Shown here: positions 1 through 64,000 of the stretch, one piece after another
Layout of the letters: every line of letters starts with the position of its first letter
Position numbering within the stretch: position 1 is the stretch's first letter
From: a virus
Virus record (IMG/VR): IMGVR_UViG_3300045988_180675
Coordinates: 64,001-128,000 of that record
Strand: one strand, 5' to 3'
DNA: 64,000 bases
Program-made: the position numbers and the translations under genes
Notes under the pieces: model-generated
The model's database searches: none
The model's input: only the letters and a program-made list of their open reading frames with translations
Told to the model about the DNA's origin: nothing

Positions 1-253
1 AGCAACCTTTCCTATCAACCAATGTTGTTTTATTTTCTGTAATCATATTTGCGATCGTCTTTTCGATAATGATGAACAAAGATTGGAAGTCCACCTTCGT
101 TTCAGGAAAACAATGGTGATAAGACTCAATACCAAAAGTTTCCTTTAATTCATTAAAAAAGAATTTGTCACTAAAGTCCATTCCGAATAGTTGAGTAGTA
201 AATACAGTTTCTTCCGTTTTTTCATCTTTCAAGATCAGTTCTATTTTTCTCAT
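1..253 (-). CDS. hypothetical protein, N-terminal 84 codons (3' end beyond left edge)
   Basis: ATG at 253 opens a stop-free frame to position 1 (MRKIELILKDEKTEETVFTTQLFGMDF...). It is absent from the ORF track because no stop lies in the window. An extended -10 sits upstream. Confidence 0.5.
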   Translation of the reverse strand, partial: MRKIELILKDEKTEETVFTTQLFGMDFSDKFFFNELKETFGIESYHHCFPETKVDFQSLFIIIEKTIANMITENKTTLVDRKGC

Positions 254-279
254 ATTTTCTTCTCTCTTTCTTTACCCAA

Positions 280-288
280 ATTATATCA
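280..288 (-). promoter_or_regulatory. extended -10 promoter for gene 1..253
   Basis: The reverse complement of 280-288 reads TGATATAAT, about 27 nt upstream of the ATG at 253. Confidence 0.45.
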
Positions 289-504
289 TATTCTTCATAT
301 TTTCTCAAAAGAAAATAAAATAGAAAGACACAAGATATGCACAAACAAATAGATCCAAACCTCGTTCCCTGTTTCTTTCTTAGCTCTTCTTTTTTTTATT
401 AAAAGAGAGAGAATAGGAAAGTGGTAAGAAAAGGTATACGCAAGAAAGGATACAGGAAGAACAAAGGAAGAACACAGGAAATTTAACTCAGTCAAAATTA
501 CAGC

Positions 505-533
505 TTGCCATATACTGTTATTCCTGTTATACT
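505..533 (+). promoter_or_regulatory. sigma-A type promoter TTGCCA-N17-(TG)TATACT with ATACTGTTAT box in spacer
   Basis: -35 TTGCCA at 505-510, a 17-nt spacer, TG at 525-526, and -10 TATACT at 528-533. The ATACTGTTAT box is at 512-521. Confidence 0.55.
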
Positions 534-539
534 TTAAGT

Positions 540-635
540 AGCTGATCTACCAAGGGTAGAAACAGATCCGAGAAACCACTTTAAAACTTCCTGTAAGACG
601 CAGCAGGAAAGATAAGGTGGTTCCTTGTTTTTTAT
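540..635 (+). ncRNA. candidate ~95-nt small RNA (promoter-to-terminator unit without ORF)
   Basis: It lies downstream of the 505-533 promoter. Hairpins: CTACC/GGTAG (547-561), TTCCTG/CAGGAA (588-609), and a long-range stem GAAACCAC/GTGGTTCC (572-579 with 617-624) followed by a T-run at 628-634. No SD-ATG is present. Confidence 0.4.
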
Positions 636-891
636 ATAAAGAAATAAGAATAGGAGAAGTCGGACATGAGAACTCTCCAGTTTTTCTCTTGCCCCTCTTC
701 TTTTTTTAGAAAAGAAAGAAATAAGGAAAAGGCAGGGAAAACATAAGGGAGGTATATCAGAACGAAATAATATGGATCCAGATTATGTAATCAGTGGAAC
801 GGGAATTACAGGATCCAACCGTGAGTCCATATATTGTTTGCTATATCTTAGGTTGCTGCATTACTCTACTTTATCTTTATTTATATAATAT

Positions 892-1574
892 TGGATTCCT
901 CTACTATACCAATATACAGTATGTACAGTTATTATATTGGGCTATTCTAGTAGTCCATATTTATTATTCAGTATCGTTTATCTTGGGCTACTCTAATAGA
1001 ACAAAATTTTACAATAAGCCCATTATTCTCTATGGTTCTATCTTTTGTTTTTGGTTTGCTCTAGTAGCCCAGTATTATAACGATCTATATTTATACTTGG
1101 TCTACTCTATCGACCCAGTATCCTTTATTTATGCAAATTATTTTTTGGGCTTATCTACTAACCCATATTCTTATATATTACCTATATTTTTGGGCTGATC
1201 TACTGGACCAACTTCATTCTTGGTTTTCTCTATCAACCCATTATTTATCCAGATCAAACTAATTCTTGGGCTATTCTATCAGCCCATACTTTTTCTATTC
1301 TTGGTTTTCTCTATAAGACCAATCTCATTACACTGGGCTACTTAAGTATACCAGTCTATACAGATTCTTGGGCTACTAGACGGAACCATTTTTCTTATCT
1401 TAGTTTTCTTATTTCTTGGGCTACTCTACTATCCATATTATTTTCTTGATCTACTTCTTTTTGGGTCGCTATAGCAGACCAATATTTTATATATCTCTTT
1501 ATTTTCTTGGGCTACTATACGAGTCCAATTTTTATTCTTTAATATCTTTAATCTTGGGCTACTATAGCAGACCG
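892..1574. repeat. phased array of ~16 dyad-symmetric 20-bp sites, consensus TGGGCTACTCTAnnAGnCCA (iteron/centromere-like)
   Basis: Copies start at 892, 938, 984, 1052, 1098, 1146, 1191, 1221, 1267, 1302, 1334, 1369, 1417, 1462, 1508 and 1555. Spacing is mostly 45-48 bp. The arms co-vary, e.g. TGGGCT..AGCCCA at 1267 and TGGTC..GACCCA at 1098. Confidence 0.8.
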
Positions 1575-2885
1575 TGTTTTTAGGTGATTTTTGGAAAACG
1601 TGCCCTGCTCGCTGCTCTCTGGCTCTATGCAATGTTTATTTTCGCCCACTTCCGCCTCCCCTTTGGGGTTCGTTCGCAGCTCGCTTTTTCTTTTTTATAC
1701 TTCTTATTTTCCTATCCATCTTCTTGTTATTATCTTATACAGGAAAATCTACGTGATCACCGTGATGAAAGTGGTGCAAAATGGGATTTTAAACGGAAAA
1801 AGAGAGAAATATCAAGAAAACTAAAGAGAAAGTCCTTATATTCTCCTTTATTTAAAGGGAAAAAAGAAAGAAAGTATCGAAAAAGTAAACTTCTTACTAG
1901 ATTTCGGTATATTTTCTTAACAAATTCCCTTATTTTCAGCTTCTTCTTACTAATTTCCTACTGAATTCCGATTCTTAAAAAAGGAAAAAAGAAAGAAAAA
2001 ATGTCGTTTCTGAATACAAAAATATCGAATTATGTCAAATTCATCCCTATTTTAAGGAAGAAATGCCTATTCTTGTCCGTTCTCTCTTTATTTTCAGGAA
2101 GCCGTTGTGTTTTCCCATGTCTTTTCTGTATCTTTTTCTTATGTTTGAAAAGAAATTAACAGGAAAAGGGTAGAGAAGTTACCCAAGAATGCTTAAATTT
2201 ATCACTTAATTCTATGATCGTAATGAGAAAAGGCGAGATAAGATGCGAAAAAAGTGCAGAAATCGCCTATTTTACCCCTTCGACCTAGGTTTAAAAGGAA
2301 AAGTGGGGCTAGAGCATATTGTTACTAAGTAGAAAGCCTTTGTGTTTTCCTGTGTTTTTTCTTTTTATTTTCCCTTGTTTAAAAAGAAGAAGAAAGGAAA
2401 AAGGAAATTCATAGGCAAAAGTGCTGGAATGCACTTTCGCTCAAACTTATATTCTCAAAACTTATGAAGAAAACTAGGAAATAAAGAAGGAAGATACAGG
2501 AGTGACCTAGGTATCAATGATATTTAAGTTATGATGAAGCATTGGAAGAAGAAAAAGAAGGTACTGGAGAAATTAAAGTAGAGATTATGGTTATGTCGTA
2601 GATGGGGTTTATGATTTCCTTTTATTTTCTTTTGTTTGGGGTTTGATTATTCATTGATACTTCGGCATACAGGGAAGCCACTAGATTTTCTTGAAGTGAT
2701 CTCGAATTATTTCTTTCGTTTGAAAAGAATAAGATACGGAAGAGAAAAAGATATTATTTCGTATCATAGGTTTCTTTTGCTTTTGCCTGCACTACACGGT
2801 GTTGGACGCCTGTGAGTTAAGTGTTAATACTTGCTTATTAAGATGAAAATAGTGCAAAAAATAAACAGTATTTTATGTAAATTCT

Positions 2886-2922
2886 GCGACAATACATATA
2901 CTCAATATGTAAATGTCACACA
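2886..2922. promoter_or_regulatory. nested inverted repeat sharing GYGACAATACATATA with the mob-proximal repeat (candidate oriT-like site, copy 2)
   Basis: GCGACA...TGTCAC arms enclose ACATAT..ATATGT. On the minus strand it contains TATGTGTGAC. Confidence 0.3.
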
Positions 2923-2942
2923 TAGTTTTCTTTGCAGTTACT

Positions 2943-3011
2943 ATTTTATATTCTTTTAAGAATATGTTTTGGAGTATTTTTATATTCTCTATGGAAAGCA
3001 TTTTTATATTC
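2943..3011 (+). repeat. three direct repeats ATTTT(T)ATATTCT
   Basis: Copies are at 2943-2954, 2976-2988 and 2999-3011, just downstream of the relaxase gene. Confidence 0.5.
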
Positions 3012-3020
3012 TAGTTAGCA

Positions 3021-3053
3021 AATAAAAAAGGAAGATATTTGATATTATCTTCC
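3021..3053 (-). terminator. intrinsic terminator of relaxase gene
   Basis: Stem GGAAGATA (3030-3037) pairs with TATCTTCC (3046-3053). The T-run on the minus strand is the A-run at 3023-3029. Confidence 0.6.
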
Positions 3054-3863
3054 TGTGAATTCTGATAAAGCTTGTCTATTTTTGCTTTCTTTATCACTAT
3101 GTTCTTGTCTAAGTTTTTTAGCTCTTTCACGTTCTTCTTGGATAGCTTTATTGATGAAATCCATCTTGCTTAGATGCTCTCGTTTCATTGGAACACGGTC
3201 AATCATCAAGCCTAAACTCTGACATATCTCACAGAATTTTTCTCTGATCATAGCTGTGTAGGTGATCAGTCTGTTGTTGAATCTTGACTCTGGTTCATCC
3301 GCAAATGGAAGTGGAATACCAGCTTGTTCAAGTGCTTTTTCCTTTCCGATCTCAAGTCTAGTAGTGCCATCAGGATTACGCTCCTTATAAACAAAAATTT
3401 TACGTTCGTGAATATGTGGAGTTGACTCATCAAGATGTAAAGCTGAATCGAGAACGATAACACGACCTTTTGTGATTTGCTTTTCATACTCTGCCAACTG
3501 CTTATAGGCTTCAGATAATTTATCTGCATCTGGAAAGTCATATAAGTTTCCGATCTGGATAATACTTTCCGTAGGTCTGTATCTTGATGACTTACGGAAT
3601 TGATCCATCGTCATAAGCCTATCCTTTTTTCTGATTTTTCTGACTTTTTCATTTCTAAATTCTAAAGCATCTGCAAAGTGTTCTTCATAAAATCGTTTCT
3701 CAGCAGCCTCAAAGTCGTCTGCCATTTCTGGATAAAAGCACTCATACACATTATCAGAAACTCTTTCTTGGATGACATGAGGAGATTCATTTAAATCATA
3801 ATTTCGACAATTATGGTTTGGATTTCCCTCCCATTTTTGCCCATTGTGAATTGATACTTTCAT
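3045..3863 (-). CDS. mob: MobV-family (Mob/Pre) relaxase
   Basis: HNCR lies near the N-terminus. ALHLDESTPHIHERKIF matches the HxDExxPHxH motif (compare MobM HLDESTPHMH). The start is moved to ATG 3863, which has an AGAGG SD, instead of the track start at 3920. Confidence 0.85.
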   Translation of the reverse strand: MKVSIHNGQKWEGNPNHNCRNYDLNESPHVIQERVSDNVYECFYPEMADDFEAAEKRFYEEHFADALEFRNEKVRKIRKKDRLMTMDQFRKSSRYRPTESIIQIGNLYDFPDADKLSEAYKQLAEYEKQITKGRVIVLDSALHLDESTPHIHERKIFVYKERNPDGTTRLEIGKEKALEQAGIPLPFADEPESRFNNRLITYTAMIREKFCEICQSLGLMIDRVPMKREHLSKMDFINKAIQEERERAKKLRQEHSDKESKNRQALSEFTGR

Positions 3864-3891
3864 TTTAAATAACCTCTTTTCTCTAGTAAGG

Positions 3892-3942
3892 AGTATACCA
3901 CATAAAAAAAGTTGTGACAATACATATATATAATGTCACAAC
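3892..3942 (-). promoter_or_regulatory. mob promoter (TGGTATACT) overlapped by perfect 9-bp inverted repeat GTTGTGACA-N14-TGTCACAAC (operator / candidate oriT)
   Basis: The reverse complement of 3892-3900 is TGGTATACT. The inverted repeat spans 3911-3942. Confidence 0.5.
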
Positions 3943-3953
3943 TAAAATTGTAT

Positions 3954-4715
3954 TTACACTGCAAAAGACAAGTCCTTTGGAAGATCAGCATAAAACTCTT
4001 CTCCTGTTTCAAGACAAAGACAGCCAAGTGGTAACTGCCTTGCACATCCACAATCAAGATTGATTAGATGTCCTTTTGCTGCCTTTGAAATCTTTGGTAG
4101 TCCTCCAGATCTAGTTTGACCATAAGAACATTTGAATACTGGGGTATGACCGATCAGAAGCGTAGTATCTTTGTACAGGGTATATAAAGAATGAAACTTG
4201 TTATACAAAAGAGTAGGGTTCATACTGTTGGCATATTCTCTACTCCACAACACACGTTCACGATCATGCGTGTTGGCATCTTTATACAATAAGATATCGT
4301 TATAGTAATAATCTAAATGGGTTGCATGAGCGATGTAGTATTGCTTATCGTTGATACTTAAATTAGGAATAACGATTGGGCATTGAGTAAGGTCGTAGAG
4401 GATTGAATACTGTTCTGTAAATAGAAGCTCTTCAAACTGTTTTAAAGTTTTTTCGTTTCCATTTGAACTCCATATATACATCGCATCGTCATCTTTTTCA
4501 AGCAAAGCCTGAAGCATAAGATGCTCATGATTTCCAATCAATAAAACGATATTCGGCTTAGATAATATGTGTTGTAACAACTTAATTGATTGATCGCCTC
4601 TATCTATTACATCTCCATTGACATATAAAATATCTTCATCAGAGAAATTTATCTTTTTTAATATATCCAGAAAATAGTCGTATTGACCATGAATATCACT
4701 CATTACATAATGCAT
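3954..4715 (-). CDS. PPP-family metallophosphoesterase (Ser/Thr phosphatase / ApaH-like)
   Basis: The motifs DIHG, GDVIDRGD, GNHE and GHT occur in canonical order. Confidence 0.8.
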   Translation of the reverse strand: MHYVMSDIHGQYDYFLDILKKINFSDEDILYVNGDVIDRGDQSIKLLQHILSKPNIVLLIGNHEHLMLQALLEKDDDAMYIWSSNGNEKTLKQFEELLFTEQYSILYDLTQCPIVIPNLSINDKQYYIAHATHLDYYYNDILLYKDANTHDRERVLWSREYANSMNPTLLYNKFHSLYTLYKDTTLLIGHTPVFKCSYGQTRSGGLPKISKAAKGHLINLDCGCARQLPLGCLCLETGEEFYADLPKDLSFAV

Positions 4716-4740
4716 TTTTACCGCCTTTCTACATGCCTAT

Positions 4741-4758
4741 ATTATATCATAACAGTAT
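4741..4758 (-). promoter_or_regulatory. class-2 promoter (ATACTGTTAT box + TGATATAAT)
   Basis: The reverse complement reads ATACTGTTATGATATAAT. It lies upstream of the phosphatase start at 4715. Confidence 0.55.
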
Positions 4759-4821
4759 GATATTTTAAAGATTATGATGCTTTTATTATGCGATTTTAAA
4801 AAGAAAAATCTAACCTTTTGG

Positions 4822-6627
4822 CTAGATTTCTTTTTTGTATATCTGGATATAATCCATATCTTTTTTCTCTTCGTTATATCCTTTAACTTGTACGATTTCC
4901 TGAACTGTAAAATCTTGTAGATATACGATTGTGTCAAATGACTTAGTAGAACGTTTCGCTTGTTCATAGGTTACATTTTGCATTCCTCTTAATGTTAGAT
5001 CAACAAGCTTATCACTTGCATCTCTTGCCGATTGAGAGTGGATCGATAAAGCCGTTCTACATCCAGAGTTTGATAATGTAATAGCAGATACCACTTCAGG
5101 ACCTTTTACTTCACCAATAATAAATACATTGGCACCAGCAACTAAAGCCATCTGTCCTAACTGCTCTAGCGTACATGGTTGTTGTCCGTTTTGTGGATTT
5201 AATACAACATGTTCAAACATGATTCCTTTTCGATAAGCAAATAATTCATCGTTTTCTTGGATACATAAGATTTCTGCCGAAGATTCATAGGCTTCTTCTA
5301 AAAACCAATTAAGCAAAGTTGTTTTACCAGATCCAGGAGGACCAGCAAATACGACTCCCTTACTATACTTCCCACAATCAAGTAGGTAGTTGCGAATCTT
5401 TTCATCCATCATTCCAGCTTTGATTAAATCGTCAGCCATTAACTTCTTTCTAGGTAACTTTCGAATATGAATAATAGGATATCCAGAGCATGTAATATAT
5501 GGTGCTGTGATAGAAAATCTTAACAGGTATTGTTCATCCTGCTCATCTGTAAATGTCTGGGTTGGAACACCTAAGTCGATTCCGTTTACAGTCGCTACAC
5601 CATTAATAAATCTTATATAGTCAGCCTGATCGATAAAGGTGATATTTGAAAGATACGCCTTTCCTTTGATTCTGACTCTTATTGAATAAGGATCCGTAAT
5701 TTTAATATCACTAATATCTGGATCGTCAATAAGGTCCTGTACGATATATAATTCAAATAATGCTCTATGTAGCTTTTCAATTAGTGCTGGGACATCTTCT
5801 CTTTGAAGTCTTAAAGTATCTACAAATGTTCTTTGGATGTATGCCTTTAACATCTCCATAAAAGATTCTTCATCTTTTTGACCTCTTAATACACTATAAT
5901 AAGAATTCTTTTCTGCTTCTGTAATATAGCCCATTGCCTCTTGGAAGATTGAGACAAAATGCTCGTAATCGCAAATTGTTTTTATTTGCATATCTTTAGC
6001 TTTTAGGTTATAAACAAGTTCTTCTCGACTATCGATTTCTTCAAGCCGTCTTGGAATATAAGTATCCAGCTGATTTAAAAATGGCTTTTGTGTAGACGAT
6101 GTTTTTAATTTTTCATCTTGTTCCTCTACCATTTGTAGATGTAGTTCTCTTTCTTCTTCTGTATAATTTCTCTTTATATCATTAGGAATGATCAGCTTGC
6201 TTTTTTCTTCAGTAGTATTATCTTGCTTTACCCCTATAAAATCATACAATTCACCAAATTTAATTTTTTGCCCATAAAAACGAATTAACACATAAGCCTC
6301 AAGATAATCTCCAACTAGTTTTACAGAGATCGATAAAGGATCAAAAAGTGTTTCTTTCTTTTTAATGTTTAAAAATTCGTTTATCTTTTTTTGCAGTTCT
6401 GTGATACCAATAAGGAGACTATGCTTTGATACAAACATGTAAACTGGATTAGCCCAAACGCCACCTTTGTCTGGAATGATGGTATTTGCTATTTTTTCAA
6501 AAGATTCGCCTTTTGAATAAATGATAAATTCATCTCTGTCTTGTAATTGGTATTTCTCTTCTAATTTTGCTAATTGAGAATTGTTTTTTGCGATTCCAAC
6601 AATTACATTTCCTTTATCTCTTGTCAT
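4822..6627 (-). CDS. CpaF/VirB11-type secretion ATPase with ~250-aa extra N-terminal region
   Basis: Walker A GPPGSGKTT, Asp box ILCIQENDELF, Walker B IIGEVKGPE and His box LSIHSQSA are present. The N-domain carries DLIDDPDISDIKI. There is a 4-nt start/stop overlap with the upstream gene. Confidence 0.75.
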   Translation of the reverse strand: MTRDKGNVIVGIAKNNSQLAKLEEKYQLQDRDEFIIYSKGESFEKIANTIIPDKGGVWANPVYMFVSKHSLLIGITELQKKINEFLNIKKKETLFDPLSISVKLVGDYLEAYVLIRFYGQKIKFGELYDFIGVKQDNTTEEKSKLIIPNDIKRNYTEEERELHLQMVEEQDEKLKTSSTQKPFLNQLDTYIPRRLEEIDSREELVYNLKAKDMQIKTICDYEHFVSIFQEAMGYITEAEKNSYYSVLRGQKDEESFMEMLKAYIQRTFVDTLRLQREDVPALIEKLHRALFELYIVQDLIDDPDISDIKITDPYSIRVRIKGKAYLSNITFIDQADYIRFINGVATVNGIDLGVPTQTFTDEQDEQYLLRFSITAPYITCSGYPIIHIRKLPRKKLMADDLIKAGMMDEKIRNYLLDCGKYSKGVVFAGPPGSGKTTLLNWFLEEAYESSAEILCIQENDELFAYRKGIMFEHVVLNPQNGQQPCTLEQLGQMALVAGANVFIIGEVKGPEVVSAITLSNSGCRTALSIHSQSARDASDKLVDLTLRGMQNVTYEQAKRSTKSFDTIVYLQDFTVQEIVQVKGYNEEKKDMDYIQIYKKEI

Positions 6628-7775
6628 TTTTGTTTCTCCACATTGTAGCTATAGGTTCTCCCAGAAAGCCCTATTACTTGTAACTTATATTCACCTTTAA
6701 CTAGTTTTATAGTTGTTTCTAATTTACCAACTTCTTCCTGTGATAAGAATGTAGCTCCATCATCTCCAATGATACGAGCCTTTGGATCTGCCACTTTGTA
6801 ATTTCCTTTTTTTATTTCCTTTGTTTCATAGCTGACACTTACTTTATAATCGCCATCTTCATTGATTACGATTTTTTCTTCTTGAATGTCATCACTTTCT
6901 AGTGATTTCTTCTTTTCGTTTTCTGAGTTATCCGATGATTCATAAGTAGGAGTGTTAGGGACATTTACATCTGTTGATTCATCCCATTCCTTACCTGAAG
7001 TTGAATATTTAATAAAACCATAACCCTCAATCAAGTAATAACCACTATTGAGCCATGTAGGCAATGTGATCGAGATTGTTTTGTTTTGCATATATTCAAA
7101 GTTTTTAATTTCGTATGTTTCAGTTGACATTAAAGCTTTTACATCTGCTTTGATTTTATAGTTCTTTAAAATTGTACCAACGTAAACATCGGTCGAATAA
7201 GTTTTGCCTTTTTCTAGTCCGATAATAGTTCCTGCCTCAGATATATTTCCAGAACGTAACTTTGCGTTTCCGATCGACTCAATTACAGCTTGGCTATCCC
7301 CTGCTGAGGTTAGTTGGTTGGCATCGGAACTAGGATTCACATTTAATTCTTTTACATCTGTATCAAAAGTGTATCTACCCGCTGTATTAGCTTTTAACCC
7401 ACAAACGCCTATTGTATATCCAAGATCATAAAATCTTTCAACAGTAACATCGCCTTCAAAGATGCCTTCATTCTGTCTGTATACGATCTTATCTCCTGGA
7501 TACATCGTTGGGATCTTTGTATCCGTACTTTCATTAAGCCACGCCACACGACTTGAATCGCCATTTTTAACAACGCTATTTCTTGTGAAGGTCGCATCTC
7601 CCAAAAATGCTTCATAATAAGTGTTATCTCTTTCAATATAGAAAGATCCGTTTTTTAATTTATTTACATTCGTTTCTATCGTTGCCTCATTACTATTGTC
7701 TTGAGAATCTTCAGATGAACATCCTGTTAATAATGAAAGTGTTAATCCTATTAATAAAACTTTTTTCAAAATCAT
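6624..7775 (-). CDS. lipoprotein, unknown function
   Basis: It has a signal peptide with lipobox LLTGC (MILKKVLLIGLTLSLLTGCSS). It is translationally coupled to the ATPase gene. Confidence 0.7.
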   Translation of the reverse strand: MILKKVLLIGLTLSLLTGCSSEDSQDNSNEATIETNVNKLKNGSFYIERDNTYYEAFLGDATFTRNSVVKNGDSSRVAWLNESTDTKIPTMYPGDKIVYRQNEGIFEGDVTVERFYDLGYTIGVCGLKANTAGRYTFDTDVKELNVNPSSDANQLTSAGDSQAVIESIGNAKLRSGNISEAGTIIGLEKGKTYSTDVYVGTILKNYKIKADVKALMSTETYEIKNFEYMQNKTISITLPTWLNSGYYLIEGYGFIKYSTSGKEWDESTDVNVPNTPTYESSDNSENEKKKSLESDDIQEEKIVINEDGDYKVSVSYETKEIKKGNYKVADPKARIIGDDGATFLSQEEVGKLETTIKLVKGEYKLQVIGLSGRTYSYNVEKQK

Positions 7776-7802
7776 ATAGAAAGTCTCCTTTTTATCATTT
7801 AT

Positions 7803-7827
7803 ATTATGCTATTTTTTTTACTGTTAT
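7803..7827 (-). promoter_or_regulatory. promoter TAGCATAAT with nearby TACTGTTAT box
   Basis: The reverse complement of 7803-7811 is TAGCATAAT. The box is at 7818-7827 with one mismatch. Confidence 0.4.
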
Positions 7828-7888
7828 ATCGTAATTTTTATGCAGTTTTACCAATAGAGTATAAAAATGGAAATAGTTCTCGAAAATC

Positions 7889-7908
7889 ATACTGTTATAT
7901 GATATAAT
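7889..7908 (+). promoter_or_regulatory. class-2 promoter (ATACTGTTAT + TGATATAAT)
   Basis: ATACTGTTAT is at 7889-7898 and TATAAT at 7903-7908. It lies upstream of the ATG at 7937. Confidence 0.55.
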
Positions 7909-7936
7909 ATAAATGAAATAAATAGAAAGGACTATT

Positions 7937-8389
7937 ATGGACAAGAAATATAAAGCAATCCCCTATAAGGTTACAACCCATCATGATGCCATTGAAGATA
8001 AGAATGAACCATGGAATAGTGAACCAGCCTATGATACTTCTGAAATACGTTATTGTATCGTGTCGAATGAAACAGGAGAAGTTTTAGACGATGCACAAGG
8101 ATATGGATACAGAACAGCACAAAAGGCTTATGCAGGTTATGCGTATAAGACAAGGGATAAGAGTAAAGATCGGGAAAGAGAAAATAAGAAAAAACATATC
8201 CAAAAATGGATGAAAGAACACAAGGGATTTGTCAGAGCCATGGACGAAACAGCTTTTGAAATTTTAAAAGGCACTTGGGGACCCGATGACGAATTTGATG
8301 CTAAACAAGTCAAGGATATGCTTAAAGAATGGGGGTTAAATCCAGACTTTACAGCAGGCGAATTATTAAGGGTGTGGAGAAATTGGTAA
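7937..8389 (+). CDS. hypothetical protein
   Basis: The ORF has a GAAAGGA SD. No motif was recognised. Confidence 0.6.
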   Translation: MDKKYKAIPYKVTTHHDAIEDKNEPWNSEPAYDTSEIRYCIVSNETGEVLDDAQGYGYRTAQKAYAGYAYKTRDKSKDRERENKKKHIQKWMKEHKGFVRAMDETAFEILKGTWGPDDEFDAKQVKDMLKEWGLNPDFTAGELLRVWRNW

Positions 8390-8390
8390 A

Positions 8391-8423
8391 CAAAAAAAAG
8401 AGAGCAATCGCCCTCTTTTTTTT
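8391..8423. terminator. bidirectional intrinsic terminator
   Basis: An A-run, then a stem AGAGAGC/GCCCTCT, then a T-run, placed between convergent genes. Confidence 0.65.
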
Positions 8424-10167
8424 ATTTCGACATATTTGCTAATCCTTTCGTGAAACTTGTTTGATTTAGATCTTCGATTTCAAAATCTAGGAATTGGATC
8501 TGTTGTGTAACTAATAAAGTTCCATCATTCTTCTTAAAGAAGTTGTTTGAAATGTTACCATACAATGTTAATGTTGCTGGTCCATTGATGGAAGATGCTA
8601 ACTTAGCTAGTCCAAAACCAACGGCTGTAGAAGTGGATGACACAAATTTAATACCGCCACCTCCAATTTCCTTCTTGTAAGATCCATAATTTTGAACGAT
8701 TTGAAATCCAGTGACCTTAAAGATAAGATCTGGATTACCATTTCCTAATGGCTGGAATTTTTCATTCTCTGTAATAGCTGCTAGTAGATCCTCGTTCTTT
8801 ATTTCAACATCATACTCTAAGGTATCAGTTGCTTTAGGATCGAATGGTGTTACATTTTGTTGCATATTCTTCACCATTGCTTCAAATCCATCTTTTGTAA
8901 CGGATGCACCAGCTGCTCCAGCATGTCCACCATGTCCTAAGAAAGAATCAGCACATCTATCAAGATGCTCCTTTATATCGTATCCTTCTGGGGCACGGAA
9001 TGAGCCTTTGAGAACTCCATCTTGACCATTTGTAAATACCGCACATGGCAAGTTGTATCTCTCTAATATCTTTGCCGCTAAAATTCCAATAATACCTGGT
9101 TTGATGTCTGGCACATAAACAATGACTGGGTTTTTGATTTCATTAGCTTTTTCTAAAACTTCAAGTTGAGGTAAGATACCCTGTTCATAAGCATTAGCTG
9201 TTGCCAATTTTCTTTCATCATTACACTGCTTTAAAATCTTCATAAGTTCTAAACATTCAGAGTAATCGGAAGATGTTAATAGTTCTACAGCGTATTTTGC
9301 ATAACCATCATACATACGCTCTAAAGCATTGATTGCTGGTCCACAAGTGAATCCTGCCGTAACTCCAGTCCAATGAGAGATTCCAAACTCATAAGCCATT
9401 GCCTTTAATCCTGGCAGAGCATTTGTAATATCATTGTTTAGAACCTTTAAACCCTGATAGGCTATAACATAATTTTCTTCTGTTAATACCATTTGATCGC
9501 AAAATGTAGCAAGCATTGCAATTGGCTTTAATAGCTCAAGCAATGGATTGCTGCTGCCCAATAATGAACGAGCAATCTTGTAGGCATTTCCTGCCCCACA
9601 GTATCCTGTAAAATCAGCTGAATTTGGAATTGCTTCTGCATCCAATATAAAATCAGCATTTGGTAATATAGTATTACCATTTTCTATTACAGGTTGATGG
9701 TGATCAGTAACAATTACCGTGTATCCAAAACTTTTTGCATAGGCAATAGGTTCTAGTGCAGCAATACCATTATCAACTGTTAAAATAAGAATCTCTTTTG
9801 GATCCAGATTGTTATCAGACGCATACTGGTTTACTTCATCGACCATTGTTTTGTTTAAACCAAATCCTTCGCACCTACGTGGGATCCGATAGTGAACATT
9901 GGTAAAACCAGTCCATCTCATTGCCCATATAAGAATTGAAATCGCACTTGTTCCATCTACATCATAGTCACCGAAAATAAAAATTGTTTTATTTTTATAT
10001 TCGTTGATCTTTGCAGTAATTTTTGGTAAGTCCTTCATGCTGTATTGATCAGTGATAGAACGCTTAAACCAATTGTTGATTTCTTGTACTGAATTTAGCC
10101 CAAGGTTTTTTAAATGGGCTTCGGCGATGGAATTTACTCCATCTCTTTTCTTAAATTTGTATTTCAT
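8422..10167 (-). CDS. recJ: RecJ-like single-strand DNA exonuclease (DHH/DHHA1)
   Basis: It carries the motifs FGDYDVDGTSA, VDNG, VTDHH and GGHAGAAG. Confidence 0.9.
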   Translation of the reverse strand: MKYKFKKRDGVNSIAEAHLKNLGLNSVQEINNWFKRSITDQYSMKDLPKITAKINEYKNKTIFIFGDYDVDGTSAISILIWAMRWTGFTNVHYRIPRRCEGFGLNKTMVDEVNQYASDNNLDPKEILILTVDNGIAALEPIAYAKSFGYTVIVTDHHQPVIENGNTILPNADFILDAEAIPNSADFTGYCGAGNAYKIARSLLGSSNPLLELLKPIAMLATFCDQMVLTEENYVIAYQGLKVLNNDITNALPGLKAMAYEFGISHWTGVTAGFTCGPAINALERMYDGYAKYAVELLTSSDYSECLELMKILKQCNDERKLATANAYEQGILPQLEVLEKANEIKNPVIVYVPDIKPGIIGILAAKILERYNLPCAVFTNGQDGVLKGSFRAPEGYDIKEHLDRCADSFLGHGGHAGAAGASVTKDGFEAMVKNMQQNVTPFDPKATDTLEYDVEIKNEDLLAAITENEKFQPLGNGNPDLIFKVTGFQIVQNYGSYKKEIGGGGIKFVSSTSTAVGFGLAKLASSINGPATLTLYGNISNNFFKKNDGTLLVTQQIQFLDFEIEDLNQTSFTKGLANMSK

Positions 10168-10191
10168 TTTCTTCCTCTTTTCTATTTTTAT

Positions 10192-10230
10192 CCATGATCA
10201 TCAAATGTGTCAATATTATTATGTTATACC
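10192..10230 (-). promoter_or_regulatory. class-1 promoter/leader box
   Basis: The plus strand reads CCATGATCATCAAAT...ATTATG. In the sense orientation this is CATAAT-N14-TTTGATGATCATGG. Confidence 0.5.
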
Positions 10231-10237
10231 AAATAAA

Positions 10238-10276
10238 AAGAAAAAAAGCCGTGAATAATCACGACTCTTTTTTTTA
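10238..10276. terminator. intrinsic terminator after tandem-OB ssb
   Basis: Stem GCCGTG/CACGAC at 10248-10266 is flanked by an A-run and a T-run. Confidence 0.55.
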
Positions 10277-11098
10277 GAATGGTAAATCATCTGACGTAAT
10301 GTCAAAATTATTTGCGTAATAATCTCCACCTGTAATAGCATTAAACTGAGCTTCACTCATCTGATCTGCAACTGGTTGCTGAACAGGAGTCTGTACCTGT
10401 GGCTGTGGCTGATATGTCTGTGCCATTTGCTGTGGTTGAGCTGTTGGCTGCTGGTACATCTGCTGAGCTACTGGTTGCTGATTTGCTTGGACAGGCTGTT
10501 GCCCCTTCTTTCTAACAATTACTGGAGTAGCAGCAATAACGATACCTAAGTTATTGAATGCTTTGCCGTCTTCTTTAGTTGTCTTGTAAACGGATAAATA
10601 TCCACTCACTGCAATTAAATCACCTACTTGATAGATTGTTCTATCCAAATTTTCGAGTAATTTCTTACTAAAAGAAGCAAACATAAATATCGTCTTTGGG
10701 TTTTCTTTGCTACCATAATTTAAAGCAAATGAAAAACCAGTTGGGAACAATCTTGCAACTGTTCCAACAAAGAATCCTGCCGCTTTATCATCTCCTCCTG
10801 GAACTAATGTGACGCTGTTGGCATTAACCCTGTAATATGTTAAGCCATCTTTACCTTCATCAGATGATAAATAACCTGCTACAGCAACAGGGGTGCCTTT
10901 TTTTGCAAAGCGTTCAAGATCTGACGCAGATCTACCATCAAATACTGAAACATTAAAAAATGATGCATTTCCAGTTTCATTTTGGTCATTTGATTTGTTG
11001 ACAGCCATACTAAAGTGAGCACACTTCTTGCCATCTTTTGTTGTTGATACTTTGATCTCTGAAGCTACGTTTCCTGATACTAAAATACTATTTGACAT
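10274..11098 (-). CDS. ssb: single-stranded DNA-binding protein with two OB folds in one chain
   Basis: There are two OB-like halves (ILVSGNVASE... and FFVGTVARL...), then a Q/P-rich linker and a C-terminal DDLPF tip. The start is moved to ATG 11098, which follows AAGGAGGAAAATAAA. Confidence 0.8.
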   Translation of the reverse strand: MSNSILVSGNVASEIKVSTTKDGKKCAHFSMAVNKSNDQNETGNASFFNVSVFDGRSASDLERFAKKGTPVAVAGYLSSDEGKDGLTYYRVNANSVTLVPGGDDKAAGFFVGTVARLFPTGFSFALNYGSKENPKTIFMFASFSKKLLENLDRTIYQVGDLIAVSGYLSVYKTTKEDGKAFNNLGIVIAATPVIVRKKGQQPVQANQQPVAQQMYQQPTAQPQQMAQTYQPQPQVQTPVQQPVADQMSEAQFNAITGGDYYANNFDITSDDLPF

Positions 11099-11164
11099 TT
11101 TATTTTCCTCCTTTGCCCTCTTTTTGGGACTATCATAACAAATGTCTAATTTATTTGATATTTT

Positions 11165-11200
11165 CCATGTCATCAAATAAATACAATTCAATTATGTAAT
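11165..11200 (-). promoter_or_regulatory. class-1 promoter/leader box
   Basis: The plus strand reads CCATGTCATCAAAT (11165-11178) and ATTATG (11191-11196). Confidence 0.5.
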
Positions 11201-11267
11201 AAAAATAAAATTAAAAAAATGAATTTGTAGCAAATTTGAGTAGATATAGCATAATATATACGAAAGG

Positions 11268-12014
11268 ATGTATAAATTATTTATGTTAGATAACCATGCT
11301 ATTGAAGTATATGAAAATTATTTATTAGGGAAAACAAAAGTCCTTAGTTTAAAAGAGCTTATTAAAAAGGATAAAATTGATGATATTGTAGAGGACGAAC
11401 AAGAAAAGATCAACCAAAGAATTGAAGAAGCAAATAGTGTTATTCAAGAGAAAAAAGCAATCGCAATTATCGCTTATGCTATTACAAAAATATTGAGATG
11501 GACACCTGTATATGCTGCCGATAATTTAACTAGTGATATTGTTGATCAACTAAAAATCAGGGGACTTTTTAAATATATCGATACTCCAATGACAATTGTT
11601 GCAACAGGAGATTACAAATGGATTATCAAGAAGGTATTTCCATTAGAAGTACCATATAATATGTGTGATCAAGCTGTTGATATCTATAAAAAGATTTTGA
11701 ACGGACAAATGAAGTCATTCCCACATGAATACTTTAAGGATGAACATGGAGAAGAAAAGCTTGCCGCAATATTAAAATATTACATTGCTACAAATTTTGC
11801 CATTTCTTCAGTTGAAGATCTTTATATAGCATTTGGTAGAGATAAAAATAGAGTCAGCAAGCTTGACAAAGCCTGTTTGTATTATGCCTATTCTGGCATT
11901 TATGAATCCCCATTAGAACTCTTACACTATTCCATAGGAAAAGATAAGGATGATTTTTTATACGAATTTTATAGCTATATGAACGTTTTTGACGAAGTTG
12001 CGAAAGAATTTTGA
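11268..12014 (+). CDS. hypothetical protein
   Basis: The ORF lies 12 nt downstream of TAGCATAAT (-10 at 11250-11255), so the leader is very short. Confidence 0.55.
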   Translation: MYKLFMLDNHAIEVYENYLLGKTKVLSLKELIKKDKIDDIVEDEQEKINQRIEEANSVIQEKKAIAIIAYAITKILRWTPVYAADNLTSDIVDQLKIRGLFKYIDTPMTIVATGDYKWIIKKVFPLEVPYNMCDQAVDIYKKILNGQMKSFPHEYFKDEHGEEKLAAILKYYIATNFAISSVEDLYIAFGRDKNRVSKLDKACLYYAYSGIYESPLELLHYSIGKDKDDFLYEFYSYMNVFDEVAKEF

Positions 12015-12042
12015 AAAAATTGTGGATAAAGTGTGAATAAAA

Positions 12043-12073
12043 TAGCATAATCATTAGTGAACGACACGTTCAC
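12043..12073 (+). promoter_or_regulatory. TAGCATAAT -10 followed by perfect palindrome GTGAACG-aca-CGTTCAC (operator candidate) upstream of pilin gene
   Basis: The -10 is at 12043-12051 and the palindrome at 12057-12073. Confidence 0.45.
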
Positions 12074-12110
12074 TTCTTTTATTTATATAAAAAAGAATAG
12101 AAAGGGAAAA

Positions 12111-13859
12111 ATGAAGAAGAAAATCATTAAAACGGCTGCATTTGGAGTTGTAGCCACAGGTATTGCATCTGCTTTATTACCTGTTTCCGCAGAAGGAGTC
12201 ACTCCACCATCAGCTACAACAAAGGCAACTATTACAGTGCAGAATGTTGATACAGCTGATACAAACGCTGAAGTAAAGGCTTACCGTATTGTTAAGCCAG
12301 AATTCAATGCACACGGTTTACTCGGTTATAAGGCTGTAGATGGCATTACAATTGCCGACTTAGCTAAGCCAACATCAGAGGAAGTACAGGCTGCTGTATC
12401 CTACATCTTAGCTCATCAGACAGAGTTTGAACCTGTTTCCTTAACTCGTAATGGTACAGATTTTACAGCAGAAGCTCCAGCAGGCGAATACGTTGTATTA
12501 GTTTCTAAGTCAAATACAACTGTTTATAACCCTGCAATCGTATCTGTAAACATTCCAAACGCAAACGTAGACGCTGCGGATGGCGGTACAGTCAACCTAA
12601 ACAATGCCTTTGCAAATGGTAAGGTAGCATTCTTAAAGAGAAGCACACCAACTATGAAAAAGAACATCATTGTAGATGGTCAGAAGAAGAAGGGCGACTT
12701 GGTATCTGCTGATGGCGTTGGTTCAACAGTTGCTGATGAAATTACTTTCCAAATTGATACACAATTACCATCCTATCAAGTTGGCGAAAATGGAACAGTT
12801 TACAAGAACCCACGCTTTGAAATTTCAGATAAGCTACAAGATGTATTTGAAAACATCTCTGAGATCAAGATCCAGAATGCTGCTGGGGATGATTTAGTAG
12901 CAAATACAGACTATGAGTTAGTAAACGGTGTAGGCAGCAAGGACTTTACAGTTAAGTTCAAGAGCGAATACTTAATGGCTCATGGTAACGAAGCAGTTAA
13001 GATCGTTTATAAGACAAAACTTACTTCTACAGAAACAAACCAGAACTTTGCAGACAACAAGAACGTTGCTACATTGAAGTATTCTAACGATCCAACAAAT
13101 GAACAGTCCGTTAAGATTGTAAAGGATAAGACTTATCATTATACATTCTCTATCGACGGAAACATTGATGGAACATGGGAAGAATCAGGTAGTACAATTG
13201 ATGGCAAGCAAGGCAAACATCAGACAAATGAATTGAGTAAGGTATCAGAACGTACAGAATCTACTACTTGGGAAGAAAAAGAGGACGAAACACACACATT
13301 TACAAAGCATTCTACCAAGGCTTTAGCAGGTGCTAAGTTCGGACTCTATAGTGATGAAGATGCTCAGACAAAGGTTGCAGAAACAACTTCTACTGATAAG
13401 GGCTTCATGAACTTCCATGGTTTGGATGCTGGCACATATTACTTAAAGGAAATTTCTGCTCCAGCAGGTTATTCTTTAAATAATACAGTATACAAGATCG
13501 ATATCGTTGCAAACCTTGATGAAGAAGGCGTATTAACAGACTATTCTATTTCAACAGAAACAAAGGTTGGAGCTGCTTGGAACAAGGTTGGCGAAATGAA
13601 GTATACAAATACTAAGGAAGTAGATAACAAGGCTTTATTAGATACTGGTGATGAAAACCCAGACTATGGTAAGGTTAAGAATACTATCGTAACAGCGATC
13701 GACAACCCTACACAGATCGAAAATACTAAGTTAGCTGCATTACCTTCTACTGGTGGTGTTGGTACAGTAATGTTTACTGTAGCTGGAATCGGCTTATTCT
13801 GCGGATTTGGCTATGCATTTATGCAAGCTCGCAAAGAAAAAGAAGAATTAGCGAAGTAA
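12111..13859 (+). CDS. LPXTG-anchored pilin / surface protein (sortase substrate)
   Basis: It has a signal peptide, a pilin-motif-like TVYKNP and an E-box YYLKEISAPAGY. The C-terminus has LPSTGG, a hydrophobic stretch and a basic tail. The start is moved to ATG 12111. Confidence 0.85.
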   Translation: MKKKIIKTAAFGVVATGIASALLPVSAEGVTPPSATTKATITVQNVDTADTNAEVKAYRIVKPEFNAHGLLGYKAVDGITIADLAKPTSEEVQAAVSYILAHQTEFEPVSLTRNGTDFTAEAPAGEYVVLVSKSNTTVYNPAIVSVNIPNANVDAADGGTVNLNNAFANGKVAFLKRSTPTMKKNIIVDGQKKKGDLVSADGVGSTVADEITFQIDTQLPSYQVGENGTVYKNPRFEISDKLQDVFENISEIKIQNAAGDDLVANTDYELVNGVGSKDFTVKFKSEYLMAHGNEAVKIVYKTKLTSTETNQNFADNKNVATLKYSNDPTNEQSVKIVKDKTYHYTFSIDGNIDGTWEESGSTIDGKQGKHQTNELSKVSERTESTTWEEKEDETHTFTKHSTKALAGAKFGLYSDEDAQTKVAETTSTDKGFMNFHGLDAGTYYLKEISAPAGYSLNNTVYKIDIVANLDEEGVLTDYSISTETKVGAAWNKVGEMKYTNTKEVDNKALLDTGDENPDYGKVKNTIVTAIDNPTQIENTKLAALPSTGGVGTVMFTVAGIGLFCGFGYAFMQARKEKEELAK

Positions 13860-13865
13860 AGAAAT

Positions 13866-13897
13866 AAAAGGAAGTGTAAAAGCTTCCTTTTTTTTAT
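13866..13897 (+). terminator. intrinsic terminator after pilin gene
   Basis: Stem GGAAG/CTTCC is followed by T8. Confidence 0.55.
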
Positions 13898-13929
13898 ATG
13901 TTTTGATGAATATATAGCATAATATAAGC

Positions 13930-14796
13930 ATGAAAAAGAAAAGAAAAAAGTTTATGGTCCAATTGTTTTGCCTTTTGGGTATGACGATCGGGCTTGGAAT
14001 CATGGGATATCCAATTGTAAGTGACTTATGGAACAAATATCGAAATGACCAGATTGCCGATGAATACGAAAATAACGTAAAAGAACTTGATAAAGAACAG
14101 ATTGATAAAATGTGGGCTGATGCAAAAGCTTATAATGATCAACATACAGTCAACTTCGTAAAGGATGTTTTCCATGATAATGAGGACTATGTATTATCAC
14201 ATCCTTATGATCAGTTGTTAAACCCAACTAATGATAATGTTATGGGATATATAGAAATTCCGAAAATCAACGTTCGTTTAGCTATTTATCATGGTATCGG
14301 TGAAGATGTATTATCAAAAGGAGTTGGACATGTAGAAGGAACAAGTTTACCTATCGGTGGCGTTGGGACCCACACAGTATTAAGTGGGCATAGAGGACTT
14401 CCATCGGCAAAATTGTTTACCGATCTTGACCAGATGAAAGAGGGAGATCTGATTTACTTGCACGTCTTGGATAAAACAATGGCTTATAGGGTAGATAAAA
14501 TTGATACAGTTCTTCCTGAAGATACAAGTGGGCTTGCAATAGAACCAGATAGCGATCTTATTACACTGATAACTTGTACGCCTTATGGTGTTAATTCTCA
14601 TAGATTACTTGTTAGAGGAAAAAGAATTGACCCAGTTCCGATCGAGCAAAAGAAGATTACTCCGATTGAACAGGTTTCTAGTATGCCAATCAAAGAAAAA
14701 GCTTTAGCAATTGGGTTGGTTATTTCTCCTATCTTATTAATTGTTTTAGTGGTAAGTGACAAGAGAAAAGAAAAAAAGAAAAAGCAGGGCAAATAA
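13930..14796 (+). CDS. srtC: class C (pilus-assembly) sortase
   Basis: Motifs: IEIPKINVRLAIYHG, SGHRGLP, TLITCTPYGVNSHRLLVRG. It has N- and C-terminal TM segments. There is no SD, and the ATG lies 6 nt after the CATAAT -10 (13918-13923), so it may be leaderless. Confidence 0.9.
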   Translation: MKKKRKKFMVQLFCLLGMTIGLGIMGYPIVSDLWNKYRNDQIADEYENNVKELDKEQIDKMWADAKAYNDQHTVNFVKDVFHDNEDYVLSHPYDQLLNPTNDNVMGYIEIPKINVRLAIYHGIGEDVLSKGVGHVEGTSLPIGGVGTHTVLSGHRGLPSAKLFTDLDQMKEGDLIYLHVLDKTMAYRVDKIDTVLPEDTSGLAIEPDSDLITLITCTPYGVNSHRLLVRGKRIDPVPIEQKKITPIEQVSSMPIKEKALAIGLVISPILLIVLVVSDKRKEKKKKQGK

Positions 14797-14805
14797 GCCT
14801 TGCTT

Positions 14806-15354
14806 TTATTTTTGGGGCGGAATATATCCATTCGATATCAGAGAATAGAAACTTGGAATATTTACATCAAAGTTTTCTTCTTTGTTGTATCTCTCGCATG
14901 CCATGGCATACTTTGTAGTCATGCCGCCTTTACGTCGAAACTCTTCTTTGTTTAATGCTCCTTTTGGTCTTTTGCTTCCTTCTATTGAAACCATGTTTCC
15001 GATATCTTTTAATCCGATCGATAATTCACGATAGTTGTATTTCTTGTTGACCTTTTTGGATTCGTAATAAAATACCTTCGCTGTAAATCTAACTATATCA
15101 CCAATAAAGAATTTGTTATCAAATAAAGTCTTGTTAAACATTGCATCTGTCACTAAAACATTGACATGTTGGCGAAAGGGTAATCCAGAACCAAGTTCTT
15201 TTACATCATGGAAGCAAATCGTAGGGAAACATTTTAGACGTTTTCCGCCAGATATTTCTTTAATGATCGGCGTCATAGAATAAAGTGTTCCTTCAAATTG
15301 AAGATTTTGCCCTACTACTTCATGGAAGTATGGATCGATAGGTTTTCTTTTCAT
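14806..15354 (-). CDS. hypothetical protein
   Basis: The ORF has a GGAG SD. No motif was recognised. Confidence 0.55.
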   Translation of the reverse strand: MKRKPIDPYFHEVVGQNLQFEGTLYSMTPIIKEISGGKRLKCFPTICFHDVKELGSGLPFRQHVNVLVTDAMFNKTLFDNKFFIGDIVRFTAKVFYYESKKVNKKYNYRELSIGLKDIGNMVSIEGSKRPKGALNKEEFRRKGGMTTKYAMACERYNKEENFDVNIPSFYSLISNGYIPPQK

Positions 15355-15382
15355 AAATAAACTCCTTTCTTTTACTCTTAAA

Positions 15383-15401
15383 TTATATCACATAACAGTA
15401 T
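15383..15401 (-). promoter_or_regulatory. class-2 promoter (ATACTGTTAT + TGATATAAT)
   Basis: The reverse complement reads ATACTGTTATGTGATATAAT. It is divergent from the 15418-15437 promoter. Confidence 0.55.
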
Positions 15402-15417
15402 AAATTTCTAGTATTGC

Positions 15418-15437
15418 ATAACAGTATATGGTATAAT
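15418..15437 (+). promoter_or_regulatory. class-2 promoter (box in inverted orientation + TGGTATAAT)
   Basis: ATAACAGTAT is at 15418-15427 and TGGTATAAT at 15429-15437. Confidence 0.55.
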
Positions 15438-15463
15438 AAATATGAATAAGAAAGGAGCATACG

Positions 15464-16147
15464 ATGCTGAAATTTTATGATATGCCAGTTGGGCTTGGAA
15501 AAGATAGAGAAAAGAGTCTACTATTTTACTTGAACGATATGGCACAGAAAACAAGTGGGTTTGTTCTTGAGTATTGCCCACAACTAGTGACATTGGATAA
15601 TGTCCCAGATGATATTGTACGGGTTAGGCAGATGTTAACGCCAGCAACTATAACCGATTTAACGGAACAAGATAACCTGATTACATCTGTTGTCAGAAGA
15701 ATTCATTCTATTGAGTATTATGATTTTGAATATCCTGATAATTATGTTGCTTTTAATATATTAGAAGCTGCATTTATTACAGAAGTTGCTTTCATGGTTG
15801 CCATGATCAAAGACGGGAAGGAAAAAGAACTAAAGACTTTTATTGAAAAGAATTATAAGATCAACGATGAAGATCTGAGGAGATATTTAAAAGTTAGGAA
15901 GTACGTTCCAGAGGTCAAAGGGAAACTCGATCTGAACAAAATTGAAGAGTTCGAAGGGTTTTATTGTGATTTAGAGGTTACGAAAGATACTGAATATCAT
16001 GGGATTGAAACTTTAAAAAAATTCTACAAGAAAAACAAACTGAATCTCTTTGAAAGCCCAATGATAATGTTAGCTTGTTTCATGAGCAGAGAACAGATTA
16101 TCAAAATGTTATTCCAGTTAAAAGAAGAAAAGAAAGAAGAAAAATAA
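15464..16147 (+). CDS. hypothetical protein
   Basis: The ORF has an AAAGGAG SD and is the first gene of a 4-gene plus-strand operon. Confidence 0.6.
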   Translation: MLKFYDMPVGLGKDREKSLLFYLNDMAQKTSGFVLEYCPQLVTLDNVPDDIVRVRQMLTPATITDLTEQDNLITSVVRRIHSIEYYDFEYPDNYVAFNILEAAFITEVAFMVAMIKDGKEKELKTFIEKNYKINDEDLRRYLKVRKYVPEVKGKLDLNKIEEFEGFYCDLEVTKDTEYHGIETLKKFYKKNKLNLFESPMIMLACFMSREQIIKMLFQLKEEKKEEK

Positions 16148-17578
16148 ATGAAAAAACAATACGTGTTAGATACAAATGTGCTATTGCTCGATGAAGATGC
16201 AATGCATAAATTTGAAGAGAATGATGTCTATATTCCAGTTGCAGTATTGGATGAGTTAAACATTCTGAAAGAAGATTATAGAAATCCAGAACGAGCCGAA
16301 GCTGCAAGAGCTGCTAACAAGGAGATTCGGAAACTGCTAGGAGAGCAAAAGAGCATCAAAAGAGATGAGAAGCGATTAAAAGATGAGATCGTTTGTACTT
16401 CTGAAGGTGGTGGAAATATTTTCTTTACCAATTACTTCAACCGTTCAGATTTAGAAGCCAGTATGAATAAAGATATTTCAGATTGGGAAATCATTTTAAC
16501 GGCAAAAGCTCTACGAGATTATAGTGATAATCAGACCTCTAAGGAAAAGAAGAGAAAAGTAATTCTTGTAACAAATGATAATGGCATGGCAAATAGAGCC
16601 ATGGGCAGATATGGCTTAACGGTAGAAGAATATAAGAACCCTATGGAAGAAGAAGTTTATAGTGGAAGAACCTCTATTATTGAAGCCAAGGTATCAGCCG
16701 TGAAGATGTTACAAAAAGGTGGTTCTGTTTCAATCAAGGATGCCATATTAGCAAAAGAACTAGAAAATGGAAATGACCTACATGAAAACCAATTTGTTGA
16801 ATTATATGCAAAAGAAAAAACAGGAGGTATCCAGACAGTAGGAAAAGTAGTTGGTGAAGAAATTGTTCCTCTTTATACGGACAGATCCAAGTTTAGCGGA
16901 ATCAAGCCACAGAATAATGCACAATATTTTGCAAAAGAATGTGTAGTCAGCCCTGTCGATAAAGTTCCATTAGCAATTATCTCTGGTCCTGCTGGAACTG
17001 GAAAGACACTTCTTGCTGTAGCTGGTGGACTAGATGCACTAGATCGTGGAGAAGTTAAGCAGGTGTTATTGTTAAGACCAAATGTAATGATTGACAAAAA
17101 TGATGCGGCACTTCCAGGTAGTGAACAAGAAAAAATTGATCCACTTATGAGACCATATTGGGATAATCTCAAGACGATCATGCTGGCAAAGGGCGTGAAA
17201 CCAGATAAGGTAAAATCACAAATCAATCAGTTGATCGGAGATGAAAAGATCCGAGTAGAATCGTTTTCTTATATCAGAGGAAGAAGTATTTCTGATACAT
17301 ATATTATTTGTGATGAATCCCAAAATCTATTAAGAAAACATGTAATTGGCATTCTTACAAGACCAGGGGAACATTCTAAACTCGTTTTACTTGGAGATCC
17401 GACTGATGAACAGATCGATAACCCATACGTAAACAAGTATAACAATGGGCTTGTATTTGCTATGAACTTAATGAAAGATAGCCCACTTTGTTATCAAACA
17501 ACATTTTATGAAAATGAAAGCAAACGTGGGGCACTCGTAAAAGATGTTATTAGCAGATTAAAGGAAAACAAAAAATAA
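16148..17578 (+). CDS. PIN-domain PhoH-like ATPase (YlaK type)
   Basis: The N-terminus is PIN-like (YVLDTNVLL, acidic residues). The PhoH core has Walker A GPAGTGKT and Walker B IICDESQN. Confidence 0.8.
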   Translation: MKKQYVLDTNVLLLDEDAMHKFEENDVYIPVAVLDELNILKEDYRNPERAEAARAANKEIRKLLGEQKSIKRDEKRLKDEIVCTSEGGGNIFFTNYFNRSDLEASMNKDISDWEIILTAKALRDYSDNQTSKEKKRKVILVTNDNGMANRAMGRYGLTVEEYKNPMEEEVYSGRTSIIEAKVSAVKMLQKGGSVSIKDAILAKELENGNDLHENQFVELYAKEKTGGIQTVGKVVGEEIVPLYTDRSKFSGIKPQNNAQYFAKECVVSPVDKVPLAIISGPAGTGKTLLAVAGGLDALDRGEVKQVLLLRPNVMIDKNDAALPGSEQEKIDPLMRPYWDNLKTIMLAKGVKPDKVKSQINQLIGDEKIRVESFSYIRGRSISDTYIICDESQNLLRKHVIGILTRPGEHSKLVLLGDPTDEQIDNPYVNKYNNGLVFAMNLMKDSPLCYQTTFYENESKRGALVKDVISRLKENKK

Positions 17579-17596
17579 AAGAAGGAAGGGAAAAAG

Positions 17597-18604
17597 ATGG
17601 TATTTATCAAAGCAATTTTATCATTAATGCTTTTGATTACGATTGCATTGATATATTTCGTAATCAAAAAGTTATTAAGAAGAGTTTTTAGAAAAATAAA
17701 AAGAACTTTTAGAGGAATTTTATCTGGAGCAATATTATTAATTGTTGCCATATCCCTATCATTTATATCGATTTTAACTGTCGGAACAGATGTTCCATAC
17801 ATCAAAATAAACACAGATAGCACAGATATCCCAGCTACATTGTCCGATGGAGATCTTGTTCTTAGATATAACGAACAAAAGGTATTTACAACTAGAGAAT
17901 ATAAGGAACATTTAAAGAAACAAGACAAATATGAAGATTATCAGATCGTTTACTTACACGATGGAATAGAGGAATATGCTAAAATCTCTGCAAATGGAGG
18001 GGATGCCTATTCGATCGGTATTGTTTGTGGAGATGATAATAAGCTATCCAAAGTATATGGAATCGCTGAAAAAACTGGCTTAAAGGTTGGTGATGAGATC
18101 CTTTCCATTTCTGGTATTCCTGTAACAAAAGAATATACAGCGAAGAAGATCTTAGAAGATTATAAGATCGATTCTAGCCCTGTTTTATTAGCGTATAAGC
18201 GTGATGGGAAAGAATCTAGGGTAAATATCATCCCAGTTAAAGAAGGCATTAAAACAACGCAATTTAGAGTCAGTGGTGCATATACAAAGGAAGTTCCTGA
18301 TCTAATTGGCTCTGCATTGAATGAAGTAAGAGTTGATGCTCAAGCTGTATTAAGTTTAAATCTTGCGATGCTATTGTCTGAGCCTATCCATATATTTATT
18401 TTCCATATTTCAATTGCTTGGATGGTATTCGTATTTGCGTTAGCGTTATTATTCACATTTATTTTTTCAATCTTAAATGTAATGCGAAAGATTATGAAGA
18501 TCAATAACAAAACAATAAAGAGTATTAAGACAGTTCTATATATCGTTATCGTTCCATTGTATGTACTAATCGTGCATGTGTTAGGAGTTATTCAATCGCT
18601 ATGA
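17597..18604 (+). CDS. multi-pass membrane protein with PDZ domain (possible catalytically dead M50/S2P relative)
   Basis: It has TM segments at both ends and a PDZ core GLKVGDEILSISGIPV. SLNLAMLLSEP resembles the S2P NxxPxxxLDG region. No HExxH is present. Confidence 0.5.
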   Translation: MVFIKAILSLMLLITIALIYFVIKKLLRRVFRKIKRTFRGILSGAILLIVAISLSFISILTVGTDVPYIKINTDSTDIPATLSDGDLVLRYNEQKVFTTREYKEHLKKQDKYEDYQIVYLHDGIEEYAKISANGGDAYSIGIVCGDDNKLSKVYGIAEKTGLKVGDEILSISGIPVTKEYTAKKILEDYKIDSSPVLLAYKRDGKESRVNIIPVKEGIKTTQFRVSGAYTKEVPDLIGSALNEVRVDAQAVLSLNLAMLLSEPIHIFIFHISIAWMVFVFALALLFTFIFSILNVMRKIMKINNKTIKSIKTVLYIVIVPLYVLIVHVLGVIQSL

Positions 18605-19050
18605 ATAAGGATACAGTAGGAACAAAGGTTTTAAGCGATGGGAGTATCAAAATTATTATTCCCATCTGCCCAAGAACAAAGAAGAATTCTCAAAATATTT
18701 ATCATAAGAATATTATCTCGAAGACGACTGGGAAAATAAAAAAGGTTCCATTTGTCGCTCCATCAAGTCCATTTAAAAAGTATGAAAAAGACGCATCTTT
18801 ATTTGTAAGACCTTTGGGCATTGATTATCCGATCAATATTAAAGCTTTATATTATATGGATACATACAGAACCATAGACCTAACCAATCTAAATGAAGCA
18901 TTGCACGATATTCTCGTTGTGAATGGGTTGCTAGTGGACGACAATACTAAAATCGTTGTATCTACGGATGGAAGTAGAGTATTCTATGATAAAAACAATC
19001 CTAGAACAGAGGTCTACATAACAAAAGCAGAACCAACATTCTCAAAATAA
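18601..19050 (+). CDS. RusA-like Holliday junction resolvase (variant active site)
   Basis: RTIDLTNLNEALHDILVVNGLLVDDNTKIV aligns to RusA [29 protein letters not shown]. The second Asp of DLDN is Thr here. Confidence 0.5.
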   Translation: MNKDTVGTKVLSDGSIKIIIPICPRTKKNSQNIYHKNIISKTTGKIKKVPFVAPSSPFKKYEKDASLFVRPLGIDYPINIKALYYMDTYRTIDLTNLNEALHDILVVNGLLVDDNTKIVVSTDGSRVFYDKNNPRTEVYITKAEPTFSK

Positions 19051-19083
19051 AAAAAAGAGGGTAAATTAGCCCTCTCTTTTTTT
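19050..19083. terminator. bidirectional intrinsic terminator
   Basis: A8, then stem AGAGGG/CCCTCT (19056-19075), then a T-run, at a convergent junction. Confidence 0.7.
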
Positions 19084-19606
19084 AGTCCTCGATTTCCTTG
19101 TAGACGACAGTAAAGGTTCTCTTCTCTGCAATGCCAGAGCATTTTGACTCGATCATCTTGTTAAGAAGATCTTGAGCAATCTTTCTAACATCTGCATAAA
19201 ATGGTTTGCTGCCACTATAGTAGCGAAGTGCAGTTAATGTTGCATTGCAAACATCAAGATCATCTAAGTAGACAGATTGAATCCAATCCTTGCCATCCTT
19301 ATGAATGATCTTCGTCTTCATAAAAGCATTGCTGATCAATGGGTTACTGCCACTTTGCAAGTAGTAATAATATCCGTTTAGTTCGAATTCAATATAAGAA
19401 CCAAAACTCCATGTGAAGCCTTTAACCGTCATTTCAGCTTGGTCTTCGTTTCTGATGATAAGCTGTTCACCACCAAAATGATAGTCTTGTTGGTAGTATT
19501 GCTTATTGGCAAGCTTTCCACCATTCTCTTTTACGAGATTTAATACTTCCTTAAATACCCACATCATGGCATATTCGCCATTTTTTAGATAAACTTTGTC
19601 CAACAT
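19082..19606 (-). CDS. hypothetical protein
   Basis: The start is moved to ATG 19606, which follows AAAGGAGGAAAATTAAA. Confidence 0.6.
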   Translation of the reverse strand: MLDKVYLKNGEYAMMWVFKEVLNLVKENGGKLANKQYYQQDYHFGGEQLIIRNEDQAEMTVKGFTWSFGSYIEFELNGYYYYLQSGSNPLISNAFMKTKIIHKDGKDWIQSVYLDDLDVCNATLTALRYYSGSKPFYADVRKIAQDLLNKMIESKCSGIAEKRTFTVVYKEIED

Positions 19607-19607
19607 T

Positions 19608-20189
19608 TTAATTTTCCTCCTTTGGATCCCAGTTGAAATAGATTGGGTCACTTAAAAGCATTCCGAATTGAACCTTGATACCCTGCTCTGCATAATATTC
19701 AGATAACTTTTTAAAAATGATATCAGAATAAACAGTGATATCCATTGCCTTTTCTCCAAGCTTGATCGTTCCTTCGGAAAAGCCATTTTTTGCTTTTTCT
19801 AACATTTCATTTTTTAAATGGAACTTTGTAAACTCAATAATGTCTGTCAACATCATTTTATGAAATGGTAGGTCCAATCTATCTGTTGGATAGAATTGCT
19901 TAACCACACAGATTACCTGTGTTGAATCAACTGTAACAAAAGTATTGCCTCCACAGGCTTCATTTGTTGTTGATGTTAATGTCTTGATTGCTAGTTCAGT
20001 ATTTTCTAATAAGCAATCGAACTCTTTGTCTAACTTGATAGACATTTTCACCTGCTCTTGACAGTGAGAATAAACGATATATTGTCCATTCTCTAATGCT
20101 TTTTTCACTTGGCTTTTAATAGCCTCCAAATCGTTCATGACTGTTTCCAACTTGTTGTATTCTGCTCTTAATTCATCTATTAATAACAT
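19608..20189 (-). CDS. hypothetical protein, distant paralog of 20305..20916
   Basis: The start is moved to ATG 20189 with an AGGAGGAAAAT SD. The N-terminus LIDELRAE and the C-terminal YAEQGIKVQF...FNW parallel the neighbour. Confidence 0.6.
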   Translation of the reverse strand: MLLIDELRAEYNKLETVMNDLEAIKSQVKKALENGQYIVYSHCQEQVKMSIKLDKEFDCLLENTELAIKTLTSTTNEACGGNTFVTVDSTQVICVVKQFYPTDRLDLPFHKMMLTDIIEFTKFHLKNEMLEKAKNGFSEGTIKLGEKAMDITVYSDIIFKKLSEYYAEQGIKVQFGMLLSDPIYFNWDPKEEN

Positions 20190-20217
20190 AATTTTCCTCC
20201 TTTGGCTCTTTAGCCTT

Positions 20218-20258
20218 ATCCATGTTATCAAATGATACAAAAATATTATGTGATATAG
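20218..20258 (-). promoter_or_regulatory. class-1 promoter/leader box
   Basis: The plus strand reads CCATGTTATCAAAT (20220-20233) and ATTATG (20245-20250). The hairpin GGCTCTTTAGCC lies just downstream in the leader. Confidence 0.5.
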
Positions 20259-20304
20259 GAAGAAATAAAAAAGGACAATATATTTTTGCCCTTTTAAAAT
20301 ATTA

Positions 20305-20916
20305 TTACTTCCAAGAAAATTCCATGCTTGGCTCTTTGGTATTTAATTTCAAAGAAATGCCACGTGACTCATAGAGCTTCTCAATTGTTTCTTTTAGCCA
20401 CTGGCTATGTCTGTCGTAGAGTGGGAATAAGCTACATCCACAATAATCCATTAAGGATTGTTTGCCGTTACTAACACCATCTGATGCTGCTTCTAATAGC
20501 TTTTCTTTGATCAATAAATCGGTATCATGAAGCATATTTGTTTTGATCGCAGTTTCGAATAGCTCGCTTGTCTCTTCTGACATATCGATCTTAAAATAAG
20601 CAGTGTTGCTACTTCCGACATCCATCAAATATAAGTTTTTTGCTCCAGTAACTTCCTTCATTGCCTGTACTAATTTGTAACGAATTAGTGGAGTGAGTTC
20701 ACTTCTTGATAAGTCTAATAAATCAATAGGAATCTGGAACATAATGTGATTTCGATAACACTTGCCTTCATACCTTTCCATCGCTTCATGGATTGAAAAT
20801 TCCTGATTTTTAATACACTTTTCTAATAGTGGTTTAAGCTTTGATGTTTTTTTTGCAGCCTTTCTTTCTGCCATTTCTTTTGTTTCTCGTAATTCATCTA
20901 AAAGGTTTAATGCCAT
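20305..20916 (-). CDS. hypothetical protein co-transcribed with secA paralog
   Basis: There is a 21-nt gap after the secA stop and an AAGGAGGA SD. No motif was recognised. Confidence 0.6.
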   Translation of the reverse strand: MALNLLDELRETKEMAERKAAKKTSKLKPLLEKCIKNQEFSIHEAMERYEGKCYRNHIMFQIPIDLLDLSRSELTPLIRYKLVQAMKEVTGAKNLYLMDVGSSNTAYFKIDMSEETSELFETAIKTNMLHDTDLLIKEKLLEAASDGVSNGKQSLMDYCGCSLFPLYDRHSQWLKETIEKLYESRGISLKLNTKEPSMEFSWK

Positions 20917-20937
20917 TTTATATATCCTCCTTGGCTC

Positions 20938-23427
20938 TTAGTCTAATTGCATCTTTGCAATGGAAATCTTCATGTGCTTATTGTTTGTCTTGACTTCTTC
21001 AATAATAGGTTCTTTTTCTTCTTGCTTTGGTTCTGGTGCAGGAACGAACACCTGAATATTGTACATTGTCTTGACTGTTTGAGCAATGATATTCATCATC
21101 ATTTCATTAAAGAGCTGATAGCCCAAACGCTTATATTCTAGCTTAGGATCCTTCTGACCATAAGCCTTGATACCAATCCATTGCTTTAACTGTTCCATAT
21201 CGTCTAAATGGATCTTCCAGTTTGTATCAATGATACGTAATAAAACCTGACGTTCTAATTGACGCATCTGCTCTGGATCTACAAAGAGAGCTTCTTTTTC
21301 TGCATAAACGTTCATTGCACGTTCTACAACTGCATTCAATACAGTCTCCTTGCTTGTTCCGATTAATTCTTCATTACGTACACATAAGTTTGGATAGATT
21401 GCATATAACTGGTTGTTTAAAGAATCGAACTCTTCTTTTGTTAGTTTCTTGCCATTCATGCTCTTTGAAACGATGCCATCAAGATGATCCTTGACCATGC
21501 CTGTGATTGTTGCGTACATGTTGCCCTTATCTAAGACCTTGTTGCGTTCTGCATAAATGATTTCACGCTGATGGTTGTTGACAATATCGTACTCTAAAAG
21601 ATTCTTACGGATGCCGTAGTTGTTATCTTCAATACGATGCTGAGCATCTGTAATAGCTGCCAACAAGATCTTGTTTGTGATCTCTTCTCCTATTGTATGA
21701 TTCTTTTCATAGATAGAGAAGTAGTCAGCAGAACCAAAACGCTTTACAAGATTATCTTCTAAAGATAGGTAGAAACGAGATTCACCTGGATCGCCTTGAC
21801 GACCTGAACGACCACGTAACTGATTATCAATACGACGAGATTCATGACGTTCTGTACCAATAATCTTTAAGCCGCCATTCGCCTTTGCTTCATCATCTAA
21901 CTTGATATCTGTACCACGACCAGCCATGTTTGTTGCAATCGTTACTGCTCCAGCAATACCTGCCTTAGCTACGATTTCAGCTTCCTTGGAGTCATTCTTT
22001 GCATTTAATACTGTATGTGGAATACCACGCTTAGATAATGCACGGTCTAAAAGTTCAGAAACATCAATACTAGCTGTACCAACTAATACTGGCTGACGCT
22101 TCTTATAAGCCTTTTCTACTTCATTGCAGATTGCTTCATATTTTTCCTTCTTTGTTAAGAAAACAACGTCAGTTAGATCCTTACGAATAACTGGCTGATG
22201 AGTAGGAACTGCAACTACATCCATACCATAGATATCTTGGAATTCCTTTTCTTCTGTAATCGCTGTACCTGTCATACCAGCCTTCTTTTCATACTTGTTA
22301 AAGAAATTCTGGAATGTTACAGTTGCTAAAGTTTGGTTTTCCTCTTTGATTTCAACGCCTTCCTTTGCTTCGATAGCTTGGTGCAAGCCATCAGAGAAAC
22401 GACGACCGTCCATTACACGTCCTGTAAATTCATCAACGATCATAACTTCGCCATCACGAACAATGTAGTGTTCATCCTTGTGCATTAGGTAGTTTGCACG
22501 TAATGCAGTGTTGATGCAGTGCTGTAATTCAATATTTGTTGAATCAGAAAGATTCTCGATTGCAAAGACCTTTTCAGCCTTCTTGATTCCATTTTCTGTT
22601 AAAGTGATGACTTGATCCTTTTCATCCTTGATATAGTCACCTGTTTCTTCATACTTTTCGCCCATCAAAGAGTCGATCTTGCTGAATTCCTTAGCCTTAC
22701 CACAAACCAAAGACTTAACGAACATGTCGGCATGCTTGTATAACTCTGTTGACTTTCCACTGCCACCAGAAATAATAAGTGGAGTACGTGCTTCGTCGAT
22801 TAAAACGGAGTCAACTTCATCCATGATAACATAGTGTAAGCCACGCTGAACTCTATCAGCTGCTTCCGTAGCCATGTTGTCACGCAAATAGTCAAAACCT
22901 AATTCGTTATTTGTAATGTATGTAATATCTGAACCGTATGCAATCTGACGCTCCAAAGGGGATGAATAGTTTAATACTACACCTACAGTTAAGCCTAAAA
23001 ACTCGTGTACTTTGCCCATTTGCTCTGCATCACGAGATGCTAAGTAATCATTTACTGTTACGACATGCACACCCTTTCCTGTCAAAGCATTCAAGTAGGC
23101 TGGCATCGTTGAAACCAGTGTCTTACCCTGTCCAGTTGCAAGCTCACCGATTCTTCCTTGGTGTAATAAAATACCGCACATCACCTGCTCATCGTATGGG
23201 AACATGCCTAAAACACGACGGTCAGCTTCACGTACCACGGCAAATGCCTCTGGTAAGATCTTGTCTAACTTTTCGCCATTTTCAATTCTCTTTTTGAATT
23301 CGTTTGTCTTCTGCTTTAGTTCTTCGTCTGATAATAATGTAATCTTCTTTCCAAACTTCTCAATCTTCTTTAAGGTTGGCTTTAACTTCTTGATTTCTTT
23401 TTCACTTTTTGTTTTAAATAACTTCAT
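20938..23427 (-). CDS. secA: SecA-family preprotein translocase ATPase, 829 aa, no C-terminal zinc-binding tail
   Basis: Motifs: ELATGQGKTLVS, MDEVDSVLIDEARTPLIISG, GRGTDIKL, TERHESRRIDNQLRGRSGRQGDPG. Confidence 0.95.
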   Translation of the reverse strand: MKLFKTKSEKEIKKLKPTLKKIEKFGKKITLLSDEELKQKTNEFKKRIENGEKLDKILPEAFAVVREADRRVLGMFPYDEQVMCGILLHQGRIGELATGQGKTLVSTMPAYLNALTGKGVHVVTVNDYLASRDAEQMGKVHEFLGLTVGVVLNYSSPLERQIAYGSDITYITNNELGFDYLRDNMATEAADRVQRGLHYVIMDEVDSVLIDEARTPLIISGGSGKSTELYKHADMFVKSLVCGKAKEFSKIDSLMGEKYEETGDYIKDEKDQVITLTENGIKKAEKVFAIENLSDSTNIELQHCINTALRANYLMHKDEHYIVRDGEVMIVDEFTGRVMDGRRFSDGLHQAIEAKEGVEIKEENQTLATVTFQNFFNKYEKKAGMTGTAITEEKEFQDIYGMDVVAVPTHQPVIRKDLTDVVFLTKKEKYEAICNEVEKAYKKRQPVLVGTASIDVSELLDRALSKRGIPHTVLNAKNDSKEAEIVAKAGIAGAVTIATNMAGRGTDIKLDDEAKANGGLKIIGTERHESRRIDNQLRGRSGRQGDPGESRFYLSLEDNLVKRFGSADYFSIYEKNHTIGEEITNKILLAAITDAQHRIEDNNYGIRKNLLEYDIVNNHQREIIYAERNKVLDKGNMYATITGMVKDHLDGIVSKSMNGKKLTKEEFDSLNNQLYAIYPNLCVRNEELIGTSKETVLNAVVERAMNVYAEKEALFVDPEQMRQLERQVLLRIIDTNWKIHLDDMEQLKQWIGIKAYGQKDPKLEYKRLGYQLFNEMMMNIIAQTVKTMYNIQVFVPAPEPKQEEKEPIIEEVKTNNKHMKISIAKMQLD

Positions 23428-23497
23428 ATATAATCTCCTTTTCTTGTATACTGTTTAGGAATCTTTTGCCCTAAATCTCTTCTTTCTTTATATACTT

Positions 23498-23515
23498 ATT
23501 ATAGCATAACAGTAT
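23498..23515 (-). promoter_or_regulatory. class-2 promoter (TTGTAA-N17-TATAAT with ATACTGTTAT in spacer) for secA
   Basis: The reverse complement reads CTTGTAAAAATCATACTGTTATGCTATAAT. Confidence 0.6.
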
Positions 23516-23549
23516 GATTTTTACAAGTCTTTCCTATTCTTTTCAACAA

Positions 23550-23715
23550 ATAAAAAAGAGCCGAAATTATATCGGCTCTAACGAAAGTGTGCCTTATAGC
23601 ACTGTAGAAAAAAGAGTGGTACTGAGAAAACAAGAACACTTTACAGTGTTTTGCAAAATGGGATATGTTCCGTTTTGCTTAATTACATTCTATTCTTTTT
23701 GCCTTTATTTATCAA
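23550..23715 (-). ncRNA. candidate ~125-nt small RNA with own promoter and terminator
   Basis: Minus-strand promoter TTGATA (rc 23710-23715)-N17-TAGAAT (rc 23687-23692). Hairpins AACACT/AGTGTT and AGTGC/GCACT. Terminator stem 23557-23579 followed by a T-run. No SD-ATG is present. Confidence 0.4.
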
Positions 23716-23716
23716 C

Positions 23717-23752
23717 AAAAAAAGCCAAGAAATCATCTTGGCTATTTTTTTA
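23717..23752. terminator. intrinsic terminator after primase gene
   Basis: Stem AGCCAAGA (23723-23730) pairs with TCTTGGCT (23736-23743), flanked by an A-run and a T-run. Confidence 0.65.
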
Positions 23753-25352
23753 GTGGTAATTGATACATTGCTGCTAATACATTCGAAAGGTCATGGTTGA
23801 ACTTCGTTCTTGTATCAGGTGACATCTTATTATAAGAATCAACGTGATACAGATCCAGCAACATGCTAAAACGTTCTTCGTAGATAGCCTTGAACTCATC
23901 AAACTTTATTGACTTTAATAAAGCTCTATAGTTTCTATTCTGAAGTATCAGATCATCAAAGCCTTTCCCATATTCTTCACGCCACGTAAGAACAAATGGG
24001 TCCAACCCTAATTCTTTTAGAGCTTCTGATAAAGCACTTAATTGTCTGTAAACAGAACTATTTTGTAGTACATCTGCATCAAACATTAAGAATGCTTTAT
24101 TTCGAGAGCCTTTTATAGACTTCAGCATTGGAATAATAGAACTCCAAGAGCTTACTCCAGAAACATAGATTGCAATGTTTCCAGCCTTGGCAATTGCTTC
24201 AGCCTTGAATCGACCTTCTGTAATACAAATGGATGATTTATCCGTCATGGATTTTGGATAAATGATTCCACCTGGAGATCCAGAACTAGCTCCACCATAA
24301 ATACCAGCTTCTCCATTTAAGGAGGCTGATGAAAACCATGTGTAGCGAGGAGCATTATCGCTCTTTTTGTATGCTCTTATCTGGATTCCTACGCATTTTC
24401 CGTTTTCGTCTTTTGCCATGATCCCAATTCCAGCTCTGCCTGTAAATTTTACTCGTCTTGAATTGATATCAAGGTAGAATCCTGGAACTAAAGGCATCTG
24501 TTTTACGATCTTATTTAGAAGCTCATGTTTTTTGAAAGCTTCTTTTTCTTCTCTTGTAAGTTCCTCAAACTTCTTCTTAAAAGATTCATAAGCAAATCTA
24601 TCTCTGATCAGCTTGAACATACGTCTTACAAAAGTGCTACTGTGATCACTTCCCTCTGTTACTGGGAATGTAAAGTAGTTTTTTAGATCTTCTTCACATA
24701 GACCTCTTGTGGTAATCAGATGTTCACGGTCTTTTGGTGAAAGCCCAGATACAAGTGCCATAGCTGAATATACAATGTGGATCACATCGGGATCAGCCTT
24801 TGGAGCCTCGGTTTGGTTGATTGCAACATTTTCCTGAGACTTAACTGCATCGAAGTTTACCTTGATGGCATTTTTATTCTTATATTCTTCTTTGGATATA
24901 TAGCCCATTCGATAACATAAGTGATAAACTGCATCATTAAATTTTGTAATACCGTAAAATCTCATTTCGAAATCAATTGTTGACTTTCCAAAACCATCTG
25001 TAAAGCAATACCACATCGCTTTGCTTGGTGTAATTACAAAAGAACCAGGGACCTGATCGCCATGGAACGGACATAACGCATAAGCATTTTGTCCTTTCTT
25101 TGGTGATACTGCCAAAATAGCTTCTTTTGAAAATGGAACCATTTTCTTATTGTGATCATAAATTGGGGTTAGCCCGAATTTCATCACAGCCGTAGTATAT
25201 GGATCGCTTGAAGTTGAAACTTCATTATAGATCTCATCTGCTGTTGCATCTGGATAATTTTTACTAGCTGTTGCTATTACCCATTGAACAGGGGCTTTTT
25301 TGGCGAGTGTCATTAGTTCGCCAATTTTTCCTTTCTCCCATTTCTTCATCAT
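23742..25352 (-). CDS. DnaG-like primase (degenerate CHC2 finger + Toprim)
   Basis: The finger is CPFHGDQVPGSFVITPSKAMWYCFTDG, and the second Cys pair is not canonical. Toprim is marked by ICITEGRFKAEA and LMFDADVLQN. Confidence 0.7.
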   Translation of the reverse strand: MMKKWEKGKIGELMTLAKKAPVQWVIATASKNYPDATADEIYNEVSTSSDPYTTAVMKFGLTPIYDHNKKMVPFSKEAILAVSPKKGQNAYALCPFHGDQVPGSFVITPSKAMWYCFTDGFGKSTIDFEMRFYGITKFNDAVYHLCYRMGYISKEEYKNKNAIKVNFDAVKSQENVAINQTEAPKADPDVIHIVYSAMALVSGLSPKDREHLITTRGLCEEDLKNYFTFPVTEGSDHSSTFVRRMFKLIRDRFAYESFKKKFEELTREEKEAFKKHELLNKIVKQMPLVPGFYLDINSRRVKFTGRAGIGIMAKDENGKCVGIQIRAYKKSDNAPRYTWFSSASLNGEAGIYGGASSGSPGGIIYPKSMTDKSSICITEGRFKAEAIAKAGNIAIYVSGVSSWSSIIPMLKSIKGSRNKAFLMFDADVLQNSSVYRQLSALSEALKELGLDPFVLTWREEYGKGFDDLILQNRNYRALLKSIKFDEFKAIYEERFSMLLDLYHVDSYNKMSPDTRTKFNHDLSNVLAAMYQLPLKK

Positions 25353-25396
25353 TTTCCTCCTTTTTTTTTATACAAATATATATACTATCATTTGAT

Positions 25397-25438
25397 CTCC
25401 ATGTCATCAAACAATTCACATATATAATGCAATAAAAC
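25397..25438 (-). promoter_or_regulatory. class-1 promoter/leader box
   Basis: The plus strand reads CTCCATGTCATCAAAC...TATATAATGC. Confidence 0.45.
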
Positions 25439-25482
25439 AAGAAATAAAAAAAAGGCTATATTGTTATATAGCTTTTCCTTAT

Positions 25483-25665
25483 TTAGATTACTTTTGGAAA
25501 CACTTGTTCTGTCTTTGCAGTAATGATACGCCACACTTTTTCAGCATTCTTCTCAAATGCTTGTAAGAATCTAGCTTCATTGTGTACTGCCTTTTTATTT
25601 TTGGATTCACACAATAAGACATATTTCCCTGTGTTTTTGTTGTAGCTGTAGAGACCGTACTTCAT
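25483..25665 (-). CDS. hypothetical small protein
   Basis: GGAGGAAAATAAAA SD. Confidence 0.5.
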   Translation of the reverse strand: MKYGLYSYNKNTGKYVLLCESKNKKAVHNEARFLQAFEKNAEKVWRIITAKTEQVFPKVI

Positions 25666-25667
25666 TT

Positions 25668-25985
25668 TTATTTTCCTCCATTTGTTCTTTCTTTTAATTC
25701 TTTTTCGATTTCTTGAATTGCTTCTAAGAACTCGATCTTTGATGTTACTTTTCTTTGCATTGCAAACGCTTCTACTTCAGAACGAAGTGCAACGTGGCGT
25801 AATGCACAAGCATTAATAAAACAAACATCTGCATACTTCTTTTGAGTTGCAGAAAGACGGATCATCAGGTCGTATCCGATTTCTTTTGAACCCCATACAA
25901 CAATCGTATTGTTGCTTTCCGTAACTGTTTTAACAGCCTTGTAACCTTCATCACGAAGGTATCCTTCAGTCATAGTGACTTTCAT
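25668..25985 (-). CDS. hypothetical protein
   Basis: AAGGAGGAAAATTAAAAA SD. Confidence 0.55.
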   Translation of the reverse strand: MKVTMTEGYLRDEGYKAVKTVTESNNTIVVWGSKEIGYDLMIRLSATQKKYADVCFINACALRHVALRSEVEAFAMQRKVTSKIEFLEAIQEIEKELKERTNGGK

Positions 25986-25988
25986 TTT

Positions 25989-26204
25989 TTAATTTTCCTC
26001 CTTTTCGTACAATGCCTTTGTTTCTTCCGTCATGTAATAACGGTTCTTCTTGGAACAGTTTGACTCTAAAACGATCGCATCATCTAATATCTCTATTACA
26101 TGACATTTGAGTTTTAGATCTTCCGCATGGAAATAACCATGTTTGGATAATAGCTTGCCTGCATGATAGATGAACTTGTCGCCGATTTTACAATTGATAA
26201 GCAT
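25989..26204 (-). CDS. hypothetical small protein
   Basis: The start is moved to ATG 26204, which has a GAGGTGG SD. It overlaps the upstream gene's end by 17 nt. Confidence 0.5.
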   Translation of the reverse strand: MLINCKIGDKFIYHAGKLLSKHGYFHAEDLKLKCHVIEILDDAIVLESNCSKKNRYYMTEETKALYEKEEN

Positions 26205-26520
26205 TTGCCACCTCTTCGATCGGTAAGATCTTATCCTTGTATTTAGCGACATTTACGCCTTTTACGGTCGTAAGCAATCCAAAATCATTAGAGTTCTCGA
26301 TGATTTCAGCATCTTTTTCCGATACTTCGCAGAATGTAAAACCAAAAGTGTCAATAATTTCGATATCTGATGCACCCTCATACTCACATTCTTCATCTTC
26401 TGTGATAATGTTACAAATATGATCAACCATCATATCGATCATCCCTTTTGGATCTGTTCCAGTCATTCCAGCCTTAAAGCCATCCATTTGTAGATCATAC
26501 ACTGCAAAAAACTTTTTCAT
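26188..26520 (-). CDS. hypothetical acidic protein
   Basis: AGGAGGAAAATTAT SD. The sequence is D/E-rich. Confidence 0.55.
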   Translation of the reverse strand: MKKFFAVYDLQMDGFKAGMTGTDPKGMIDMMVDHICNIITEDEECEYEGASDIEIIDTFGFTFCEVSEKDAEIIENSNDFGLLTTVKGVNVAKYKDKILPIEEVANAYQL

Positions 26521-26546
26521 ATAATTTTCCTCCTATGTCTGTTTTC

Positions 26547-26587
26547 TCCATGTTATCAGACTATTTATACATATATTTTGTAATATG
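26547..26587 (-). promoter_or_regulatory. class-1 promoter/leader box (variant)
   Basis: The plus strand reads CTCCATGTTATCAGAC...ATTTTGTAATATG. Confidence 0.4.
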
Positions 26588-26596
26588 AACAGAAAA

Positions 26597-26625
26597 TAAA
26601 AAAGAGGACTTATTAATCCTCTTTT
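26597..26625 (-). terminator. intrinsic terminator after ssb
   Basis: Stem AGAGGA/TCCTCT with a minus-strand T-run. Confidence 0.55.
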
Positions 26626-26633
26626 AATTTTCT

Positions 26634-27245
26634 TTAAAATGGTAAGTCGTCTGCACCTAAGTTAAGACCATATTCTGGCATTGGCTGTGGCTGACTAGGT
26701 TGAGCCATTGGTACAGGCTGTTGATACGGCTGCTGCATTGGTTGTGGAGCAACTTGTGGCTGTGGTTGATACATTGGCTGTGCAGGTTGTTGATACTGTG
26801 GCTGTGGTACGGCTTGAACCTGTGGTTGAGGAATTGGCTGTTGATACTGTTGTTGAGCAACATAAGGATCATACTGTGGTGCCTGTTGAGCTACTGGTTG
26901 AGCCTGTTTGTACTTCTGATTTGTTTCCTTGCTTTCTACAAACTCCTGGGATTCAACAATAACTTCTGTTACATATACATTCTTTTGTGTAGTCTTATCA
27001 ATGTATGTGCGTGTACTTAATCGACCTACGACTGCTAACTTGATTCCCTTCGCAAATGCTTGGGCGGCAAATTCTGCCATCTTGTCAAAACATACACAAC
27101 TAATAAAGTCTGCGGCTGTACCTTCTTGATCCTTTTGTCGAGGACGGTCTACTGCGATCGTATAATTACAGATCTTCTTCTGATTTTGTGTAACGTATAA
27201 CTGTGGATCACGAGATAGTCGTCCGATTAAAATAACCTTGTTCAT
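26634..27245 (-). CDS. ssb: single-stranded DNA-binding protein
   Basis: It has a canonical OB start (MNKVILIGRLSRDPQL), a long Q/P-rich linker and a C-terminal DDLPF. Confidence 0.9.
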   Translation of the reverse strand: MNKVILIGRLSRDPQLYVTQNQKKICNYTIAVDRPRQKDQEGTAADFISCVCFDKMAEFAAQAFAKGIKLAVVGRLSTRTYIDKTTQKNVYVTEVIVESQEFVESKETNQKYKQAQPVAQQAPQYDPYVAQQQYQQPIPQPQVQAVPQPQYQQPAQPMYQPQPQVAPQPMQQPYQQPVPMAQPSQPQPMPEYGLNLGADDLPF

Positions 27246-27284
27246 GTTCTTTTCTCCTTTATAGGTATTCCTATTGATACATAT

Positions 27285-27302
27285 ATACTATCATAACAGT
27301 AT
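27285..27302 (-). promoter_or_regulatory. class-2 promoter (ATACTGTTAT + TGATAGTAT) for ssb
   Basis: The reverse complement reads ATACTGTTATGATAGTAT. Confidence 0.5.
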
Positions 27303-27351
27303 GCATGTGTCAAGAAGAAAAGAAAAGCGTACCATTTGGCACGCTCTTTTT

Positions 27352-28167
27352 TTAATTTTCCAACCAACTATCGCCACTATTGTAGTCGATTGTTACTCCT
27401 GGCTGCACATTGTAACAGAAGATGTTAAACATAACAGATTCTCCCTTATCCTCTAAAGACATTGCTTCCATTAAGACTCCTCTAGCTACAAGTTCATCTC
27501 CTATAAAAATAGGTGTTACTCTGTATGCTATATGAGAATTTGGATTTGCCTTTAGATATCCTGCGATCAGGTTTTCAAAAGGTAACATTCCATCTACATT
27601 TAGATATCTTGTTCCAGTGATCAAGTTCTTTGGATTTGCATTTTCACCTGTTAATTGATAACCAATAAGGTGACAACGATTATATAAATACTTTCCATTT
27701 ACAAAATCATACTTCGCAATCTTCCAACCTGTTGGCTTGACTTCCTTGATAGAGCCACGAGGCTCTGTAGGCATGATATCTTTACCGATAATGGCAAATG
27801 TTTCTGTACATCTTCCAAGCCGATCAAGTTCTCCATAAGTAGCATAGCTTGTATACTCCTTTGGAACCATGTAATCATCGTAGAAGTATGGTTTGTTATC
27901 ATTGACAACGGTATAAGGCTCCCCAGAAAATTCTGGTAGAGAACTATAGTCGAATGTCGATGGTTCAGAAGATGTTTTTTCTTCCGCCTGCTTTTCAACC
28001 TGCTTTTCTTCTACGGTATTTTCACTTTCTTTTTCTTGGATCGGTGCTAATCTTTCTTTCTTGTCTTCCTTATCTAACACGTATGTTTTTGTGATATATG
28101 CTAATAATAAAGAAATAACAAGAAAGAAAATCTTGGAAATGAATCTGTTTCTTCTATACTTTCTCAT
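27352..28167 (-). CDS. membrane-anchored/secreted DNA/RNA non-specific endonuclease (NucA/EndA-like)
   Basis: It has an N-terminal TM anchor. The core is NRCHLIGYQLTGENANPKNLITGTRYLNVDGMLPFEN. Confidence 0.75.
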   Translation of the reverse strand: MRKYRRNRFISKIFFLVISLLLAYITKTYVLDKEDKKERLAPIQEKESENTVEEKQVEKQAEEKTSSEPSTFDYSSLPEFSGEPYTVVNDNKPYFYDDYMVPKEYTSYATYGELDRLGRCTETFAIIGKDIMPTEPRGSIKEVKPTGWKIAKYDFVNGKYLYNRCHLIGYQLTGENANPKNLITGTRYLNVDGMLPFENLIAGYLKANPNSHIAYRVTPIFIGDELVARGVLMEAMSLEDKGESVMFNIFCYNVQPGVTIDYNSGDSWLEN

Positions 28168-28169
28168 TT

Positions 28170-28607
28170 TTAATTTTCCTCTCTTTTAAACACTAATTTC
28201 TTAACAACGCAATCGAAATTGTGATCTTCTACGACTTCTTCTTCATAGAAACAAAATTTGTTGCTAGGCAAAACTACACGCTTATCTGATGGCAGTTTTT
28301 GATCAACACAATATAGTATTACATCAGAACAATCTTCAATGTATCTCTTGTAATCTTCTGTTAGATCAATCAGAAATACATCATCGTCTTTTCCTAACTG
28401 ATCTGATGTGCTTACGATAAGCTTTGTCTTTTGTTTTGGGTTGATTTCTAAGACTGTAAAGAATAATTTGCTTTTCGCTGCAAAACATAAAGTTTCGTTT
28501 GCGTTTAAATCATTTAACATTCTTTCAATCAACTTCTTATCAAAAATAATTTCTCTGTTGTTAAACGTATAGCCACCGACTTTATCACATAAGGCAATCA
28601 TTTTCAT
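28170..28607 (-). CDS. hypothetical protein (weak DHFR-like pattern)
   Basis: MKMIALCDKVGG... and the C-terminal ...VVKKLVFKRE loosely parallel the DHFR fold landmarks. Key residues could not be verified. Confidence 0.5.
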   Translation of the reverse strand: MKMIALCDKVGGYTFNNREIIFDKKLIERMLNDLNANETLCFAAKSKLFFTVLEINPKQKTKLIVSTSDQLGKDDDVFLIDLTEDYKRYIEDCSDVILYCVDQKLPSDKRVVLPSNKFCFYEEEVVEDHNFDCVVKKLVFKREEN

Positions 28608-29155
28608 AAATTGCCCTCCTTTATGATTTTGTTGATAAACTCCGCAGCCTGTTTAGGAGATAATACATCTAAGATAACCATATTTGCTAGTTCCTCTGCT
28701 TCAGCAAAATCGTTTCTGTCTGCCATAAGTCTTCTTGTTGCTTCAGCTGGATCATCACCACGCTTTTTAAGGCGTTCTAATAGCGTTTCTTCGCCTACTT
28801 TAATATAGACGATACAGATATCATTTTTATCATTTGTCGCCGCCAGAACGCTTCTGACGCCGTTTGGAGTAAGGACGATGCACTCATCTCCTTCTCTTTC
28901 GTAAGCTTCTTTTCTGCTTCCATAGTACCAACGACCATAGATGGTATCGAAATAATCGTATTCTGCATACTCTCTCTTTCTGATATTATCTATAAAATCC
29001 TTTGGTGCAATGAAGTTGTAGTCGATTCCATTCTGTTCGCCTTCACGCATTGGGCGTGTGGTGTCTGTGATGATACGGGAATATCCTAGCTTTTCTAGTT
29101 CCTTGGCAACGCTAGTCTTCCCCGCACCTGTTTTTCCGATCAAAATTACTTTCAT
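28604..29155 (-). CDS. gmk: guanylate kinase-like nucleotide kinase
   Basis: P-loop GKTGAGKTS and TTRPMREGEQNGIDYNF are present. The start is moved to ATG 29155. Confidence 0.8.
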   Translation of the reverse strand: MKVILIGKTGAGKTSVAKELEKLGYSRIITDTTRPMREGEQNGIDYNFIAPKDFIDNIRKREYAEYDYFDTIYGRWYYGSRKEAYEREGDECIVLTPNGVRSVLAATNDKNDICIVYIKVGEETLLERLKKRGDDPAEATRRLMADRNDFAEAEELANMVILDVLSPKQAAEFINKIIKEGNL

Positions 29156-29169
29156 TTTATTTTCCTCCT

Positions 29170-29328
29170 TTACCATTCTGCATTTTTGATCAAGAGCTTT
29201 TCACGTCTACGTGAATACTCCTTTTTGCTATGAAACACAGCGGAACGAGTCGTTCTGACTCTTGGTCTTGTGTGTTTGATAGCATCAAGCATCATTTGTT
29301 TTGATGCTTCAACATATTTTCTTTTCAT
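29170..29328 (-). CDS. small basic protein (52 aa), below ORF-track cutoff
   Basis: GGAGGAAAATTAT SD, then ATG 29328: MKRKYVEASKQMMLDAIKHTRPRVRTTRSAVFHSKKEYSRRREKLLIKNAEW. A class-1 box lies upstream. Confidence 0.45.
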   Translation of the reverse strand: MKRKYVEASKQMMLDAIKHTRPRVRTTRSAVFHSKKEYSRRREKLLIKNAEW

Positions 29329-29354
29329 ATAATTTTCCTCCTTTGGCTTTCTTG

Positions 29355-29398
29355 CCCCATGTCATCATACTAAAGAACACTATTATTGTGCTATAAAG
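29355..29398 (-). promoter_or_regulatory. class-1 promoter/leader box (variant)
   Basis: The plus strand reads CCCCATGTCATCATAC...TATTATTGTGCTATAAAG. Confidence 0.4.
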
Positions 29399-29441
29399 AT
29401 GGCAAAAAGAAAAGCTGCTATATAAGCAGCTGATCTTTTCT

Positions 29442-30731
29442 TTAGAAATCTTCCATTGGGATATCCACTGGGTAATAAGCATCCATTGGAATATCCTGAT
29501 AATTTGCAGGAGTTGGAACCTGTTGATACATCGGCTGCTGTACTGGAGCATACGGCATAGCTGATTGCATCATTGGTTGCTGATACTGTGGTTGTGGTGC
29601 AACCTGAGTCTGTGGTTGTTGATAAGCCTGCTGAATTGACTGTTGGTATGGCTGTTGCATTGGCTGCTGATATACTGGAGCAGCTGTCTGCTTAGCAGAT
29701 TGTTCCTTTTGTAGCTTTGCTTCCATACGATTCTGACGATCTAAATCATCAGCGATCTGGAACTGTTTTGCTGCCAACATATCTTCAAAACGACGCATGT
29801 GCGTCTCCATATTATGCAGGCATTCAAACCAAGAAGCAGCAGAGAGCTTGAATCTGTTTTCACATTCATCTCGCTTATCAGAACGCATTACATTTAGTGT
29901 ACCAGCATTAGTTCTAACGACCTTAGCCTTATAGCTTTGGACTCTGATCTCAACAGGATAACGGTTTCCAATTGTCCATGTAATATCTAATTCGTTTACA
30001 GGGCAATATTCCTGAGCATTATCCCCATGAATTAATGGTCTTGGACCAGATGAGAAAATCGTTGTTACACCTAATTGTAATTCTTCTGGAGCAACTTCAA
30101 CGGCTGCATCTAAAAGATTGTTTTGAGCCATGAAAATAGCTTCGTCAATTGCCGCAATGAGTTCTCTGTTGGCAGGGAATTTTTCAAGGTTCTTAGCTAA
30201 GAATTCTCTTTGCTTTACAAGAGTATTCATTCCACCTTCTTCCTTGATTACTTCTAAAGGTGTCTTTCCCTTTAAATTTCCAATTTGAAAAGCTTTTCCA
30301 CTTGCAAGTTTTCCAACTTGAGTAGCTGCCTTTTTCTGTGGTATTGGCTTTCCTAGCATCATCGCTGTAATACATCTTGTTCCAAACAATACATTATCAA
30401 TCACGGTAGCAGTTGCCTTCTGCAATTGATACATCTGCGTTGCAAATGGTAATGCAAGCATCGTTTCTGCATTCATTGCTGAACGTGAAGCCTCAATAAC
30501 ACCAAACACTTCCTTTACACGAAGATTGGCTTTAGAGTTATGAGATACTCCATTTTGACTTCCGATGATCGCAAAGATAAAACGAGAGAATTTCTCGTCG
30601 TAGATCTTGTAAGGTGATCCCACCTTTTCTGTATCGATCGGTGTCAAATGCCCTTCTACGGACAATGTTTGAGAGGATGTCTTTGCAGCAAATACCTCTC
30701 GTGGGTAGTTATTCTTCTTCTTTTCTGTCAT
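29442..30731 (-). CDS. unknown protein with SSB-like Q/P-rich linker and acidic-aromatic C-terminal tip (IPMEDF)
   Basis: The first ~330 aa show no recognisable motif. The last ~90 aa mimic the SSB tails of 10274 and 26634. CAGGAGGAAAATG SD. Confidence 0.6.
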   Translation of the reverse strand: MTEKKKNNYPREVFAAKTSSQTLSVEGHLTPIDTEKVGSPYKIYDEKFSRFIFAIIGSQNGVSHNSKANLRVKEVFGVIEASRSAMNAETMLALPFATQMYQLQKATATVIDNVLFGTRCITAMMLGKPIPQKKAATQVGKLASGKAFQIGNLKGKTPLEVIKEEGGMNTLVKQREFLAKNLEKFPANRELIAAIDEAIFMAQNNLLDAAVEVAPEELQLGVTTIFSSGPRPLIHGDNAQEYCPVNELDITWTIGNRYPVEIRVQSYKAKVVRTNAGTLNVMRSDKRDECENRFKLSAASWFECLHNMETHMRRFEDMLAAKQFQIADDLDRQNRMEAKLQKEQSAKQTAAPVYQQPMQQPYQQSIQQAYQQPQTQVAPQPQYQQPMMQSAMPYAPVQQPMYQQVPTPANYQDIPMDAYYPVDIPMEDF

Positions 30732-30780
30732 TTTTTCATTTTCCTCCTGACATATAATTTTCTTCCTTTATCTAATCATG

Positions 30781-30830
30781 CTCCATGTAATCAAATAAGG
30801 ACATTGTTATTATGCAAGAAAGAAGAGAAA
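30781..30830 (-). promoter_or_regulatory. class-1 promoter/leader box
   Basis: The plus strand reads CTCCATGTAATCAAAT...TTATTATGCAAG. Confidence 0.45.
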
Positions 30831-30891
30831 GAAAAAAGGCAAATCGATACATCTGCCTCTAGTCTGTTTTTGGTCTAGCTTTGGTCTGAAT

Positions 30892-31110
30892 CTAGTCTAA
30901 AAGATCTTCATCGTTTTTATGCATCTCAAAGTATCCCTTTAGTAAATACAATGCAAATGCTCCTAATAGAATATATTTTACAAACCAAGGAATAATGTTT
31001 GCATAGGATAAAATGGCAAGAACGAAGAATAAAGCGACCATAACAACATAGGTCTTTATTCCGTTTCCTTTCTTCATATTGCCAAGTACCTTTTTACTTA
31101 ATTTCTTCAT
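30892..31110 (-). CDS. small two-TM membrane protein
   Basis: It has two hydrophobic segments, an AGGAAAGGAG SD and a TAGCATAAT promoter at about 31126-31134 (rc). Confidence 0.55.
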   Translation of the reverse strand: MKKLSKKVLGNMKKGNGIKTYVVMVALFFVLAILSYANIIPWFVKYILLGAFALYLLKGYFEMHKNDEDLLD

Positions 31111-31194
31111 ATCTTTTCTCCTTTCCTATATTATGCTATTTTTTATCGAAATAATGAAAAAAGAAAAAAGACTGCATAAGCAGTTCTCTTCCTT

Positions 31195-31650
31195 TAGTCT
31201 TTCGTGAACTACTCGGTAATAAATTACCAAGTTTCCTGCTTCAACTACCGTTGCATCTAGCCTACATAGTATAGGTTGGATGTCTTATACGATATCCACA
31301 GGCGTTAAGTTTGGGCTATTCCATCCCTACTTGATACTTATATTATAATATACGTAATTACTTTATGCAAGTAATAAAGGAGCGTTCATCTCGGTTTTGA
31401 AAAGTCGAGTTTTCTCGCTCAACGTTCATAAACTACTTTTTATCTATGGCAGAAACATTCATATTTCCTATTTAAACAATATTGGAAGGAAAAACCTTTT
31501 GGCTTGATGGGTACTTCACTTGTAGTATAGGAGAGGTATCATCAGCTACCATACAAAATACATTGAAAACCAAGGCTAATACTTACAAGCTTACAATGCT
31601 CCTCCCACCGTCCAAGGACAGTGGGTTTCCGCAGATGGAATAGAAAGTAT
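31195..31650 (+). mobile_element. decayed IS200/IS605-family element (LE-like hairpin, tnpA 3' relic, RE hairpin)
   Basis: A left-end-like segment holds CGTGAACTACT (31203-31213) and a hairpin (31258-31279). A tnpA relic follows. A 10-bp stem CCCACCGTCC/GGACAGTGGG sits at 31604-31625. Confidence 0.5.
31374..31579 (+). pseudogene. tnpA: IS200-type Y1 transposase (tnpA) C-terminal fragment with stops and frameshift
   Basis: The fragment reads IKERSSRF*KVEF... then KTFWLDGYFTCSIGEVSSATIQ and, one frame over, KYIENQG*. This matches the family's KGxSSR...FW..GYF...VS..TI.KYIENQ C-terminus. Confidence 0.55.
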
Positions 31651-31698
31651 TTTACTTATGGAAAAAGAAAAAGACTGCACATGGCAGTCTCTCTCTTT

Positions 31699-32820
31699 TT
31701 AACACTCAATAAGCTCGTTAATGTATCCACGATCTTCTGTACGAACACAACGAACTTCAACAACTTCACGTTCAGTATTTGCGAACTTAAATGAAGTGAT
31801 GTTGTAGTCAACTTCTGCTGACAACAGATAATCGTAACCATCTAACTTCTCGTCTAAACCATCGATGTAGATAGTACGAGGTGCATGACTAGCACGGCAA
31901 TAAATTAGTCCATTCTTGCCAACAAGAACAACTTCACATGTATTTTCACGCTTGATAGAACGTGTAACATCCATGTCTGTTGCCTGTGTAAATGCATTAC
32001 AACGAACTCGATCATCACCATGCTTTACTGTGATGACTGTAATTAGTTCGCCATTTCCAGCTGTTGGGATACGGTATCCGCTATCCAACATTTCGCCTTC
32101 GCCATCACGAACACCCTTGAAGATCAATTTGAAGATATTGTCTACGCCATCTTCTGTTCTAAAGTCCTCTGTTGAAACAAGAGAAATTAACTGATGGTCA
32201 TTTACACGAACGTAATCGAAGTTGTATTCGCCAGTTTCATATAAAGCCACTACTGCAACGTCAGAAAGAGTAAATGTAACATCTTCTGTCTTCTCGTCCT
32301 TTGTGATAGTATCGTGGATCTCAACCGTGAGCTTTAATAGATTCAATGAAGAATTAATATCTTCGATATCTGATTGAAGCTTCTCAACCTTAACGATCTT
32401 ACTATCGTAACCAATGTTGTCAAAATGATCTCTTGTTAGATCATAATTGTACAGATTACCATTTGTAGATAGTAAGAATAAGGATGTTGAGCCAAAAGCA
32501 ACGATTTCACTAAAGCGTAGTGAACCGATAATCTTTTCACCCAATACTACCAAAGAGCCATCTTCATCGAGATATGCGTCATCTGATGTTAATAGTGGTG
32601 CACGTAGGTCTGGGTTGTTAGTGTTGTTGTAATGTTCATAGGAAATTGTTGGATTTCCATAGTTTGTTACAACGATTGATCCAGCTTCATTAGAAAGATG
32701 CATTACATCTCCCTCTACCTTGTCTAAAGTTAGGTAGTCTCGGCTCAACTGGTCAAACCATTCTGTGCCGATACGTAGTTCTAAACGCTTGTTGATCTTT
32801 TCTTGAATTGTTGTTGTCAT
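31699..32820 (-). CDS. hypothetical protein (373 aa)
   Basis: TAGGAGGAAAAAT SD, with a ~108-nt leader containing two hairpins. No motif was recognised. Confidence 0.6.
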   Translation of the reverse strand: MTTTIQEKINKRLELRIGTEWFDQLSRDYLTLDKVEGDVMHLSNEAGSIVVTNYGNPTISYEHYNNTNNPDLRAPLLTSDDAYLDEDGSLVVLGEKIIGSLRFSEIVAFGSTSLFLLSTNGNLYNYDLTRDHFDNIGYDSKIVKVEKLQSDIEDINSSLNLLKLTVEIHDTITKDEKTEDVTFTLSDVAVVALYETGEYNFDYVRVNDHQLISLVSTEDFRTEDGVDNIFKLIFKGVRDGEGEMLDSGYRIPTAGNGELITVITVKHGDDRVRCNAFTQATDMDVTRSIKRENTCEVVLVGKNGLIYCRASHAPRTIYIDGLDEKLDGYDYLLSAEVDYNITSFKFANTEREVVEVRCVRTEDRGYINELIEC

Positions 32821-32928
32821 AAAATTTAATTTTTCCTCCTATGTCCTCTCTTTTAGGACTCGCTATACTAGCGTCTAATTGTCTTCCTTATTTTTTGAGT
32901 AATGCTTTTTATCATCACCCTTTCTTTC

Positions 32929-32972
32929 TCCATTTCTCATCAAATAATTGGACATAAGTATTATGCAAGAAG
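32929..32972 (-). promoter_or_regulatory. class-1 promoter/leader box
   Basis: The plus strand reads CTCCATTTCTCATCAAAT...TATTATGCAAG. Confidence 0.45.
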
Positions 32973-32981
32973 AAAAGAAAT

Positions 32982-33010
32982 AAAAAAAGACGGAATAACC
33001 GTCTTTCTTT
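32982..33010 (-). terminator. intrinsic terminator after helicase gene
   Basis: Stem GACGG/CCGTC (32989-33003) with a flanking A-run and T-run. Confidence 0.6.
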
Positions 33011-34969
33011 TTATAACTGAGCTAATGCCTCTTCGATTTCCTGTAGGAAACGGTTGTATGTTGGGTTTTCAATCGTTCCAAAAGCGATTTCTTGTCCATA
33101 TAAAGATAGGCTATCACGAGCACGAGTGATCATTACGAATAATAAACGTCGTAGCTCTTCAGCTTTTCTTGTGGATAATTTCTCTTTTTCGAATCCTGAA
33201 ACAGAACCAAATACATGTTTCCATTCTAAACCTTTTGATGAGTGTACTGTAATCAACATTACACCATGACCTAAAACAGAACGCTTGAACATCATGTTAT
33301 CTCCAAACGATAAGAAGTTTGAAACATAATACATGATTTCGTCGGCATCCATATCATTGAACTTTTCGGAAAAATTCAATACTGCTTCATCGCCATGTGA
33401 AATCTCCTGGATAAATTCCATGATCATAAGTTTCTTCGCAGCTGGATCTACAGCTTTGATTGTGTTCACCTTATTTACCACTTCATTTACATAGGTAGAC
33501 ATGATTTCTGGTCCAGCTTCAATAATATCTCCATCAAATAAGGCGTTTGCTACTTCTAGCATATCCATATTTGCATCGGCTGCATCTGGTTTAGAAATTT
33601 CTCGAATAAATTTCAACATCGCTATGACACGGTGGTTTTCAATTAATAACTCTGGGAAACCAAACTTAGATGGAATTCCAAAAGCTGTTAAGCGATCTGC
33701 AACGCTCTTTAACTCTCCCTTTGAGAAAGCTAAGAAAGCAATGTTGTCAGGATCTTCACCTGCATCAATAAGAGCCTTGATATCACGAGCAATCGTATCG
33801 ATTTCTCCTTTTTCAAGATTCTTGCCCATATTTAATTTCGATGGCTTCTGATCGTATTTTCTCTTGAATTTCTGTACCGTTGGCATCATGCCTGGTTCAC
33901 GAGATGCGATAAGAGTCTTATCGATCTTATTTTTATTTCTATCAATAATGATGTTTGCTAACTTAATTACGTTTTCAATACATCTGTAATTGATATCCAT
34001 AAATACATCGTGGATGTCGAGTGTAAGCTTATTTCCATCCTCGTCTTTCTTATATAAATAATCTCCTAAATTGATTAAGAAATCTGGAGAAGTATTCATT
34101 AACGATTCATAGATCGCTTGTGAATCATCTCCCACAACAAGTAAAGACTTAAATGACTTCATGTTGATCAAGTGATTTAATAGCTTCATCTGATCTTCCG
34201 AAGTATCCTGTGCTTCATCAACAATAATGTGAGCAAAGTAGAAATTATCATCTAAAAATGTTGGATTGTCATCTAAAATTTTTAATGCCAATACGATCAT
34301 TTCGTCGAACGTGATTACTGGAGCTTGGAACTCATTATCGAATCCCTTCTTCATAGAATCATATTCTGGATACATCGCAATGATCTTCAAGGCAATATTT
34401 GATGGTAAATCCACTTTTCTGTCTGTTAAGAGTTCCGATACGTCATTATAGGCAATATCAGACAACGCTCTTCCTTCCACAACCAGTCTTGAAACTCGAT
34501 GTAGAATCATAGACATGATATCTAATGCTCCAGTCGTACCGTAACCTGAGCTTGTATAGTTCTGGAAATGAACTCCAGTCCACTCTACGATCTCATGACG
34601 GCGAATCAGAGCATCACACATTGCTCTATCTTGTACTTCATCAATAACTGACGGAATATGTCGATATCCTAATGTGTGCCACATTTTTTTAATAATTTCG
34701 AACTCGAAAGCATGGAAAGTTGTAGCGGTCAAACCACAAACAGGCTTTCCAACCATCTTATTTACACGAGCTGCCATCTCAGAAGCACCATTCTTAGAGA
34801 ATGTACTTAGGAAGATTTCTTCAGGTTTAGCACCGACATCTTCTAAAAGATGCTTAACTCTAGCACTAATGACCTGTGTCTTTCCTGTTCCTGCACCCGC
34901 TACAACTCTGTTGTAAGGATGCGTTGTATTGATGGCTGCTAATTGCCCATCATTAAACTTGATTTCCAT
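33011..34969 (-). CDS. UvrD/PcrA-family SF1 helicase
   Basis: Motifs: AGAGTGKT, IIVDEAQDTS, VGDDSQAIY, NYRC, TVHSSKGLEW, VMITRARDSL. Confidence 0.9.
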   Translation of the reverse strand: MEIKFNDGQLAAINTTHPYNRVVAGAGTGKTQVISARVKHLLEDVGAKPEEIFLSTFSKNGASEMAARVNKMVGKPVCGLTATTFHAFEFEIIKKMWHTLGYRHIPSVIDEVQDRAMCDALIRRHEIVEWTGVHFQNYTSSGYGTTGALDIMSMILHRVSRLVVEGRALSDIAYNDVSELLTDRKVDLPSNIALKIIAMYPEYDSMKKGFDNEFQAPVITFDEMIVLALKILDDNPTFLDDNFYFAHIIVDEAQDTSEDQMKLLNHLINMKSFKSLLVVGDDSQAIYESLMNTSPDFLINLGDYLYKKDEDGNKLTLDIHDVFMDINYRCIENVIKLANIIIDRNKNKIDKTLIASREPGMMPTVQKFKRKYDQKPSKLNMGKNLEKGEIDTIARDIKALIDAGEDPDNIAFLAFSKGELKSVADRLTAFGIPSKFGFPELLIENHRVIAMLKFIREISKPDAADANMDMLEVANALFDGDIIEAGPEIMSTYVNEVVNKVNTIKAVDPAAKKLMIMEFIQEISHGDEAVLNFSEKFNDMDADEIMYYVSNFLSFGDNMMFKRSVLGHGVMLITVHSSKGLEWKHVFGSVSGFEKEKLSTRKAEELRRLLFVMITRARDSLSLYGQEIAFGTIENPTYNRFLQEIEEALAQL

Positions 34970-34998
34970 TTTTTATTTTCCTCCTTAGCCTTAATGGC

Positions 34999-35838
34999 TT
35001 ATTCTTCTTCATCTATAACTGTGATAGGAGCTTTCTTGTATTTGCAAATATTGAAGAATTCACAAAACTTACAATTTTCTTCTAATTGCTCTTCTTCTCC
35101 TACTCCATTAATAAACTTTTGAATGATCGGACTCATATAGGTATCGATTTCAGCAGTGTTTCCCATGTAATCTCCTTCAAGACTTACGATGTTCCCACTT
35201 CCGAAGAATGATTGCTCATTTAAGTTCCATGTTTGGGTATCGGTATCCTTCTTTAGAAAATAGAAAGATGCTGTGATATTTTTGAACCCCATTTGACGAC
35301 CATACAAAATTGTTGCGTACAATTGAAGATCTCTCTTCATTGCGTTCTTATTGCCTTTTTGTGTTACATTTGGTTTACCAGTTTTATAGTAAACAAATTC
35401 CACACGATCTTCGCCATCTATACCTTTAGATACAAACGCTGCATGTGGAGCTACCATAATTGGCTTGAGCTGATCTGATACTGAAACAAGTCGTTTTGCG
35501 AAGAAAGATGGAACACGATGTTCATCTCTTAAATATCGCATGACTCTTCTCCAGTCTGCTAATAAAACCTGCATTTTCTGCTGTGGGTTTAAAAAGCCAG
35601 CCTCAATATAACGGGAATTCATGTATTCCATGATATTCCGATCTTCCCGCTCATTGTAACGAAGTGCTTGCTGGATCGTATCTGCACAAATTTCAGCACG
35701 CTTATAAAAGGTGCCAGTTGGGACTGATGACTTAATAGAATCACCAAGAACCCCTTTGAACGTTCTACGTTTTTTACAAGCTCCATATTCTGATAATGAG
35801 CTTAATCGATCATAATCGATTTTTGTTTGATCACACAT
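34999..35838 (-). CDS. PD-(D/E)XK nuclease of Cas4/AddB type with 4-Cys cluster
   Basis: There is an N-terminal Cys (YGACKK), then D...EFVYYKTGK, then the QLYATILY (QhxxY) motif, then C-terminal CKFCEFFNIC. Confidence 0.8.
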   Translation of the reverse strand: MCDQTKIDYDRLSSLSEYGACKKRRTFKGVLGDSIKSSVPTGTFYKRAEICADTIQQALRYNEREDRNIMEYMNSRYIEAGFLNPQQKMQVLLADWRRVMRYLRDEHRVPSFFAKRLVSVSDQLKPIMVAPHAAFVSKGIDGEDRVEFVYYKTGKPNVTQKGNKNAMKRDLQLYATILYGRQMGFKNITASFYFLKKDTDTQTWNLNEQSFFGSGNIVSLEGDYMGNTAEIDTYMSPIIQKFINGVGEEEQLEENCKFCEFFNICKYKKAPITVIDEEE

Positions 35839-35856
35839 TTTATTTTCCTCCTAATT

Positions 35857-37404
35857 TTACTTGAATACGATCAATTTCTTTAGACATGATGCACTTTCGT
35901 TGTAGACAATGATTTCATCATTTCTAAATCCTACACCGCCACCTGCATGATACCATGTTGAGTCGTATCCTTTTTCCTTAAACATGTTCAATAACTCTGT
36001 TGTCTTTTCTGGAGCACCACCGATGCATCCATTTGGTTCGTATGTGTTACCTGTGGCAACACGATAAACGCCCATAATGGAAATCTTACCATCAATACCT
36101 CTATCTCTTGAATATGTGCTTGAGCAATATCCAGCAGACTTGAGAGGATTGTTAGCAAAGTATGAACCATTACCAAATGCCTTACCACAAATACGTGCGT
36201 TAGGATTTAATAATAGCCCCATCTTAATGATACTAACCCAGTTGCAGTTTGCAGAACCATGGAACAGATCATGCTCAACGCTGTTGAACATTCCGTTTTT
36301 AAGGTATTCTTCATAACGAACAACTTGATCATGTGGTGTGATGTCATATACTTCAACGACATCAATCTTTCCAGAAAGCTTATACTCTTTAATCGTTTGT
36401 TCCATCTCTTCAGGTGTTTCCTTGCGTACAGAGACATTTCCGAATGGACTCTCAAATTTTTCTGTCTTGCTATGTGTTTGTGAAACTAATGCTTCCATAG
36501 AAGACACAATTTTGTTTACCCAATCTAGTTTTGCCTCCATCTGTTTGAACAACTCTTCTTCTGTAAGAGGAATCGTTGGAACATGGAAATCCTTGATTTG
36601 GAAATTCTTACCAACCTTTGGTGCTGCAATTGCAATAAAGTCATCAATACATCCATTGAAAAGCGTTGCATCTGTTAGATTGCACATCTTGTTGTACAAC
36701 TTACGTGCAGATGTCACTTGTCGGCGTGTATATGGTGATGATGAAGAATAGAAATTCATTTCAAAACCACTTTCTGATAACGTCTCTTTCGCAACTTGAA
36801 TCAGCCATCTGTAAAGCGTAACGGCTTCATCATCTGATGTTTCTTCAACTGTTGGCTTTTTGAAGAATGCAGAAATCTTTGATTCATCTTCGTCCTGCTT
36901 TAATTCTTCCGTGTAGTCCTTAAATCCAGCGGCAAGCTTTTGGTAATATCTTAACCAATAAAGTTGCGATGGCTGAGCTTTATGAACCGTACCGTCCTCA
37001 AGTCGATCCATTCCCTTTTTACCAATAATACCAGACACAGCACCAATATTAAGTGTACGTGGTCCCATATTATTTGGGTTAAGGTTGTAACGAGAACGCA
37101 AATTAGTTTCAGCATCAACGTGCCTTAGTAATTTTTGTTCATATAGGCTCTTTGCTAATCTGAAAGTATCAGCAGTGATACGAATAACGATGTTATCGTC
37201 TTCTTCATTTTTGACTCTTTCATAGATTTCTACATGAGCCTCTTTGATTCCATCTTCGCTTTTAAGATGAATTGAGTTTGGAACTGGAAAACCATCTGCG
37301 AACAATGTTTCCGCAACCTTTTTCCATAATTCTCCTTCTTCGTTGATACCAGCTGGGAAATCCAACTGATACACTTTTCCTGTTGTTTCCATCGTAACTT
37401 TCAT
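35857..37404 (-). CDS. PARP-catalytic-domain (H-Y-E ADP-ribosyltransferase) protein with ~370-aa unknown N-terminal region
   Basis: LFHGS...GKAFGNGSYFAN..KSAGYC...RNDEIIVYNESASCLKKLIVFK parallels PARP1 LWHGS...GKGIYFAD..KSANYC...YNEYIVYD...KYLLKLKF. Confidence 0.8.
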   Translation of the reverse strand: MKVTMETTGKVYQLDFPAGINEEGELWKKVAETLFADGFPVPNSIHLKSEDGIKEAHVEIYERVKNEEDDNIVIRITADTFRLAKSLYEQKLLRHVDAETNLRSRYNLNPNNMGPRTLNIGAVSGIIGKKGMDRLEDGTVHKAQPSQLYWLRYYQKLAAGFKDYTEELKQDEDESKISAFFKKPTVEETSDDEAVTLYRWLIQVAKETLSESGFEMNFYSSSSPYTRRQVTSARKLYNKMCNLTDATLFNGCIDDFIAIAAPKVGKNFQIKDFHVPTIPLTEEELFKQMEAKLDWVNKIVSSMEALVSQTHSKTEKFESPFGNVSVRKETPEEMEQTIKEYKLSGKIDVVEVYDITPHDQVVRYEEYLKNGMFNSVEHDLFHGSANCNWVSIIKMGLLLNPNARICGKAFGNGSYFANNPLKSAGYCSSTYSRDRGIDGKISIMGVYRVATGNTYEPNGCIGGAPEKTTELLNMFKEKGYDSTWYHAGGGVGFRNDEIIVYNESASCLKKLIVFK

Positions 37405-37482
37405 TTTATTTTCCTCCTTAATTTACGATATTTTATATATAAAATTTATTCGATGTTTTTTATTTTCCTCTTTTTTAATATT

Positions 37483-37525
37483 CTCCATGCTCATCAAATA
37501 AATACATATATATCTTGCTATAAAA
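37483..37525 (-). promoter_or_regulatory. class-1 promoter/leader box for PARP-nuclease-helicase operon
   Basis: The plus strand reads CTCCATGCTCATCAAAT...TATCTTGCTATAAAA. Confidence 0.45.
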
Positions 37526-37570
37526 AAGACAATAAAAAAAAGAAGGAAATTACTCCTTCTTCTTTTTTTA

Positions 37571-37756
37571 CTACTCGTAAAATTTGTAATGTGTTCTTGC
37601 AAAGTAACGACTTGCCACATAAGCAGAAAATGAGATTAAAGCCATAAAACATAAGAATGTTGTCATTGTTTCCCCAATTCCAACGAAAATACAGGCTACA
37701 AATAGAAGTGCAACACCAACCAGTATGCACTTCAAAGCCAATAAAATTAGCTTCAT
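37571..37756 (-). CDS. small two-TM membrane protein, paralog of 38529..38702
   Basis: It shares ...GIGE(T/N)(M/T)T(T/I)FLCF...AYVAS(R/K)YF with its paralog. Confidence 0.6.
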   Translation of the reverse strand: MKLILLALKCILVGVALLFVACIFVGIGETMTTFLCFMALISFSAYVASRYFARTHYKFYE

Positions 37757-37768
37757 GAATTCTCTCCC

Positions 37769-38227
37769 TTACTCAACGTTGTACTGTGCGATAGCATAGT
37801 ATGTCTTTCCTTCATCAAGAGTTCTGATGAGATCTGGCAACGATAATGCTTCGTTCTCAAATAGGAATAAATCTCTTGATTCATCCATTGTGAATCTAAA
37901 TTTTCTGCGTAAATCCATGTATTCGATCAGATTTTTACTAGAAAATTCTTCTAGGGAAACCTTTTTCATTTCCTCTAAAACGTTTAAGAATTCTTCATAG
38001 TTTTTCTTAAAATAAAGATTCTTATCATTCACAACAAATCCACCATCTTCTGTGCCAGAAATGCCATCTGATTTGATAAGGTTTTCAACAAAAAACTTCT
38101 TATCATCGTTATCATCCAATTCAGAATAAGCATCGTGGAACGGTAGGAAATTATCAACAGATTCTGCTGACATTACCTCTTCATCTTTCTGTGATGAAAT
38201 TAAAACTACTGAAAAAAATATTGACAT
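37769..38227 (-). CDS. hypothetical acidic protein
   Basis: The start is moved to ATG 38227, which follows AAAGGAGGAAAATAAG. Confidence 0.55.
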   Translation of the reverse strand: MSIFFSVVLISSQKDEEVMSAESVDNFLPFHDAYSELDDNDDKKFFVENLIKSDGISGTEDGGFVVNDKNLYFKKNYEEFLNVLEEMKKVSLEEFSSKNLIEYMDLRRKFRFTMDESRDLFLFENEALSLPDLIRTLDEGKTYYAIAQYNVE

Positions 38228-38257
38228 CTTATTTTCCTCCTTTGCTCTTTTGAGCTT

Positions 38258-38298
38258 CTCCATGATATCAAATAAATACATATATATTATGTTTGAAA
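38258..38298 (-). promoter_or_regulatory. class-1 promoter/leader box
   Basis: The plus strand reads CTCCATGATATCAAAT...ATTATG. Confidence 0.45.
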
Positions 38299-38336
38299 CA
38301 TAAAAAGAAAAAAGGGAGAATACCCCCCTTTTTCTT

Positions 38337-38489
38337 TTATCCTCTTTTTTCGGACATTGCAATGCTACATATAACAACTAATACAAAGAAAACCGCAGGT
38401 TTCATCTTTGTAGTTGCTAATATAACATTTACCAAGATAAAGGCAATAATTAGGCATATAGCCAAAATTATCAATCTATCTCTTCTCAT
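38337..38489 (-). CDS. small membrane peptide (50 aa), below ORF-track cutoff
   Basis: GGAGGTGG SD, then ATG 38489: MRRDRLIILAICLIIAFILVNVILATTKMKPAVFFVLVVICSIAMSEKRG. Confidence 0.4.
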   Translation of the reverse strand: MRRDRLIILAICLIIAFILVNVILATTKMKPAVFFVLVVICSIAMSEKRG

Positions 38490-38528
38490 TTCATTCCACC
38501 TCCTTCCCAGAGGTTTACTAATTTCTGC

Positions 38529-38702
38529 TTAAACTTCCATCACAAAATATTTTGATGCAACATAAGCTGCGAAAACCAACACTACTACAAAACATAAGAA
38601 TATTGTAGTGTTTTCACCGATTGCGACAAAAGCAACCGCTCCAAGCAATACAAATACTGCTGCCAAGATAAAATTGTAAGCATACTTTAATAAATTTAAC
38701 AT
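38529..38702 (-). CDS. small two-TM membrane protein, paralog of 37571..37756
   Basis: The start is moved to ATG 38702, which has an AGGAGGGAAAT SD. Confidence 0.6.
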   Translation of the reverse strand: MLNLLKYAYNFILAAVFVLLGAVAFVAIGENTTIFLCFVVVLVFAAYVASKYFVMEV

Positions 38703-38733
38703 TTTAATTTCCCTCCTAGCCATTTCGGCTTTT

Positions 38734-38775
38734 CCAATAATCATCAAATAATTACACTTAAATTATGTCATAAGG
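38734..38775 (-). promoter_or_regulatory. class-1 promoter/leader box (variant)
   Basis: The plus strand reads CCAATAATCATCAAAT...AATTATGTCATAAGG. Confidence 0.4.
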
Positions 38776-38825
38776 AAAGAATAAAAAAAAGAAGGATTAT
38801 CCTTCTTTTCCGTTTTACACTCCTG

Positions 38826-39200
38826 TTACCAAGCAAAACAAATCTTAAAATCGTTATCTAATAATTCGCAATCTTCACGAAGAATAATTTCTACATTTTT
38901 ATTGCTCGGTTTTACAGCACTCAAAATAAAGTTCCCGAAATTTTCTGAGAATTTACTTTCTTCAACGCTTGCGAGTTCTTTGAATTCATCAGGTGCTGAT
39001 ACAACAACGTTGTCTGATTCAAATTCTGAAATGTATAAATTGTCTAGCTTTATACTATAGTGATGACCAGCCACATGTTCAACGCTGTATTCGTTTGCGT
39101 GCATTACAAACGACACATCGCCAGCATTGATTCTGATTGCTTCGATCTGTAATAGCTCTTCAAGATTTTTTGCTGATATTAGCTCTAATTCCAAATTCAT
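38826..39200 (-). CDS. hypothetical protein
   Basis: AGGAGGAAAATTAAAA SD. Confidence 0.55.
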   Translation of the reverse strand: MNLELELISAKNLEELLQIEAIRINAGDVSFVMHANEYSVEHVAGHHYSIKLDNLYISEFESDNVVVSAPDEFKELASVEESKFSENFGNFILSAVKPSNKNVEIILREDCELLDNDFKICFAW

Positions 39201-39202
39201 TT

Positions 39203-39607
39203 TTAATTTTCCTCCTGGGCTTTTTTCGCCTCTTTTTTATATCGAATCTTGTAGAGGATATTTCCCTTGCGGTCACGTCCTCCATTTACTACTGTGGCGT
39301 TTTCTTCGAAGAATACCTTTTCCTGCTTATACAGTTCGCTAACACGCTTTATGCCAAGCTTTTTAGCAAAGTGTGCAGCTGTATTAAGTGCCATGCCTTC
39401 TTCATGGTTTTCATTTGTAAAAGCACCAAAGAAATTTGTAGACTTCCCTGGATCCAACATGGCAACTGCTAGGTGTGCGTGGATCTCAAAGATACAGGCA
39501 ATTTCATTTGCTTCTCTTTCTTCTTCCACTGTTAATTTTTGCCCTTTGAAAAAGGCTTTTGAAAATAGCTCTTTTGAGCGTCTTTGTAAATCTCCCATTC
39601 TACTCAT
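39203..39607 (-). CDS. hypothetical helical protein, tandem paralog of 39624..39953
   Basis: The shared pattern is L(E/Q)(Q/R)R(E/S)(R/K)EL...(K/Q)KLT(A/V)EEE...EI(R/A)CI..IH. Confidence 0.6.
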   Translation of the reverse strand: MSRMGDLQRRSKELFSKAFFKGQKLTVEEEREANEIACIFEIHAHLAVAMLDPGKSTNFFGAFTNENHEEGMALNTAAHFAKKLGIKRVSELYKQEKVFFEENATVVNGGRDRKGNILYKIRYKKEAKKAQEEN

Positions 39608-39623
39608 CTTTATTTTCCTCCTT

Positions 39624-39953
39624 TTAAATATCGTAAGATGTAGAGTTGTACGAACAACCTTCTGAATCTGTGAAAACGTCTTTAGTAACTGTAGCGTGCT
39701 TGTCGAAGAATTCTACTTCTTTAGCGTAGATTTCCTTAACTTTTTCTTCTCCTAATGTTTTTGCATATTCTTTAGCATAGTTTTTGTAACCATTAAAGAA
39801 GTCTGTTCCATAGACCAAACAAGAATGTATCATGGAAATACATCTTATTTCCTCTAATTCTAATTCCTCTTCTGCTGTTAATTTGCGTTCATTAGTGAAA
39901 CTGATTTGAAGTAGTTCACGCTCTCTCTGTTCTAATCGTTCCATTCTTTTCAT
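39624..39953 (-). CDS. hypothetical helical protein, tandem paralog of 39203..39607
   Basis: Same pattern as 39203..39607. TAGGAGGAAATAAT SD. Confidence 0.6.
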   Translation of the reverse strand: MKRMERLEQRERELLQISFTNERKLTAEEELELEEIRCISMIHSCLVYGTDFFNGYKNYAKEYAKTLGEEKVKEIYAKEVEFFDKHATVTKDVFTDSEGCSYNSTSYDI

Positions 39954-40007
39954 ATTATTTCCTCCTAGCCTTACTGGCTTTTATTTTTCGCCTTATTCGA
40001 ATATTTT

Positions 40008-40050
40008 CTCCATGATCATCAAATAAAGTCACATTTATTATGTGATATAG
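40008..40050 (-). promoter_or_regulatory. class-1 promoter/leader box
   Basis: The plus strand reads CTCCATGATCATCAAAT...TTATTATGTGATATAG. Confidence 0.5.
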
Positions 40051-40087
40051 AAAGAAAGAAAAAAGAGGCTTATTGCCTCTTCTTTTT

Positions 40088-40444
40088 TTAATACAAATCT
40101 TCAAATTCTGCTCCTAAATCAAGCCCATCCTCTTCAAATACTGTCAAAACAGAATTATCTGAGGCTAGTATTTCATGAATATTTTCTTTACCTTTATCTG
40201 ATAGCGTATCTAGTGATTGTCTACATTTATGATATTTCTTGTTCTGACCACTAACTGTAATTGTTGCGTTATCAATAATAATAACGTTCTGTTCTTCATC
40301 AAATGACGATGGTGTATTAAAGTGATTAAATTCATCTTTAGAAAATTCTAAAAAGATATCCGTCTTAATTTCATGTGCTGTCAGCTTCAAGAGTTTAAAC
40401 TTTTTACATCTTGGTTTCTTTGTTAATTTTAATATAATCTTCAT
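40088..40444 (-). CDS. hypothetical protein
   Basis: ACAGGAGC SD. The ~135-nt leader contains the LE-like element copy. Confidence 0.55.
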   Translation of the reverse strand: MKIILKLTKKPRCKKFKLLKLTAHEIKTDIFLEFSKDEFNHFNTPSSFDEEQNVIIIDNATITVSGQNKKYHKCRQSLDTLSDKGKENIHEILASDNSVLTVFEEDGLDLGAEFEDLY

Positions 40445-40487
40445 ATTTTTGTTTGCTCCTGTTTATCTTTGTTATTCTTATTTTTTT

Positions 40488-40578
40488 GTTTCCGTGAACT
40501 ACTTAATAATAAATATATCTGTTTAATTCTCTCCTTTCATTGTATTTAGCCTGCACGATTTGTGTGGCTATCTTCGTA
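40488..40578 (+). repeat. solo copy of the IS-relic left-end-like sequence (MITE/PATE-like)
   Basis: CCGTGAACTACTTAATAATAAAT (40492-) and hairpin TAGCCTGCAC..GTGTGGCTA (40547-40570) align with 31200-31285. Confidence 0.4.
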
Positions 40579-40582
40579 TTCT

Positions 40583-40620
40583 CAAGAATCATCAAATAAG
40601 AACTGTAAATATCTTGTTAG
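40583..40620 (-). promoter_or_regulatory. class-1 promoter/leader box (variant)
   Basis: The plus strand reads CAAGAATCATCAAAT...ATATCTTGTTAG. Confidence 0.35.
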
Positions 40621-40665
40621 AAAATAAGAAAGAAAAAAAGAGGTTTAAAAAACCTCTCTCTTTTT

Positions 40666-41370
40666 TTACTTCAGTCCTAGTTCTGTCAAAATCTCTTCTG
40701 GAATAGGGCGGTAAGTCCATCCATGACCATACTTGTAACCACAAACTGGGCATTCCTTTCCAAGTAATCCGAATTCACTTTCTGATAAAGAAGTGTGTCC
40801 TCGTAAGGTTGCTTCTACTTCACGAAGCTTATATCCTTCTGGGATATTTTCCTTTGCTTCATCCGCATTTAAGAAGAATTTCTTGATAGAATACTTCATA
40901 GTATACAGATCTTGTTGATCTTGAGAAAGTGTTACTGTTCCATTTTGAACCAGTTCCTTCTTAATGAAGTCTTCCACTTTTCTCTGCTTTACGATGGTGT
41001 CATGTGTCATCGTATATTCAGCCTTATAAAGTGGTTGACTTGCAAGCTCACGAATACCAGCTTCTTCCTGGTGGATGCATTCTGCATGCATATCGTTTAA
41101 ATGATATTCCTTCCAAATATCTAAAATTCTCTTTAGATCATCAGAAGCTGCTTCATAATCGATATCCATATCGACCTGTCCAAAAGCAATTGGATCCTTT
41201 CTGTAGCCATTTACATACTTATATGTATCGTACAATGCACCAGAAATCGAAAGAACAAGTTCTCCCTTATTGTTGTCTCTAGTTTCAATCTCCAGAACAA
41301 CTTTTACAGTTTTGCCAAAACAGGTTTTAACATCGTAGAACTTCTTTGTTGTTTTGTTTAGTGTTTTCAT
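40666..41370 (-). CDS. hypothetical protein with C-terminal CPVCGYKYGHGW element
   Basis: TAGGAGGAAAATCAAAT SD. Confidence 0.6.
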   Translation of the reverse strand: MKTLNKTTKKFYDVKTCFGKTVKVVLEIETRDNNKGELVLSISGALYDTYKYVNGYRKDPIAFGQVDMDIDYEAASDDLKRILDIWKEYHLNDMHAECIHQEEAGIRELASQPLYKAEYTMTHDTIVKQRKVEDFIKKELVQNGTVTLSQDQQDLYTMKYSIKKFFLNADEAKENIPEGYKLREVEATLRGHTSLSESEFGLLGKECPVCGYKYGHGWTYRPIPEEILTELGLK

Positions 41371-41402
41371 ATTTGATTTTCCTCCTATTGGCTTTTAGCC
41401 TT

Positions 41403-41443
41403 CTCCATGTTATCAAATAATACAAAAATATTATGTAATATAA
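41403..41443 (-). promoter_or_regulatory. class-1 promoter/leader box
   Basis: The plus strand reads CTCCATGTTATCAAAT...ATTATGTAATATAAG. The leader hairpin GGCTTTTAGCC lies downstream. Confidence 0.5.
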
Positions 41444-41477
41444 GAAAGAATAAAAAAAGACAGGATAATTCCCGTCT

Positions 41478-41741
41478 TTATTTTTTAACAATCTTCTCAA
41501 TGAAATCAGCTTCCATAATTTCTTCGTCTGTATTTAGATCGCAAACAGTAAATACCTGTCCATTGTCAATGGCAGTGGCAAATAGCTCTTTGTGTTTCTT
41601 TACAAAGTCATGAATTTCATACAAATGAGAAAATGACATCGCATCTTCCTTATCTTGTACGAATAATACGCTTGGCTGATTCTCTTTTCCTGATCTAGCA
41701 CTAAGAACTGTGTTAGATGATGATTTAATATAATTTGTCAT
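41478..41741 (-). CDS. hypothetical small protein
   Basis: The start is moved to ATG 41741. Confidence 0.5.
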   Translation of the reverse strand: MTNYIKSSSNTVLSARSGKENQPSVLFVQDKEDAMSFSHLYEIHDFVKKHKELFATAIDNGQVFTVCDLNTDEEIMEADFIEKIVKK

Positions 41742-41785
41742 TTTAATTTTTCTCCTTTTTACCAACGAATATACTTTCCTTTTTT

Positions 41786-42256
41786 TCAACCTTCCATAAT
41801 CTTGTAAACTTCTTCCATAATGGATGGAATCATTTTTTTATTGATTCGTTCATATTCTGTTTCATCCTGGATTACTTCTTTTACTGGGTTTGATGTGTAA
41901 TGGGCACCGCCTCTGTAAATCATATCGGAGTATTCTCGAGCGGTGTAAAATGCTTTCATAAGTTCTAACAGTTTCCAGATTTCTGAATCCGTGAAAGGCG
42001 TTTCAGCAAAAAACTCTTTGAATGCAGTGTGACCATCTTTGTTTTTGTTAAAAAATAAACTATCAAAATGTTGATGGCTACTAATATCTCTTGAACGTGA
42101 AGGGCAATTGTTGTTTGTGTATGTTTCAACATAACCGAAACCCCAGTACCATTTACAATCCCAACTTCCAGCCTCTAACCAGTATAATGTACCGTCATTG
42201 TCTTTACCTAATAAATAAATGTCTTTTCCAAAAGCATGATTTTTTTGTTTTTTCAT
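41786..42256 (-). CDS. hypothetical protein (WDCKWYWGFGY motif)
   Basis: The start is moved to ATG 42256, which follows AAGGAGGAAAATAAA. Confidence 0.55.
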   Translation of the reverse strand: MKKQKNHAFGKDIYLLGKDNDGTLYWLEAGSWDCKWYWGFGYVETYTNNNCPSRSRDISSHQHFDSLFFNKNKDGHTAFKEFFAETPFTDSEIWKLLELMKAFYTAREYSDMIYRGGAHYTSNPVKEVIQDETEYERINKKMIPSIMEEVYKIMEG

Positions 42257-42275
42257 TTTATTTTCCTCCTTTTTT

Positions 42276-42560
42276 TTACCAATGAATGATAAAATTTTTG
42301 TTTTTCTTATCGCAATCAACCTTAAATCCCTTGTCTAAATAATGTAGTAACAAGCGATTTGTGCTGAAAGCATCTAATGAAGTGTCGTTCCAAACCAATC
42401 GTTGATGGCTTCCTTTGCCACAAGTGTATGGTAAGACAATATGTGTATGATTATATGAAGCCTCTTCAATGAGTTCATTAACCATTACAACAATACGCCA
42501 CAAACTTGGGCAAACCTTCTTTGATCCAAGGTTATTTCTAGCAGTCTTTGCAGTAATCAT
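42276..42560 (-). CDS. hypothetical protein
   Basis: AGAGG SD. It directly follows the upstream stop. Confidence 0.5.
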   Translation of the reverse strand: MITAKTARNNLGSKKVCPSLWRIVVMVNELIEEASYNHTHIVLPYTCGKGSHQRLVWNDTSLDAFSTNRLLLHYLDKGFKVDCDKKNKNFIIHW

Positions 42561-42561
42561 G

Positions 42562-42927
42562 TTAGAAACCTCTCTTGATAATCTCGGCAGCAGCAGAGCC
42601 TACATCGCTCCACTTACATTGATGATTTGGACCGCCAATCCAATCTTTAGCGTGTTCCATTGAACGGATTAGAACGCTTTTACTCCAAGCAAAATATCTA
42701 ACGTCTGATATTGAAACATAAACAAATTTTTCACCATTTGTTAGTACGGCAGAGAAACAATAATGATTTTTATTGAAAGTATGTAACTCTAGTCCGTTTT
42801 CCTTTGCCATCTTCTTTAAATCCGAACGACAATCTCTTTCGAATTGTAGATAATCTTCTCCTGTACCGCATCCAGTTGAGAAATGGTGTTGGAACCATTT
42901 ATTACTTGTTGCTTTTAATGTTGTCAT
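42562..42927 (-). CDS. hypothetical protein
   Basis: TAGGAGGAAAATTAAAA SD. Confidence 0.55.
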   Translation of the reverse strand: MTTLKATSNKWFQHHFSTGCGTGEDYLQFERDCRSDLKKMAKENGLELHTFNKNHYCFSAVLTNGEKFVYVSISDVRYFAWSKSVLIRSMEHAKDWIGGPNHQCKWSDVGSAAAEIIKRGF

Positions 42928-42950
42928 TTTTAATTTTCCTCCTATTTTTC

Positions 42951-43265
42951 TTAAAAACCAATCTGATCTTCAAAGTGATCGTAAATAACAGCATCGATAT
43001 TGGTCCAATATGTACAATTGCAATCGTAATCGCCTTCAAAAGCGTATCGCTTGGCACACTCTTCAATATCTTTGTCGCTATATTTTAACCATGAGAAATT
43101 GTCCTTGATTCTACTAACGATATCTTCTTTAACATGATTAGCCCATAATCTTCTATAGATATAATTTGAAGTTGAATAGTTTAATTCTGTAAGAAGCTCG
43201 TCGAGCTTTTCTCTGTTTATACGGTCAAGCTTATCAATTTCTTTTTTTAGTTCTTTGATTTCCAT
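42951..43265 (-). CDS. hypothetical protein
   Basis: AGGAGGAAAATTAAA SD. Confidence 0.55.
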   Translation of the reverse strand: MEIKELKKEIDKLDRINREKLDELLTELNYSTSNYIYRRLWANHVKEDIVSRIKDNFSWLKYSDKDIEECAKRYAFEGDYDCNCTYWTNIDAVIYDHFEDQIGF

Positions 43266-43278
43266 TTTAATTTTCCTC

Positions 43279-43539
43279 CTAATATGTAATCAAATCCATC
43301 ATTTTATTCACAAAAGAAACGCATTTTGTTAATCCTTTGTGATCGCAGGTGAATGTTTTCTGTTGATATTCATCATCATATTCTGCTTCAACGAACATTA
43401 GATTTGAACCTGATGAATAGCTCAGTCGGATTTCACCATATCCAACAGAGTTTAAGAATGTATATTCTCCACTCTCATCATTTTCGTCAAACAGCTCTAA
43501 TAAGCCATCTAACTCATTTTTTAATTCCTCTAAAAACAT
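43279..43539 (-). CDS. hypothetical acidic protein
   Basis: GGAGGAAAATAAGA SD. Confidence 0.55.
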   Translation of the reverse strand: MFLEELKNELDGLLELFDENDESGEYTFLNSVGYGEIRLSYSSGSNLMFVEAEYDDEYQQKTFTCDHKGLTKCVSFVNKMMDLITY

Positions 43540-43541
43540 TC

Positions 43542-43964
43542 TTATTTTCCTCCTAATTTTGTAATATTTCCATTTTTACATGTTTGATATCCAGCTTTTT
43601 CAAGCATGGCATCATTTAACCAAAGAAAATCTTCTGGTTTCGCACAAGAAATTTCACGAGTCATGAACTGAATCGCTTCTTCTGTACTTCTTTCTTCGTT
43701 ATATGAATCTGTTTCAAGAATGAAACTGTCCATATAAAGATAGTAAGACAGAGTTGTTAGATCCCATTCAAACCAAATGTAATGCTTACCATCTGGTGTC
43801 GTTTTGGATGCCAATACAACATGTGATGCATCTGGATAAATAGTAGAAAAATCTTTAGCAGTTTCAGAATTGGAACTTGCAATAGAATTTCTCTTTCTAT
43901 ATTCCATAATTTCTTCTAGCATCTTTTGATACTGTGGGATCAAAGTTATATCATTCTTTTCCAT
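43542..43964 (-). CDS. hypothetical protein
   Basis: GGAGGGATAGTT SD. Confidence 0.55.
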   Translation of the reverse strand: MEKNDITLIPQYQKMLEEIMEYRKRNSIASSNSETAKDFSTIYPDASHVVLASKTTPDGKHYIWFEWDLTTLSYYLYMDSFILETDSYNEERSTEEAIQFMTREISCAKPEDFLWLNDAMLEKAGYQTCKNGNITKLGGK

Positions 43965-43966
43965 AA

Positions 43967-44224
43967 CTATCCCTCCAAGATATCCTGTAAGAAATAGTAA
44001 TCAAGAACATCAAGCGTTACTAGCTTACTAGCAGCCTTTGTCTTGATTAAAAGATGATCGTTTTCTCTCACCCAAGTATCGAAGCGATCTGCTTCCTTTT
44101 TGATGTACAAATGGACATCGTTTTCGTGGTTGAAGATTAAGGCTTCTTCCACATTTTTTGTAAATGAGTGATCCTTGGTTAAAAAACCTCGGTCTTCTGG
44201 CAGTGTAACAACAAATTTAATCAT
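43967..44224 (-). CDS. hypothetical small protein
   Basis: The start is moved to ATG 44224, which follows AAGGAGGAAAATTAAA. Confidence 0.5.
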   Translation of the reverse strand: MIKFVVTLPEDRGFLTKDHSFTKNVEEALIFNHENDVHLYIKKEADRFDTWVRENDHLLIKTKAASKLVTLDVLDYYFLQDILEG

Positions 44225-44277
44225 TTTAATTTTCCTCCTTATGTTGTTTTTATATGTCACCTTTAATTTATTAGATT

Positions 44278-44322
44278 CTCCATAATCATCAAATTAAAGT
44301 ACAATTATATTCTGCTATAAAA
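44278..44322 (-). promoter_or_regulatory. class-1 promoter/leader box
   Basis: The plus strand reads CTCCATAATCATCAAAT...TATATTCTGCTATAAA. Confidence 0.45.
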
Positions 44323-44344
44323 AAGTAATAAAAAAACGATGTTC

Positions 44345-44794
44345 TTATGTAGCATCGCTTTCTTGTTTTGTTCTGTAGAAGTTTGAAACAATATCATCTT
44401 CCATTTTTAATAGATTTTGTATTACTTGATACGCTTTAGTGTATAAACACGGATAGTGAAATTCAAGATTATCACTTCTAACACATGTGTAATACCTATC
44501 TTGATAATATATTCTGTAACTATATTTTTTTAGTATCAATCTTATGAACGGAAGCTTCTCTGGATCCTCATACAAAAGTCCCAAGGTATTTATACACTCT
44601 AAAATTGTTAGCTTCTCTAGCTCTTTTTCTATATCGTTATCTAATGGCTTGAATCCTATGATCGCCAACACAAAACTACAGTCATCTGATAATCTGATCC
44701 GTCTTGATACGCTTCTTATGTTTCTTAGCTTGCTTGCTTCGTTATAAAAACCATTACTCTTGATAAAGCTAGTTACGTTTTTGAATCTTTTCAT
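44345..44794 (-). CDS. hypothetical protein
   Basis: It overlaps the 3' end of the upstream gene, which suggests translational coupling. Confidence 0.5.
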   Translation of the reverse strand: MKRFKNVTSFIKSNGFYNEASKLRNIRSVSRRIRLSDDCSFVLAIIGFKPLDNDIEKELEKLTILECINTLGLLYEDPEKLPFIRLILKKYSYRIYYQDRYYTCVRSDNLEFHYPCLYTKAYQVIQNLLKMEDDIVSNFYRTKQESDAT

Positions 44795-45488
44795 TTCCTA
44801 AAATATACTTTGCCCGCATCATAGCTGTTTGCGTTAGCACTAATAGTGGAGAGCGTTCCATTGCGTCATAGTAAGACGCCGTTTCTGCACCAGTTTGTGG
44901 TGTGTTATTTGCCCAACGAATAGCAAGCATTTCATCTTCGGTTAAAACGATTCCGTTTGCAGCAATTGTCATCAATGACTTTACGCCAGGACCTAGTGGC
45001 ATTCCATTATTTTTAAATTTATAAAATGTTTCTGCCTTCCATACGAATTGCCCTTTGTTGTCAGATCTAACGTTTTCATTCATCGCTAGTGCAGCCTGGA
45101 TATCCATCTGTTCATAGCTTTTGACATTCTTTGTATCTTCAACAAACAGATCAATATAGTCGATCCAAGGCAATAGCGATACGATTGCAATAGTTGACAT
45201 GTTAACATTTGATACCGTTGTATTACCCTCTTCTGATGTGTAGCTATATGCTGTAAAATGCTTAAATAGACCACCCATCTCCTTAGCTAGCACATTGAAA
45301 GTGTTTAATGCTTGCTGGCACAATCCACCACGTTCACTTAAAATCCCATCTCTAGTTAGTGGGGCTACAAAGAAGTCTGTCGATAATAGATGTGATAAAA
45401 GCTGTTGTCCCGCTCTTGGAGCGATATATGTGTTGTAGAAATTGATAAACATCTGTTTATTTTTCTCTATAAGTTCTGCATTTAACAT
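44769..45488 (-). CDS. hypothetical protein (possible degenerate HD-domain relative)
   Basis: FFVAPLTRDGILSERGGLCQQAL resembles the phage HD-hydrolase pattern FF.APAS..H....GGL..HS, but the His/Asp residues are replaced. Confidence 0.5.
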   Translation of the reverse strand: MLNAELIEKNKQMFINFYNTYIAPRAGQQLLSHLLSTDFFVAPLTRDGILSERGGLCQQALNTFNVLAKEMGGLFKHFTAYSYTSEEGNTTVSNVNMSTIAIVSLLPWIDYIDLFVEDTKNVKSYEQMDIQAALAMNENVRSDNKGQFVWKAETFYKFKNNGMPLGPGVKSLMTIAANGIVLTEDEMLAIRWANNTPQTGAETASYYDAMERSPLLVLTQTAMMRAKYILGNEKIQKRN

Positions 45489-45811
45489 AATTGTCTCCCT
45501 TCTATTTCTTTGATTTCTTCTAAATTCTTGTTCATTACATCTTGCAAAGCGATTGGTAGTTGATGTATTTCAAAATCTTCTTGTCCAACAATTCCATCTG
45601 GAGTTGCGACAAATAATGTGGCAAAGTTTTTGTTGTTTGGTTCTAATCTGTGATCAATAACACTTGGTATTACTCCTTTTTTTGGAACAATAACTGGTAT
45701 TGATTCGATTTCGTCGAGTGGCGTGTAAATGACTTTTATGATGTCATGATTGATAAATGTAACTACGGTGTTACTGTTTACTTTTTGAAGTGACTTAATT
45801 TCTACTGACAT
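45482..45811 (-). CDS. hypothetical protein
   Basis: It lies in a chain of overlapping genes. Confidence 0.5.
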   Translation of the reverse strand: MSVEIKSLQKVNSNTVVTFINHDIIKVIYTPLDEIESIPVIVPKKGVIPSVIDHRLEPNNKNFATLFVATPDGIVGQEDFEIHQLPIALQDVMNKNLEEIKEIEGRQLC

Positions 45812-46077
45812 TGACCTTCTGTTGCCTCCTTTACTTCTTTTGTGATAACAGCATAACTCAGAAGTTCTACCTTATCTAATTCATCACATGTGCTAGGCAC
45901 ACATAAAATATATCCACTCTCTTCAAATGGCGAAGCCTGCAGTTGAGCTACATCGTAATAAATATCATTCCCACTTTTGTATGCAACTAATAATGTTTCG
46001 CTTTCATCAATCAAATCATCAACGATCTGTTGTACGTTATCCTGATAATTTTTACTGTTTAATTTGTTCCATTTCAT
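45802..46077 (-). CDS. hypothetical acidic protein
   Basis: It is the first gene after the class-2 promoter at 46140. Confidence 0.5.
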   Translation of the reverse strand: MKWNKLNSKNYQDNVQQIVDDLIDESETLLVAYKSGNDIYYDVAQLQASPFEESGYILCVPSTCDELDKVELLSYAVITKEVKEATEGQCQ

Positions 46078-46139
46078 ATTTCTTTTCCTCTTTCTTTCTT
46101 GTAAAAAATCTTATTTTCTTCCTCTTCTTTTACACCTTT

Positions 46140-46159
46140 ATTATAGCATATAACAGTAT
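46140..46159 (-). promoter_or_regulatory. class-2 promoter (ATACTGTTAT + TGCTATAAT)
   Basis: The reverse complement reads ATACTGTTATATGCTATAAT. Confidence 0.55.
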
Positions 46160-46188
46160 ATATAACAAGACAAAGAATAGAGTATTCC

Positions 46189-46809
46189 CTATTCTTTTGA
46201 CATATATTTTTTGATGTCTATATAATCTTCTACGACTTTTTCTTTTTCCGTAATTTCGGCTCTAAGAGCATCCATTTCTTCATTTATCTCTATGAGTTGT
46301 TTCTTAATTTTCTCTTTTTCAATAGATTCAGTTTGTAGTTCTTCGATTCTTCTTTGTAACATCTTTATCTTCGGTTCGAGATTGATCATCCAAATATTCT
46401 TGTCAGATAACATTTTACTGAAATCACTAATTTCTTTTTGGATCTTTTCAATTTCTTCTGAACCTTTTGTAGCGAACTTGTATTCAGGAGAATCTGTTAT
46501 TTCTTCCAGTGTTTTTCTCTTTAGTACAATTGTGGCTTTGCACTCGGTTACATGACAACTCCTTTCTTCAACGGTATCAAGAACGAAGTTGAAATCTGTA
46601 TAGATGTTCTCAAGTGCGATCTTAAACTCGATAACATCTTTTAATTGTGCATAAAAAAGTATTTTTGCTCCATCAAATATCTTTTGTTCGTAATGTTTAT
46701 CTTCTAAGTAGTTGTGACCTACGATATTTTCGTAATGTGAATGATCGACAATGAGCGGACAAACACCTCGCTCTTTTGCTTTTCTCAAAAAATTTATATC
46801 TATGTTCAT
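46189..46809 (-). CDS. hypothetical protein with C-terminal coiled coil
   Basis: It has a 4-nt overlap with the recG stop. Confidence 0.55.
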   Translation of the reverse strand: MNIDINFLRKAKERGVCPLIVDHSHYENIVGHNYLEDKHYEQKIFDGAKILFYAQLKDVIEFKIALENIYTDFNFVLDTVEERSCHVTECKATIVLKRKTLEEITDSPEYKFATKGSEEIEKIQKEISDFSKMLSDKNIWMINLEPKIKMLQRRIEELQTESIEKEKIKKQLIEINEEMDALRAEITEKEKVVEDYIDIKKYMSKE

Positions 46810-48863
46810 TTATTTGTTCCCTCTTTCTTTTTCTTCTTTTTATCCTTGTAAAGTTCTTCTAACTCTTCATGTTCCTTGTATTCTGCAATAAGGAAATTTC
46901 CGATGTTTTTCTTGATGCATTCTTCTGCCAGCTTTGCAGCCTGTTGAAATAGTTCTGGATTATCCAGCATTTCTTCTACAAACTTGTTAATTCCAGATTG
47001 ATTTTGCCCGATTAAGTCTCCTGTTCCACGTTGACGAAGATCCGCTTCTGCGATCTTAAATCCATCGTTTGTCGCTACCATTGTCTGTAATCGCTCGTTA
47101 TCGGCTTCTTCTGCAATTAAGTAACAATAAGATTGATATGACGATCTGCCTACACGACCTCTTAGCTGGTGAAGTGTTGCTAGTCCGAACCGATTTGCCT
47201 GTTCAACAACCATAACAGTCGCAGATGGAACATTTACACCAACTTCTATTACAGTTGTAGAAATTAGAATATCACAAGTGTGATTATTACTATCTGCAAA
47301 AGCTGATATTGTCTTGGCAACATCTGTTGACTTCATTTTCCCATTTACGACTCCCACGCCAATTCCTCTAGGAGCGAAAAAATCTCTGTATAACTTACTC
47401 ATCTGCTCAATGCTGACAATATCTGTATTGTCATTATCTTCAATTGCAGGGCATACTACGTAACATTGATGACCAGCCTGTATTTGCTCTAGTATAAGAT
47501 TAAATACCTCGTTGTGTTCATCCGAAACCTTTGTGATGATCGGAAGTCTTCCTGCTGGTTTCTGTGTGATCAGCTTAATTTCTTTTCCTTGTCCGTATAG
47601 AACGTTTGCCATTGTACGTGGAATTGGAGTAGCAGACATAGAGATACTATGTACTCCATCCTTAGCCTTCTTGATCAGGGATTCTTTTTGTTCCACGCCA
47701 AATAGATGTTCTTCATCTGTAATAACTGATCCAAGATTATGGTAGACTACATCACTAGAAATGCAGGAGTGAGTTCCTATAATGAAATGAATTTCTCCAG
47801 ACTGGATTCTATTTAAAATTTCGTTTCTTTCTTTTTTAAGAAGTTTGCTATGTAAAAATACACAATTCAAACCGAACCGTTTTGCATATTCAGAGATTTC
47901 TTCATAGTGTTGTCTTGCCAAGATTTCTTTTGGAGCCATCAACACAGACTGGTATCCATTCTCAGCCGAATAAAACATCATTGCAGCGGCAACAATCGTT
48001 TTCCCACATCCAACATCACCTTGCAACAAAATGTTGTTTCTAATGCCGTTTCTGGCGTTTAAAAATATCTCATTTAAGATTGCTGCTTGTCCGCCTTGCC
48101 CTTGTGTCAAAGCAAATGGTAAAGATCTTATAAAGCTCTGTGTTAAAGACCAACTCTTATATTTTAAAGATGTGTTCTTGGGGGTTTCTACCCTATTTCT
48201 CTTTAGGGATAAATTAAAGTAAAGAAGATCATTGAAAAGAATTCTTCTTTTTGCCTCTTCTTCTATTTGTTTGTTTTGCGGATCATGAAGAACTTGTAAT
48301 GCCTGTTTATATGGCATAAAACCAGCAATAAGATGTGGTTCAACAATTTCTTGTTGCATTAACATGAAGTTTTCTCTGATTTTAGCTATTTCTTTTTCGT
48401 CTGCATCCTTTAATGATGGATATACTGTATGAGTATGAGGCTGATATTGGCTTGCTAAATAGATGCCTGTTACATCTACAATAGAATATCCATATTCGTC
48501 ATATTTTGGCTCTCCACATACAACAACATCCTTACCAGAGAAGCTGGCATACATGTTTAGTAGGAATACATTATTAAATAGCACGACTTTATAATCCATA
48601 CTGCCCTTGAAATAAAAAACAAGATAGGTCTTTCCAGTTGCCATTCTCTTCTTTTGTACGCTCACCTGTTTTCCAAGAACCGCACAATGACCATTTGCCT
48701 GCTGAATATCTAATGGCTTTCCGTATCGAATCGCTTTACGTGGGAAGAACTCTAAAAAATCTCTTACTGTAAAGAGGTGTTTTTTATTGAGTGCCGCCAG
48801 TGTTTTTTCTGAGATATTTAATCTTTTTAGATCCACAACTGTTATCCTTTCTATACTATACAT
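46806..48863 (-). CDS. recG: RecG-like branched-DNA helicase
   Basis: There is a wedge-domain N-terminus, then GDVGCGKT, ITDEEHLFG, SATPIPRT and QLRGRVGRS. ATG 48863 sits inside the TATAAT -10. GTG 48836 has an AAAGGA SD and may be the real start. Confidence 0.9.
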   Translation of the reverse strand: MYSIERITVVDLKRLNISEKTLAALNKKHLFTVRDFLEFFPRKAIRYGKPLDIQQANGHCAVLGKQVSVQKKRMATGKTYLVFYFKGSMDYKVVLFNNVFLLNMYASFSGKDVVVCGEPKYDEYGYSIVDVTGIYLASQYQPHTHTVYPSLKDADEKEIAKIRENFMLMQQEIVEPHLIAGFMPYKQALQVLHDPQNKQIEEEAKRRILFNDLLYFNLSLKRNRVETPKNTSLKYKSWSLTQSFIRSLPFALTQGQGGQAAILNEIFLNARNGIRNNILLQGDVGCGKTIVAAAMMFYSAENGYQSVLMAPKEILARQHYEEISEYAKRFGLNCVFLHSKLLKKERNEILNRIQSGEIHFIIGTHSCISSDVVYHNLGSVITDEEHLFGVEQKESLIKKAKDGVHSISMSATPIPRTMANVLYGQGKEIKLITQKPAGRLPIITKVSDEHNEVFNLILEQIQAGHQCYVVCPAIEDNDNTDIVSIEQMSKLYRDFFAPRGIGVGVVNGKMKSTDVAKTISAFADSNNHTCDILISTTVIEVGVNVPSATVMVVEQANRFGLATLHQLRGRVGRSSYQSYCYLIAEEADNERLQTMVATNDGFKIAEADLRQRGTGDLIGQNQSGINKFVEEMLDNPELFQQAAKLAEECIKKNIGNFLIAEYKEHEELEELYKDKKKKKKEGTNK

Positions 48864-48881
48864 TATAGCATATAACAGTAT
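48862..48881 (-). promoter_or_regulatory. class-2 promoter (ATACTGTTAT + TGCTATAAT)
   Basis: The reverse complement reads ATACTGTTATATGCTATAAT. Confidence 0.55.
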
Positions 48882-48909
48882 ATATTGGAAGAAAAAGAAA
48901 AGAGAGGAT

Positions 48910-51090
48910 TTAACCTCTCTGTAATAAATGTGCGAGTCCTGTTGTTCTCATGATGCACTTGTTTGAAACAATACCTTTTTCCAAAGCATTCCCTTCTGAA
49001 ATAATGATATTCTTTTGCTTTGCTCTTGTAATTCCAACGTAAACAAGACTTCTTTCTAACATCCCTTTTGGTTTTTGAGGTAGCAATATTAGTGAGGTAT
49101 CGCATTCTGAACCTTGTGATTTGTGGATCGTAATCGCATACGCTAGAGCTATATCTTCCAGATTTTCTCCATATACCTGAAAGATCGTTCCATCATATAA
49201 TTGGATTTCTACAACTGGAGTTATATAGTTTTCAAAATGGAAAATATTCACGATTTTTCCTTCGTCTCCATTCAGATACCCAACCTTATAGTTATTTGAT
49301 AACATAATGACTTTATCACCTTTTGAAAAAGTGGTTTTATTAAACACAATGGATTCTTCTTGCCTAAAGTTCAGCATATTATGTATCTGGTTATTAAGGT
49401 TAAAAGTGCTGACAGGGAACTTTTCTTTTTTGATCGGTGAGTAAAGCTTTATATTGTACTTACTAGCATCTGTAGACTTCATCAAATCGATCGTTATCTG
49501 GTTCATTTCATCTTGGTCCTTAGCTCTGATGATTCTAAATGTATCATCTTCTAATAGATCACATCTTCCTTGTCTGATTCGTATACTATTCTCAATAATG
49601 GCGGAGCCTTCTTGTTGGCGGTAAACATTTGTTAAACGAACAAAAGGTATTTTTTGGGACTTCATAAAATCATGTAATACATTTCCTGCCCCCACAGAAC
49701 CCAACTGGTTTTCATCTCCAACGATTAGTAACATTGAACCCTGTTTGATTCCTGTTAATAACATAGAGCAAAGTTCATTATCTACCATAGAAAATTCATC
49801 AGCAATAATCAAATCATAATCCAATTGGTTATGCTCATTATTGTATTGGATAATTTCATTTTCTCCAAAAGGTCTGATATCAAGTAATTTATGAATCGTT
49901 TTAGCATCATTCCCTGTTACCTGACGAATACGTTTTGCAGCCGTTCCTGTTGGAGCAGTCAATGCGATTTTTGCATTAGGGAACATCTTTCGATAGTAAT
50001 GTAGTAAACCGTTAATAACAGTTGATTTCCCTGTTCCTGGACCGCCTGTTAAAATAGCAATCCCTTCTTTTTGCATGAGCGTAAATGCACGCTTCTGTTG
50101 TTCGTCGTATTTGATTCCGCATTCTTTCTCTATCTCTTCAATAATCGCTTCTTTTGGTTTTATAAAACGTCTATTACTGATTAAACGAACCACATTTTCC
50201 TGAATCTTCTTTTCAAATTCGTAAACTTTTCTATGGTAAACATAGATCTGATTATCAAATACCTCAAACTTAAATTTATCTGGTCTATTTAAGATAATTG
50301 CCAATATGTGTAGTGGGCTTGTTCTGTATCCTATCTTTGTACTTTCTTCGATGTATTCTGCCATTGAGAAAAAATTTGTTAATGTGATACAGGTATCTCC
50401 ACGCCTATCTAACGTGGTAAATACTTCTCGGATCAAAGCATATACCCGAATCGGATCACTGGCTATAAATCCCTGTTTTTTGGCTAAAGATTCTCTTTGT
50501 GCAAAAGTTAATCCTGCTTTAAAAAGTATGTAAGGGTTCTTTTTTACAATAGATAAGGATCTATTTCCATATTTGCTATATATTGATTTGGCTCCAAGAT
50601 AACTTCCCCCAGCAGATGTAATAAAGTCAACAAGTTCTTGCATATCTGAATATTGATTGATTTTATTTACAAAACTTTTGGCAATACTATCATTTATTCG
50701 TGGAATCTTTGCAAGCTGTTCTATGGCATCTGGTGATTTACAAAAAGAAAAAATATCGCCATTGCTTAGGTTTATGATTGCGGAAGCAGCTGCGGTTCCA
50801 ATATTAGAGAATTTTCCACTGCTTAAAAAGGATAATGTTGTAGTGTCATTTTTGCTTAGTGGCTTACACTTGCTTGATATAAAGATGTTTCTACCATTTA
50901 TAACTTCGATATTGCCCTCAAGAAAGACTGGCGTACCAGTATCCAAGTCGGTAGCAATTCCTTTGCATAATACCGTGTTGTATTGAGGGTCTAATGGAAT
51001 CGTTTTATCTTCTGTTGAAACAGAAAAATATGTCATTCCTGATAATTCATCTTTTCTAATGACCTTTTGCAGAACGCCGTAAAACTCCAT
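48910..51090 (-). CDS. RecD2-like SF1B helicase (copy B)
   Basis: Motifs: GGPGTGKST, ADEFSMVD, VGDENQLGSVGAGNV, TIHKSQGSE, VGITRAKQ. Confidence 0.85.
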   Translation of the reverse strand: MEFYGVLQKVIRKDELSGMTYFSVSTEDKTIPLDPQYNTVLCKGIATDLDTGTPVFLEGNIEVINGRNIFISSKCKPLSKNDTTTLSFLSSGKFSNIGTAAASAIINLSNGDIFSFCKSPDAIEQLAKIPRINDSIAKSFVNKINQYSDMQELVDFITSAGGSYLGAKSIYSKYGNRSLSIVKKNPYILFKAGLTFAQRESLAKKQGFIASDPIRVYALIREVFTTLDRRGDTCITLTNFFSMAEYIEESTKIGYRTSPLHILAIILNRPDKFKFEVFDNQIYVYHRKVYEFEKKIQENVVRLISNRRFIKPKEAIIEEIEKECGIKYDEQQKRAFTLMQKEGIAILTGGPGTGKSTVINGLLHYYRKMFPNAKIALTAPTGTAAKRIRQVTGNDAKTIHKLLDIRPFGENEIIQYNNEHNQLDYDLIIADEFSMVDNELCSMLLTGIKQGSMLLIVGDENQLGSVGAGNVLHDFMKSQKIPFVRLTNVYRQQEGSAIIENSIRIRQGRCDLLEDDTFRIIRAKDQDEMNQITIDLMKSTDASKYNIKLYSPIKKEKFPVSTFNLNNQIHNMLNFRQEESIVFNKTTFSKGDKVIMLSNNYKVGYLNGDEGKIVNIFHFENYITPVVEIQLYDGTIFQVYGENLEDIALAYAITIHKSQGSECDTSLILLPQKPKGMLERSLVYVGITRAKQKNIIISEGNALEKGIVSNKCIMRTTGLAHLLQRG

Positions 51091-51111
51091 CTAAACCCTC
51101 TCTTTCGTACC

Positions 51112-51134
51112 ATTATCTTAGCATATACTGTTAT
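51112..51134 (-). promoter_or_regulatory. class-2 promoter (box inverted, TAAGATAAT -10)
   Basis: ATACTGTTAT is on the plus strand at 51125-51134. The reverse complement of 51112-51117 is GATAAT. Confidence 0.45.
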
Positions 51135-51156
51135 ATATTACAATAGAAAAACAGGA

Positions 51157-53640
51157 CTAATCAATGTCGTCCTGTTCTTCTTCTGTTTCTTCCTTTTCGC
51201 CTTGTGACTTTGCTAAATGTTCTGAAAACAAATCTACTAACCGAGTATTTCTGATCCGATCTGGATTTTCTAAAGCAAGCTTCAAAGCCTCTTCATTTCC
51301 ATATAAACGGATCTTCTGTTTAGCTCTTGTAATTCCTGTGTATACTAAATTTCTACTCAAGAATGAACCCATGTAAATCAGATTTGGCGGGAGTGCCAAT
51401 AGGATATTCTTGTACTCAGATCCTTGCGATTTGTGAATCGTTAATGCATACGCAAGTTGAAGATGTTGTGCCTTTTCTGGATCCAACCAGAAACGTCGCC
51501 CATCATCTGTTTCAAATCCAATATATTTATCTTCGTAATTGATATCAAAGACATATCCAACGTCACCATTGTAGATTCCTTTTCCGTTCTTTTTGTTTAG
51601 GTGATCATGTCTTGTTCCATATCCATTGACACAATAATATCCATTATCGTATGTGTGATAAGAAAATTCTTCCGTGTTAAAATTGACGGTCATCATAACT
51701 CTGTCGTACAGATATATTTTTTGCCCAGACTCTGTTTTTGTTGGAATTGCCTTGCCCTTATTATCTCCATTATATTTCTCTTGTAATAATTTATTCATTT
51801 CTTTAACAAAAGCATTTGTAGGAGCAAGAATAATTGTCTTCTTTGGATCAAAACCAACCTGATATTTGATATCTTCTGCATCGACTGGATCAATCCCCTC
51901 CATAATAAAGTCGTGGTAATCACTTTCTATTTGATTTACTAATGCCGTATTATCATTTGTTTTTGCTCCCCACATAAAAGAGTTATCTACAAATAAAAGT
52001 TTGTTGATATCGCCTTCATTAACAATATCCCAGTTATTTGCAAGAGATGGAATATCTTTCGCTCTGAAGTTTGTTGTTAATTTGGAACACTTGATACTTG
52101 TCTTCAATATATCCTTTAATATCTGCCCAGCTCCGATTGCTGGCAACTGATCAGGATCGCCAACAAATACAACTTGCATGTTGAATATTCCATCTTCATC
52201 AGTTATGACCTTAAAGAACTTCGCAAGCGTTACGATATCGATCATTGATAATTCATCAATAATCAACATGTTATCATACACGGATTCACTTAAAAATTCT
52301 TCTCCACGTCTAATTTTATTTGTCATAGAAAGCATTGTTGCTGCGTGATATGGGAAGAATTCTTTATCAGTAGGATCTGTTTCATCATATAACTTATCTA
52401 CGTAATATCCACCCTTTTCTTCGATTGCTTCCTTGATTCTGCCAGTTGCTTTACCAGTGAAAGAAGTTAAAATGCTAGGATGGTTAAAATACTGTTGAGC
52501 AATATATGCAATACATGCAACTACAGTGGTTTTTCCTCTTCCTGGACCACCAGTAATTACAGACACTCTATTTTTGAATGCCTCATGGATTGCCGCTCGT
52601 TGCTCTTCACTGAATTTACCACTATGAGTTTTTTCTGCCCATTCATCTATGAATGTATTGACTTCATCTTCATTGTAAACCGTAAGTGGTTCTGAATTTT
52701 TTAAATTGGCTAGAGTCTTTGCTACGAAGTTTTCGGCTTCTGTCAATCTTTTAAATTCTACAATACCACGACTAACGCCATCCTTAATAATCTTCTTTAA
52801 TTCTACATGCTCATGCTTGCCAAGAGTTTTAAAGGATTCTTTTATTGCAGCTGCATCCATTCCAGATAAATATTTTGCAGCTACCTGTTGCCAATTGTGT
52901 AGATTACGAGAATCACTTAAATCAAGGTATGTATCCCCATTACAGAATGAAAGTAATGTTTCTTTTGCTGCAAGCCATATTAAGCCTTCAACACGGATCT
53001 TGTCTTCTGGTTCTCCACCTGAACGACTCCAGATCTGATCTGCCATTGATGGAGTTAAAGAAGTTTCAAAAGATGCTTCAAAAGGATTCTGTTGCAATTT
53101 TAATATTACTTTTTCTCCATAAGTGTCGATCAACTCTTCGATCAATTTCTTTTTTCCAGATAATACAGGGAAAGTTGCGGAAATACTGCTGGTAATATCT
53201 ATAGAATAAAAATATTCTTTAATAGCCTGCTTTTGTTTTTCTCCAATTCCCTTGATCTTCTCGATTTCTTCTGGATCCAATAAAAGCGTTTTAATTGCAG
53301 TTCTTCCTAAGTGTTTGAAGATCTTTTCGGCTGTAACTTCTCCAATACCATCAAAATCTTCACCTGAGAAGAACTTTATAATATCATCTTTAGTATTTGC
53401 ATTAGGAAAAATACCAATAATAGAATATACGTCAGACTTTCCTGCTTCGCTTTTGATTTGATATGCACCTAAAAAAGAACTACCACTTTTTAAATGGTGC
53501 CCACTTGTTCCGTTGACCATTACCTTTTGTGGGAATCTTAGTTTGGTATCTGTCATATTTGCAATACAACCAAACCAACCATCTGGTTTTGGACAATCTT
53601 TATACATTTTTAGGACTTTAAATTCTGCGATATTCAACAT
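51157..53640 (-). CDS. RecD2-like SF1B helicase (copy A) with N-terminal HhH repeats
   Basis: Motifs: GIGEVTAEKI, GIGEKQKQAI, GGPGRGKTT, IDELSMID, VGDPDQLPAIGAGQ, TIHKSQGSE, TGITRAKQ. Confidence 0.85.
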   Translation of the reverse strand: MLNIAEFKVLKMYKDCPKPDGWFGCIANMTDTKLRFPQKVMVNGTSGHHLKSGSSFLGAYQIKSEAGKSDVYSIIGIFPNANTKDDIIKFFSGEDFDGIGEVTAEKIFKHLGRTAIKTLLLDPEEIEKIKGIGEKQKQAIKEYFYSIDITSSISATFPVLSGKKKLIEELIDTYGEKVILKLQQNPFEASFETSLTPSMADQIWSRSGGEPEDKIRVEGLIWLAAKETLLSFCNGDTYLDLSDSRNLHNWQQVAAKYLSGMDAAAIKESFKTLGKHEHVELKKIIKDGVSRGIVEFKRLTEAENFVAKTLANLKNSEPLTVYNEDEVNTFIDEWAEKTHSGKFSEEQRAAIHEAFKNRVSVITGGPGRGKTTVVACIAYIAQQYFNHPSILTSFTGKATGRIKEAIEEKGGYYVDKLYDETDPTDKEFFPYHAATMLSMTNKIRRGEEFLSESVYDNMLIIDELSMIDIVTLAKFFKVITDEDGIFNMQVVFVGDPDQLPAIGAGQILKDILKTSIKCSKLTTNFRAKDIPSLANNWDIVNEGDINKLLFVDNSFMWGAKTNDNTALVNQIESDYHDFIMEGIDPVDAEDIKYQVGFDPKKTIILAPTNAFVKEMNKLLQEKYNGDNKGKAIPTKTESGQKIYLYDRVMMTVNFNTEEFSYHTYDNGYYCVNGYGTRHDHLNKKNGKGIYNGDVGYVFDINYEDKYIGFETDDGRRFWLDPEKAQHLQLAYALTIHKSQGSEYKNILLALPPNLIYMGSFLSRNLVYTGITRAKQKIRLYGNEEALKLALENPDRIRNTRLVDLFSEHLAKSQGEKEETEEEQDDID

Positions 53641-53663
53641 GGTTTTTCCTTTCTACCATATCC

Positions 53664-53683
53664 ATTATATCACATAACAGTAT
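53664..53683 (-). promoter_or_regulatory. class-2 promoter (ATACTGTTAT + TGATATAAT)
   Basis: The reverse complement reads ATACTGTTATGTGATATAAT. Confidence 0.55.
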
Positions 53684-53732
53684 ATATTAAAAGAAAAGAA
53701 AATAAAAAAAGAGGGTTTATCCCTCTTCTTTT

Positions 53733-55811
53733 TTAAAGATCGTCTGATCCAAAGATATCTCCAATTTCATCAATTGCCAACCCTGATGCTTCAGCTACAG
53801 CTTGCACTGTTTCAGAAACTTCTGGCTGCACATCGAATGATTCTGGAAGTGGATCACTAACAATAGTTAGCTCACTAGCCAATGGTTCTTGAGCTACAGG
53901 AACATTACTTGTCAAGTCTTCCGTATTCTTTTCTTTCTTCTTTGCAGTTGACTTTCTCTTCTTCTTTTCCAAAGCAAGAGCAGCTAAACGATTAAGTTCT
54001 GTAATACTGATTCCTTCTTCATTTAGAAGCTCAACAATATCACTATGATTAACGCATGCGATCATGCACATATCAAACTCGTTTTCGTTTGATTTGATCA
54101 ACTTAATAAGCTTTTCGAAGATTTCCTTATCAAGAACGCTTAACTCATCCATAATCAAGATGTTATATCCTGAAAGCTGACTTAGCATGCTCAATAACAC
54201 AAAGGTTACACAAGCTTTTTCACCACCAGATAATGAGTCAAAAGAAATGTATTGGTTTGTGCCATCTACATCAACCATTACCTTGATACCATTTTCAAAT
54301 ACGAATTTAATATCCATATTTGGGAAAATCGTGCGAGCTTTTTCATTACATGGTGCAGAGAATTCCTGAACATAGAATGAAATAATTGCTTCCTTTACCT
54401 TACCCTTTGGAGCAAATGCAATGCAGAGTGATTCATAAGTCATAAGCTTATTGTTATAAGATGTCAACTTACTTTCGAGTTCTGCCTTCTGTGCCAGAAT
54501 ATTCCAAGTGTTAATCATTGCATTTAATTCTGCAATCTTGGTATTGATCTGGTTGAGATCAACATTGATTGGGGCTGGTTCTGGAGGCATCCCAGGTGTA
54601 TTAGCTGATAATCTATTGATATTATCGGTTAATATTCTCAATTGGTTTTCCAGTGCCTTATCGTTATTGATCTTGTTCAAGATGCCTTCTGTTTCTGTTA
54701 CCTTTGCTTCAGCCATTTTTAATGAAGCTTCTAACTTCATATAGTTCTGACGTAAAACATTGCGTTCTGCTTCCATTTCAGAAAGAATCGGAGTCTTGTC
54801 AGTATGACAAACCAACTTCTTTGATAATGGACAGATCGGTTGAGAAACATTCTTGATCGCTTCTGTGATCATGACTCCATTCTGTTTTGTGATTGCCAAC
54901 TGTTGTGATGTTTGAGAGAGCATCTGCTTTGCTGTAGCCAATTCTCTATTTACAGCTGCAACTTCCTCTTCTGTATGTGGTGTCAATACGCCATACTGGT
55001 TTCGGAAATTTTGCATTGCAAGTTTTGCATCTGCCAACATCTTTTGATGATTTTCTACAGTTTGCTTTGAACGCATGTAGGCGTTTAATTTTGCATTATA
55101 TTCAATAACGCTCTTCTTTGCCTGTTCCAATTGTTCAAGTTCAGCAGGAATTCTATCGGCTGTTACAGCTGGAACTGTTAATTCTCCAAAGCCCTTTAAA
55201 ATCCCCTGCGTCTCTTTAAGCTTCTGCTTGATCATCTTTCTTCTGTCTACAAGTGTATCGTATACAGAATTAAGCATCTCAATACCAAATTCTCCATCTG
55301 GTAACACGGAAGAAAGAACTTCTTTTTCTTCTTCTGTTGCTTCTGAAAACTTAGAAAGAACAATGTTCTTATCTAACTGTTCTGGCAAGTATTTTAATAA
55401 TACTTCACCAAATTGTTGGGACGTTAATCCGTTAAACACTTCGCTACTTGTAGCGATCTTTCCAGTTTCAATATTGATCCCTGGAAATGAGGTTTCTAAC
55501 ATCTGATTGATTGCTGTTAATGAAGCTGCTTTTCCATCTAAATAATAGATAGATTGTCTCTTATCTGCATAACAACGACGACCAAATGTTCTACCATCTT
55601 CTAAGGTCACTGTCACTTCAGCATGATCTTCGCCTGCATGAACAATATCACCAGCAGGTTCAACCCCAGTTAAACCATAAATTAATGCGTTGCGAACGGA
55701 AGTCTTTCCTGAACCGTTTGCTTGACAAAATGCTGTGATTTTGCCTAGATCAAAGGAGTGTGTTCCTTTTAATCCTTGGAAGTTTGTTACTAATAAATTT
55801 TTGATTTTCAT
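53733..55811 (-). CDS. Rad50/SbcC-like SMC-type ATPase
   Basis: Walker A is NGSGKTS. A long coiled coil has a central CPLSKKLVC (residues ~327-335 of 692). Signature LSGGEK and Walker B ILIMDEL are present. Confidence 0.8.
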   Translation of the reverse strand: MKIKNLLVTNFQGLKGTHSFDLGKITAFCQANGSGKTSVRNALIYGLTGVEPAGDIVHAGEDHAEVTVTLEDGRTFGRRCYADKRQSIYYLDGKAASLTAINQMLETSFPGINIETGKIATSSEVFNGLTSQQFGEVLLKYLPEQLDKNIVLSKFSEATEEEKEVLSSVLPDGEFGIEMLNSVYDTLVDRRKMIKQKLKETQGILKGFGELTVPAVTADRIPAELEQLEQAKKSVIEYNAKLNAYMRSKQTVENHQKMLADAKLAMQNFRNQYGVLTPHTEEEVAAVNRELATAKQMLSQTSQQLAITKQNGVMITEAIKNVSQPICPLSKKLVCHTDKTPILSEMEAERNVLRQNYMKLEASLKMAEAKVTETEGILNKINNDKALENQLRILTDNINRLSANTPGMPPEPAPINVDLNQINTKIAELNAMINTWNILAQKAELESKLTSYNNKLMTYESLCIAFAPKGKVKEAIISFYVQEFSAPCNEKARTIFPNMDIKFVFENGIKVMVDVDGTNQYISFDSLSGGEKACVTFVLLSMLSQLSGYNILIMDELSVLDKEIFEKLIKLIKSNENEFDMCMIACVNHSDIVELLNEEGISITELNRLAALALEKKKRKSTAKKKEKNTEDLTSNVPVAQEPLASELTIVSDPLPESFDVQPEVSETVQAVAEASGLAIDEIGDIFGSDDL

Positions 55812-55844
55812 ATAATTTTCCTCCTGTTGTGGCTTTTAGCCTTA

Positions 55845-55888
55845 TCCATGATCATCAAATATGATACAAAAATATTATGTGATATAAG
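55845..55888 (-). promoter_or_regulatory. class-1 promoter/leader box
   Basis: The plus strand reads TCCATGATCATCAAAT...ATTATGTGATATAAGG. The leader hairpin GGCTTTTAGCC is at 55831-55841. Confidence 0.5.
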
Positions 55889-55931
55889 GAGAAACAAAAA
55901 ACAGTAGATATATTCTACTGTTAGTTGTTTG

Positions 55932-56717
55932 TTACTCCATTTCGTCAGCTTCTTCTGGCTCTAACTCATTAGCTTCTAAGCTCAAGTCATCTTCTTCTAC
56001 GATTGCAACCTTTTCGTTTTCTGTTGCAACTTCGTGTTCGCTCTTATTTTCAACTTCCATATAGCCAACAATTTCCATATCGTCGATCATAAAGTTTTCA
56101 TAGTGGAACTTTGAACCGTTGACTTCTTTTTCTTTGGAAGTCATTCCACAAATGAGGTTTAAGATTGTTCCATTCTTAATATCTTTCAATAGATCGTTTA
56201 CACGAGTCTTTGTAGAGAACTGTGGATAGAAGAAGAACTTCTTGTTTCGATAGGATTCGTCGCCATCTTCTAAAGAAATGCTAAGACGAACATAGCGACC
56301 ATCCTTTGATGGACGTACATTACGTACAACACCACTTGCATATACATGTAAGAAAGAATCACCATGATAACGGATGCCACCATCAGTACCAAATACTTCT
56401 TTCATGATTGTCTTTGTCTTCTTGATCTTGTCTACTTGAATGTATTGTACATGTCGTGTTAATGATTCTGAACTTTCGTTTGAGAATACAACACGTCTAC
56501 GCTGTACTAAGCCAACGATGTGACCTTCAATATCAACTGTATCTCCTACGACAGTTCCTTCTGGAAGTCCATTTACAACAAATGAGATTACATTATCGAA
56601 GCGTCTTTCTTTACCTCTGATGTAAACCAGAATTGATCTGTATCCGTATGCATTATGACCAACGCTGATTACTCTACCTCTTGCTACTACCTTATTTACC
56701 TTCTTAAATTCTGACAT
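55932..56717 (-). CDS. hypothetical protein, two OB-like halves and acidic C-terminal tail
   Basis: KVVARGRVISV... and VYASGVVRNV... start two OB-style segments. The tail is EEDDLSLEANELEPEEADEME. Confidence 0.55.
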   Translation of the reverse strand: MSEFKKVNKVVARGRVISVGHNAYGYRSILVYIRGKERRFDNVISFVVNGLPEGTVVGDTVDIEGHIVGLVQRRRVVFSNESSESLTRHVQYIQVDKIKKTKTIMKEVFGTDGGIRYHGDSFLHVYASGVVRNVRPSKDGRYVRLSISLEDGDESYRNKKFFFYPQFSTKTRVNDLLKDIKNGTILNLICGMTSKEKEVNGSKFHYENFMIDDMEIVGYMEVENKSEHEVATENEKVAIVEEDDLSLEANELEPEEADEME

Positions 56718-56737
56718 TTTTCTTTTCCTCTTTCTTT

Positions 56738-57019
56738 CTAATTGTCTTCTTCAAAGATCATTTCAATATTTCTTCGGTGCGGTACAGTGTCGAATCCGTT
56801 TAGCACTGAAATATGCTTGATGATATGATCATCCTTTAATTCGATATTCTGACTGCCTGTTGCTGATGCATCACTCAGATAAGCTGATCCATTTTCATCG
56901 TTTTTTACACATGCTGTAATAAAGAACGGGATCTTCTCTGAGCGACACTCTTCAATAAAATCTTCTATCTTGAACTTTTTGCAAAGCTCTTTATACTCTT
57001 TTTCTTTATCAAAGTTCAT
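56738..57019 (-). CDS. hypothetical protein
   Basis: AGGAGGAG SD. It overlaps the upstream gene's end. Confidence 0.5.
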   Translation of the reverse strand: MNFDKEKEYKELCKKFKIEDFIEECRSEKIPFFITACVKNDENGSAYLSDASATGSQNIELKDDHIIKHISVLNGFDTVPHRRNIEMIFEEDN

Positions 57020-57497
57020 TTCTGTTTTCGAACTCCTCCTTTGTTAGATATATTTTCTCCAACTTCCTATGCTTCTCTAACCACTTTTCAATCGCAGAAA
57101 ATGGATATTTGCTTCTGATTTTCGCACACTTCGTTCTATAATGCTTAATTAACTTCACTTCTTCTACAAAAGTTTTGAAATCATTCATGTTGATTTCTAA
57201 ATCTATCTGTTGTGAGGATTTTAACCTTTGCAGTGAAATTTGTAATGCTTCGATTAGCCACAACAACATCTCTGGTCTAGCAATACTGTTGTACATCAGC
57301 AAGGCATCTTTGTTTGGCTCGTGGCAATACTTCCCAACGCCATAGCTATCTTCATGTGTTGCCCAACTCACAAAATGTTCTCTTTGACATGACCACCATC
57401 TATTCTTCTTCTGTCCAAACTTTTCATCAAAAAGATTTGTAATCGAAACGTCATTGGTGAGCATAAACATTGATCTTGCAAAATCTGTTGTATTCAT
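57009..57497 (-). CDS. hypothetical protein
   Basis: GAGAGG SD. Confidence 0.5.
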   Translation of the reverse strand: MNTTDFARSMFMLTNDVSITNLFDEKFGQKKNRWWSCQREHFVSWATHEDSYGVGKYCHEPNKDALLMYNSIARPEMLLWLIEALQISLQRLKSSQQIDLEINMNDFKTFVEEVKLIKHYRTKCAKIRSKYPFSAIEKWLEKHRKLEKIYLTKEEFENRNEL

Positions 57498-57500
57498 TTT

Positions 57501-58202
57501 CTAGCCTCTCATATTGTTAAACTGAGAAAAGAAATCATACTCTTCTCCATCTGTTAATGTAGGATCTGGAGCGTTTGCGATATCATCTTCTGAGATTACT
57601 TCACTTGTTTCTTCTACTGCCTTTACTGGAGCAGCTTGAACTACTGTTGGTTCCTGCTTTACAATAGGCTTTTCAACAACTGGTTGTTTAGCTTCATCTT
57701 TATCTTCCGTGCTGTAATCTGGTAACTTTTCAACTCTAACAGGAGCTTTCTTCTTTGGCTTTAAGATATCGTCAATTGTGATACGCTTATTCTTTTTAGG
57801 TTCAAGTAATACAACATTCTCTAAGCCTTCCAGACGTATCAATTTAATGCGTTCTGTCTCCTTCTTGATAGTTGTATCATTTCTTAGAAATACGGCTATC
57901 TGTGGCGTTAAAAGGCATGATCTAACAAGTGTTTTAAAGAATGCTGTACGCCAACCTTCCTTGATTTCTCTTTTGAGAAAATCGACGCTTTGTTTATCCT
58001 TGACTTCGAATAACAAGTGATATGTACGTTTTTTCTCTTTTAGTGTAAATGGAATGGCGTTAGGAACAACAAAGGTAATTTGTTGTCCTCTAACATAATA
58101 TTCCAACGCCTTCTTCATTAGCATTGTAACGGATATTCCATTTGCATTTAATGAAATAAGATCTGCGTCATAATTCTTATAAAGCTTTAATTCAACTCTC
58201 AT
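57501..58202 (-). CDS. ParR-like centromere-binding adaptor candidate (RHH-like N-terminus, disordered linker, acidic-aromatic C-terminus)
   Basis: It lies immediately downstream of the parM-like gene. The N-terminus MRVELKLY..DADLISL..MLMKKALEYY fits a strand-helix-helix pattern. The C-terminus is DGEEYDFFSQF. Confidence 0.45.
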   Translation of the reverse strand: MRVELKLYKNYDADLISLNANGISVTMLMKKALEYYVRGQQITFVVPNAIPFTLKEKKRTYHLLFEVKDKQSVDFLKREIKEGWRTAFFKTLVRSCLLTPQIAVFLRNDTTIKKETERIKLIRLEGLENVVLLEPKKNKRITIDDILKPKKKAPVRVEKLPDYSTEDKDEAKQPVVEKPIVKQEPTVVQAAPVKAVEETSEVISEDDIANAPDPTLTDGEEYDFFSQFNNMRG

Positions 58203-58210
58203 AGATCACC

Positions 58211-59377
58211 TTACTGAGCTTGCTGTCTTAATGAGCGACTCACCTTTTCATATAGATACATGTAGTATCCTCTTGCATTCGAATAATCAAAGCTAAGAGA
58301 CTTATCATTTTGGTTTCCATCGATTACAACCAAGCCTTCAATGCCTGATAAAGTTTGTCTAATAGTATCAGCCCATGCTGCACTTGTTCCGCCTGTAATG
58401 ACAAAATAGTTGAACTCATATAGCTCGTACATTCTGCCAATTCTATCTAACGCTGCATGACAAACTTTTTCACTTTCACGCTGCAAGATTTCCTTGATAG
58501 GTATATGTCCACTGCTGAATCGACTATGCTTGATAACAGTTCCTGTTTCTAAGCACTTCTGGATGGCAATAGGTGATACTTCAACACCATGATTTCTTTG
58601 GATCTCAGCACGCACATTTGCCAGCACTTGTTTCATTGCGAATTCTGGGAATGTCTGCTTATCAACAACTCTATTGTTCTTGATAATAAACATATCTAAA
58701 GTTCCGTGTCCGCCATCAAAGATGATCAAGTTTCTGTTGAAGTAAAAACCAGATTCAGGAATTGCCTTATGGTTGTTCCCCATTGCAATTGACATTAGTG
58801 TACCCATTGGCTGTTCCATAACGTCAACGTTTTCCTTGCCAATCACGATATCATATTCAACTGGCTCATCTGCACCGATCTTCAATGCAAAGTGATGTCT
58901 TCCTGCAAAAGCATTTTTAAGATATGGACTATCTTGTTCTAAATACGCTGATGGTAGACCAGTTTCGATCCAAATCTTTTTTCCAATGTAATTTCCATAT
59001 TGGTTTTGACTGCAAGCAATACCGATTGCCACATCAACTAATACCAAGAACATCGGATCATCATAACGTTCACGCCCATACAGTGTGTTATCTGAATGTG
59101 ATGTATCGCCCTGCTTAATATTGTTTAATGCTGATTCACCAACGATCCAACGCTCACCTGTTTCTAAATTCTTATAAATAATAGAATAAGGAGCTGGCGT
59201 ACCGATTGTTTTAGAATCATCCATCTCAGCAAAAGCTGGGAAAATAGCGTTCTTATTTGGGGAAACTACTTTAACAGCAGAGTATCCGATATCAATTCCG
59301 CAAACCCAATTACCACTAGGGCTACCATTTGGTCTGTCGGCAAAATTTGTTTTAATTTTGTAATCTCTTGTTTCCAT
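58211..59377 (-). CDS. parM: ParM/Alp-family actin-like segregation ATPase
   Basis: Phosphate-1 is GIDIGYSAVKV and phosphate-2 is IFDGGHGTLD. The adenosine motif is VITGGTSA. Confidence 0.75.
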   Translation of the reverse strand: METRDYKIKTNFADRPNGSPSGNWVCGIDIGYSAVKVVSPNKNAIFPAFAEMDDSKTIGTPAPYSIIYKNLETGERWIVGESALNNIKQGDTSHSDNTLYGRERYDDPMFLVLVDVAIGIACSQNQYGNYIGKKIWIETGLPSAYLEQDSPYLKNAFAGRHHFALKIGADEPVEYDIVIGKENVDVMEQPMGTLMSIAMGNNHKAIPESGFYFNRNLIIFDGGHGTLDMFIIKNNRVVDKQTFPEFAMKQVLANVRAEIQRNHGVEVSPIAIQKCLETGTVIKHSRFSSGHIPIKEILQRESEKVCHAALDRIGRMYELYEFNYFVITGGTSAAWADTIRQTLSGIEGLVVIDGNQNDKSLSFDYSNARGYYMYLYEKVSRSLRQQAQ

Positions 59378-59395
59378 TTTATTTCCTTTCTTATT

Positions 59396-59908
59396 TTAGA
59401 ATGGTAATGCAAACACTACCTTTTCTTCGATTTCATCTATTGTAATTGGTCCGATCTTTCTGCTGTCATAAGAATTGTTTCGGTTATCTCCAAGAACGAA
59501 ATATTCATTTTCTTTTAAGGTGTAACCATCTTCATATTCTCCCATATCAAGCATTGCTTCTAAACTTCTGTTTTCTCGATTGTTATTCCTGTAAGCATAT
59601 CCATTTTGAAGTTTTATCTCCTCTTCTGGTAATGCCACAACTCGCTTGATAATTTTGTGGGATTTCCCATCCTTTTCTTCGAAAGAATGGTCTTTCATCT
59701 TGTCGGCTGGAACCCTGAATACCACAACATCGTTTTCGTCAATATCCTTTTCTGAAGTGACGACTCTTGTAATAAGGATTGTTCCGTTTTTATAGGTAGG
59801 AGACATTGAATCTCCCACCACACGGACCGTTCTAAATCCAGCTAACCGAAAGCCAAATGCAATAGCTAAGCCAACTAGAATACTTGTTAAATATGGATGC
59901 TTCTTCAT
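59396..59908 (-). CDS. lepB: type I signal peptidase
   Basis: It has an N-terminal TM segment, VVGDSMSPT (Ser), KRVVALPEE (Lys) and GDNRNNSYDSR. Confidence 0.9.
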   Translation of the reverse strand: MKKHPYLTSILVGLAIAFGFRLAGFRTVRVVGDSMSPTYKNGTILITRVVTSEKDIDENDVVVFRVPADKMKDHSFEEKDGKSHKIIKRVVALPEEEIKLQNGYAYRNNNRENRSLEAMLDMGEYEDGYTLKENEYFVLGDNRNNSYDSRKIGPITIDEIEEKVVFALPF

Positions 59909-59909
59909 G

Positions 59910-60314
59910 TTACGACATCATACCCCCATCCTCAGATTCTTTTGGAGAAACTATTTCGCCCTTTCTGATTTTATTGAGCATCTCGAATGTTGCCTGCTCA
60001 TAGTGGCTTGCATAGACACCTAGAAGAACATTGTTGATGGAAGATAGGTATTGAATCATATTGGCAAATCCACCTTCAAATACAAGATCTACTTCCTGTG
60101 TTTCTTCATCGTCCATATCATAAACGCTATAGTCCGTTGGAGAATCTTTAATAATGATGATTTGCCTCATCAATGTATCTTCTCCATCAAGATCTTCTAC
60201 CCAAAGACTCAGCGTAAGAGAATTTTCTTCTGCTTCTTCTATGTTTTCTTCAACTTCAAGCATTGATAAAGCACGTAAAATCAACGCTTCTTCAAGTTCA
60301 CTAAATTTTTCCAT
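59910..60314 (-). CDS. hypothetical acidic protein
   Basis: The start is moved to ATG 60314, which has a GGAGG SD. Confidence 0.5.
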   Translation of the reverse strand: MEKFSELEEALILRALSMLEVEENIEEAEENSLTLSLWVEDLDGEDTLMRQIIIIKDSPTDYSVYDMDDEETQEVDLVFEGGFANMIQYLSSINNVLLGVYASHYEQATFEMLNKIRKGEIVSPKESEDGGMMS

Positions 60315-60648
60315 GTTGACCTCCGTTACTAGGAATATTGACATTGCCAAATGGGCGAATATTTAACTCTTTTTCGATAGATTCACGAACGGAATCTGAG
60401 TCACTCTTCTTTGTTTTACGAAGATATTCGCCTTCGTTCTTTTCGTTGAGAAGTGCTACATATTTCTTCTTCAATTCTTCGACAGTTTGGATGTATTCTA
60501 CTAGATCTCCGATTTCGCATTCGATTACAACTCTGTCATTTGGACAGTATCGTTTCATATCGTAATCATCTAGCTTCTTACCATCTTGTTCACTTCTTTC
60601 TTTTCTTGTTTCCATAAAACCAATAATTTCTAAATTCTTTTCTGACAT
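60301..60648 (-). CDS. hypothetical protein
   Basis: AGGAGAAAATAAA SD. Confidence 0.5.
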   Translation of the reverse strand: MSEKNLEIIGFMETRKERSEQDGKKLDDYDMKRYCPNDRVVIECEIGDLVEYIQTVEELKKKYVALLNEKNEGEYLRKTKKSDSDSVRESIEKELNIRPFGNVNIPSNGGQHGKI

Positions 60649-60665
60649 TTTATTTTCTCCTATTC

Positions 60666-60962
60666 TTATTTTTGATATATTCCAACAACAATCTTAAATG
60701 GTGTATGCTCTAAGATCTTGCAATGGTAAACATCTCCAAACCCCATTCGTGAGTTCGTTAGGTTCGACTCTACACCTTCGTTAAAATCTGACTCCAAGAT
60801 AAATGCGATCACTCTTTTGATTTCATTTGCATACTTCTGGGGAAATGTTAGCTCTGGGCAAACATAATCCCCATTTGTATCTTCGTGCATTTTTGAAATC
60901 GACTTACCTTGTGAATCCATACTGTGAAACTTGATTTTTTGATCCAAATTGGTTATCGACAT
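60666..60962 (-). CDS. hypothetical protein
   Basis: It starts 4 nt after the RHH gene's stop. Confidence 0.5.
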   Translation of the reverse strand: MSITNLDQKIKFHSMDSQGKSISKMHEDTNGDYVCPELTFPQKYANEIKRVIAFILESDFNEGVESNLTNSRMGFGDVYHCKILEHTPFKIVVGIYQK

Positions 60963-60966
60963 TTGC

Positions 60967-61149
60967 TCACGCTTTCTTCATGTCTTCTTCAACTAAATCG
61001 ACAAAGTATCCGTTTAACGATTTGTTTCGCTTTTCCTTTGCAAACTTTTTGATCTTATCACGTTGCCCTTTTTTTACTGTTAGACAAATACGATCGTATG
61101 TCTTTTTATTGTATTCACGGGCAATCTCTGTTTTATTACTTCTTTTCAT
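60967..61149 (-). CDS. ribbon-helix-helix (CopG/Arc-like) DNA-binding protein
   Basis: KTYDRICLTVKKGQRDKIKKFAKEKRNKSLNGYFVDLVEEDM fits a strand-helix-helix pattern. It is the first gene of the par/sip operon. Confidence 0.6.
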   Translation of the reverse strand: MKRSNKTEIAREYNKKTYDRICLTVKKGQRDKIKKFAKEKRNKSLNGYFVDLVEEDMKKA

Positions 61150-61176
61150 GTTTTTTCTCCTGTACTTCTATCTATT

Positions 61177-61194
61177 ATTATACCATAACAGTAT
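61177..61194 (-). promoter_or_regulatory. class-2 promoter (ATACTGTTAT + TGGTATAAT)
   Basis: The reverse complement reads ATACTGTTATGGTATAAT. Confidence 0.55.
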
Positions 61195-61210
61195 ATATTT
61201 TGGAAGAGGT

Positions 61211-62221
61211 CTAGTCCTCAATATATTCCTCTATTACAGACTCATCTTCGTCTTCTTCATCTTCTAAATCATAATCAATTGTTAATCGTGTTTTTTGATT
61301 CGCCAAGTCTGTAATTGATTGATTACGAATTTGTCTCTTATACTCTTCCGCTTCTTCATCACTTCGATAATTTCCAATGTATTCTGTTGCGTATGGAACG
61401 ATCTCAGAAGTTCTTTCCTGTGTTTCATAACGCTTTCCACAACCTAGTGGTTCTCCGTTTGCGTCTGTTGCGATGATTGGATTTCCAAAACAATCCTTCA
61501 TTGGTTTACCTTTATCATCTAATTTTTGACCGCAAACGACATGCTTCATGACAGATCTTGATTGTAAAAAGCCATCGACATAGATTTCTGATTTCAGAAA
61601 CAGTCTTTCTCTATCTCTTTTTCCAATGATTCCATACGATTTTACCCACGGATAGTCGGCATGATTGCTTGGATCCTGATCAAAAGACACACGTAATTTT
61701 CGGTTAACTGCCAATTGATATTGTGTAAACCCAAATTTATTATTGATGTGGATTCTACCTGGATCACGTACAAGCAAACCAAAAACCCTTACGATATTGG
61801 AAATATCTCGATGTTCTGCAAGATACTTGCTTGCCTCTTCATTAGTATCAACATGTCCTAACATCTCTACAAAGGTTGGGGCTACAAATAGAACTTGCCC
61901 AATATAACTTGTTGGTCTTCCGCAATCTGGACACACTGTACGTTTTGTTTGTCGCAATGTTCCGATTACACCTTTTAAGCCCACAATGTCACCACGCTTA
62001 GCATCTTTGATTTTATTGATAATATTAGCGTCTCTTGATGCAATACGGACTTCGCTTAGTGATAAGTTTTCCTTATCTTGATTTGATCGAACACTTCTTT
62101 CTTGTTTGGCAACCATAATGGTTCCTGTGCAATATATAGGTGTTTGATCGCTATCGTTTCGATAAACCATGATATCATTTACCATGATTCCTCTTAGCAT
62201 AACTAAATTTTCTTTAGCCAT
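61211..62221 (-). CDS. hypothetical protein: OB-like N-terminus, CPDCGRP zinc-ribbon element, acidic C-terminal tail
   Basis: NLVMLRGIMVNDIMV is an OB-style start. The sequence also contains CPDCG...C..KL and ends in DYDLEDEEDEDESVIEEYIED. Confidence 0.55.
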   Translation of the reverse strand: MAKENLVMLRGIMVNDIMVYRNDSDQTPIYCTGTIMVAKQERSVRSNQDKENLSLSEVRIASRDANIINKIKDAKRGDIVGLKGVIGTLRQTKRTVCPDCGRPTSYIGQVLFVAPTFVEMLGHVDTNEEASKYLAEHRDISNIVRVFGLLVRDPGRIHINNKFGFTQYQLAVNRKLRVSFDQDPSNHADYPWVKSYGIIGKRDRERLFLKSEIYVDGFLQSRSVMKHVVCGQKLDDKGKPMKDCFGNPIIATDANGEPLGCGKRYETQERTSEIVPYATEYIGNYRSDEEAEEYKRQIRNQSITDLANQKTRLTIDYDLEDEEDEDESVIEEYIED

Positions 62222-62329
62222 ATTCTTTTCTCCTTCTGTTACACAATATATTATGCTATATCCGATATAAAATATAGCAGTATTTAAAAGAAAAAATAAA
62301 AAAAGAGCATTTTTATGCTCTTTCTTTTT

Positions 62330-64000
62330 TTAAGACATTTTCGTTACACCACAAATCTCATTTACTTTTGAAGAAACTGTGAATCCTAACTTCTCAGTCT
62401 GCTTTGTTTCTACATTGTAGATATAAACAGTATTGCCAAAGTCTTCTTTCATATTTTCCAATTCTTGCATACTAATTGCATTTGAATGGACTAAATATGT
62501 TCCATTCTTCTTCTTAGCTTCGAAACATTTTTGTAATGTGAATTTGTATTCAGCATCTAATGCCTCTCCATCTTCATCTGAAGAATTGAAGTCATCTAAA
62601 TCTGTTTTACCAGAAAAGAGTAACACATTTCCTTCTTTAATGAATTGCTTATTTTGTTCGTATGCTTTTTGGAATACATTGACGTTTGCGGTTCCAGTTT
62701 GATCCTGAACAACAATGAATGCCATATCATTTCCAGTCTTCTTGCTCTGTCTAATCTCAACATTTGTAATCAAACCGAAAATCATTGTTGTATTTGCATC
62801 CATATCACTGATCGGAGTAGCAGATAGTTCCTCTGGTCTACCATAATTGTCTAATGGACTTCCTGAAACATAATATCCAAGAACTTCTTTTTCGTCTGCC
62901 AACTTTTCTTCTGTTGTTTCAATTACAGGAGTAATTGTCAATGACTCAAAAGCTGTTCTTAATCCGATAACTGCTTCTTTTGCTCTTTCTAAAGACTTTT
63001 GCAACTTATCTTCTGTTGCTAGTTTCTTTAGTTCAACATGTAATCCGAGTTCCTTTTGCTTTTCAACTAACTCTTCATCACTGCCACATAAACAAAGTTT
63101 AGGTAAAATCTCTGTTACTGTCTGGATGTAAGTTTCTTTCTTTGCAAGTTTTGCATAAGTTGTCTTGAAAGCATCATAACTATCCAACATTGCCTTACGA
63201 CTTACATTGAAATCATCTAATGCTCCCGCCTTGATCAAGTTGATTACCGATGTCTTATCTGCCTTACTACGAGCTATAAAGTCGTGGAAAGAAGTATAAG
63301 GGGCATTTTCAACAATTGCCTTGGCAGCTGACGCAACTTCTTTTACAGATGCTAGACCAAATAGGATCTTGCCATCATGGACTGTGAATTTGCTCTTAGA
63401 GTAATTTACATTTGGTGGTAACACCTTTACACCGACTTCATGAGCTTCAATCAGAAGTTCTGGAAGTGGGTCCTTGGCTTGCGTTTTTTCAGCCCAGTTC
63501 ATTGCTCCAGCTAAAAATTCGGCTGGATACAATTCTTTAAGATAACCAGAAACATAGCTGTTATAAGCGTATGCTGCGGCATGCGACTTATTAAACGCAT
63601 ACTTAGCGAAGTTAGTCATTTCATCAAACAACTTACTTGCTGCATCATAGTTGATTCCATTTGCAACACATCCACGGATACCTCTATCTGGATCGCCTTC
63701 AATAAAAGCATGACGTTCTAGTTCTAGCTTTTCCATCTTCTTCTTAGACATGTATCGGCGAACCATATCGGCTCCGCCAAGTGTATATCCAGCTAATTTT
63801 TGGAAGATCTGCATAACCTGCTCTTGGTAAGCAATGGCTCCATACGTCTTGCCCAAGATAGGCTCTAGTTCTGGAGTTAGATATTGCACTGGCTTTCTTC
63901 CATGCTTGACATCCATTACGCTATCCAAATATTGCATTGGTCCTGGTCTAAACATTGAAACAAGAATAATCAGATCCTCGAAAGATGATGGTTCAAATCT
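62330..64000 (-). CDS. dnaE: DNA polymerase III alpha subunit (DnaE-type), C-terminal ~556 codons; 5' end beyond right edge
   Basis: FRPGPMQYL...TYGAIAYQEQVMQI...GGADMVRRYMSKKK matches the DnaE finger/beta-binding region. The frame stays open to position 64000 (..RFEPSSFEDLIILVSMFRPGPM). Confidence 0.95.
   Translation of the reverse strand, partial: RFEPSSFEDLIILVSMFRPGPMQYLDSVMDVKHGRKPVQYLTPELEPILGKTYGAIAYQEQVMQIFQKLAGYTLGGADMVRRYMSKKKMEKLELERHAFIEGDPDRGIRGCVANGINYDAASKLFDEMTNFAKYAFNKSHAAAYAYNSYVSGYLKELYPAEFLAGAMNWAEKTQAKDPLPELLIEAHEVGVKVLPPNVNYSKSKFTVHDGKILFGLASVKEVASAAKAIVENAPYTSFHDFIARSKADKTSVINLIKAGALDDFNVSRKAMLDSYDAFKTTYAKLAKKETYIQTVTEILPKLCLCGSDEELVEKQKELGLHVELKKLATEDKLQKSLERAKEAVIGLRTAFESLTITPVIETTEEKLADEKEVLGYYVSGSPLDNYGRPEELSATPISDMDANTTMIFGLITNVEIRQSKKTGNDMAFIVVQDQTGTANVNVFQKAYEQNKQFIKEGNVLLFSGKTDLDDFNSSDEDGEALDAEYKFTLQKCFEAKKKNGTYLVHSNAISMQELENMKEDFGNTVYIYNVETKQTEKLGFTVSSKVNEICGVTKMS

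Follow-up and report, generated by a model that had tools for sequence, protein, structure and literature searches.

A conserved array of sixteen oriented pseudo-palindromic sites in a metagenomic element of about 200 kb, a possible sopC-like maintenance or partition locus

What purpose is served by a long run of similar, two-fold symmetric sites lying in DNA that seems to encode nothing? The question is raised by one end of the stretch of DNA analyzed here in full (64,000 nucleotides, positions 64,001 to 128,000 of IMG/VR virus record IMGVR_UViG_3300045988_180675; hereafter the window), for which a preliminary description made from the sequence had reported sixteen 20-bp sites and proposed a centromere or iteron origin of unusual size. 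The window belongs to a 199,422-bp contig from JGI metagenome 3300053491. A second contig of equal length is a permutation of this one, suggesting that the element is circular. The array and its component sites, in window coordinates, are as follows.

889..1577, + strand: array of 16 oriented 20-bp pseudo-palindromic sites, identified from the sequence, a PWM, shuffles and 16 related contigs
Site starts: 892, 938, 984, 1052, 1098, 1146, 1191, 1221, 1267, 1302, 1334, 1369, 1417, 1462, 1508, 1555
Start-to-start spacing (bp): 46, 46, 68, 46, 48, 45, 30, 46, 35, 32, 35, 48, 45, 46, 47
857..880, + strand: possible degenerate 17th site, TGCATTACTCTACTTTATCTTTAT, 75% identical to 892-915 and below the PWM threshold; weak

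All sixteen sites were found where they had been described. Using a PWM built from these same sites, 16/16 score 19.7-32.8 bits, all on the + strand, while no site of at least 10 bits occurs in the other 63 kb of the window; whole-window shuffles, serving as the control, gave 0-6 matches at 8 bits or more. The consensus of the window array, including 3-nt flanks, is TCT-TGGGCTACTCTAnnAGnCCA-ATA. The simpler pattern TGG-N14-CCA is present 13 times in 850-1600 and 12 times in the rest of the window, against a shuffle expectation for 850-1600 of 0.10 on average and 2 at most (1000 dinucleotide-preserving shuffles of the same region), confirming that the motif is enriched over shuffled AT-rich sequence. 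A stricter form, TGG-N5-TNTA-N5-CC, occurs 12 times in 850-1600 and 0 times in the remaining window, and a k-mer cluster scan identified the array as the sole local repeat cluster within the 64 kb. The PWM scores, the enrichment over shuffles and the uniqueness of the cluster together indicate that the array is real and far beyond chance.

The arrangement of the sites also agrees with the initial account, with spacing mostly of 45-48 bp and a centre compressed to 30-35 bp, to which one 68-bp gap is to be added. The prevailing spacing of 46-47 bp corresponds to ~4.4 helical turns, and the sites do not lie on one helix face, unlike those of sopC, which weighs against the sopC-like reading set out below. 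The spacers are AT-rich as claimed (67-89% A+T), have a T-rich, weakly conserved 3' end, and are poorly conserved from unit to unit. The possible 17th site lies 35 bp to the left of the first array site.

Pooling sites from the window and its relatives (n=191 unique sites) gives a consensus with the left half T1 G2 G3 K4 Y5 T6.. T9 M10 and the right half T11 A12.. A15. M17 C18 C19 A20. The centre of symmetry is at position 10.5, where the mean complementary match is 0.54, compared with 0.15-0.38 at every other centre across the 191 sites. Positions G2 G3, T9, A12 and C18 C19 are invariant, and the others drift. Conservation is much higher in the left half and its 5' flank (TCTTGGGCTACTCTA) than in the right half, indicating that the sites are oriented and that all point in the same direction.

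The preliminary description had argued that the two arms change together and that dyad symmetry is therefore what is conserved. Of this, the symmetry stands, as the profile is pseudo-palindromic about its centre, whereas the covariation argument fails. When right arms were exchanged among the 16 window sites, pairing was not weakened (z = +0.07), and the same test over all pooled sites gave z = +1.6 and +2.0 for the two strands. Mutual information is 0.03 bits for mirror pairs 4-17 and 5-16 and does not exceed 0.05 bits for any mirror pair except 10-11 (0.13), the highest values being found at adjacent positions. Two of the examples offered for covariation, at 1098 and 1462, pair only with a one-base offset. 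Compensatory arm change was thus not found within the array sites by either arm-swap or mutual information, and these results suggest that the arms drift independently around a degenerate half-site. A pseudo-palindromic profile lacking arm covariation fits a base-reading dimeric protein and not an RNA, ssDNA or cruciform hairpin, and the assignment of the array as a set of sites suited to a dimeric or pseudo-dimeric DNA-binding protein is supported at the sequence level.

The region had been called free of ORFs. In the literal sense this is incorrect, since ORF 794..1198 overlaps the array; in substance it holds. Substitutions in this ORF are distributed 102:108:125 across the three codon positions, and in relatives its frame is broken, with tblastn matches split over frames and indels of 46-47 bp units. 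The absence of third-codon-position bias and the broken frame indicate that the ORF is not coding, in agreement with the earlier view that the array is not a coding repeat.

The array proved to be conserved in related replicons. It is present in 16 related metagenomic contigs (L099, fourteen loci from a metagenome scan and one IMG/VR contig), always in the same place and orientation, flanked by the same two genes. The relatives' arrays have 11-19 sites each, in one orientation and with the compressed centre retained, and pooled spacing shows modes at 46-47 bp (45-48 bp making up 124/194 intervals), 30-35 bp (41) and 40-41 bp (9). The clade carrying the array consists of elements of ~180-206 kb, including many contigs of 184-206 kb, and the relatives with 11-19 sites are ~85-90% identical. 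A comparison of orthologous arrays shows sites and spacers to be conserved to the same degree (0.83 vs 0.81). Within the non-coding region, rearrangement is strongest in the array, where whole units of 46-47 bp have been gained or lost. Loci that seem to lack the array (L111, L114 and L121) are accounted for by contigs that end in it and by a TnpB insertion sequence at its left edge. No DNA match to 600-2400 was found in PLSDB plasmids or INPHARED phages. Motif-pair scans of viral and genome contigs returned chance matches only, including the unrelated tandem repeats L090 and L094, which share CTTGGGCTACT. The array is accordingly a genuine, strongly conserved, oriented set of pseudo-palindromic, putative protein-binding sites.

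The surroundings of the array comprise the following features.

254..3044, no strand: gene-poor region of 2.8 kb holding the array, with no credible gene, between a 183-aa orphan gene and a MobV-like gene
2..253, - strand: 5' part of the 183-aa orphan gene (remainder outside the window), the nearest gene on the left, transcribed away from the array
505..533, + strand: sigma-70-like promoter match, TTGCCA-17-TATACT with extended -10 TG, a consensus match pointing into the array
1597..1700, + strand: GC-rich island directly right of the array, with 24-nt direct repeats at 1590-1613 and 1662-1685 and a T-run end
3045..3863, - strand: 272-aa MobV-like protein carrying the motif HLDESTPHIH; closest gene on the right; Mob_Pre match weak, below the Pfam cut-off

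The gene-poor region is 85-91% identical to 10 relatives, about as conserved as the flanking genes, and synteny around it is retained in 10/10 relatives that span both flanks. Its best-conserved part is the GC-rich island (0.906 identity, full coverage), which is confined to this clade, gave no Rfam match and folds no better than shuffles. The region also contains ~8 pyrimidine-tract/purine-tract mirror units flanking the array, whose folding is likewise no better than that of shuffles, and nothing credible was returned for the region by Rfam, at gathering or permissive thresholds, or by a tRNA scan. Between 254 and 3044 there is no DnaA-box cluster, only a single one-mismatch box at 1245, and no separate block of repeated 13-mers was seen beside the array, the spacers themselves being AT-rich. 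GC skew changes from + to - at the array, on which the flanking genes converge; a reading of this switch as a replication terminus was rejected, as extension of the analysis by 17 kb to the left showed the skew just to track local gene orientation. A dif-like sequence noticed by eye at ~2884-2918 was likewise discarded because its central region is too long.

Homologues of the 183-aa orphan gene occur in this clade only (at least 77% identity). Its product belongs to no recognised family and resembles no PDB entry, and a search of 1.84 billion representative proteins revealed no remote homologue; considered as a binder of the array, it was set aside on these grounds and with an AF2 model that is unusable (pLDDT 48). 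The HLDESTPHIH motif of the MobV-like protein was read from its translation, and some of its homologues carry PF01076. This gene ends a block that encodes RecJ, a 383-aa protein, a TadA/VirB11-like ATPase and a metallophosphoesterase.

The wider gene content gives a mixed picture, in a low-GC setting with Firmicute-type genes. Replication and repair genes in the window include a DnaE fragment, three SSB-like genes, a primase and RecD2-, RecG-, UvrD- and SMC-like genes, and other window genes encode PhoH, SecA, a PARP-like enzyme, a sortase with pilin, a signal peptidase and an actin-like ATPase. A leftward walk along an IMG/VR relative yielded RNase H, TnpB and GIY-YIG genes and no Rep or Par gene. 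Across the ~80 ORFs of the window and the ~18 ORFs of the 27 kb to its left, no member of the Rep, ParA or ParB families was found, in keeping with the earlier statement that no Rep initiator is recognisable. These gene-content negatives cover ~90 kb of the ~199-kb element. The combination of phage-like and plasmid-like genes suggests that the element may be a plasmid, a jumbo phage or a phage-plasmid.

The best explanation of these observations is that the array is a sopC-like maintenance or partition array of a ~200-kb extrachromosomal element, a tentative reading that we hold with somewhat less than even confidence. The array would be a cis-acting platform on which a sequence-specific DNA-binding protein docks, with each 20-bp pseudo-palindrome taken by one dimer or by two pseudo-dimeric molecules. 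Occupied at ~46-bp intervals, the sixteen sites would form one large nucleoprotein complex serving the maintenance or partition of the element, as a centromere of the sopC architectural type in which unit number is free to vary. A centromere or maintenance role is favoured over an iteron origin because the number of sites varies from 11 to 19 among close relatives, because there is no DnaA-box cluster in 254-3044 and no rep gene within about -27 kb to +64 kb, and because the sites are dyads ~46 bp apart and not monomer iterons ~22 bp apart. The tolerance in relatives of unit gain and loss, and of an IS insertion at the edge of the array, further supports a maintenance array. The reading is weakened by the lack of an adjacent partition gene, given that known parC and sopC sites abut their operons, and by the possibility that a ParAB or Rep system lies beyond the ~90 kb examined.

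The closest architectural parallel is sopC of the F plasmid, in which a 43-bp unit is repeated 12 times in tandem and every unit contains a 16-bp inverted repeat for a SopB dimer (PMC3177203). In nature the number of sopC units, which is not critical, ranges from 3 to 17, with units of 43-45 bp (PMC3177203); the claim that known centromeres are much smaller, and that this array is of unusual size, consequently does not hold. Shared with F sopC are tandem direct repeats of ~43-46 bp with one inverted-repeat site each (16 bp in sopC, 20 bp here), a total length of 0.5-0.75 kb, a unit number that varies among natural relatives (3-17 and 11-19, respectively) and similar outer site bases, TGGG...CCCA. 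The two differ in that no sopA or sopB (ParA/ParB) gene is adjacent to the array or detected in the ~90 kb examined, and in both motif and inner spacer length, the SopB consensus being TGGGACC-RY-GGTCCCA and the array consensus TGGKYTnnTM-TAnnAnMCCA. Unlike F sopC, the array also has non-uniform spacing (46-47, 30-35 and 40-41 bp) that does not amount to integral helical turns, and its spacers are poorly conserved between units; its host element is of low GC with Firmicute-type genes, in contrast to the enterobacterial plasmid F. A more distant parallel, by analogy only, is the family of repeats of EBV oriP, in which 20 repeats of 30 bp, each with a palindromic EBNA1 site, serve episome maintenance and a separate core element lies nearby. 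Both are long tandem arrays of palindromic dimer sites with a separate core element close by, although EBV is a eukaryotic virus whose protein and motif are unrelated.

A motor for such a complex may be encoded at the other end of the window, by the following two genes.

58211..59377, - strand: actin-like (ParM-type) ATPase (ALP_N 3.5e-14; NCBIfam ParM 7.7e-16, below cut-off)
57501..58202, - strand: 233-aa protein directly downstream of the actin-like gene (AF2 model; homologues in pCY360 and pRUMAL01)

The actin-like ATPase is the sole recognisable segregation motor in the window and shares 39% identity with ParM/StbA of Butyrivibrio pCY360 and Ruminococcus pRUMAL01. The 233-aa protein has no sequence-family match and is homologous to genes downstream of ParM/StbA in the same two megaplasmids. 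In its AF2 model, residues 1-100 (pLDDT 64-92) form two beta-alpha-alpha units, followed by a disordered linker and an acidic C-terminal helix. In the PDB its fold comes closest to F TraY in the relaxosome (9f0y_E, probability 0.85, E 0.07) and to VirC2, matches that are weak but coherent in suggesting a single-chain tandem ribbon-helix-helix (RHH) DNA binder; the assignment is weakened by the medium confidence of the model and by the weakness of these matches. The ParM/ParR-like pair of the preliminary description corresponds to an actin-like ATPase gene followed by one whose product models as RHH, whereas the 60-aa 'RHH' protein that it placed at 60967..61149 has no Pfam support.

This pair, in which the actin-like ATPase gene is followed by one for a tandem-RHH-like protein whose C-terminal helix is acidic, lends some support to a maintenance array. 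In the proposed mechanism the element's actin-like ATPase would be the most plausible motor, and the tandem-RHH protein encoded just downstream would be the candidate adaptor and array binder, acting on a centromere 56 kb from its operon. Protein binding at the array, its function as a centromere and the choice of this binder are inferred. No repeat cluster or motif match lies near the actin-like operon (57.5-62 kb) and no repeat cluster lies in any other intergenic region of the window, leaving the array as the only candidate centromere seen. The link to the operon is weakened by the 56-kb distance, by the absence of an array-type operator elsewhere and by homologous operons that have no array nearby, none having been found near the ALP-adaptor operons of pCY360, pRUMAL01, MT835474 and locus L133. 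Since no array-type site or half-site occurs in any promoter elsewhere in the window, autoregulation of the ParR-parC type is absent.

The operon resembles the ParMRC/Alp parC systems (R1, pSK41 and pLS20 alp7C) in having an actin-like ATPase gene followed by a gene for a modelled RHH-type protein with an acidic C-terminal helix. The ParR of pSK41 binds 20-bp units. In these systems, however, the parC or alp7C site is made of 10-11 bp repeats that follow one another without gaps and surround the operon promoter, whereas the array is composed of 20-bp dyads with ~26-bp spacers, 56 kb from an operon whose promoter has no site. In its most specific form, the proposal makes the array the remote centromere of an actin-like machine for segregation or DNA positioning. 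Its adaptor would be a single-chain tandem RHH protein of the TraY/VirC2 fold, with two molecules on each dyad, and the 16 dyads together would form the complex that captures the filament, in a type II-like and sopC-like architecture with no autoregulatory coupling and possibly a role in DNA transfer as well; taken with all of these particulars, the proposal is unlikely.

An iteron-type origin or copy-control locus is the first alternative to a maintenance or partition array, and also an unlikely one. Here an initiator encoded at another locus would bind the 16 sites and either melt the AT-rich spacers or the junction with the island, or handcuff the sites as at P1 incA. Like the iteron origins RK2 oriV, P1 oriR/incA and lambda ori, the array is made of multiple oriented ~20-bp direct repeats, surrounded by AT-rich DNA free of genes and with a GC-rich segment next to them, and a promoter-like site is directed into it. 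RK2 oriV and pPS10 have an iteron / AT-rich / GC-rich layout that the highly conserved island next to the array may recall. The lambda iterons are dyad-symmetric and bound by lambda O as dimers, so that by analogy symmetry of the sites would be compatible with an origin, and genes for DnaE, a primase, SSBs and helicases are present on the element itself. Unlike at these origins, there is no adjacent rep gene, nor any Rep-family gene in the 64 kb of the window and the 27 kb to its left, and the one-mismatch DnaA box at 1245 stands alone. The spacing of 46 bp is double the usual ~22 bp, and relatives that are ~85-90% identical carry 11-19 sites, whereas iteron sets of origins are normally fixed. 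The change in GC skew offers no help to an origin either, as it merely tracks the orientation of genes that converge on the region.

It is also conceivable, if rather improbable, that the array serves transfer. By analogy with TraY at F oriT or VirC1/VirC2 at overdrive, an RHH protein acting as a relaxosome accessory or in DNA positioning would bind the array beside an oriT, and the array would recruit the element to a transfer apparatus. The MobV-like gene lies 1.5 kb away, next to the gene for the TadA/VirB11-like ATPase, and all relatives keep this block in synteny with the array. The counterparts of the ATPase and metallophosphoesterase genes in pCY360 directly adjoin ParM, and the 233-aa protein has its best fold matches in TraY and VirC2, so that both the candidate binder and a nearby relaxase-like gene recall the TraY-oriT and VirC2-overdrive systems. 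However, these have one to few sites at an oriT or T-DNA border, and known oriT accessory sites number 1-3, not 16. The Mob_Pre match is under threshold, no VirD4, VirB4 or other T4SS core gene was seen in the ~90 kb examined, and the distant relatives L101-L103 keep the Mob-like block without the adjacent non-coding region or the array.

A regulatory titration or silencing array is very improbable. In this case an operator-like bank of sites would sequester a repressor, or nucleate a silencer that spreads over the non-coding hub, which would suit the many near-consensus sites of variable copy number and the position of the region, with its promoter-like sites, between convergent gene blocks. 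With no matching operator elsewhere in the window, there is no visible regulon for a titrated factor.

Very improbable indeed is a role in phage packaging, in which the array would bind a small terminase or accessory protein beside a cos or pac cut in the GC-rich island. Some genes on the element are phage-like (PhoH, RusA-like and dNMP kinase, with RNase H and GIY-YIG to the left), IMG/VR holds a relative of the element, and one of the 199,422-bp contigs begins at window position 1650, inside the conserved island. This contig start may nonetheless be an artefact, as assemblers often break at the array (contigs L100, L111 and L114 end there) and the other contig, a permutation, runs straight through. 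No gene for a terminase, capsid or tail appeared in the ~90 kb examined, ten large uncharacterised proteins had essentially no matches to PHROG, and known cosB/pac regions have 3-7 sites.

Finally, an RNA or ssDNA hairpin array with a conserved loop, or a coding repeat in ORF 794..1198, is barely credible: some sites fold well (for example that at 1267, z = -4.0), a terminator scan picked up three, and the central CTCTA is conserved while the arms vary, but arm-swap controls pair equally well (z +0.07 to +2.0), mirror positions share about 0.03 bits of mutual information, half of the sites fold at -3 kcal/mol or weaker, there is no Rfam match, and the ORF has neither codon-position bias nor an intact frame in relatives.

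The sopC-type architecture of the array is known; what is new is its setting, in an uncharacterised family of ~200-kb elements without adjacent partner genes. The clade recurs in many metagenome assemblies, matches nothing in the isolate plasmid and phage collections searched, and has nearly all of its genes unannotated. For metagenomics, a practical point is that the array breaks short-read assemblies, and it is also usable as a sequence marker for the clade. As a conserved, easily cloned cis-element of 700 bp, it is the most direct experimental handle on the maintenance of such elements, usable as bait for the binding protein and as a stability or incompatibility determinant for vectors. If the actin-like system does use the array, spaced dyad arrays working from afar would be added to the known range of type II centromere architectures.

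The highest conservation in the 2.8-kb non-coding region falls on a GC-rich island beside the 16-site array; the island is almost unchanged in close relatives and is confined to the array-bearing clade. The island carries two 24-nt direct repeats and is closed by a T-run; an Rfam search of its sequence returned no match and folding gave no significant fold. The same JGI sample yielded a second contig, also exactly 199,422 bp in length, which starts within the island at exactly window position 1650, a position that the first 199,422-bp contig crosses without a break. Either the DNA truly ends or is nicked at this point, or the assembler broke the sequence next to the tandem array.

Repeats and insertions around the array (window coordinates unless a related contig, L-number, is named)
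1597-1700: GC-rich island, immediately right of the array
1590-1613 and 1662-1685: 24-nt direct repeats of the island
360-430, 610-750, 1840-2000, 2060-2175, 2335-2410 and 2610-2750: pyrimidine/purine-tract units
~2098-2120 and 2335-2354: two copies of GGAAGCC-n-TTGTGTTTTCC, among these units
505-609 and L001 ~15518-15631: ~105-bp direct repeat pair
L001 15714-20516: paralogous gene families, left of the window
L114 335-1684, minus strand: TnpB/IS605-OrfB-like gene, 449 aa, also in L111 and L121
7871-7931: segment resembling the TnpB-gene promoter/RBS, upstream of a 150-aa ORF (7937..8389)
L104 3462-4033: repeat region of a distant element

The array is flanked on both sides by approximately eight units in which a pyrimidine tract leads into TTTAAAAG or TTGAAAAG and then into a purine tract; these units are kept in relatives, and their folding is no better than that of shuffled sequences. 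The ~105-bp segment, which contains a promoter-like site, has a direct copy (~75% identical) on the far side of the 183-aa orphan gene, and the repeat therefore brackets this gene. Tandemly repeated paralogous families of unknown genes also lie left of the array, encoding two to three proteins of ~236-238 aa and three of ~149-158 aa with coiled-coil tails, none of which was assigned to a family. In several relatives, the TnpB/IS605-OrfB-like gene is inserted precisely at the array's left boundary, and a segment elsewhere in the window is ~90% identical to the promoter/RBS segment of this inserted gene.

L104 is a more distant element, with a Mob-like protein that is 46% identical. Downstream of its Mob-like gene lies a non-coding region of 1.75 kb that is A+C-rich with strong strand asymmetry. 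This region holds at least eight copies of ATAAAGACC (~12 by eye), a repeat different from the array but in an analogous place.

Short motifs and gene neighbourhoods
12021-12040: DnaA box pair, in a short gap before the pilin gene
59366-59396: TCTTATTTCCAT tandem repeat, spanning the junction of the signal-peptidase gene and the actin-like gene start
L127 (pCY360) 3288-7185: metallophosphoesterase/ATPase/ParM gene neighbourhood
L133 1450-2313; L132 4519-4965 and 8629-9492: jumbo-phage-like features

The DnaA boxes, one perfect (TTATCCACA) and one with a single mismatch, lie 11 bp apart and form the sole close pair within the window. The tandem repeat has an 11-12 bp unit present in 2.7 copies.

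Homologous metallophosphoesterase and T2SS/T4SS-family ATPase genes directly adjoin ParM/StbA in Butyrivibrio pCY360, whereas here the pair adjoins the array, 56 kb from the ParM-like gene. A distant relative of the operon encoding the actin-like ATPase and candidate adaptor adjoins an RNA-polymerase beta'-like fragment in L133. In the relative from IMG/VR, genes for RNase H and a GIY-YIG nuclease lie on the left side of the array. Such features recall jumbo phages and make an odd combination with the sortase/pilin and Mob-like genes.

What the first reader, a model, noticed from the sequence alone, without database searches (positions are those of the whole stretch)
10192..55888. Sixteen copies of a conserved promoter/leader module (CATAAT -10, TTTGATGAnCATGGAG box, GGCT-loop-AGCC hairpin, AGGAGGAAAAT SD)
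On the sense (minus) strand the pattern is (T)AnCATAAT, then 13-15 nt, then TTTGAT(G/A)AnCATGGAG. It recurs upstream of 16 transcription units. Plus-strand coordinates are 10192, 11165, 20218, 25397, 26547, 29355, 30781, 32929, 37483, 38258, 38734, 40008, 40583, 41403, 44278 and 55845.

The box would sit at about +7 to +25 of the transcripts, so it is not a -35 element.

In at least seven leaders a short hairpin follows, just before a uniform SD. Examples are AAGGCTAAAAGCC at 55831, 41389 and 20204, and variants near 39967, 34987 and 38719.

The set covers recJ, the tandem-OB ssb, primase, the PARP cassette, the SbcC-like gene and most orphan genes. This looks like a dedicated regulon: an operator or RNA element read by an element-encoded factor, or a specialised promoter class.
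Basis: seen in the sequence. Interest (0 to 1): 0.65.

Follow-up and report, generated by a model that had tools for sequence, protein, structure and literature searches.

The report
Repeated terminator-promoter-leader cassette on giant plasmid
A giant plasmid-like element of gut or mouth bacteria places the same compact "stop, start, stabilise, translate" DNA cassette in front of at least 16 gene groups, probably so that its own sigma factor can switch on its DNA-replication, repair and orphan genes together.

Summary
All 16 copies sit where stated, all on the minus strand, all intergenic, and far above chance.

Each copy is a fused cassette with this order:
- an intrinsic, often bidirectional, terminator whose T-run sits rigidly at -34..-29
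- no -35 hexamer
- a non-canonical -10, TAT-n-R-CATAAT-A, with C at -12 in every copy
- N5, then TG, with the start inferred at the G
- 5-8 nt, then TTTGATGA(0-2 nt)CATGGAGAA
- usually a small hairpin 1-4 nt before a perfect AGGAGGAAAAT Shine-Dalgarno sequence

New here: in two thirds of the 90 distinct leaders found in relatives, the spacer plus TTTGATGA pairs with a downstream arm. This gives a 10-15 bp stem-loop that starts at +1..+4 and shows CAUGGAGAA in its loop. So the "box" is at least partly an RNA element.

The host element looks like a conjugative giant plasmid with an Inocle-like gene set. Relatives encode an orphan sigma-70-family protein just beyond the window, behind a host-type promoter.

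Best reading: a specialised promoter class, probably read by that sigma, fused to an mRNA-stabilising, high-translation leader. The cassettes also mark recombination breakpoints. This is a new variant of known kinds (T4 PeSL cassettes, pLS20/p576 establishment regulons).

The parts
55809..55923 (-). Module 1, upstream of the SbcC-like gene. T-run 55901-55896; -10 CATAAT 55879-55874; inferred +1 55867; box 55859-55844; hairpin GGCT/AGCC; SD AGGAGGAAAAT; ATG 55811. Short leader.
   Evidence: Pfam SMC_N/AAA_23, PHROG SbcC-like
44222..44358 (-). Module 2, upstream of a run of nine small orphan genes. -10 CAGAAT 44314-44309; +1 44302; box 44293-44278; ATG 44224. Long leader with a 5'-terminal stem-loop.
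   Evidence: fold z -2.62; orphans have no Pfam hit
41368..41480 (-). Module 3. Terminator 41479-41456; -10 41435-41430; +1 41423; box 41417-41403; hairpin GGCT/AGCC; ATG 41370. Short leader.
40442..40663 (-). Module 4. Terminator 40663-40633; -10 CAAGAT 40616-40611; +1 about 40604; degenerate box 40596-40581 (TCTGGAG in relatives); 160-nt leader; ATG 40444.
39951..40085 (-). Module 5. Terminator 40085-40059; -10 40042-40037; +1 40030; consensus box 40023-40008; 5'-terminal stem-loop; hairpin GCC-AGTAA-GGC; ATG 39953.
   Evidence: (z -2.13)
38700..38811 (-). Module 6. Terminator 38811-38785; -10 38767-38762; +1 38755; box 38748-38733 (shifted TATTGGA); hairpin GCC-GAAAT-GGC; ATG 38702.
38225..38338 (-). 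Module 7. Terminator 38338-38303; -10 38291-38286; +1 38279; box 38272-38258; hairpin GCTC/GAGC; ATG 38227.
37402..37567 (-). Module 8, upstream of the PARP-domain gene, a PD-(D/E)XK gene and UvrD. Terminator 37567-37534; -10 CAAGAT 37517-37512; +1 37505; box 37498-37483; long-range 5' stem; ATG 37404.
   Evidence: (z -2.70)
32928..33010 (-). Module 9, promoter and box only; the downstream start codon is uncertain. T-run 32988-32982; -10 32965-32960; +1 32953; box 32944-32928 with a 2-nt internal gap.
30729..30859 (-). Module 10. -10 30814-30809; +1 30802; box 30795-30781; 5'-terminal stem-loop; ATG 30731 (429-aa orphan).
   Evidence: (z -2.81)
29326..29435 (-). Module 11, upstream of a small ORF, a kinase, an NS-type endonuclease and SSB. 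-10 CACAAT about 29390-29385; +1 about 29378; degenerate box 29369-29355; hairpin GGC/GCC; ATG 29328.
26518..26625 (-). Module 12. -10 CAAAAT 26580-26575; box TCTGATAACATGGAG 26560-26546; ATG 26520.
25350..25475 (-). Module 13, upstream of the CHC2/DUF3854 primase, SecA and a 203-aa gene. -10 CATTAT 25429-25424; +1 25417; box 25411-25397; 5' stem-loop; ATG 25352.
   Evidence: (z -2.08)
20187..20294 (-). Module 14. -10 20250-20245; +1 20238; box 20232-20218; hairpin GGCT/AGCC; ATG 20189.
11096..11241 (-). Module 15, upstream of the tandem-OB SSB. -10 11196-11191; +1 11184; box 11177-11163; 5' stem-loop; hairpin CCC/GGG; ATG 11098.
   Evidence: (z -2.59)
10165..10269 (-). Module 16, upstream of RecJ. 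-10 10223-10218; +1 10211; box 10205-10190; ATG 10167.
34970..34998 (-). Stand-alone hairpin (GCC-ATTAA-GGC) plus AGGAGGAAAAT SD in front of UvrD, inside an operon, with no promoter or box. It shows that the hairpin-SD unit is a separable sub-element.

Best explanation
Each copy is a composite intergenic expression cassette of a giant conjugative plasmid-like element.

1. An intrinsic terminator ends the upstream unit. This is shown at the consensus level only.
2. Fused to it is a promoter with no -35 and a non-canonical -10, RCATAATA. C at -12 is never replaced by the T that host-type promoters of the same element carry. Transcription is inferred to start at the G of a conserved TG, 7 nt downstream.
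3. The promoter is most likely read by RNA polymerase carrying the element's own divergent sigma-70-family protein. That protein is encoded just upstream of the window behind a host-type promoter. This step is inferred from position and co-conservation; it is not shown.
4. The 'box' is the 5' end of the mRNA. In long leaders +1..+16, including UUUGAUGA, pairs with a downstream arm to give a 5'-terminal stem-loop that displays CAUGGAGAA. In short leaders the box is followed directly by a small hairpin.
5. With an always-unpaired, perfect Shine-Dalgarno sequence, this leader most likely protects the 5' end from 5'-dependent decay and maximises translation. This is by analogy with aprE, ermC and STAB-SD leaders of Firmicutes.
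6. Why the box sequence itself is conserved is not explained by pairing alone. Some factor or polymerase step probably reads UGAU...UGGAnAA.

The result is a co-regulated set of at least 17 transcription units: replication, recombination and repair genes plus many orphans. The cassettes also serve as recombination junctions for gene shuffling.
For: **Copies and geometry.**
- 16 of 16 copies are on the sense strand and intergenic, far above chance.
- 114 distinct copies occur in relatives that are 83-96% identical.
- The geometry T-run / -10 / TG is rigid, whereas TG-to-box varies by 5-8 nt and box-to-SD by 2-70 nt.

**Promoter and terminator.**
- Terminator-like sites number 19 against 4.0+-2.0 expected, and they coincide with the modules. 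No sigma-70 -35/-10 match falls at any module.
- Host-type promoters of the same element read TGnTATAAT.

**The sigma-like protein.**
- Pfam Sigma70_r2 matches at E=3.6e-4.
- All 50 top Foldseek hits of the predicted model are sigma factors, with probability up to 1.0.
- Its gene lies directly upstream of a module-driven DnaE gene.
- A relative whose sigma is only 48% identical keeps the -10 invariants and the box.

**The 5' stem-loop.**
- It is present in 60 of 60 long leaders and starts at +1..+4 in 59 of 60. 14% of its pairs are G.U.
- z-scores run from -2.1 to -4.3 in 9 of 9 tested leaders.
- 5' arms pair better with their own leader than with leaders of other spacer classes in 109 of 132 comparisons, p=0.003.

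**The rest of the leader.**
- The SD-proximal hairpin is in 55 of 70 leaders against 8.2 in shuffles, with at least 16 stem types.
- The SD is unpaired in 99% of leaders.
- A 5' block plus a strong SD stabilise mRNA in Bacilli (PMC3997798).

**Recombination.** 11 of 36 homology breakpoints lie within 90 nt of a module.
Against: - There is no experimental start site, half-life or sigma-specificity data.
- CATAAT is a 5/6 match to the host -10, so host sigma-A may suffice.
- The sigma gene is not in the window. It is known only from relatives that are 94% identical. Its model is of modest confidence (pLDDT 64), and the Pfam hit is below the curated cut-off.
- One third of leaders (30 of 90) lack the 5' stem yet keep the box, so pairing does not explain the conservation of the box.
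- Column-wise covariation on a MAFFT alignment was inconclusive: 74.4% paired against 73.3% in shuffles.
- The stems are A/U-rich and weak (-6.5 to -11 kcal/mol).
- The conservation figures for the -10 and the box in relatives are inflated, because relatives were fetched with a pattern that contains them.
Confidence: 0.55

Rival explanations
1. These are ordinary host sigma-A promoters: strong early or constitutive promoters without a -35, helped by the upstream T-tract. The element's sigma-like protein has nothing to do with them. The rest of the cassette (terminator, stabilising leader, SD) works as in the best explanation.
For: - CATAAT matches TATAAT at 5 of 6 positions, including A-11 and T-7.
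- The TG sits at a typical -1/+1 distance.
- Nothing links the sigma to the modules except its position and co-conservation.
Against: - C at -12 is invariant in 16 of 16 window copies and 114 of 114 family copies.
- There is never a TG extension and never a -35.
- The same element's other promoter class carries TGnTATAAT with T at -12. Two clearly different designs coexist on one element.
Confidence: 0.3
2. The box is a DNA operator just downstream of the start site for an element-encoded repressor. The repressor shuts the regulon off after entry into a new cell. This would be zygotic induction, as with Reg of p576, the Kor proteins of IncP plasmids, or Aca repressors of anti-CRISPR operons.
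For: - The box is tied to the promoter and not to the SD.
- It contains a short palindromic core, ATGA(n)TCAT.
- p576 establishment promoters carry operators downstream of the start, and they precede variable, mostly orphan genes together with establishment genes such as ardC (PMC8708921).
- The gene set here (two SSBs, a primase, nucleases, orphans) looks like an establishment set.
Against: - The spacing between the half-sites varies by 0-2 bp, and the distance to the start by 4 nt. A rigid dimer would tolerate this poorly.
- One half-site is often degenerate.
- No HTH or RHH protein was found among about 60 window proteins.
- The Reg operator motif is absent.
- The downstream complementary arm uses G.U pairs, which means selection acts on RNA.
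Confidence: 0.2
3. The box is a binding site on the mRNA for a translational regulator of the CsrA type. One GGA is shown in a hairpin loop (AUGGA) and a second GGA overlaps the SD, so that one dimer could bridge both and block ribosome binding.
For: - UGGA is the most invariant part of the box.
- It sits in the loop of the 5' stem-loop in long leaders.
- The distance to the SD, 12-70 nt, is within the range known for CsrA (my own knowledge).
Against: - No CsrA, Hfq or NusG homologue was found in the window or in the family loci held (tblastn; Pfam).
- Streptococci, the suspected hosts, are not known to have CsrA (my own knowledge).
- The conserved UUUGAU half is left unexplained.
Confidence: 0.12
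4. The modules are mainly mobile recombination cassettes, like T4 PeSLs. Their uniformity comes from gene conversion between copies, and the box has no function of its own.
For: - Homology breakpoints between strains are enriched at modules: 11 of 36, against 4.5% expected window-wide and about 14.5% in the densest region.
- Sequence upstream of the terminators diverges sharply between strains (0.248).
- Long leaders look like products of recombination between units.
Against: - Conservation is position-specific. The T-run, the -10 and the box diverge by 0.02-0.05, while -28..-18 diverges by 0.26 within the same 100 nt. Homogenisation alone would not give this pattern.
- This reading is compatible with the best explanation; it does not exclude it.
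Confidence: 0.1
5. The leader is an antitermination site: a lambda nut-like boxA plus boxB hairpin, or an ops/RfaH-like site. Polymerase that starts at one module would then read through the terminators of the following modules.
For: - The layout is a linear conserved box followed by a small hairpin.
- Every unit ends in a terminator.
Against: - There is no similarity to the boxA consensus.
- The hairpin loops are not conserved (AAA, AGUAA, AUA and others).
- The hairpin is tied to the SD, not to the box, and also occurs alone.
- No NusG paralogue was found.
- If terminators were overridden, a promoter in front of every unit would be unnecessary.
Confidence: 0.04
6. The modules are single-stranded-DNA promoters (Frpo-like) that work on the incoming transferred strand during conjugation.
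For: The genes all point one way, and the set resembles a leading region: SSBs, a primase and orphans.
Against: Folding either strand as DNA gives only the terminator, the small hairpin and a weak 5' stem. No long hairpin rebuilds a -35/-10 duplex. The modules are short and AT-rich.
Confidence: 0.03

Closest known systems
PeSL (promoter-early stem-loop) composite terminator/promoter motifs of T4-like phages (Arbiol 2010, PMC2839356; Comeau 2014, PMC4122927)
   Same: A small terminator stem-loop is fused to a promoter and repeated many times between small, mostly orphan genes. Indel and replacement junctions between close relatives fall at the motifs.
   Different: - The host element is plasmid-like, not a T4-like phage.
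- The promoter is not a host sigma-70 early promoter: it has no -35 and has C at -12.
- The cassette extends about 50-160 nt into the transcript, with a conserved box, a 5' stem-loop, a hairpin and a uniform SD.
Establishment-gene regulatory sequences EGeRS2 (p576) and EGeRS1 (pLS20) of Bacillus conjugative plasmids (Val-Calvo 2021, PMC8708921)
   Same: A conserved regulatory sequence is repeated upstream of several clustered, variable operons of a Gram-positive conjugative plasmid, most of whose genes have no known function. EGeRS2 contains a promoter, an element just downstream of the start in some copies, and short inverted repeats thought to stabilise the RNA.
   Different: - EGeRS2 has a strong sigma-A promoter with a -35 and TTATCCCnnTTATCCC operators for an RHH repressor. 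None of these is present here.
- EGeRS1 is 400-600 bp, GC-rich and has no detectable promoter.
- There are 4-5 copies per plasmid there, against 16 or more here.
-10-only promoters read by dedicated, divergent sigma factors (T4 gp55 late promoters TATAAATA; streptococcal ComX cin-box TACGAATA with an upstream T-tract). From my own knowledge.
   Same: An extended 8-9 bp -10-like element with no -35, a T-rich tract upstream, and a dedicated sigma encoded apart from the housekeeping one.
   Different: The motif is different. The sigma here is 368 aa with sigma2-sigma4-like architecture, and it has no detectable sequence relatives outside its own small family. Dependence on it is untested.
5' mRNA stabilisers of Firmicutes (aprE 5' stem-loop plus RBS, ermC, cryIIIA STAB-SD; review PMC3997798)
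   Same: A stem-loop at the very 5' end and/or an SD-like sequence near the 5' end, together with a strong SD.
   Different: Those are single-gene leaders with unrelated sequences. Here a single conserved sequence is reused genome-wide, and a third of the copies lack the stem.

Membership tests
Canonical sigma-70/sigma-A promoter | -35 hexamer TTGACA-like, 16-18 bp upstream of the -10 | tested here: not met
   The consensus scan finds no -35/-10 pair at any module in 36-46 kb. The -35 position is occupied by the terminator T-run.
Canonical sigma-70/sigma-A promoter | -10 hexamer TATAAT with T at -12, or a TG extension when the -35 is missing | tested here: not met
   The hexamer matches 5 of 6, but C at -12 is invariant and there is never a TG at -15/-14. 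The TGnTATAAT promoters of the same element are a separate class.
Intrinsic (Rho-independent) terminator | G+C-containing hairpin followed directly by a T-run | tested here: met
   19 sites against 4.0+-2.0 in shuffles, coinciding with the modules. Several are flanked by an A-tract and also score on the other strand. Function was not tested.
PeSL cassettes of T4-like phages | Terminator stem-loop fused to a promoter, repeated between small ORFs | tested here: met
PeSL cassettes of T4-like phages | Junctions of indels and replacements between close relatives lie at the motifs | tested here: met
   11 of 36 breakpoints lie within 90 nt of a module. Sampling around modules inflates this figure; against the densest region the excess is about 3-fold.
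PeSL cassettes of T4-like phages | T4-like phage genome with host sigma-70 early promoter consensus | tested here: not met
   The element carries VirB4/TraG-type ATPase, topoisomerase III, LPXTG adhesins and an actin-like partition protein. The promoter is non-canonical.
EGeRS2 / Reg regulon (p576) | Dual heptamer operator TTATCCCnnTTATCCC flanking a strong sigma-A promoter, plus an RHH repressor gene | tested here: not met
   The operator pattern gives 4 matches at 3 mismatches against 5.2 expected, none of them at a comparable position. No RHH or HTH hit appears among the window proteins.
EGeRS1 (pLS20) | 400-600 bp GC-rich, highly structured region without a promoter | tested here: not met
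   The modules are 105-220 bp and AT-rich, and they contain a -10-like element.
Frpo-type single-stranded-DNA promoter | Long imperfect hairpin in ssDNA that rebuilds a -35/-10 duplex | tested here: not met
   DNA folds of both strands of two modules show only the terminator, the small hairpin and a weak stem.
Lambda-type nut site | boxA consensus plus a boxB hairpin with a conserved loop, and an N-like or NusG-like partner | tested here: not met
   The loops vary. The hairpin tracks the SD and not the box. No NusG paralogue is in the sequence held.
5'-terminal mRNA stabiliser (aprE/ermC/STAB-SD type) | Stem-loop within a few nt of the 5' end and/or an SD-like sequence near the 5' end, plus a strong RBS | tested here: met
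   This holds by prediction for 60 of 90 distinct leaders. The SD is perfect and unpaired. It rests on the inferred start site.
5'-terminal mRNA stabiliser (aprE/ermC/STAB-SD type) | Measured increase in mRNA half-life | not testable with these tools
   This needs a rifampicin chase or an RNase J/Y mutant.
CsrA-regulated leader | GGA in a hairpin loop plus GGA at the SD | tested here: met
   (sequence level only)
CsrA-regulated leader | A CsrA-family protein available in the system | tested here: not met
   tblastn with E. coli and B. subtilis CsrA finds nothing in the window or in the family loci. The rest of the element and the host are unknown.
Any curated RNA family (Rfam 15) | Match at the gathering score | tested here: not met
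   There are 0 matches in the window. Only sub-threshold chance hits fall on the terminators.
Sigma-70 family (for the neighbouring 368-aa protein) | sigma2/sigma4 fold and a region 2 signature | tested here: inconclusive
   - Pfam Sigma70_r2 scores E=3.6e-4, 20.7 bits, below the 24-bit cut-off.
- The AF2 model has pLDDT 64.
- All top 50 Foldseek PDB hits are sigma factors, but with low TM (0.16-0.22 on the query, 0.13-0.29 on the target).
- There is no PDB sequence hit.
Inocle giant extrachromosomal elements of oral Streptococcus (PMC12340149) | Shared gene repertoire (RecD-like, Pol III alpha, RecJ, sortase A, LPXTG proteins, signal peptidase, sigma factor, VirB4/VirD4), about 32% GC, 245-370 kb | tested here: inconclusive
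   The repertoire matches, and GC is 35%. No Inocle sequence was available for comparison, and the contigs held are 160-206 kb.

The most novel reading that the evidence does not exclude
The element runs a self-contained, orthogonal expression system. An orphan sigma factor, itself under a host-type promoter, recognises a -10-only promoter whose C at -12 keeps host sigma-A off. Every transcript it makes carries the same 5' tag (UUUGAUGA..UGGAGAA, displayed on a terminal stem-loop). A dedicated factor, still unidentified, reads that tag to set the stability or translation of the whole regulon at once. Giant plasmids of this kind would then control their replication, repair and anti-defence genes independently of the host, much as large phages do.
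Probability: 0.25. Interest if true: 0.7.

Novelty: new variant of a known kind. Interest (0 to 1): 0.5.

Why it matters
[quoted passage not shown] About 95% of their genes have no known function, and nothing has been reported on how they are expressed.

This cassette gives a first regulatory map. It marks transcription-unit boundaries and defines a regulon of at least 17 units. It also separates two promoter classes and names a candidate dedicated sigma factor.

It offers a compact, portable terminator-promoter-leader part for Gram-positive engineering. It also suggests how orphan genes are swapped in and out, by recombination at the cassettes.

The parts are individually familiar, so the finding is useful more than it is surprising.

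Tried and rejected
**Searches for relatives.**
- Megablast of 10-24 kb against the phage and plasmid collections found no relatives.
- The pattern scan of GTDB representative genomes gave only single chance hits, so no host was identified.
- A looser scan for the box alone in IMG/VR gave only chance hits apart from the known relative.

**Structure tests.**
- RNAalifold on a MAFFT alignment of short leaders predicted nothing, because the hairpin arms were out of register.
- The column-wise covariation count for the 5' stem was inconclusive. I replaced it with a cognate versus non-cognate arm test.
- Pairing of the box with the start-codon region in short leaders is no better than for control genes (p=0.29).

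**Readings rejected after inspection.**
- CATAAT as a -35 with TTTGAT as a -10. The spacing ranges over 12-15, and the TG is locked to CATAAT and not to the box.
- FNR, cre, LexA, DnaA or sigma-54 sites.
- A leader peptide or upstream ORF. There is no SD and the reading frames are inconsistent.
- A K-turn or C/D-box reading of UGAUGA. There is no partner strand.
- A ComX cin-box. It is only loosely similar.

**Factor searches.**
- CsrA, NusG and Hfq homologues: none found.
- Rfam: none.
- tRNAs: none.

Full report
**1.

A strict search for the box (CTCCATGNTYATCAAA, at most 1 mismatch) gives 5 sites against 0.00 expected. All are on the minus strand, at 24-38 bits. The next best minus-strand hit scores 12 bits, the plus strand gives one 19-bit hit, and shuffles give 0-2 hits at 12 bits or more. 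All 16 lie in intergenic gaps and point the same way as the downstream genes.

- RecJ, two SSBs, a CHC2/DUF3854 primase, a PARP-domain protein and an SbcC-like protein.
- Also two RecD2-like helicases, a RecG-like helicase, UvrD, SecA and a Pol III alpha fragment.
- About 30 small proteins have no family hit.

**2. Anatomy of the module**

Aligned on the -10-like block, the module reads as follows:
- an A-tract, a hairpin and a T-run, whose last T is at -29+-1 in 104 of 114 copies
- a variable pyrimidine-rich stretch
- TAT or TCT
- n-R-C-A-T-A-A-T-A, with C-12, A-11, A-8 and T-7 invariant
- 5 nt, then T-G (T in 108 and G in 102 of 114 copies)
- 5-8 variable nt
- TTTGATGA, a gap of 0-2 nt, then CATGGAG and AA

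A consensus scan of 36-46 kb finds 19 terminator-like sites against 4.0+-2.0 expected. The best of them are the hairpins at the head of the modules, and several score on both strands. The same scan finds no sigma-70-type -35/-10 pair at any module. So each module begins with the terminator of the preceding unit, and the T-run of that terminator occupies the place of a -35.

The fixed CATAAT-N5-TG spacing is what a -10 and a -1/+1 pyrimidine-purine pair would give. The start at G is inferred, not measured.

**3. Relatives**

Nothing similar is in the phage or plasmid collections or among GTDB representative genomes, where only single chance hits appear.

One 178-kb IMG/VR contig and many metagenome contigs of 160-206 kb carry the module repeatedly. 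They are 83-96% identical to the window where they overlap.

From them I collected 114 distinct module copies. Relatives were fetched with a pattern containing CATAAT and the box, so conservation of those two parts among relatives is partly built in.

Among orthologous copies, divergence per site is:

| Segment | Divergence |
|---|---|
| T-run (not in the fetch pattern) | 0.024 |
| -10 | 0.024 |
| Box | 0.047 |
| SD | 0.078 |
| Coding sequence | 0.089 |
| -28..-18 | 0.258 |

Constraint is therefore position-specific.

**4. What the element is**

Loci of the relatives outside the window encode:
- a VirB4/TraG-type ATPase
- topoisomerase III
- a 1534-aa protein with an NlpC/P60-like end (judged by eye)
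- several LPXTG surface proteins
- HipA-like, TnpB and IscB-like proteins

The window itself adds an actin-like partition protein, a sortase with a pilin, a signal peptidase and a VirB11-like ATPase.

This is a conjugative plasmid-like element, even though IMG/VR files it as viral. Its repertoire and its 35% GC match the 'Inocle' elements of oral Streptococcus: RecD-like, Pol III alpha, RecJ, sortase A, LPXTG proteins, signal peptidase, a sigma factor and VirB4/VirD4 (PMC12340149). That paper does not mention promoters. I could not compare sequences, so this remains a lead.

**5. A candidate reader of the promoter**

In relatives 94% identical to the window, a 368-aa gene lies about 2.5 kb beyond the window's right end and on the same strand as the modules.
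- It scores weakly on Sigma70_r2: E=3.6e-4, below the curated cut-off.
- It has only two clusters of homologues among 5.8 billion proteins, and no PDB sequence match.
- An AlphaFold model built from a two-sequence alignment (pLDDT 64; the N-terminal half 70-95) finds only sigma factors among its top 50 Foldseek hits. E-values go down to 8e-5 and probability up to 1.0, with low global TM, as expected for an extended multi-domain protein.

The gene and a small upstream ORF sit behind a host-type promoter (TTTACA-17-TATACT, overlapping the second motif described in section 9), not behind a module.

Directly downstream come a terminator, a TGTTATAAT promoter, a module and the DnaE-like gene whose 3' part is in the window. 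A relative whose sigma is only 48% identical keeps the invariant -10 positions (AGCATGAT) and the same box in front of DnaE.

These facts make the sigma a good candidate reader of the modules, but nothing here tests that.

**6. The box is the 5' end of the mRNA and part of an RNA structure**

I folded every distinct leader from the inferred +1.
- In 60 of 90 ('long' leaders, at least 28 nt between box and SD), the variable spacer plus UUUGAUGA pairs with a segment a few nt after CAUGGAGAA. This gives a 10-15 bp stem.
- The stem starts at +1, +2, +3 or +4 in 16, 24, 13 and 6 cases, that is 59 of 60.
- 107 of 781 pairs are G.U. Such pairs work only in the sense RNA.

Nine representative stem-loops fold better than their dinucleotide shuffles, with z from -2.1 to -4.3 and at most 8 of 200 shuffles as stable.

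Different spacer classes carry matching partners, for example ACUUUA/UAAGGU, UAUUUA/UAAAUU, UUCUAA/UUAGAA, UCCUUA/UAAAGGA and AAUUG/CAAAU. A column count on a MAFFT alignment was inconclusive, because most columns hardly vary and some classes are out of register. In a cognate versus non-cognate test, each 5' arm pairs better with its own leader than with leaders of other classes in 109 of 132 comparisons. The Wilcoxon test over 12 classes gives p=0.003.

That the stems begin at the inferred +1 supports that start site independently.

The other 30 leaders ('short') have no 3' arm. Pairing of the box with the start-codon region is no better than for control genes (p=0.29). The sequence of the box is therefore conserved for some reason beyond pairing.

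**7. The rest of the leader**

A 3-5 bp hairpin ends 1-4 nt before the SD in 55 of 70 distinct leaders. Shuffles give 8.2 (maximum 16), and other genes of the window give 6 of 44. At least 16 stem types occur, including swapped arms (AGCC/GGCT against GGCT/AGCC; also GCTC/GAGC, AGTC/GACT and GCCC/GGGC), and the loops vary.

The same hairpin-SD unit occurs alone in front of UvrD, inside an operon.

The SD, AGGAGGAAAAT, is predicted unpaired in 99% of leaders. No Rfam family matches.

**8. How it most likely works**

In Bacilli, a blocked 5' end and/or a strong SD near it are the common features of leaders that stabilise whole mRNAs (review PMC3997798). The module has both.

I therefore read it as a unit that ends the upstream transcript and starts a new one from a specialised promoter. 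It also gives the mRNA a protected 5' end and an exposed, perfect ribosome-binding site.

What reads UGAU...UGGAnAA is unknown. These observations favour recognition of single-stranded RNA, or of the initially transcribed region:
- the spacing between the two halves varies (0-2 nt)
- the distance from +1 varies
- G.U pairs occur in the partner arm
- the GGA sits in a loop

A rigid double-stranded operator fits them less well. No CsrA, Hfq or NusG homologue is in the sequence held, and no DNA-binding regulator was seen in the window.

The Reg operator of p576 and a Frpo-like ssDNA hairpin are absent.

**9. A second promoter class**

The intergenic gaps without a module carry another repeated unit: a terminator, a T-run, ATATACTGTTAT(R) and TGnTATAAT.

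The 13-mer has 15 matches against 3.2+-1.7 expected. This class precedes both RecD2 genes, the RecG-like gene, an SSB-like gene, two divergent pairs, and (in relatives) the sigma operon and DnaE.

It shows what host-type promoters look like on this element, and it makes the C at -12 of the modules stand out.

**10. Cassettes as recombination junctions**

Of 36 distinct ends of homology between the window and its relatives, 11 lie within 90 nt of a module. The expectation is 4.5% window-wide and about 14.5% in the densest region. Sequence just upstream of the terminators diverges by 0.248. Sampling around modules inflates the excess, but the pattern is that of T4 PeSL cassettes (PMC2839356, PMC4122927).

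**11. Comparison and verdict**

The closest known things are:
- PeSL cassettes, which share the architecture and the shuffling role
- the repeated establishment-gene regulatory sequences of pLS20-family plasmids (PMC8708921), which share the plasmid context and a variable, mostly orphan gene set
- -10-only promoters of dedicated sigma factors
- 5' stabilisers of Firmicutes

The module fails defining features of each as a family (see the membership table). It combines them in a new way, on a class of elements whose regulation has not been described.

It is a real and useful regulatory element, and moderately interesting. The key mechanistic steps (start site, sigma dependence, role of the box) remain inferences.

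Noticed in passing
window 46140-46161, 48862-48883, 51123-51135, 53664-53685, 61177-61196, 62273-62285, 4741-4749, 280-288/510-522 (minus-strand promoters); 15382-15437 and 7816-7908 (divergent pairs); L159:1624-1650; L174:1347-1375: A second repeated promoter cassette: a terminator, a T-run, ATATACTGTTAT(R), then an extended -10 TGnTATAAT. The 13-mer has 15 matches against 3.2 expected. It fills exactly the intergenic gaps that lack the finding's module. It may be a host sigma-A promoter with an operator for an unknown regulator.
   Followed up: partly
L159:300-1619 (about 2.5-3.7 kb beyond window position 64000, minus-strand sense); also L083, L174, L175: An orphan 368-aa sigma-70-like protein is preceded by a co-transcribed ORF of about 70-79 aa (possibly a co-factor or anti-sigma). 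Only two homologue clusters exist among 5.8 billion proteins.
   Followed up: partly
window 34970-34998 (-): The hairpin (GCC-ATTAA-GGC) plus AGGAGGAAAAT unit occurs without a promoter or box in front of UvrD. The translation-initiation part of the cassette is therefore a separable element.
   Followed up: partly
whole window; loci L004, L062, L134, L145, L161: IMG/VR lists the 178-kb relative as viral, but the gene content is conjugative-plasmid-like (VirB4/TraG ATPase, topoisomerase III, LPXTG adhesins, actin-like partition protein). It matches the published Inocle repertoire. No capsid or terminase gene was seen in the parts examined.
   Followed up: partly
window 20938-23427 (SecA), 59396-59908 (signal peptidase S26), 13930-14796 (sortase), 12057-13859 (LPXTG pilin): The element carries its own secretion and surface-anchoring set: SecA, a signal peptidase, a sortase and a pilin-like LPXTG protein.
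   Followed up: no
L141:424-1737, L004, L107, L071, L083 (TnpB-like); L070:570-1892, L156 (RRXRR+HNH, IscB-like): Relatives carry several TnpB-like and IscB-like genes at places where the window has none. These are insertions that differ between strains.
   Followed up: no
window 16148-17578 (+): A PIN-PhoH (PhoH2-type) protein. From memory, mycobacterial PhoH2 cleaves RNA at AC[A/U][A/U][G/C], and the gap-0 boxes contain ACAUG. This is a loose coincidence; the gap-1 boxes read UCAUG.
   Followed up: no
window 1-3045: About 3 kb with few convincing ORFs, next to a weak Mob_Pre-like gene (3045-3920) and a VirB11-like ATPase (4822-6627). It could hold an origin of transfer or of replication.
   Followed up: no
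window 26755-26861 and 29617-29672: Imperfect 24-27-nt tandem repeats inside coding sequence (the SSB gene and a 429-aa orphan gene).
   Followed up: no

What the first reader, a model, noticed from the sequence alone, without database searches (positions are those of the whole stretch)
33011..37525. Three-gene cassette: PARP-catalytic-domain protein, Cas4-like Fe-S nuclease and UvrD helicase under one promoter
The genes at 35857..37404, 34999..35838 and 33011..34969 are separated by only 18 and 29 nt, and each has a strong SD. A class-1 promoter (37483-37525) precedes them and a terminator (32982-33010) follows.

The first protein carries an unmistakable PARP H-Y-E catalytic core: LFHGS; GKAFGNGSYFAN; KSAGYC; RNDEIIVYN...KKLIVFK. 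In front of it is about 370 aa with no motif I recognise. I saw no WGR signature.

The other two genes form an AddAB-like helicase-nuclease pair. The nuclease has the PD-(D/E)XK and QhxxY motifs and four Cys; the helicase has all the SF1A motifs.

In eukaryotes PARP1 is a DNA-break sensor. Bacterial PARP homologs are rare and poorly understood. I know of no described system that physically couples one to an end-processing helicase-nuclease on a mobile element. It could be a DNA-end sensing or repair module, an anti-phage or anti-plasmid system, or a counter-defence device.
Basis: partly seen in the sequence, partly recalled or inferred. Interest (0 to 1): 0.8.

Follow-up and report, generated by a model that had tools for sequence, protein, structure and literature searches.

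The report
Plasmid PARP paired with nuclease-helicase
A large plasmid-like element of a gut or oral Firmicute carries a PARP-type ADP-ribosyltransferase in one operon with a Cas4-like protein and a UvrD helicase, and this pairing recurs across distant relatives, which gives the first concrete, testable partner for the poorly understood bacterial PARPs.

Summary
Three co-directional genes lie at the stated coordinates, separated by 18 and 29 nt. Each has an AGGAGG ribosome-binding site. The block lies between two terminators and behind an element-specific promoter-like box.

Gene 1 is a genuine PARP. The H-Y-E triad is invariant in 29 homologues. The "unknown" 370 aa resolve into a small N-domain, a WGR-like domain that has lost the W-G-R residues, and the PARP helical regulatory domain. 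Gene 3 is a complete SF1A UvrD/PcrA-type helicase. Gene 2 has a Cas4/AddB-type fold and the 1+3 cysteine pattern, but it lacks the canonical catalytic acids. It is still under strong purifying selection.

The key new result is comparative. PARP plus (Cas4-like + UvrD) is a conserved module on Firmicute plasmid-like elements, down to about 26% PARP identity. It occurs in both gene orders. The nuclease and helicase are usually fused into one 900-1059-aa protein, and the genes often overlap. The nuclease family always sits with UvrD and usually with PARP. The WGR signature has decayed only in PARPs that have this partner.

My best reading is a DNA-end-triggered ADP-ribosylation module that serves the element's DNA maintenance. 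Defence and counter-defence remain open. I found no description of this pairing in the literature I could search.

The parts
37534..37567 (-). Intrinsic terminator that closes the upstream unit (a 61-aa membrane ORF, 37571..37756). It marks the 5' boundary of the cassette.
   Evidence: Terminator scan: 15-bp stem followed by a T-run. Sequence read.
37481..37530 (-). Promoter-like conserved box (…TATAGCAAGATATATATGTATTTATTTGATGAGCATGGAGAA). It is one of about 15 copies in the window, each placed after a terminator and before an RBS.
   Evidence: 6 strict matches against 0.04 expected. About 15 relaxed matches with a conserved upstream part. Not a sigma-70 consensus. Promoter function is inferred.
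35857..37404 (-). PARP-type ADP-ribosyltransferase, 515 aa. It comprises an N-terminal alpha/beta domain, a WGR-like domain, a helical regulatory domain (HD) and an ART domain with H382/Y415/E497.
   Evidence: Pfam PARP 5.9e-17. Profile against PDB: PARP1 HD+ART, 1e-21. AF2 pLDDT 79.6. Foldseek top hits are PARP1 and PARP2 WGR-HD-ART chains bound to DNA breaks. Triad invariant. dN/dS about 0.04.
37165..37404 (-). PARP residues 1-80: a small alpha/beta domain specific to the long-form (470-550 aa) prokaryotic PARPs. Its function is unknown.
   Evidence: High-confidence AF2 segment. An exhaustive HMMER search with residues 1-175 finds only 40 representative clusters, nearly all PARPs of about 470-550 aa with the match at the N-terminus.
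36910..37143 (-). PARP residues about 88-165: a WGR-like beta-sheet domain in which the signature W/Y-G-R is replaced by S-G-I.
   Evidence: Aligns to the Pfam-annotated WGR of P0021. Foldseek alignments to WGR-containing PARP1/2 chains are about 130 columns longer than those to catalytic-only chains. Motif comparison.
36475..36837 (-). PARP residues about 190-310: helical regulatory (autoinhibitory) domain.
   Evidence: Profile positions 169-462 align contiguously to PARP1 HD+ART. Helices 193-307 in the AF2 model.
35860..36432 (-). PARP residues about 325-515: ART catalytic domain (LFHGS, GSYFAN, NDEIIVYN).
34999..35838 (-). Cas4/AddB-fold nuclease-like protein, 279 aa. It has C21 plus C256-x2-C259-x5-C265. 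The canonical motif II Asp is His132, and motif III reads Y150-Y-K152. It is homologous to the N-terminal domain of the NUC::UvrD fusion proteins of related elements.
   Evidence: Pfam PDDEXK_1 18.1 bits, below cut-off. AF2 pLDDT 78. Foldseek hits to ACE1 (Cas4 family), SSO0001 Cas4, AddB, AdnA, Exo5 and Dna2. Alignments. dN/dS about 0.05.
33011..34969 (-). UvrD/PcrA-type SF1A helicase, 652 aa, with a complete motif set (GAGTGKT, DEAQD, GDDSQAIY, NYRC, TVHSSKGLE, VMITRA).
   Evidence: Pfam UvrD-helicase 1e-39, UvrD_C. NCBIfam best matches PcrA/Rep/UvrD are far below equivalog cut-offs. Motifs. dN/dS about 0.03.
32982..33010 (-). Intrinsic terminator directly after the UvrD stop codon. It marks the 3' boundary of the cassette.
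   Evidence: Terminator scan: 12-bp stem followed by a T-run. Sequence read.
32926..32949 (-). Next copy of the promoter-like box. It starts the following unit (373-aa ORF 31699..32820) and so delimits the cassette.
   Evidence: match with a 1-nt insertion. Sequence read.

Best explanation
The cassette is a two-component DNA-end module carried by a large plasmid-like element. It is written here as three genes because the second component is split.

- **Component A** is a PARP1-3-like enzyme: WGR-like domain, autoinhibitory helical domain, and an ART domain with H-Y-E.
- **Component B** is a UvrD-type motor joined to an N-terminal Cas4/AddB-fold Fe-S domain. It is fused in most relatives. In the window it is a 279-aa protein plus a 652-aa helicase.

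**Proposed mechanism (inferred).**
1. Component B loads on DNA ends, or on nicked or forked DNA of the element, and unwinds it.
2. The PARP rides on B, or on the junction B creates, and is switched on there by release of its helical-domain autoinhibition.
3. The PARP uses NAD+ to ADP-ribosylate itself, its partner and/or the DNA end.
4. This modification controls end processing during replication, repair or establishment of the megaplasmid.

**Shown.** The domain identities, intact catalytic and ATPase motifs, the single transcription unit, conserved and reciprocal co-occurrence with fusion/fission and order permutation, purifying selection, and decay of the WGR signature only in partnered PARPs.

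**Inferred.** Physical interaction, activation by the partner, the substrates, and the biological role (maintenance rather than defence).
For: **Functional linkage.**
- The trio or pair occurs in the window and L014, and in L001, L002, L005-7, L019, L020, L029, L032, L034 and pCY360/L054. PARP identity falls to about 26% across these.
- Both gene orders occur. L019 and L020 have PARP then NUC::UvrD. L029 and L034 have NUC::UvrD then PARP with 4-nt overlaps.
- NUC and UvrD are fused into 899-1059-aa proteins in seven lineages.
- No third gene is conserved across the loci.

**Reciprocal test.** In 58 nuclease-family loci from metagenomes, UvrD is adjacent or fused in 57 and PARP is present in 45. 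Most negatives are truncated contigs or the most divergent fusions.

**Phylogenetic structure.** The NJ tree shows one main paired clade with one nested loss, plus separate paired lineages.

**WGR decay.** All 17 unpartnered PARPs outside the paired clade keep YGR[IVML]G. Partnered ones read SGI, SGD, AGE, YGE, YGV, TGD, QNR and KGR, and only L020 keeps YGR. This fits a hand-over of DNA sensing to the partner.

**Architecture.** The PARP architecture and HD are supported.

**Context favouring maintenance.**
- The cassette shares the element-wide promoter box with RecJ, SSB, primase and SMC/SbcC-like genes.
- It sits in a long co-directional array of replication and recombination genes.
- The block keeps together in rearranged backbones of elements only 46-55% identical.
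- PADLOC has no hit for the PARP or the nuclease.
- A 2017 Cas4 survey noted an unfused Cas4-like+UvrD operon, mostly in Clostridiales, in a non-defence context (PMC5704561).

**Selection and precedent.** dN/dS is 0.03-0.055 for all three genes. Bacterial PARPs from Herpetosiphon and C. difficile are active in vitro, and the Herpetosiphon enzyme needs DNA (PMC8120803).
Against: - There is no biochemical or interaction evidence of any kind.
- The WGR-like domain lacks the residues that contact DNA ends in PARP1-3, so DNA-break activation may not apply.
- The nuclease-like protein lacks the canonical catalytic acids, so 'end processing' may be unwinding only.
- No ADP-ribose eraser or reader was found among the window ORFs scanned. 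That is unusual for a reversible signalling system, although the host genome was not available.
- A PARP of the paired clade (L003/L004) lacks the partner within 8 kb. It sits among anti-defence-like genes: AcrVA2-like, RadC, SSB and DUF3846.
- Seven long-form PARPs and all short-form PARPs lack the partner.
- An ART plus UvrD-helicase combination has been shown to be an anti-phage system (DarHTG, PMC13069673), so a defence role is a serious alternative.
- The WGR correlation rests on few independent lineages.
Confidence: 0.45

Rival explanations
1. Anti-phage or anti-plasmid defence carried by the plasmid. The helicase/nuclease-like unit recognises the ends or replication intermediates of invading DNA. 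The PARP is the effector. It would either deplete NAD+ (abortive infection, as SIR2- and TIR-based systems do) or ADP-ribosylate the invader's DNA or proteins.
For: - DarHTG is a validated defence system that combines a DNA ADP-ribosyltransferase with an essential UvrD-family helicase (PMC13069673).
- The window helicase matches GajB-type UvrD profiles in PADLOC.
- UvrD-Cas4 fusions are associated with restriction-modification and defence contexts (PMC5704561).
- The top structural match of the nuclease-like protein is ACE1, a Cas4-family partner of Argonaute immunity.
- The distribution among PARP homologues is patchy.
- The C. porci locus neighbours TnpB and an R2K ATP-grasp gene.
- No eraser or antitoxin is needed, because the PARP carries its own autoinhibitory domain.
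Against: - PADLOC has no hit for the PARP or the nuclease. The GajB hits are generic UvrD similarity, and no GajA is present.
- The module is a near-constant, syntenic backbone feature of two diverged element families rather than a variable island gene.
- It shares the promoter box with replication and repair genes.
- Its neighbours are DNA-metabolism genes, not recognised defence genes.
- The Cas4 survey judged the Clostridiales Cas4-like+UvrD operon context to be non-defensive.
Confidence: 0.25
2. Counter-defence or host take-over device used early after transfer. The PARP ADP-ribosylates host factors such as AddAB/RecBCD-type enzymes, restriction enzymes or RNA polymerase, or it caps the element's own DNA ends. 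The helicase/nuclease-like unit protects or processes the incoming DNA.
For: - In L003/L004 the closest unpartnered PARP lies among typical leading-region or anti-defence genes: AcrVA2-like, RadC, SSB and DUF3846.
- Phage ARTs and phage PARPs are proposed to modify host machinery (PMC7824862; PMC9503650).
- The window region is a one-directional array with several SSB genes and a primase. It resembles an early or leading region.
Against: - Nothing identifies a host target.
- The tight coupling to a helicase, including fusion of the partner genes and translational coupling, is not explained by a simple host-modifying toxin.
- The origin of transfer and the direction of entry are unknown for this element.
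- The relaxase assignment is weak (Mob_Pre E 0.007).
Confidence: 0.15
3. There is no functional coupling. Three independent DNA-metabolism genes happen to be neighbours because related elements share synteny.
For: - In L001 and L002 one to three small unrelated ORFs separate the three genes.
- Further downstream genes (p373, p72) are also syntenic in these close relatives.
- Many PARPs lack the partner.
Against: - The association survives to about 26% PARP identity in unrelated neighbourhoods.
- It appears in both gene orders, with overlapping stop and start codons.
- It is the only conserved linkage across nine loci.
- Reciprocal co-occurrence is 45 of 58.
- WGR decay is correlated with pairing.
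Confidence: 0.05

Closest known systems
[quoted passage not shown]
   Same: - It shares the WGR-like, helical regulatory and ART domain order and the H-Y-E triad.
- The best sequence-profile and structure matches are PARP1 and PARP2 chains bound to DNA breaks.
- The pCY360 homologue, annotated WP_013282825.1 in that record, belongs to the same partnered sub-family as the window protein. B. proteoclasticus PARP is listed in reviews as UniProt E0S444. I did not check that the two accessions are the same protein.
   Different: - The W/Y-G-R residues are lost (SGI).
- There is an extra 80-aa N-terminal domain.
- There are no zinc fingers or BRCT domain.
- It is encoded on a plasmid-like element.
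- It is genetically coupled to a dedicated Cas4-like/UvrD partner, which the papers I could read do not describe.
- Its activity, polymer formation and targets are untested.
Cas4-family/UvrD helicase-nuclease combinations (UvrD-Cas4 fusions; the unfused Cas4-like + UvrD operon of Clostridiales noted by Hudaiberdiev et al. 2017)
   Same: A PF12705-type Cas4-like domain with the 1+3 Cys pattern is linked to a UvrD-type SF1A helicase, either fused or as adjacent genes. It is found in Clostridia-type Firmicutes.
   Different: - Here the Cas4-like domain is N-terminal to the helicase.
- The canonical catalytic acids are not conserved.
- A PARP gene is attached in most members, which that survey does not mention.
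AddAB / RecBCD / AdnAB end-processing machines
   Same: They combine an SF1A motor with RecB-family nuclease folds. The AddB nuclease domain carries an Fe-S cluster and is a structural match.
   Different: - There is a single motor, with no second helicase-like subunit.
- The nuclease-like domain sits N-terminal to the motor.
- All NCBIfam AddA and RecB equivalog scores are far below cut-off.
- The catalytic motifs are non-canonical.
DarHTG (a DarTG variant with a UvrD-family helicase)
   Same: An ADP-ribosyltransferase of the H-Y-[EDQ] clade is genetically coupled to an essential UvrD-family helicase.
   Different: - DarT is a small ssDNA-specific ART and has an ADP-ribosylglycohydrolase antitoxin.
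- Here the ART is a multi-domain PARP with built-in autoinhibition.
- No antitoxin or eraser is present, and the helicase carries a Cas4-like domain.
- No sequence membership was shown.
NADase plus DNA-motor defence pairs (for example SIR2-HerA) and Gabija (GajA-GajB)
   Same: Conceptually, an NAD+-consuming enzyme or a nuclease is paired with an ATP-dependent DNA motor. The window helicase gives generic GajB profile hits. The SIR2-HerA comparison rests on my own knowledge and was not tested here.
   Different: There is no SIR2, HerA or GajA homologue, and no PADLOC hit for the PARP or the nuclease.

Membership tests
PARP (PARP1-3-like ADP-ribosyltransferases) | ART fold with the H-Y-E NAD+-binding/catalytic triad | tested here: met
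   Pfam PF00644 scores 62.3 bits against a cut-off of 26.7. H382, Y415 and E497 are invariant in 29 homologues. Foldseek gives PARP1, PARP2 and PARP3 catalytic domains at E 1e-15 to 1e-18.
PARP (PARP1-3-like ADP-ribosyltransferases) | Helical regulatory (autoinhibitory) domain immediately N-terminal to the ART domain | tested here: met
   The family profile aligns contiguously to PARP1 HD+ART, profile positions 169-462, E 1.3e-21. Helices 193-307 appear in the AF2 model. The Pfam PARP_reg model itself did not hit.
PARP (PARP1-3-like ADP-ribosyltransferases) | WGR domain fold | tested here: inconclusive
   Residues about 88-165 align to the Pfam-annotated WGR of P0021. Foldseek alignments to WGR-HD-ART chains are about 130 columns longer than those to catalytic-only chains. 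There is no direct Pfam WGR hit, and the domain was not searched on its own.
PARP (PARP1-3-like ADP-ribosyltransferases) | Conserved W/Y-G-R residues that engage the DNA break and the HD | tested here: not met
   The window has S-G-I. Relatives with the partner gene also have degraded motifs. Unpartnered relatives keep Y-G-R.
PARP (PARP1-3-like ADP-ribosyltransferases) | DNA-stimulated (poly)ADP-ribosylation activity | not testable with these tools
   This needs a biochemical assay.
Cas4 / RecB-family PD-(D/E)XK nucleases (PF12705) | RecB-like nuclease fold | tested here: met
   Foldseek hits: ACE1 (Cas4 family) 2.8e-5, SSO0001 Cas4 5.4e-4, AddB 8.9e-4, plus AdnA, Exo5 and Dna2. TM-scores are only about 0.4-0.5. 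The Pfam PDDEXK_1 score of 18.1 is below the cut-off of 22.
Cas4 / RecB-family PD-(D/E)XK nucleases (PF12705) | Four-cysteine Fe-S cluster pattern (one N-terminal Cys plus C-x2-C-x5-C) | tested here: met
   C21 plus C256, C259 and C265. C21, C259 and C265 are invariant. C256 is missing only in L001 and L002. Cluster binding itself was not tested.
Cas4 / RecB-family PD-(D/E)XK nucleases (PF12705) | Catalytic motif II Asp and motif III (D/E)-x-K | tested here: not met
   The window has A-P-H132 where fused relatives have K-P-D. The motif III position reads Y150-Y-K152. No family member has an acid at -2 from the Lys, and the Lys is Arg or Gln in three members. The assignment rests on alignment and on where the Pfam match falls, not on a solved active site.
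Cas4 / RecB-family PD-(D/E)XK nucleases (PF12705) | Q-h-x-x-Y motif | tested here: not met
   The window has Q172-L-Y-A-T. The Gln is Q, R, E, M or K across the family.
UvrD/PcrA/Rep SF1A helicases | Seven SF1A helicase motifs and the UvrD N- and C-terminal domains | tested here: met
   PF00580 137 bits, PF13361, PF13538. Motifs found: GAGTGKT, TFHAF, DEAQD, GDDSQAIY, NYRC, TVHSSKGLE, VMITRA.
UvrD/PcrA/Rep SF1A helicases | Orthology to a named cellular helicase (PcrA, UvrD, Rep, AddA, RecB) | tested here: not met
   The best NCBIfam score is 162 bits for PcrA against a cut-off of 911. All other scores are also far below their cut-offs.
AddAB-type helicase-nuclease | Two large subunits: AddA (helicase plus C-terminal nuclease) and AddB (inactive helicase plus Fe-S nuclease) | tested here: not met
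   There is a single motor. The nuclease-like domain is N-terminal or a separate 279-aa protein. There is no AddA or AddB equivalog.
Known anti-phage systems (PADLOC-DB v2, e.g. Gabija) | All components match system profiles (e.g. GajA together with GajB) | tested here: not met
   Only generic GajB and RT-associated helicase hits were found for the UvrD protein. The PARP and the nuclease gave nothing.
DarHTG | DarT-family ART, plus a UvrD-like helicase lacking 2B, plus an ADP-ribosylglycohydrolase antitoxin | tested here: not met
   The ART here is PARP-family. No third conserved gene exists. No eraser was found among the window ORFs scanned. The comparison is by function only.

The most novel reading that the evidence does not exclude
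In this sub-family, the Cas4-like/UvrD motor has taken over DNA-end recognition from the decayed WGR domain. It allosterically switches on the PARP. This would make a self-contained prokaryotic 'DNA-end to ADP-ribosylation' machine on plasmids. It would be the first physiological partner and trigger for a bacterial PARP. It could be a repair or establishment signal, or an NAD+-burning immune effector. It would also be a plausible evolutionary precursor of the eukaryotic link between PARP and DNA-break processing.
Probability: 0.35. Interest if true: 0.85.

Novelty: new variant of a known kind. Interest (0 to 1): 0.72.

Why it matters
Bacterial and phage PARPs have been catalogued for over a decade. 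Two are active in vitro. Reviews still list their targets and function as unknown (PMC8120803, PMC4245714).

This work identifies a conserved, dedicated genetic partner: a Cas4-like/UvrD DNA motor. It also shows a matching change in the PARP's DNA-sensing domain. Together these turn an open question into specific experiments. Does the motor activate the PARP at DNA ends? What gets ADP-ribosylated? Does this serve plasmid maintenance or immunity?

The module occurs in cultured strains (Butyrivibrio proteoclasticus B316 pCY360 and Clostridium porci), so the tests are feasible.

If confirmed, it would link ADP-ribosylation to DNA-end processing outside eukaryotes. Depending on the outcome, it would add a new kind of plasmid maintenance, defence or counter-defence function.

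Tried and rejected
- **Nucleotide searches.** Searching the cassette against PLSDB plasmids and GenBank phages gave no match.
- **Defence profiles.** PADLOC gave nothing for the PARP or the nuclease.
- **NCBIfam.** It gave nothing for the PARP, the nuclease or the two downstream ORFs.
- **PDB sequence search.** A profile search with the nuclease family gave no hit even at E 10. Only fold comparison placed it.
- **The claimed promoter.** The sigma-70 scan gave no site at 37483-37525 and fewer sites overall than shuffles. I replaced the claim with the recurring-box observation.
- **A third conserved component.** An all-against-all ORF comparison over nine loci found none. The extra clusters were antisense shadow ORFs inside the helicase gene, or genes shared only by the three closest elements.
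- **An eraser or reader.** I looked for Macro, PARG, ARH or NUDIX domains among the window ORFs and found none.
- **A substitute partner.** PARP-less NUC::UvrD fusions have no consistent replacement next to them, only T2SSE ATPases, VWA and RNase T. Unpartnered PARPs have HD, HNH, integrase, Thg1 and DUF5662 neighbours with no pattern.
- **A phage origin.** IMG/VR held only three distant PARP loci and none of this family. The window has plasmid-type genes and no recognisable virion genes.
- **'AddAB-like'.** I rejected it as a membership claim.
- **Unavailable paper.** The Aravind et al. 2015 review of ART natural history (PMC6126934) is not in the library. Prior mention of this neighbourhood there cannot be excluded.

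Full report
**1. The observation**

The intergenic gaps are 18 and 29 nt. Each start codon is preceded by AGGAGGAAAATAAA.

An intrinsic terminator follows the last gene at 33010..32982. Another, at 37567..37534, ends the preceding unit. Terminator-like sites are enriched in the scanned region, with 14 found against 3.3 expected.

The sigma-70 scan does not detect the claimed promoter at 37483-37525. That position does hold a 20-nt box, TATTTGATGAGCATGGAGAA. Six strict copies occur in the window against 0.04 expected, all on the gene strand. About 15 relaxed copies also occur. Each of these follows a terminator hairpin, has a conserved upstream part (…ACATAATAT…TGTA…), and is followed by an RBS and a start codon.

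The cassette lies between two consecutive copies (37481-37504 and 32926-32949) with none inside. The element's own punctuation therefore defines it as one transcription unit. Promoter function of the box is inferred, not shown.

**2. What the three proteins are**

*Gene 1 is a PARP.*
- Pfam PARP scores E 5.9e-17, above the cut-off.
- A 20-sequence family alignment shows H382 and Y415 invariant and E497 nearly so. All three are invariant in a wider set of 29 sequences.
- A profile of the family matches PARP1 across the helical regulatory domain and the ART domain in one stretch (E 1.3e-21).
- The AlphaFold model has pLDDT 79.6 and pTM 0.76.
- Its best PDB matches are the WGR-HD-ART chains of PARP1 and PARP2 bound to DNA breaks (4opx, 4dqy, 7aeo, 6x0l; E about 1e-18). 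These alignments exceed 500 columns, against about 370 for catalytic-only entries.
- Its best viral match is a 415-aa phage PARP (TM 0.64/0.77).

- an N-terminal alpha/beta domain (residues 1-80);
- a WGR-like domain (about 88-165);
- the helical regulatory domain (about 190-310).

The literal W-G-R residues are indeed absent; the window has S-G-I. An exhaustive HMMER search of 1.84 billion representatives with residues 1-175 found only 40 clusters. Nearly all are PARPs of about 470-550 aa with this region at the N-terminus. The family is rare and self-contained.

*Gene 3 is a complete UvrD/PcrA-type SF1A helicase.* PF00580 scores 1e-39 and all motifs are present. It is not an orthologue of PcrA, UvrD, Rep, AddA or RecB, because all NCBIfam equivalog scores fall far below their cut-offs.

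*Gene 2 is less straightforward.*
- Pfam PDDEXK_1 scores below its cut-off (18.1 against 22 bits).
- Neither PADLOC, NCBIfam, PHROGs nor the PDB sequence search gives a hit.
- The AlphaFold model (pLDDT 78) matches Cas4-family ACE1, Cas4 SSO0001, AddB, AdnA, Exo5 and Dna2 nuclease domains, with moderate TM-scores of about 0.4-0.5.
- It has the Cas4/AddB cysteine pattern: C21 plus C256-x2-C259-x5-C265.
- In a ten-member alignment the canonical catalytic positions are not conserved. Fused relatives have K-P-D where the window has A-P-H and L001/L002 have Q/R-P-T.
- The position of the (D/E)-x-K acid is Y, L, I, K, T, R, F or C across members. The Lys is Arg or Gln in three members. The Gln of QhxxY also varies.
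- Other residues are invariant: R101, Y102, E106, R108, D200, N216 and D232.
- The gene is under strong purifying selection (dN/dS about 0.05).

The protein is therefore functional. Whether it cuts DNA, or instead serves as an Fe-S end-binding or strand-separating module, is open.

**3. The comparative result**

The PARP family is small, with 21 clusters in the word-indexed search. Its neighbourhoods were examined through encoding contigs, genome and viral scans, tblastn and PLSDB.

The nuclease-like and helicase genes accompany the PARP in these loci:

| Locus | Arrangement |
|---|---|
| Window lineage (L014, L055-L069) | PARP, NUC, UvrD adjacent |
| L001, L002 | Same order, with small ORFs inserted |
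| L005-7 | PARP followed by a 957-aa NUC::UvrD fusion |
| L019 (Bulleidia MAG), L020 | PARP, then fusion |
| L029, L034 (Clostridium porci isolate) | Fusion first, then PARP, with 4-nt overlaps |
| L032 | Fusion, a 2-kb gap, then PARP |
| pCY360 of Butyrivibrio proteoclasticus B316 | PARP WP_013282825.1, then 924-aa helicase WP_013282824.1 |

PARP identity to the window falls to about 26% across these loci. An all-against-all ORF comparison over nine loci finds only these two components conserved.

The reciprocal scan with the nuclease alignment returned 58 metagenomic loci. UvrD is adjacent or fused in 57, and PARP is present in 45. The negatives are mostly contigs cut close to the gene, or the most divergent fusions at about 26-32% identity. 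Those divergent fusions sit in similar plasmid-like contexts without any substitute partner.

Not all PARPs are partnered:
- a clade of long-form PARPs (L021-L028) lacks the partner;
- all short-form PARPs of about 400 aa lack it;
- L003/L004, nested within the paired clade, lack it within 8 kb.

Unpartnered PARPs have no consistent neighbour.

One correlated feature stands out. All 17 unpartnered PARPs outside the paired clade keep the bacterial form of the WGR signature, Y-G-R-[IVML]-G. In partnered PARPs it reads SGI, SGD, AGE, YGE, YGV, TGD, QNR or KGR, and only L020 keeps YGR. The variety of replacements within the paired clade points to relaxed constraint rather than one inherited change. 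However, the number of independent lineages is small, and the tree is a quick NJ tree.

**4. Context**

The window is a low-GC (about 35%) plasmid-like element. It encodes the following:
- replication and recombination: Pol III alpha, a DnaG-DUF3854 primase, two tandem RecD2-like helicases, a RecG-like helicase, an SMC/SbcC-like ATPase, RecJ, a NucA-like nuclease and several SSBs;
- partition, export and surface functions: an actin-like partition protein, a T2SSE ATPase, SecA, and a SpaA-type pilin with sortase;
- other: a PhoH-PIN protein and a weak Mob_Pre match.

The host is probably Solobacterium, since a MAG contig carries a 98% identical PARP. Related contigs are 160-206 kb for the window type and 300-313 kb for the L002 type.

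The cassette shares the promoter-like box with RecJ, SSB, primase and the SMC-like gene. In C. porci the module lies near a Rep_3 initiator, TnpB and an R2K ATP-grasp gene. I found no Macro, PARG or ARH domain among the window ORFs I scanned.

**5. How it most likely works**

*Shown:*
- domain identities;
- an intact catalytic triad and intact ATPase motifs;
- a single operon;
- conserved reciprocal co-occurrence, with fusion/fission, order permutation and overlapping genes;
- purifying selection on all three genes;
- WGR decay restricted to partnered PARPs.

*Inferred:*
- The Cas4-like/UvrD unit engages DNA ends or junctions.
- The PARP is held off by its helical domain, as in PARP1-3 (established knowledge of that family), and is activated in that complex rather than through its own WGR contacts.
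- It then ADP-ribosylates itself, its partner or the DNA end to regulate processing.

I favour a role in the element's own replication, repair or establishment (confidence 0.45). The reasons are the backbone-like conservation, the shared promoter box with replication and repair genes, and the DNA-metabolism neighbourhood.

The main rival is plasmid-borne defence (0.25). It is made credible by DarHTG, where a DNA ADP-ribosyltransferase needs a UvrD-family helicase for anti-phage activity (PMC13069673). The defence associations of UvrD-Cas4 fusions point the same way (PMC5704561).

Counter-defence (0.15) is suggested by the L003/L004 neighbourhood, which contains AcrVA2-like, RadC, SSB and DUF3846 genes.

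Pure synteny without functional coupling (0.05) is largely excluded.

**6. Comparison with what is known, and novelty**

Bacterial PARPs are a known kind. Seventy-two sequences have been catalogued, two have in-vitro activity, B. proteoclasticus PARP is listed, and targets are "unknown" (PMC5966428, PMC8120803, PMC4245714).

Phage PARPs are known (PMC7824862, PMC9503650). Cas4-like/UvrD links are known, including an unfused Clostridiales operon judged non-defensive.

None of the papers I could search or read links a PARP to such a helicase/nuclease pair. One key review is not in the library, so prior mention there cannot be excluded.

I classify the finding as a new variant of a known kind: a partnered sub-family of prokaryotic PARPs. 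It is not an AddAB member, not a canonical Cas4 nuclease by motif, and not a member of any PADLOC system.

**7. Verdict**

- it is a two-component module;
- the PARP has a WGR-like domain and a helical regulatory domain;
- the "nuclease" is non-canonical, and the pair is not AddAB-like.

Interest is 0.72. A specialist in ADP-ribosylation or mobile-element biology would find the conserved PARP-motor coupling and the WGR decay surprising. It also makes the long-standing question of what bacterial PARPs do directly testable in cultured strains.

Noticed in passing
window, minus strand: 10188, 11161, 20216, 25395, 26544, 30779, 32926, 37481, 38256, 38732, 40006, 40579, 41401, 44276, 55842 (start of each box): About 15 copies of one module: a terminator hairpin with T-run, then a conserved box of about 45 nt (…ACATAATAT…TGTA…TTATTTGATGAnCATGGAGAA), then 20-60 nt, then AGGAGG and a start codon. 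The module precedes RecJ, SSB, primase, the SMC-like gene, PARP and many small ORFs. It does not fit the sigma-70 consensus. It may be an element-specific promoter or regulon signal, possibly read by an element-encoded factor.
   Followed up: partly
window 29442..30731 (-): A 429-aa ORF with a Gln/Pro-rich linker and an acidic C-terminal tail (…DIPMEDF) like that of SSB proteins. It has no Pfam, PHROG or NCBIfam hit. It may be an SSB-tail mimic or a novel ssDNA-binding protein. At least two other SSB-like genes in the window (10274..11191, 26634..27245) carry DDLPF tails.
   Followed up: partly
window 46806..55811 (-): A run of DNA-repair-type genes on the element: a RecG-like helicase, two tandem RecD2-like helicases and an SMC/SbcC-like ATPase. 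RecJ (8422..10167), a NucA-like nuclease (27352..28167) and Pol III alpha (62330..63955, cut by the window end) lie elsewhere. This is an unusually complete private DNA-metabolism kit for a plasmid-like element.
   Followed up: partly
window 20938..23427 (-); 12057..14796 (+): The element encodes a full-length SecA homologue, and also a SpaA-type pilin with an LPXTG motif and a sortase. This may be a dedicated export and adhesion system, for example for mating-pair contact. L002-type elements carry the SecA as well.
   Followed up: no
window 31699..32820 (-) and 30892..31110 (-); L001 13647-15198; L002 15903-17458: A 373-aa protein and a 72-aa membrane protein of unknown function stay downstream of the UvrD gene in the window, L001 and L002 lineages only. 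They may be lineage-specific accessories of the module or simply syntenic neighbours.
   Followed up: partly
L003 1-17548, L004: The closest unpartnered PARP (52% identity) sits among genes typical of plasmid leading or anti-defence regions: AcrVA2-like, DUF3846, SSB, RadC, HipA_C and an acetyltransferase. No nuclease or UvrD gene lies within 8 kb.
   Followed up: partly
L008/L009/L011 (short-form PARPs, about 400 aa): Short WGR-HD-ART PARPs on contigs of up to 279 kb lie next to an anaerobic ribonucleotide reductase (NrdD) and its activase. In L008, L009 and L010, RNase T is also present; RecA appears in L008 and L009. In L008 a Macro-domain and a Fic gene lie about 6 kb away. This is a different PARP neighbourhood, possibly on phage-like elements.
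   Followed up: no
L001 3352-4584; L034 2090-3427 and 5058-6428: TnpB/IS605-family genes lie within a few kb of the PARP module in two unrelated loci.
   Followed up: no
L054 (pCY360) 7820-8323: A DUF3990 gene lies just upstream of the PARP in B. proteoclasticus pCY360. From memory, DUF3990 belongs to the ADP-ribosyl-transferase clan. I did not verify this.
   Followed up: no
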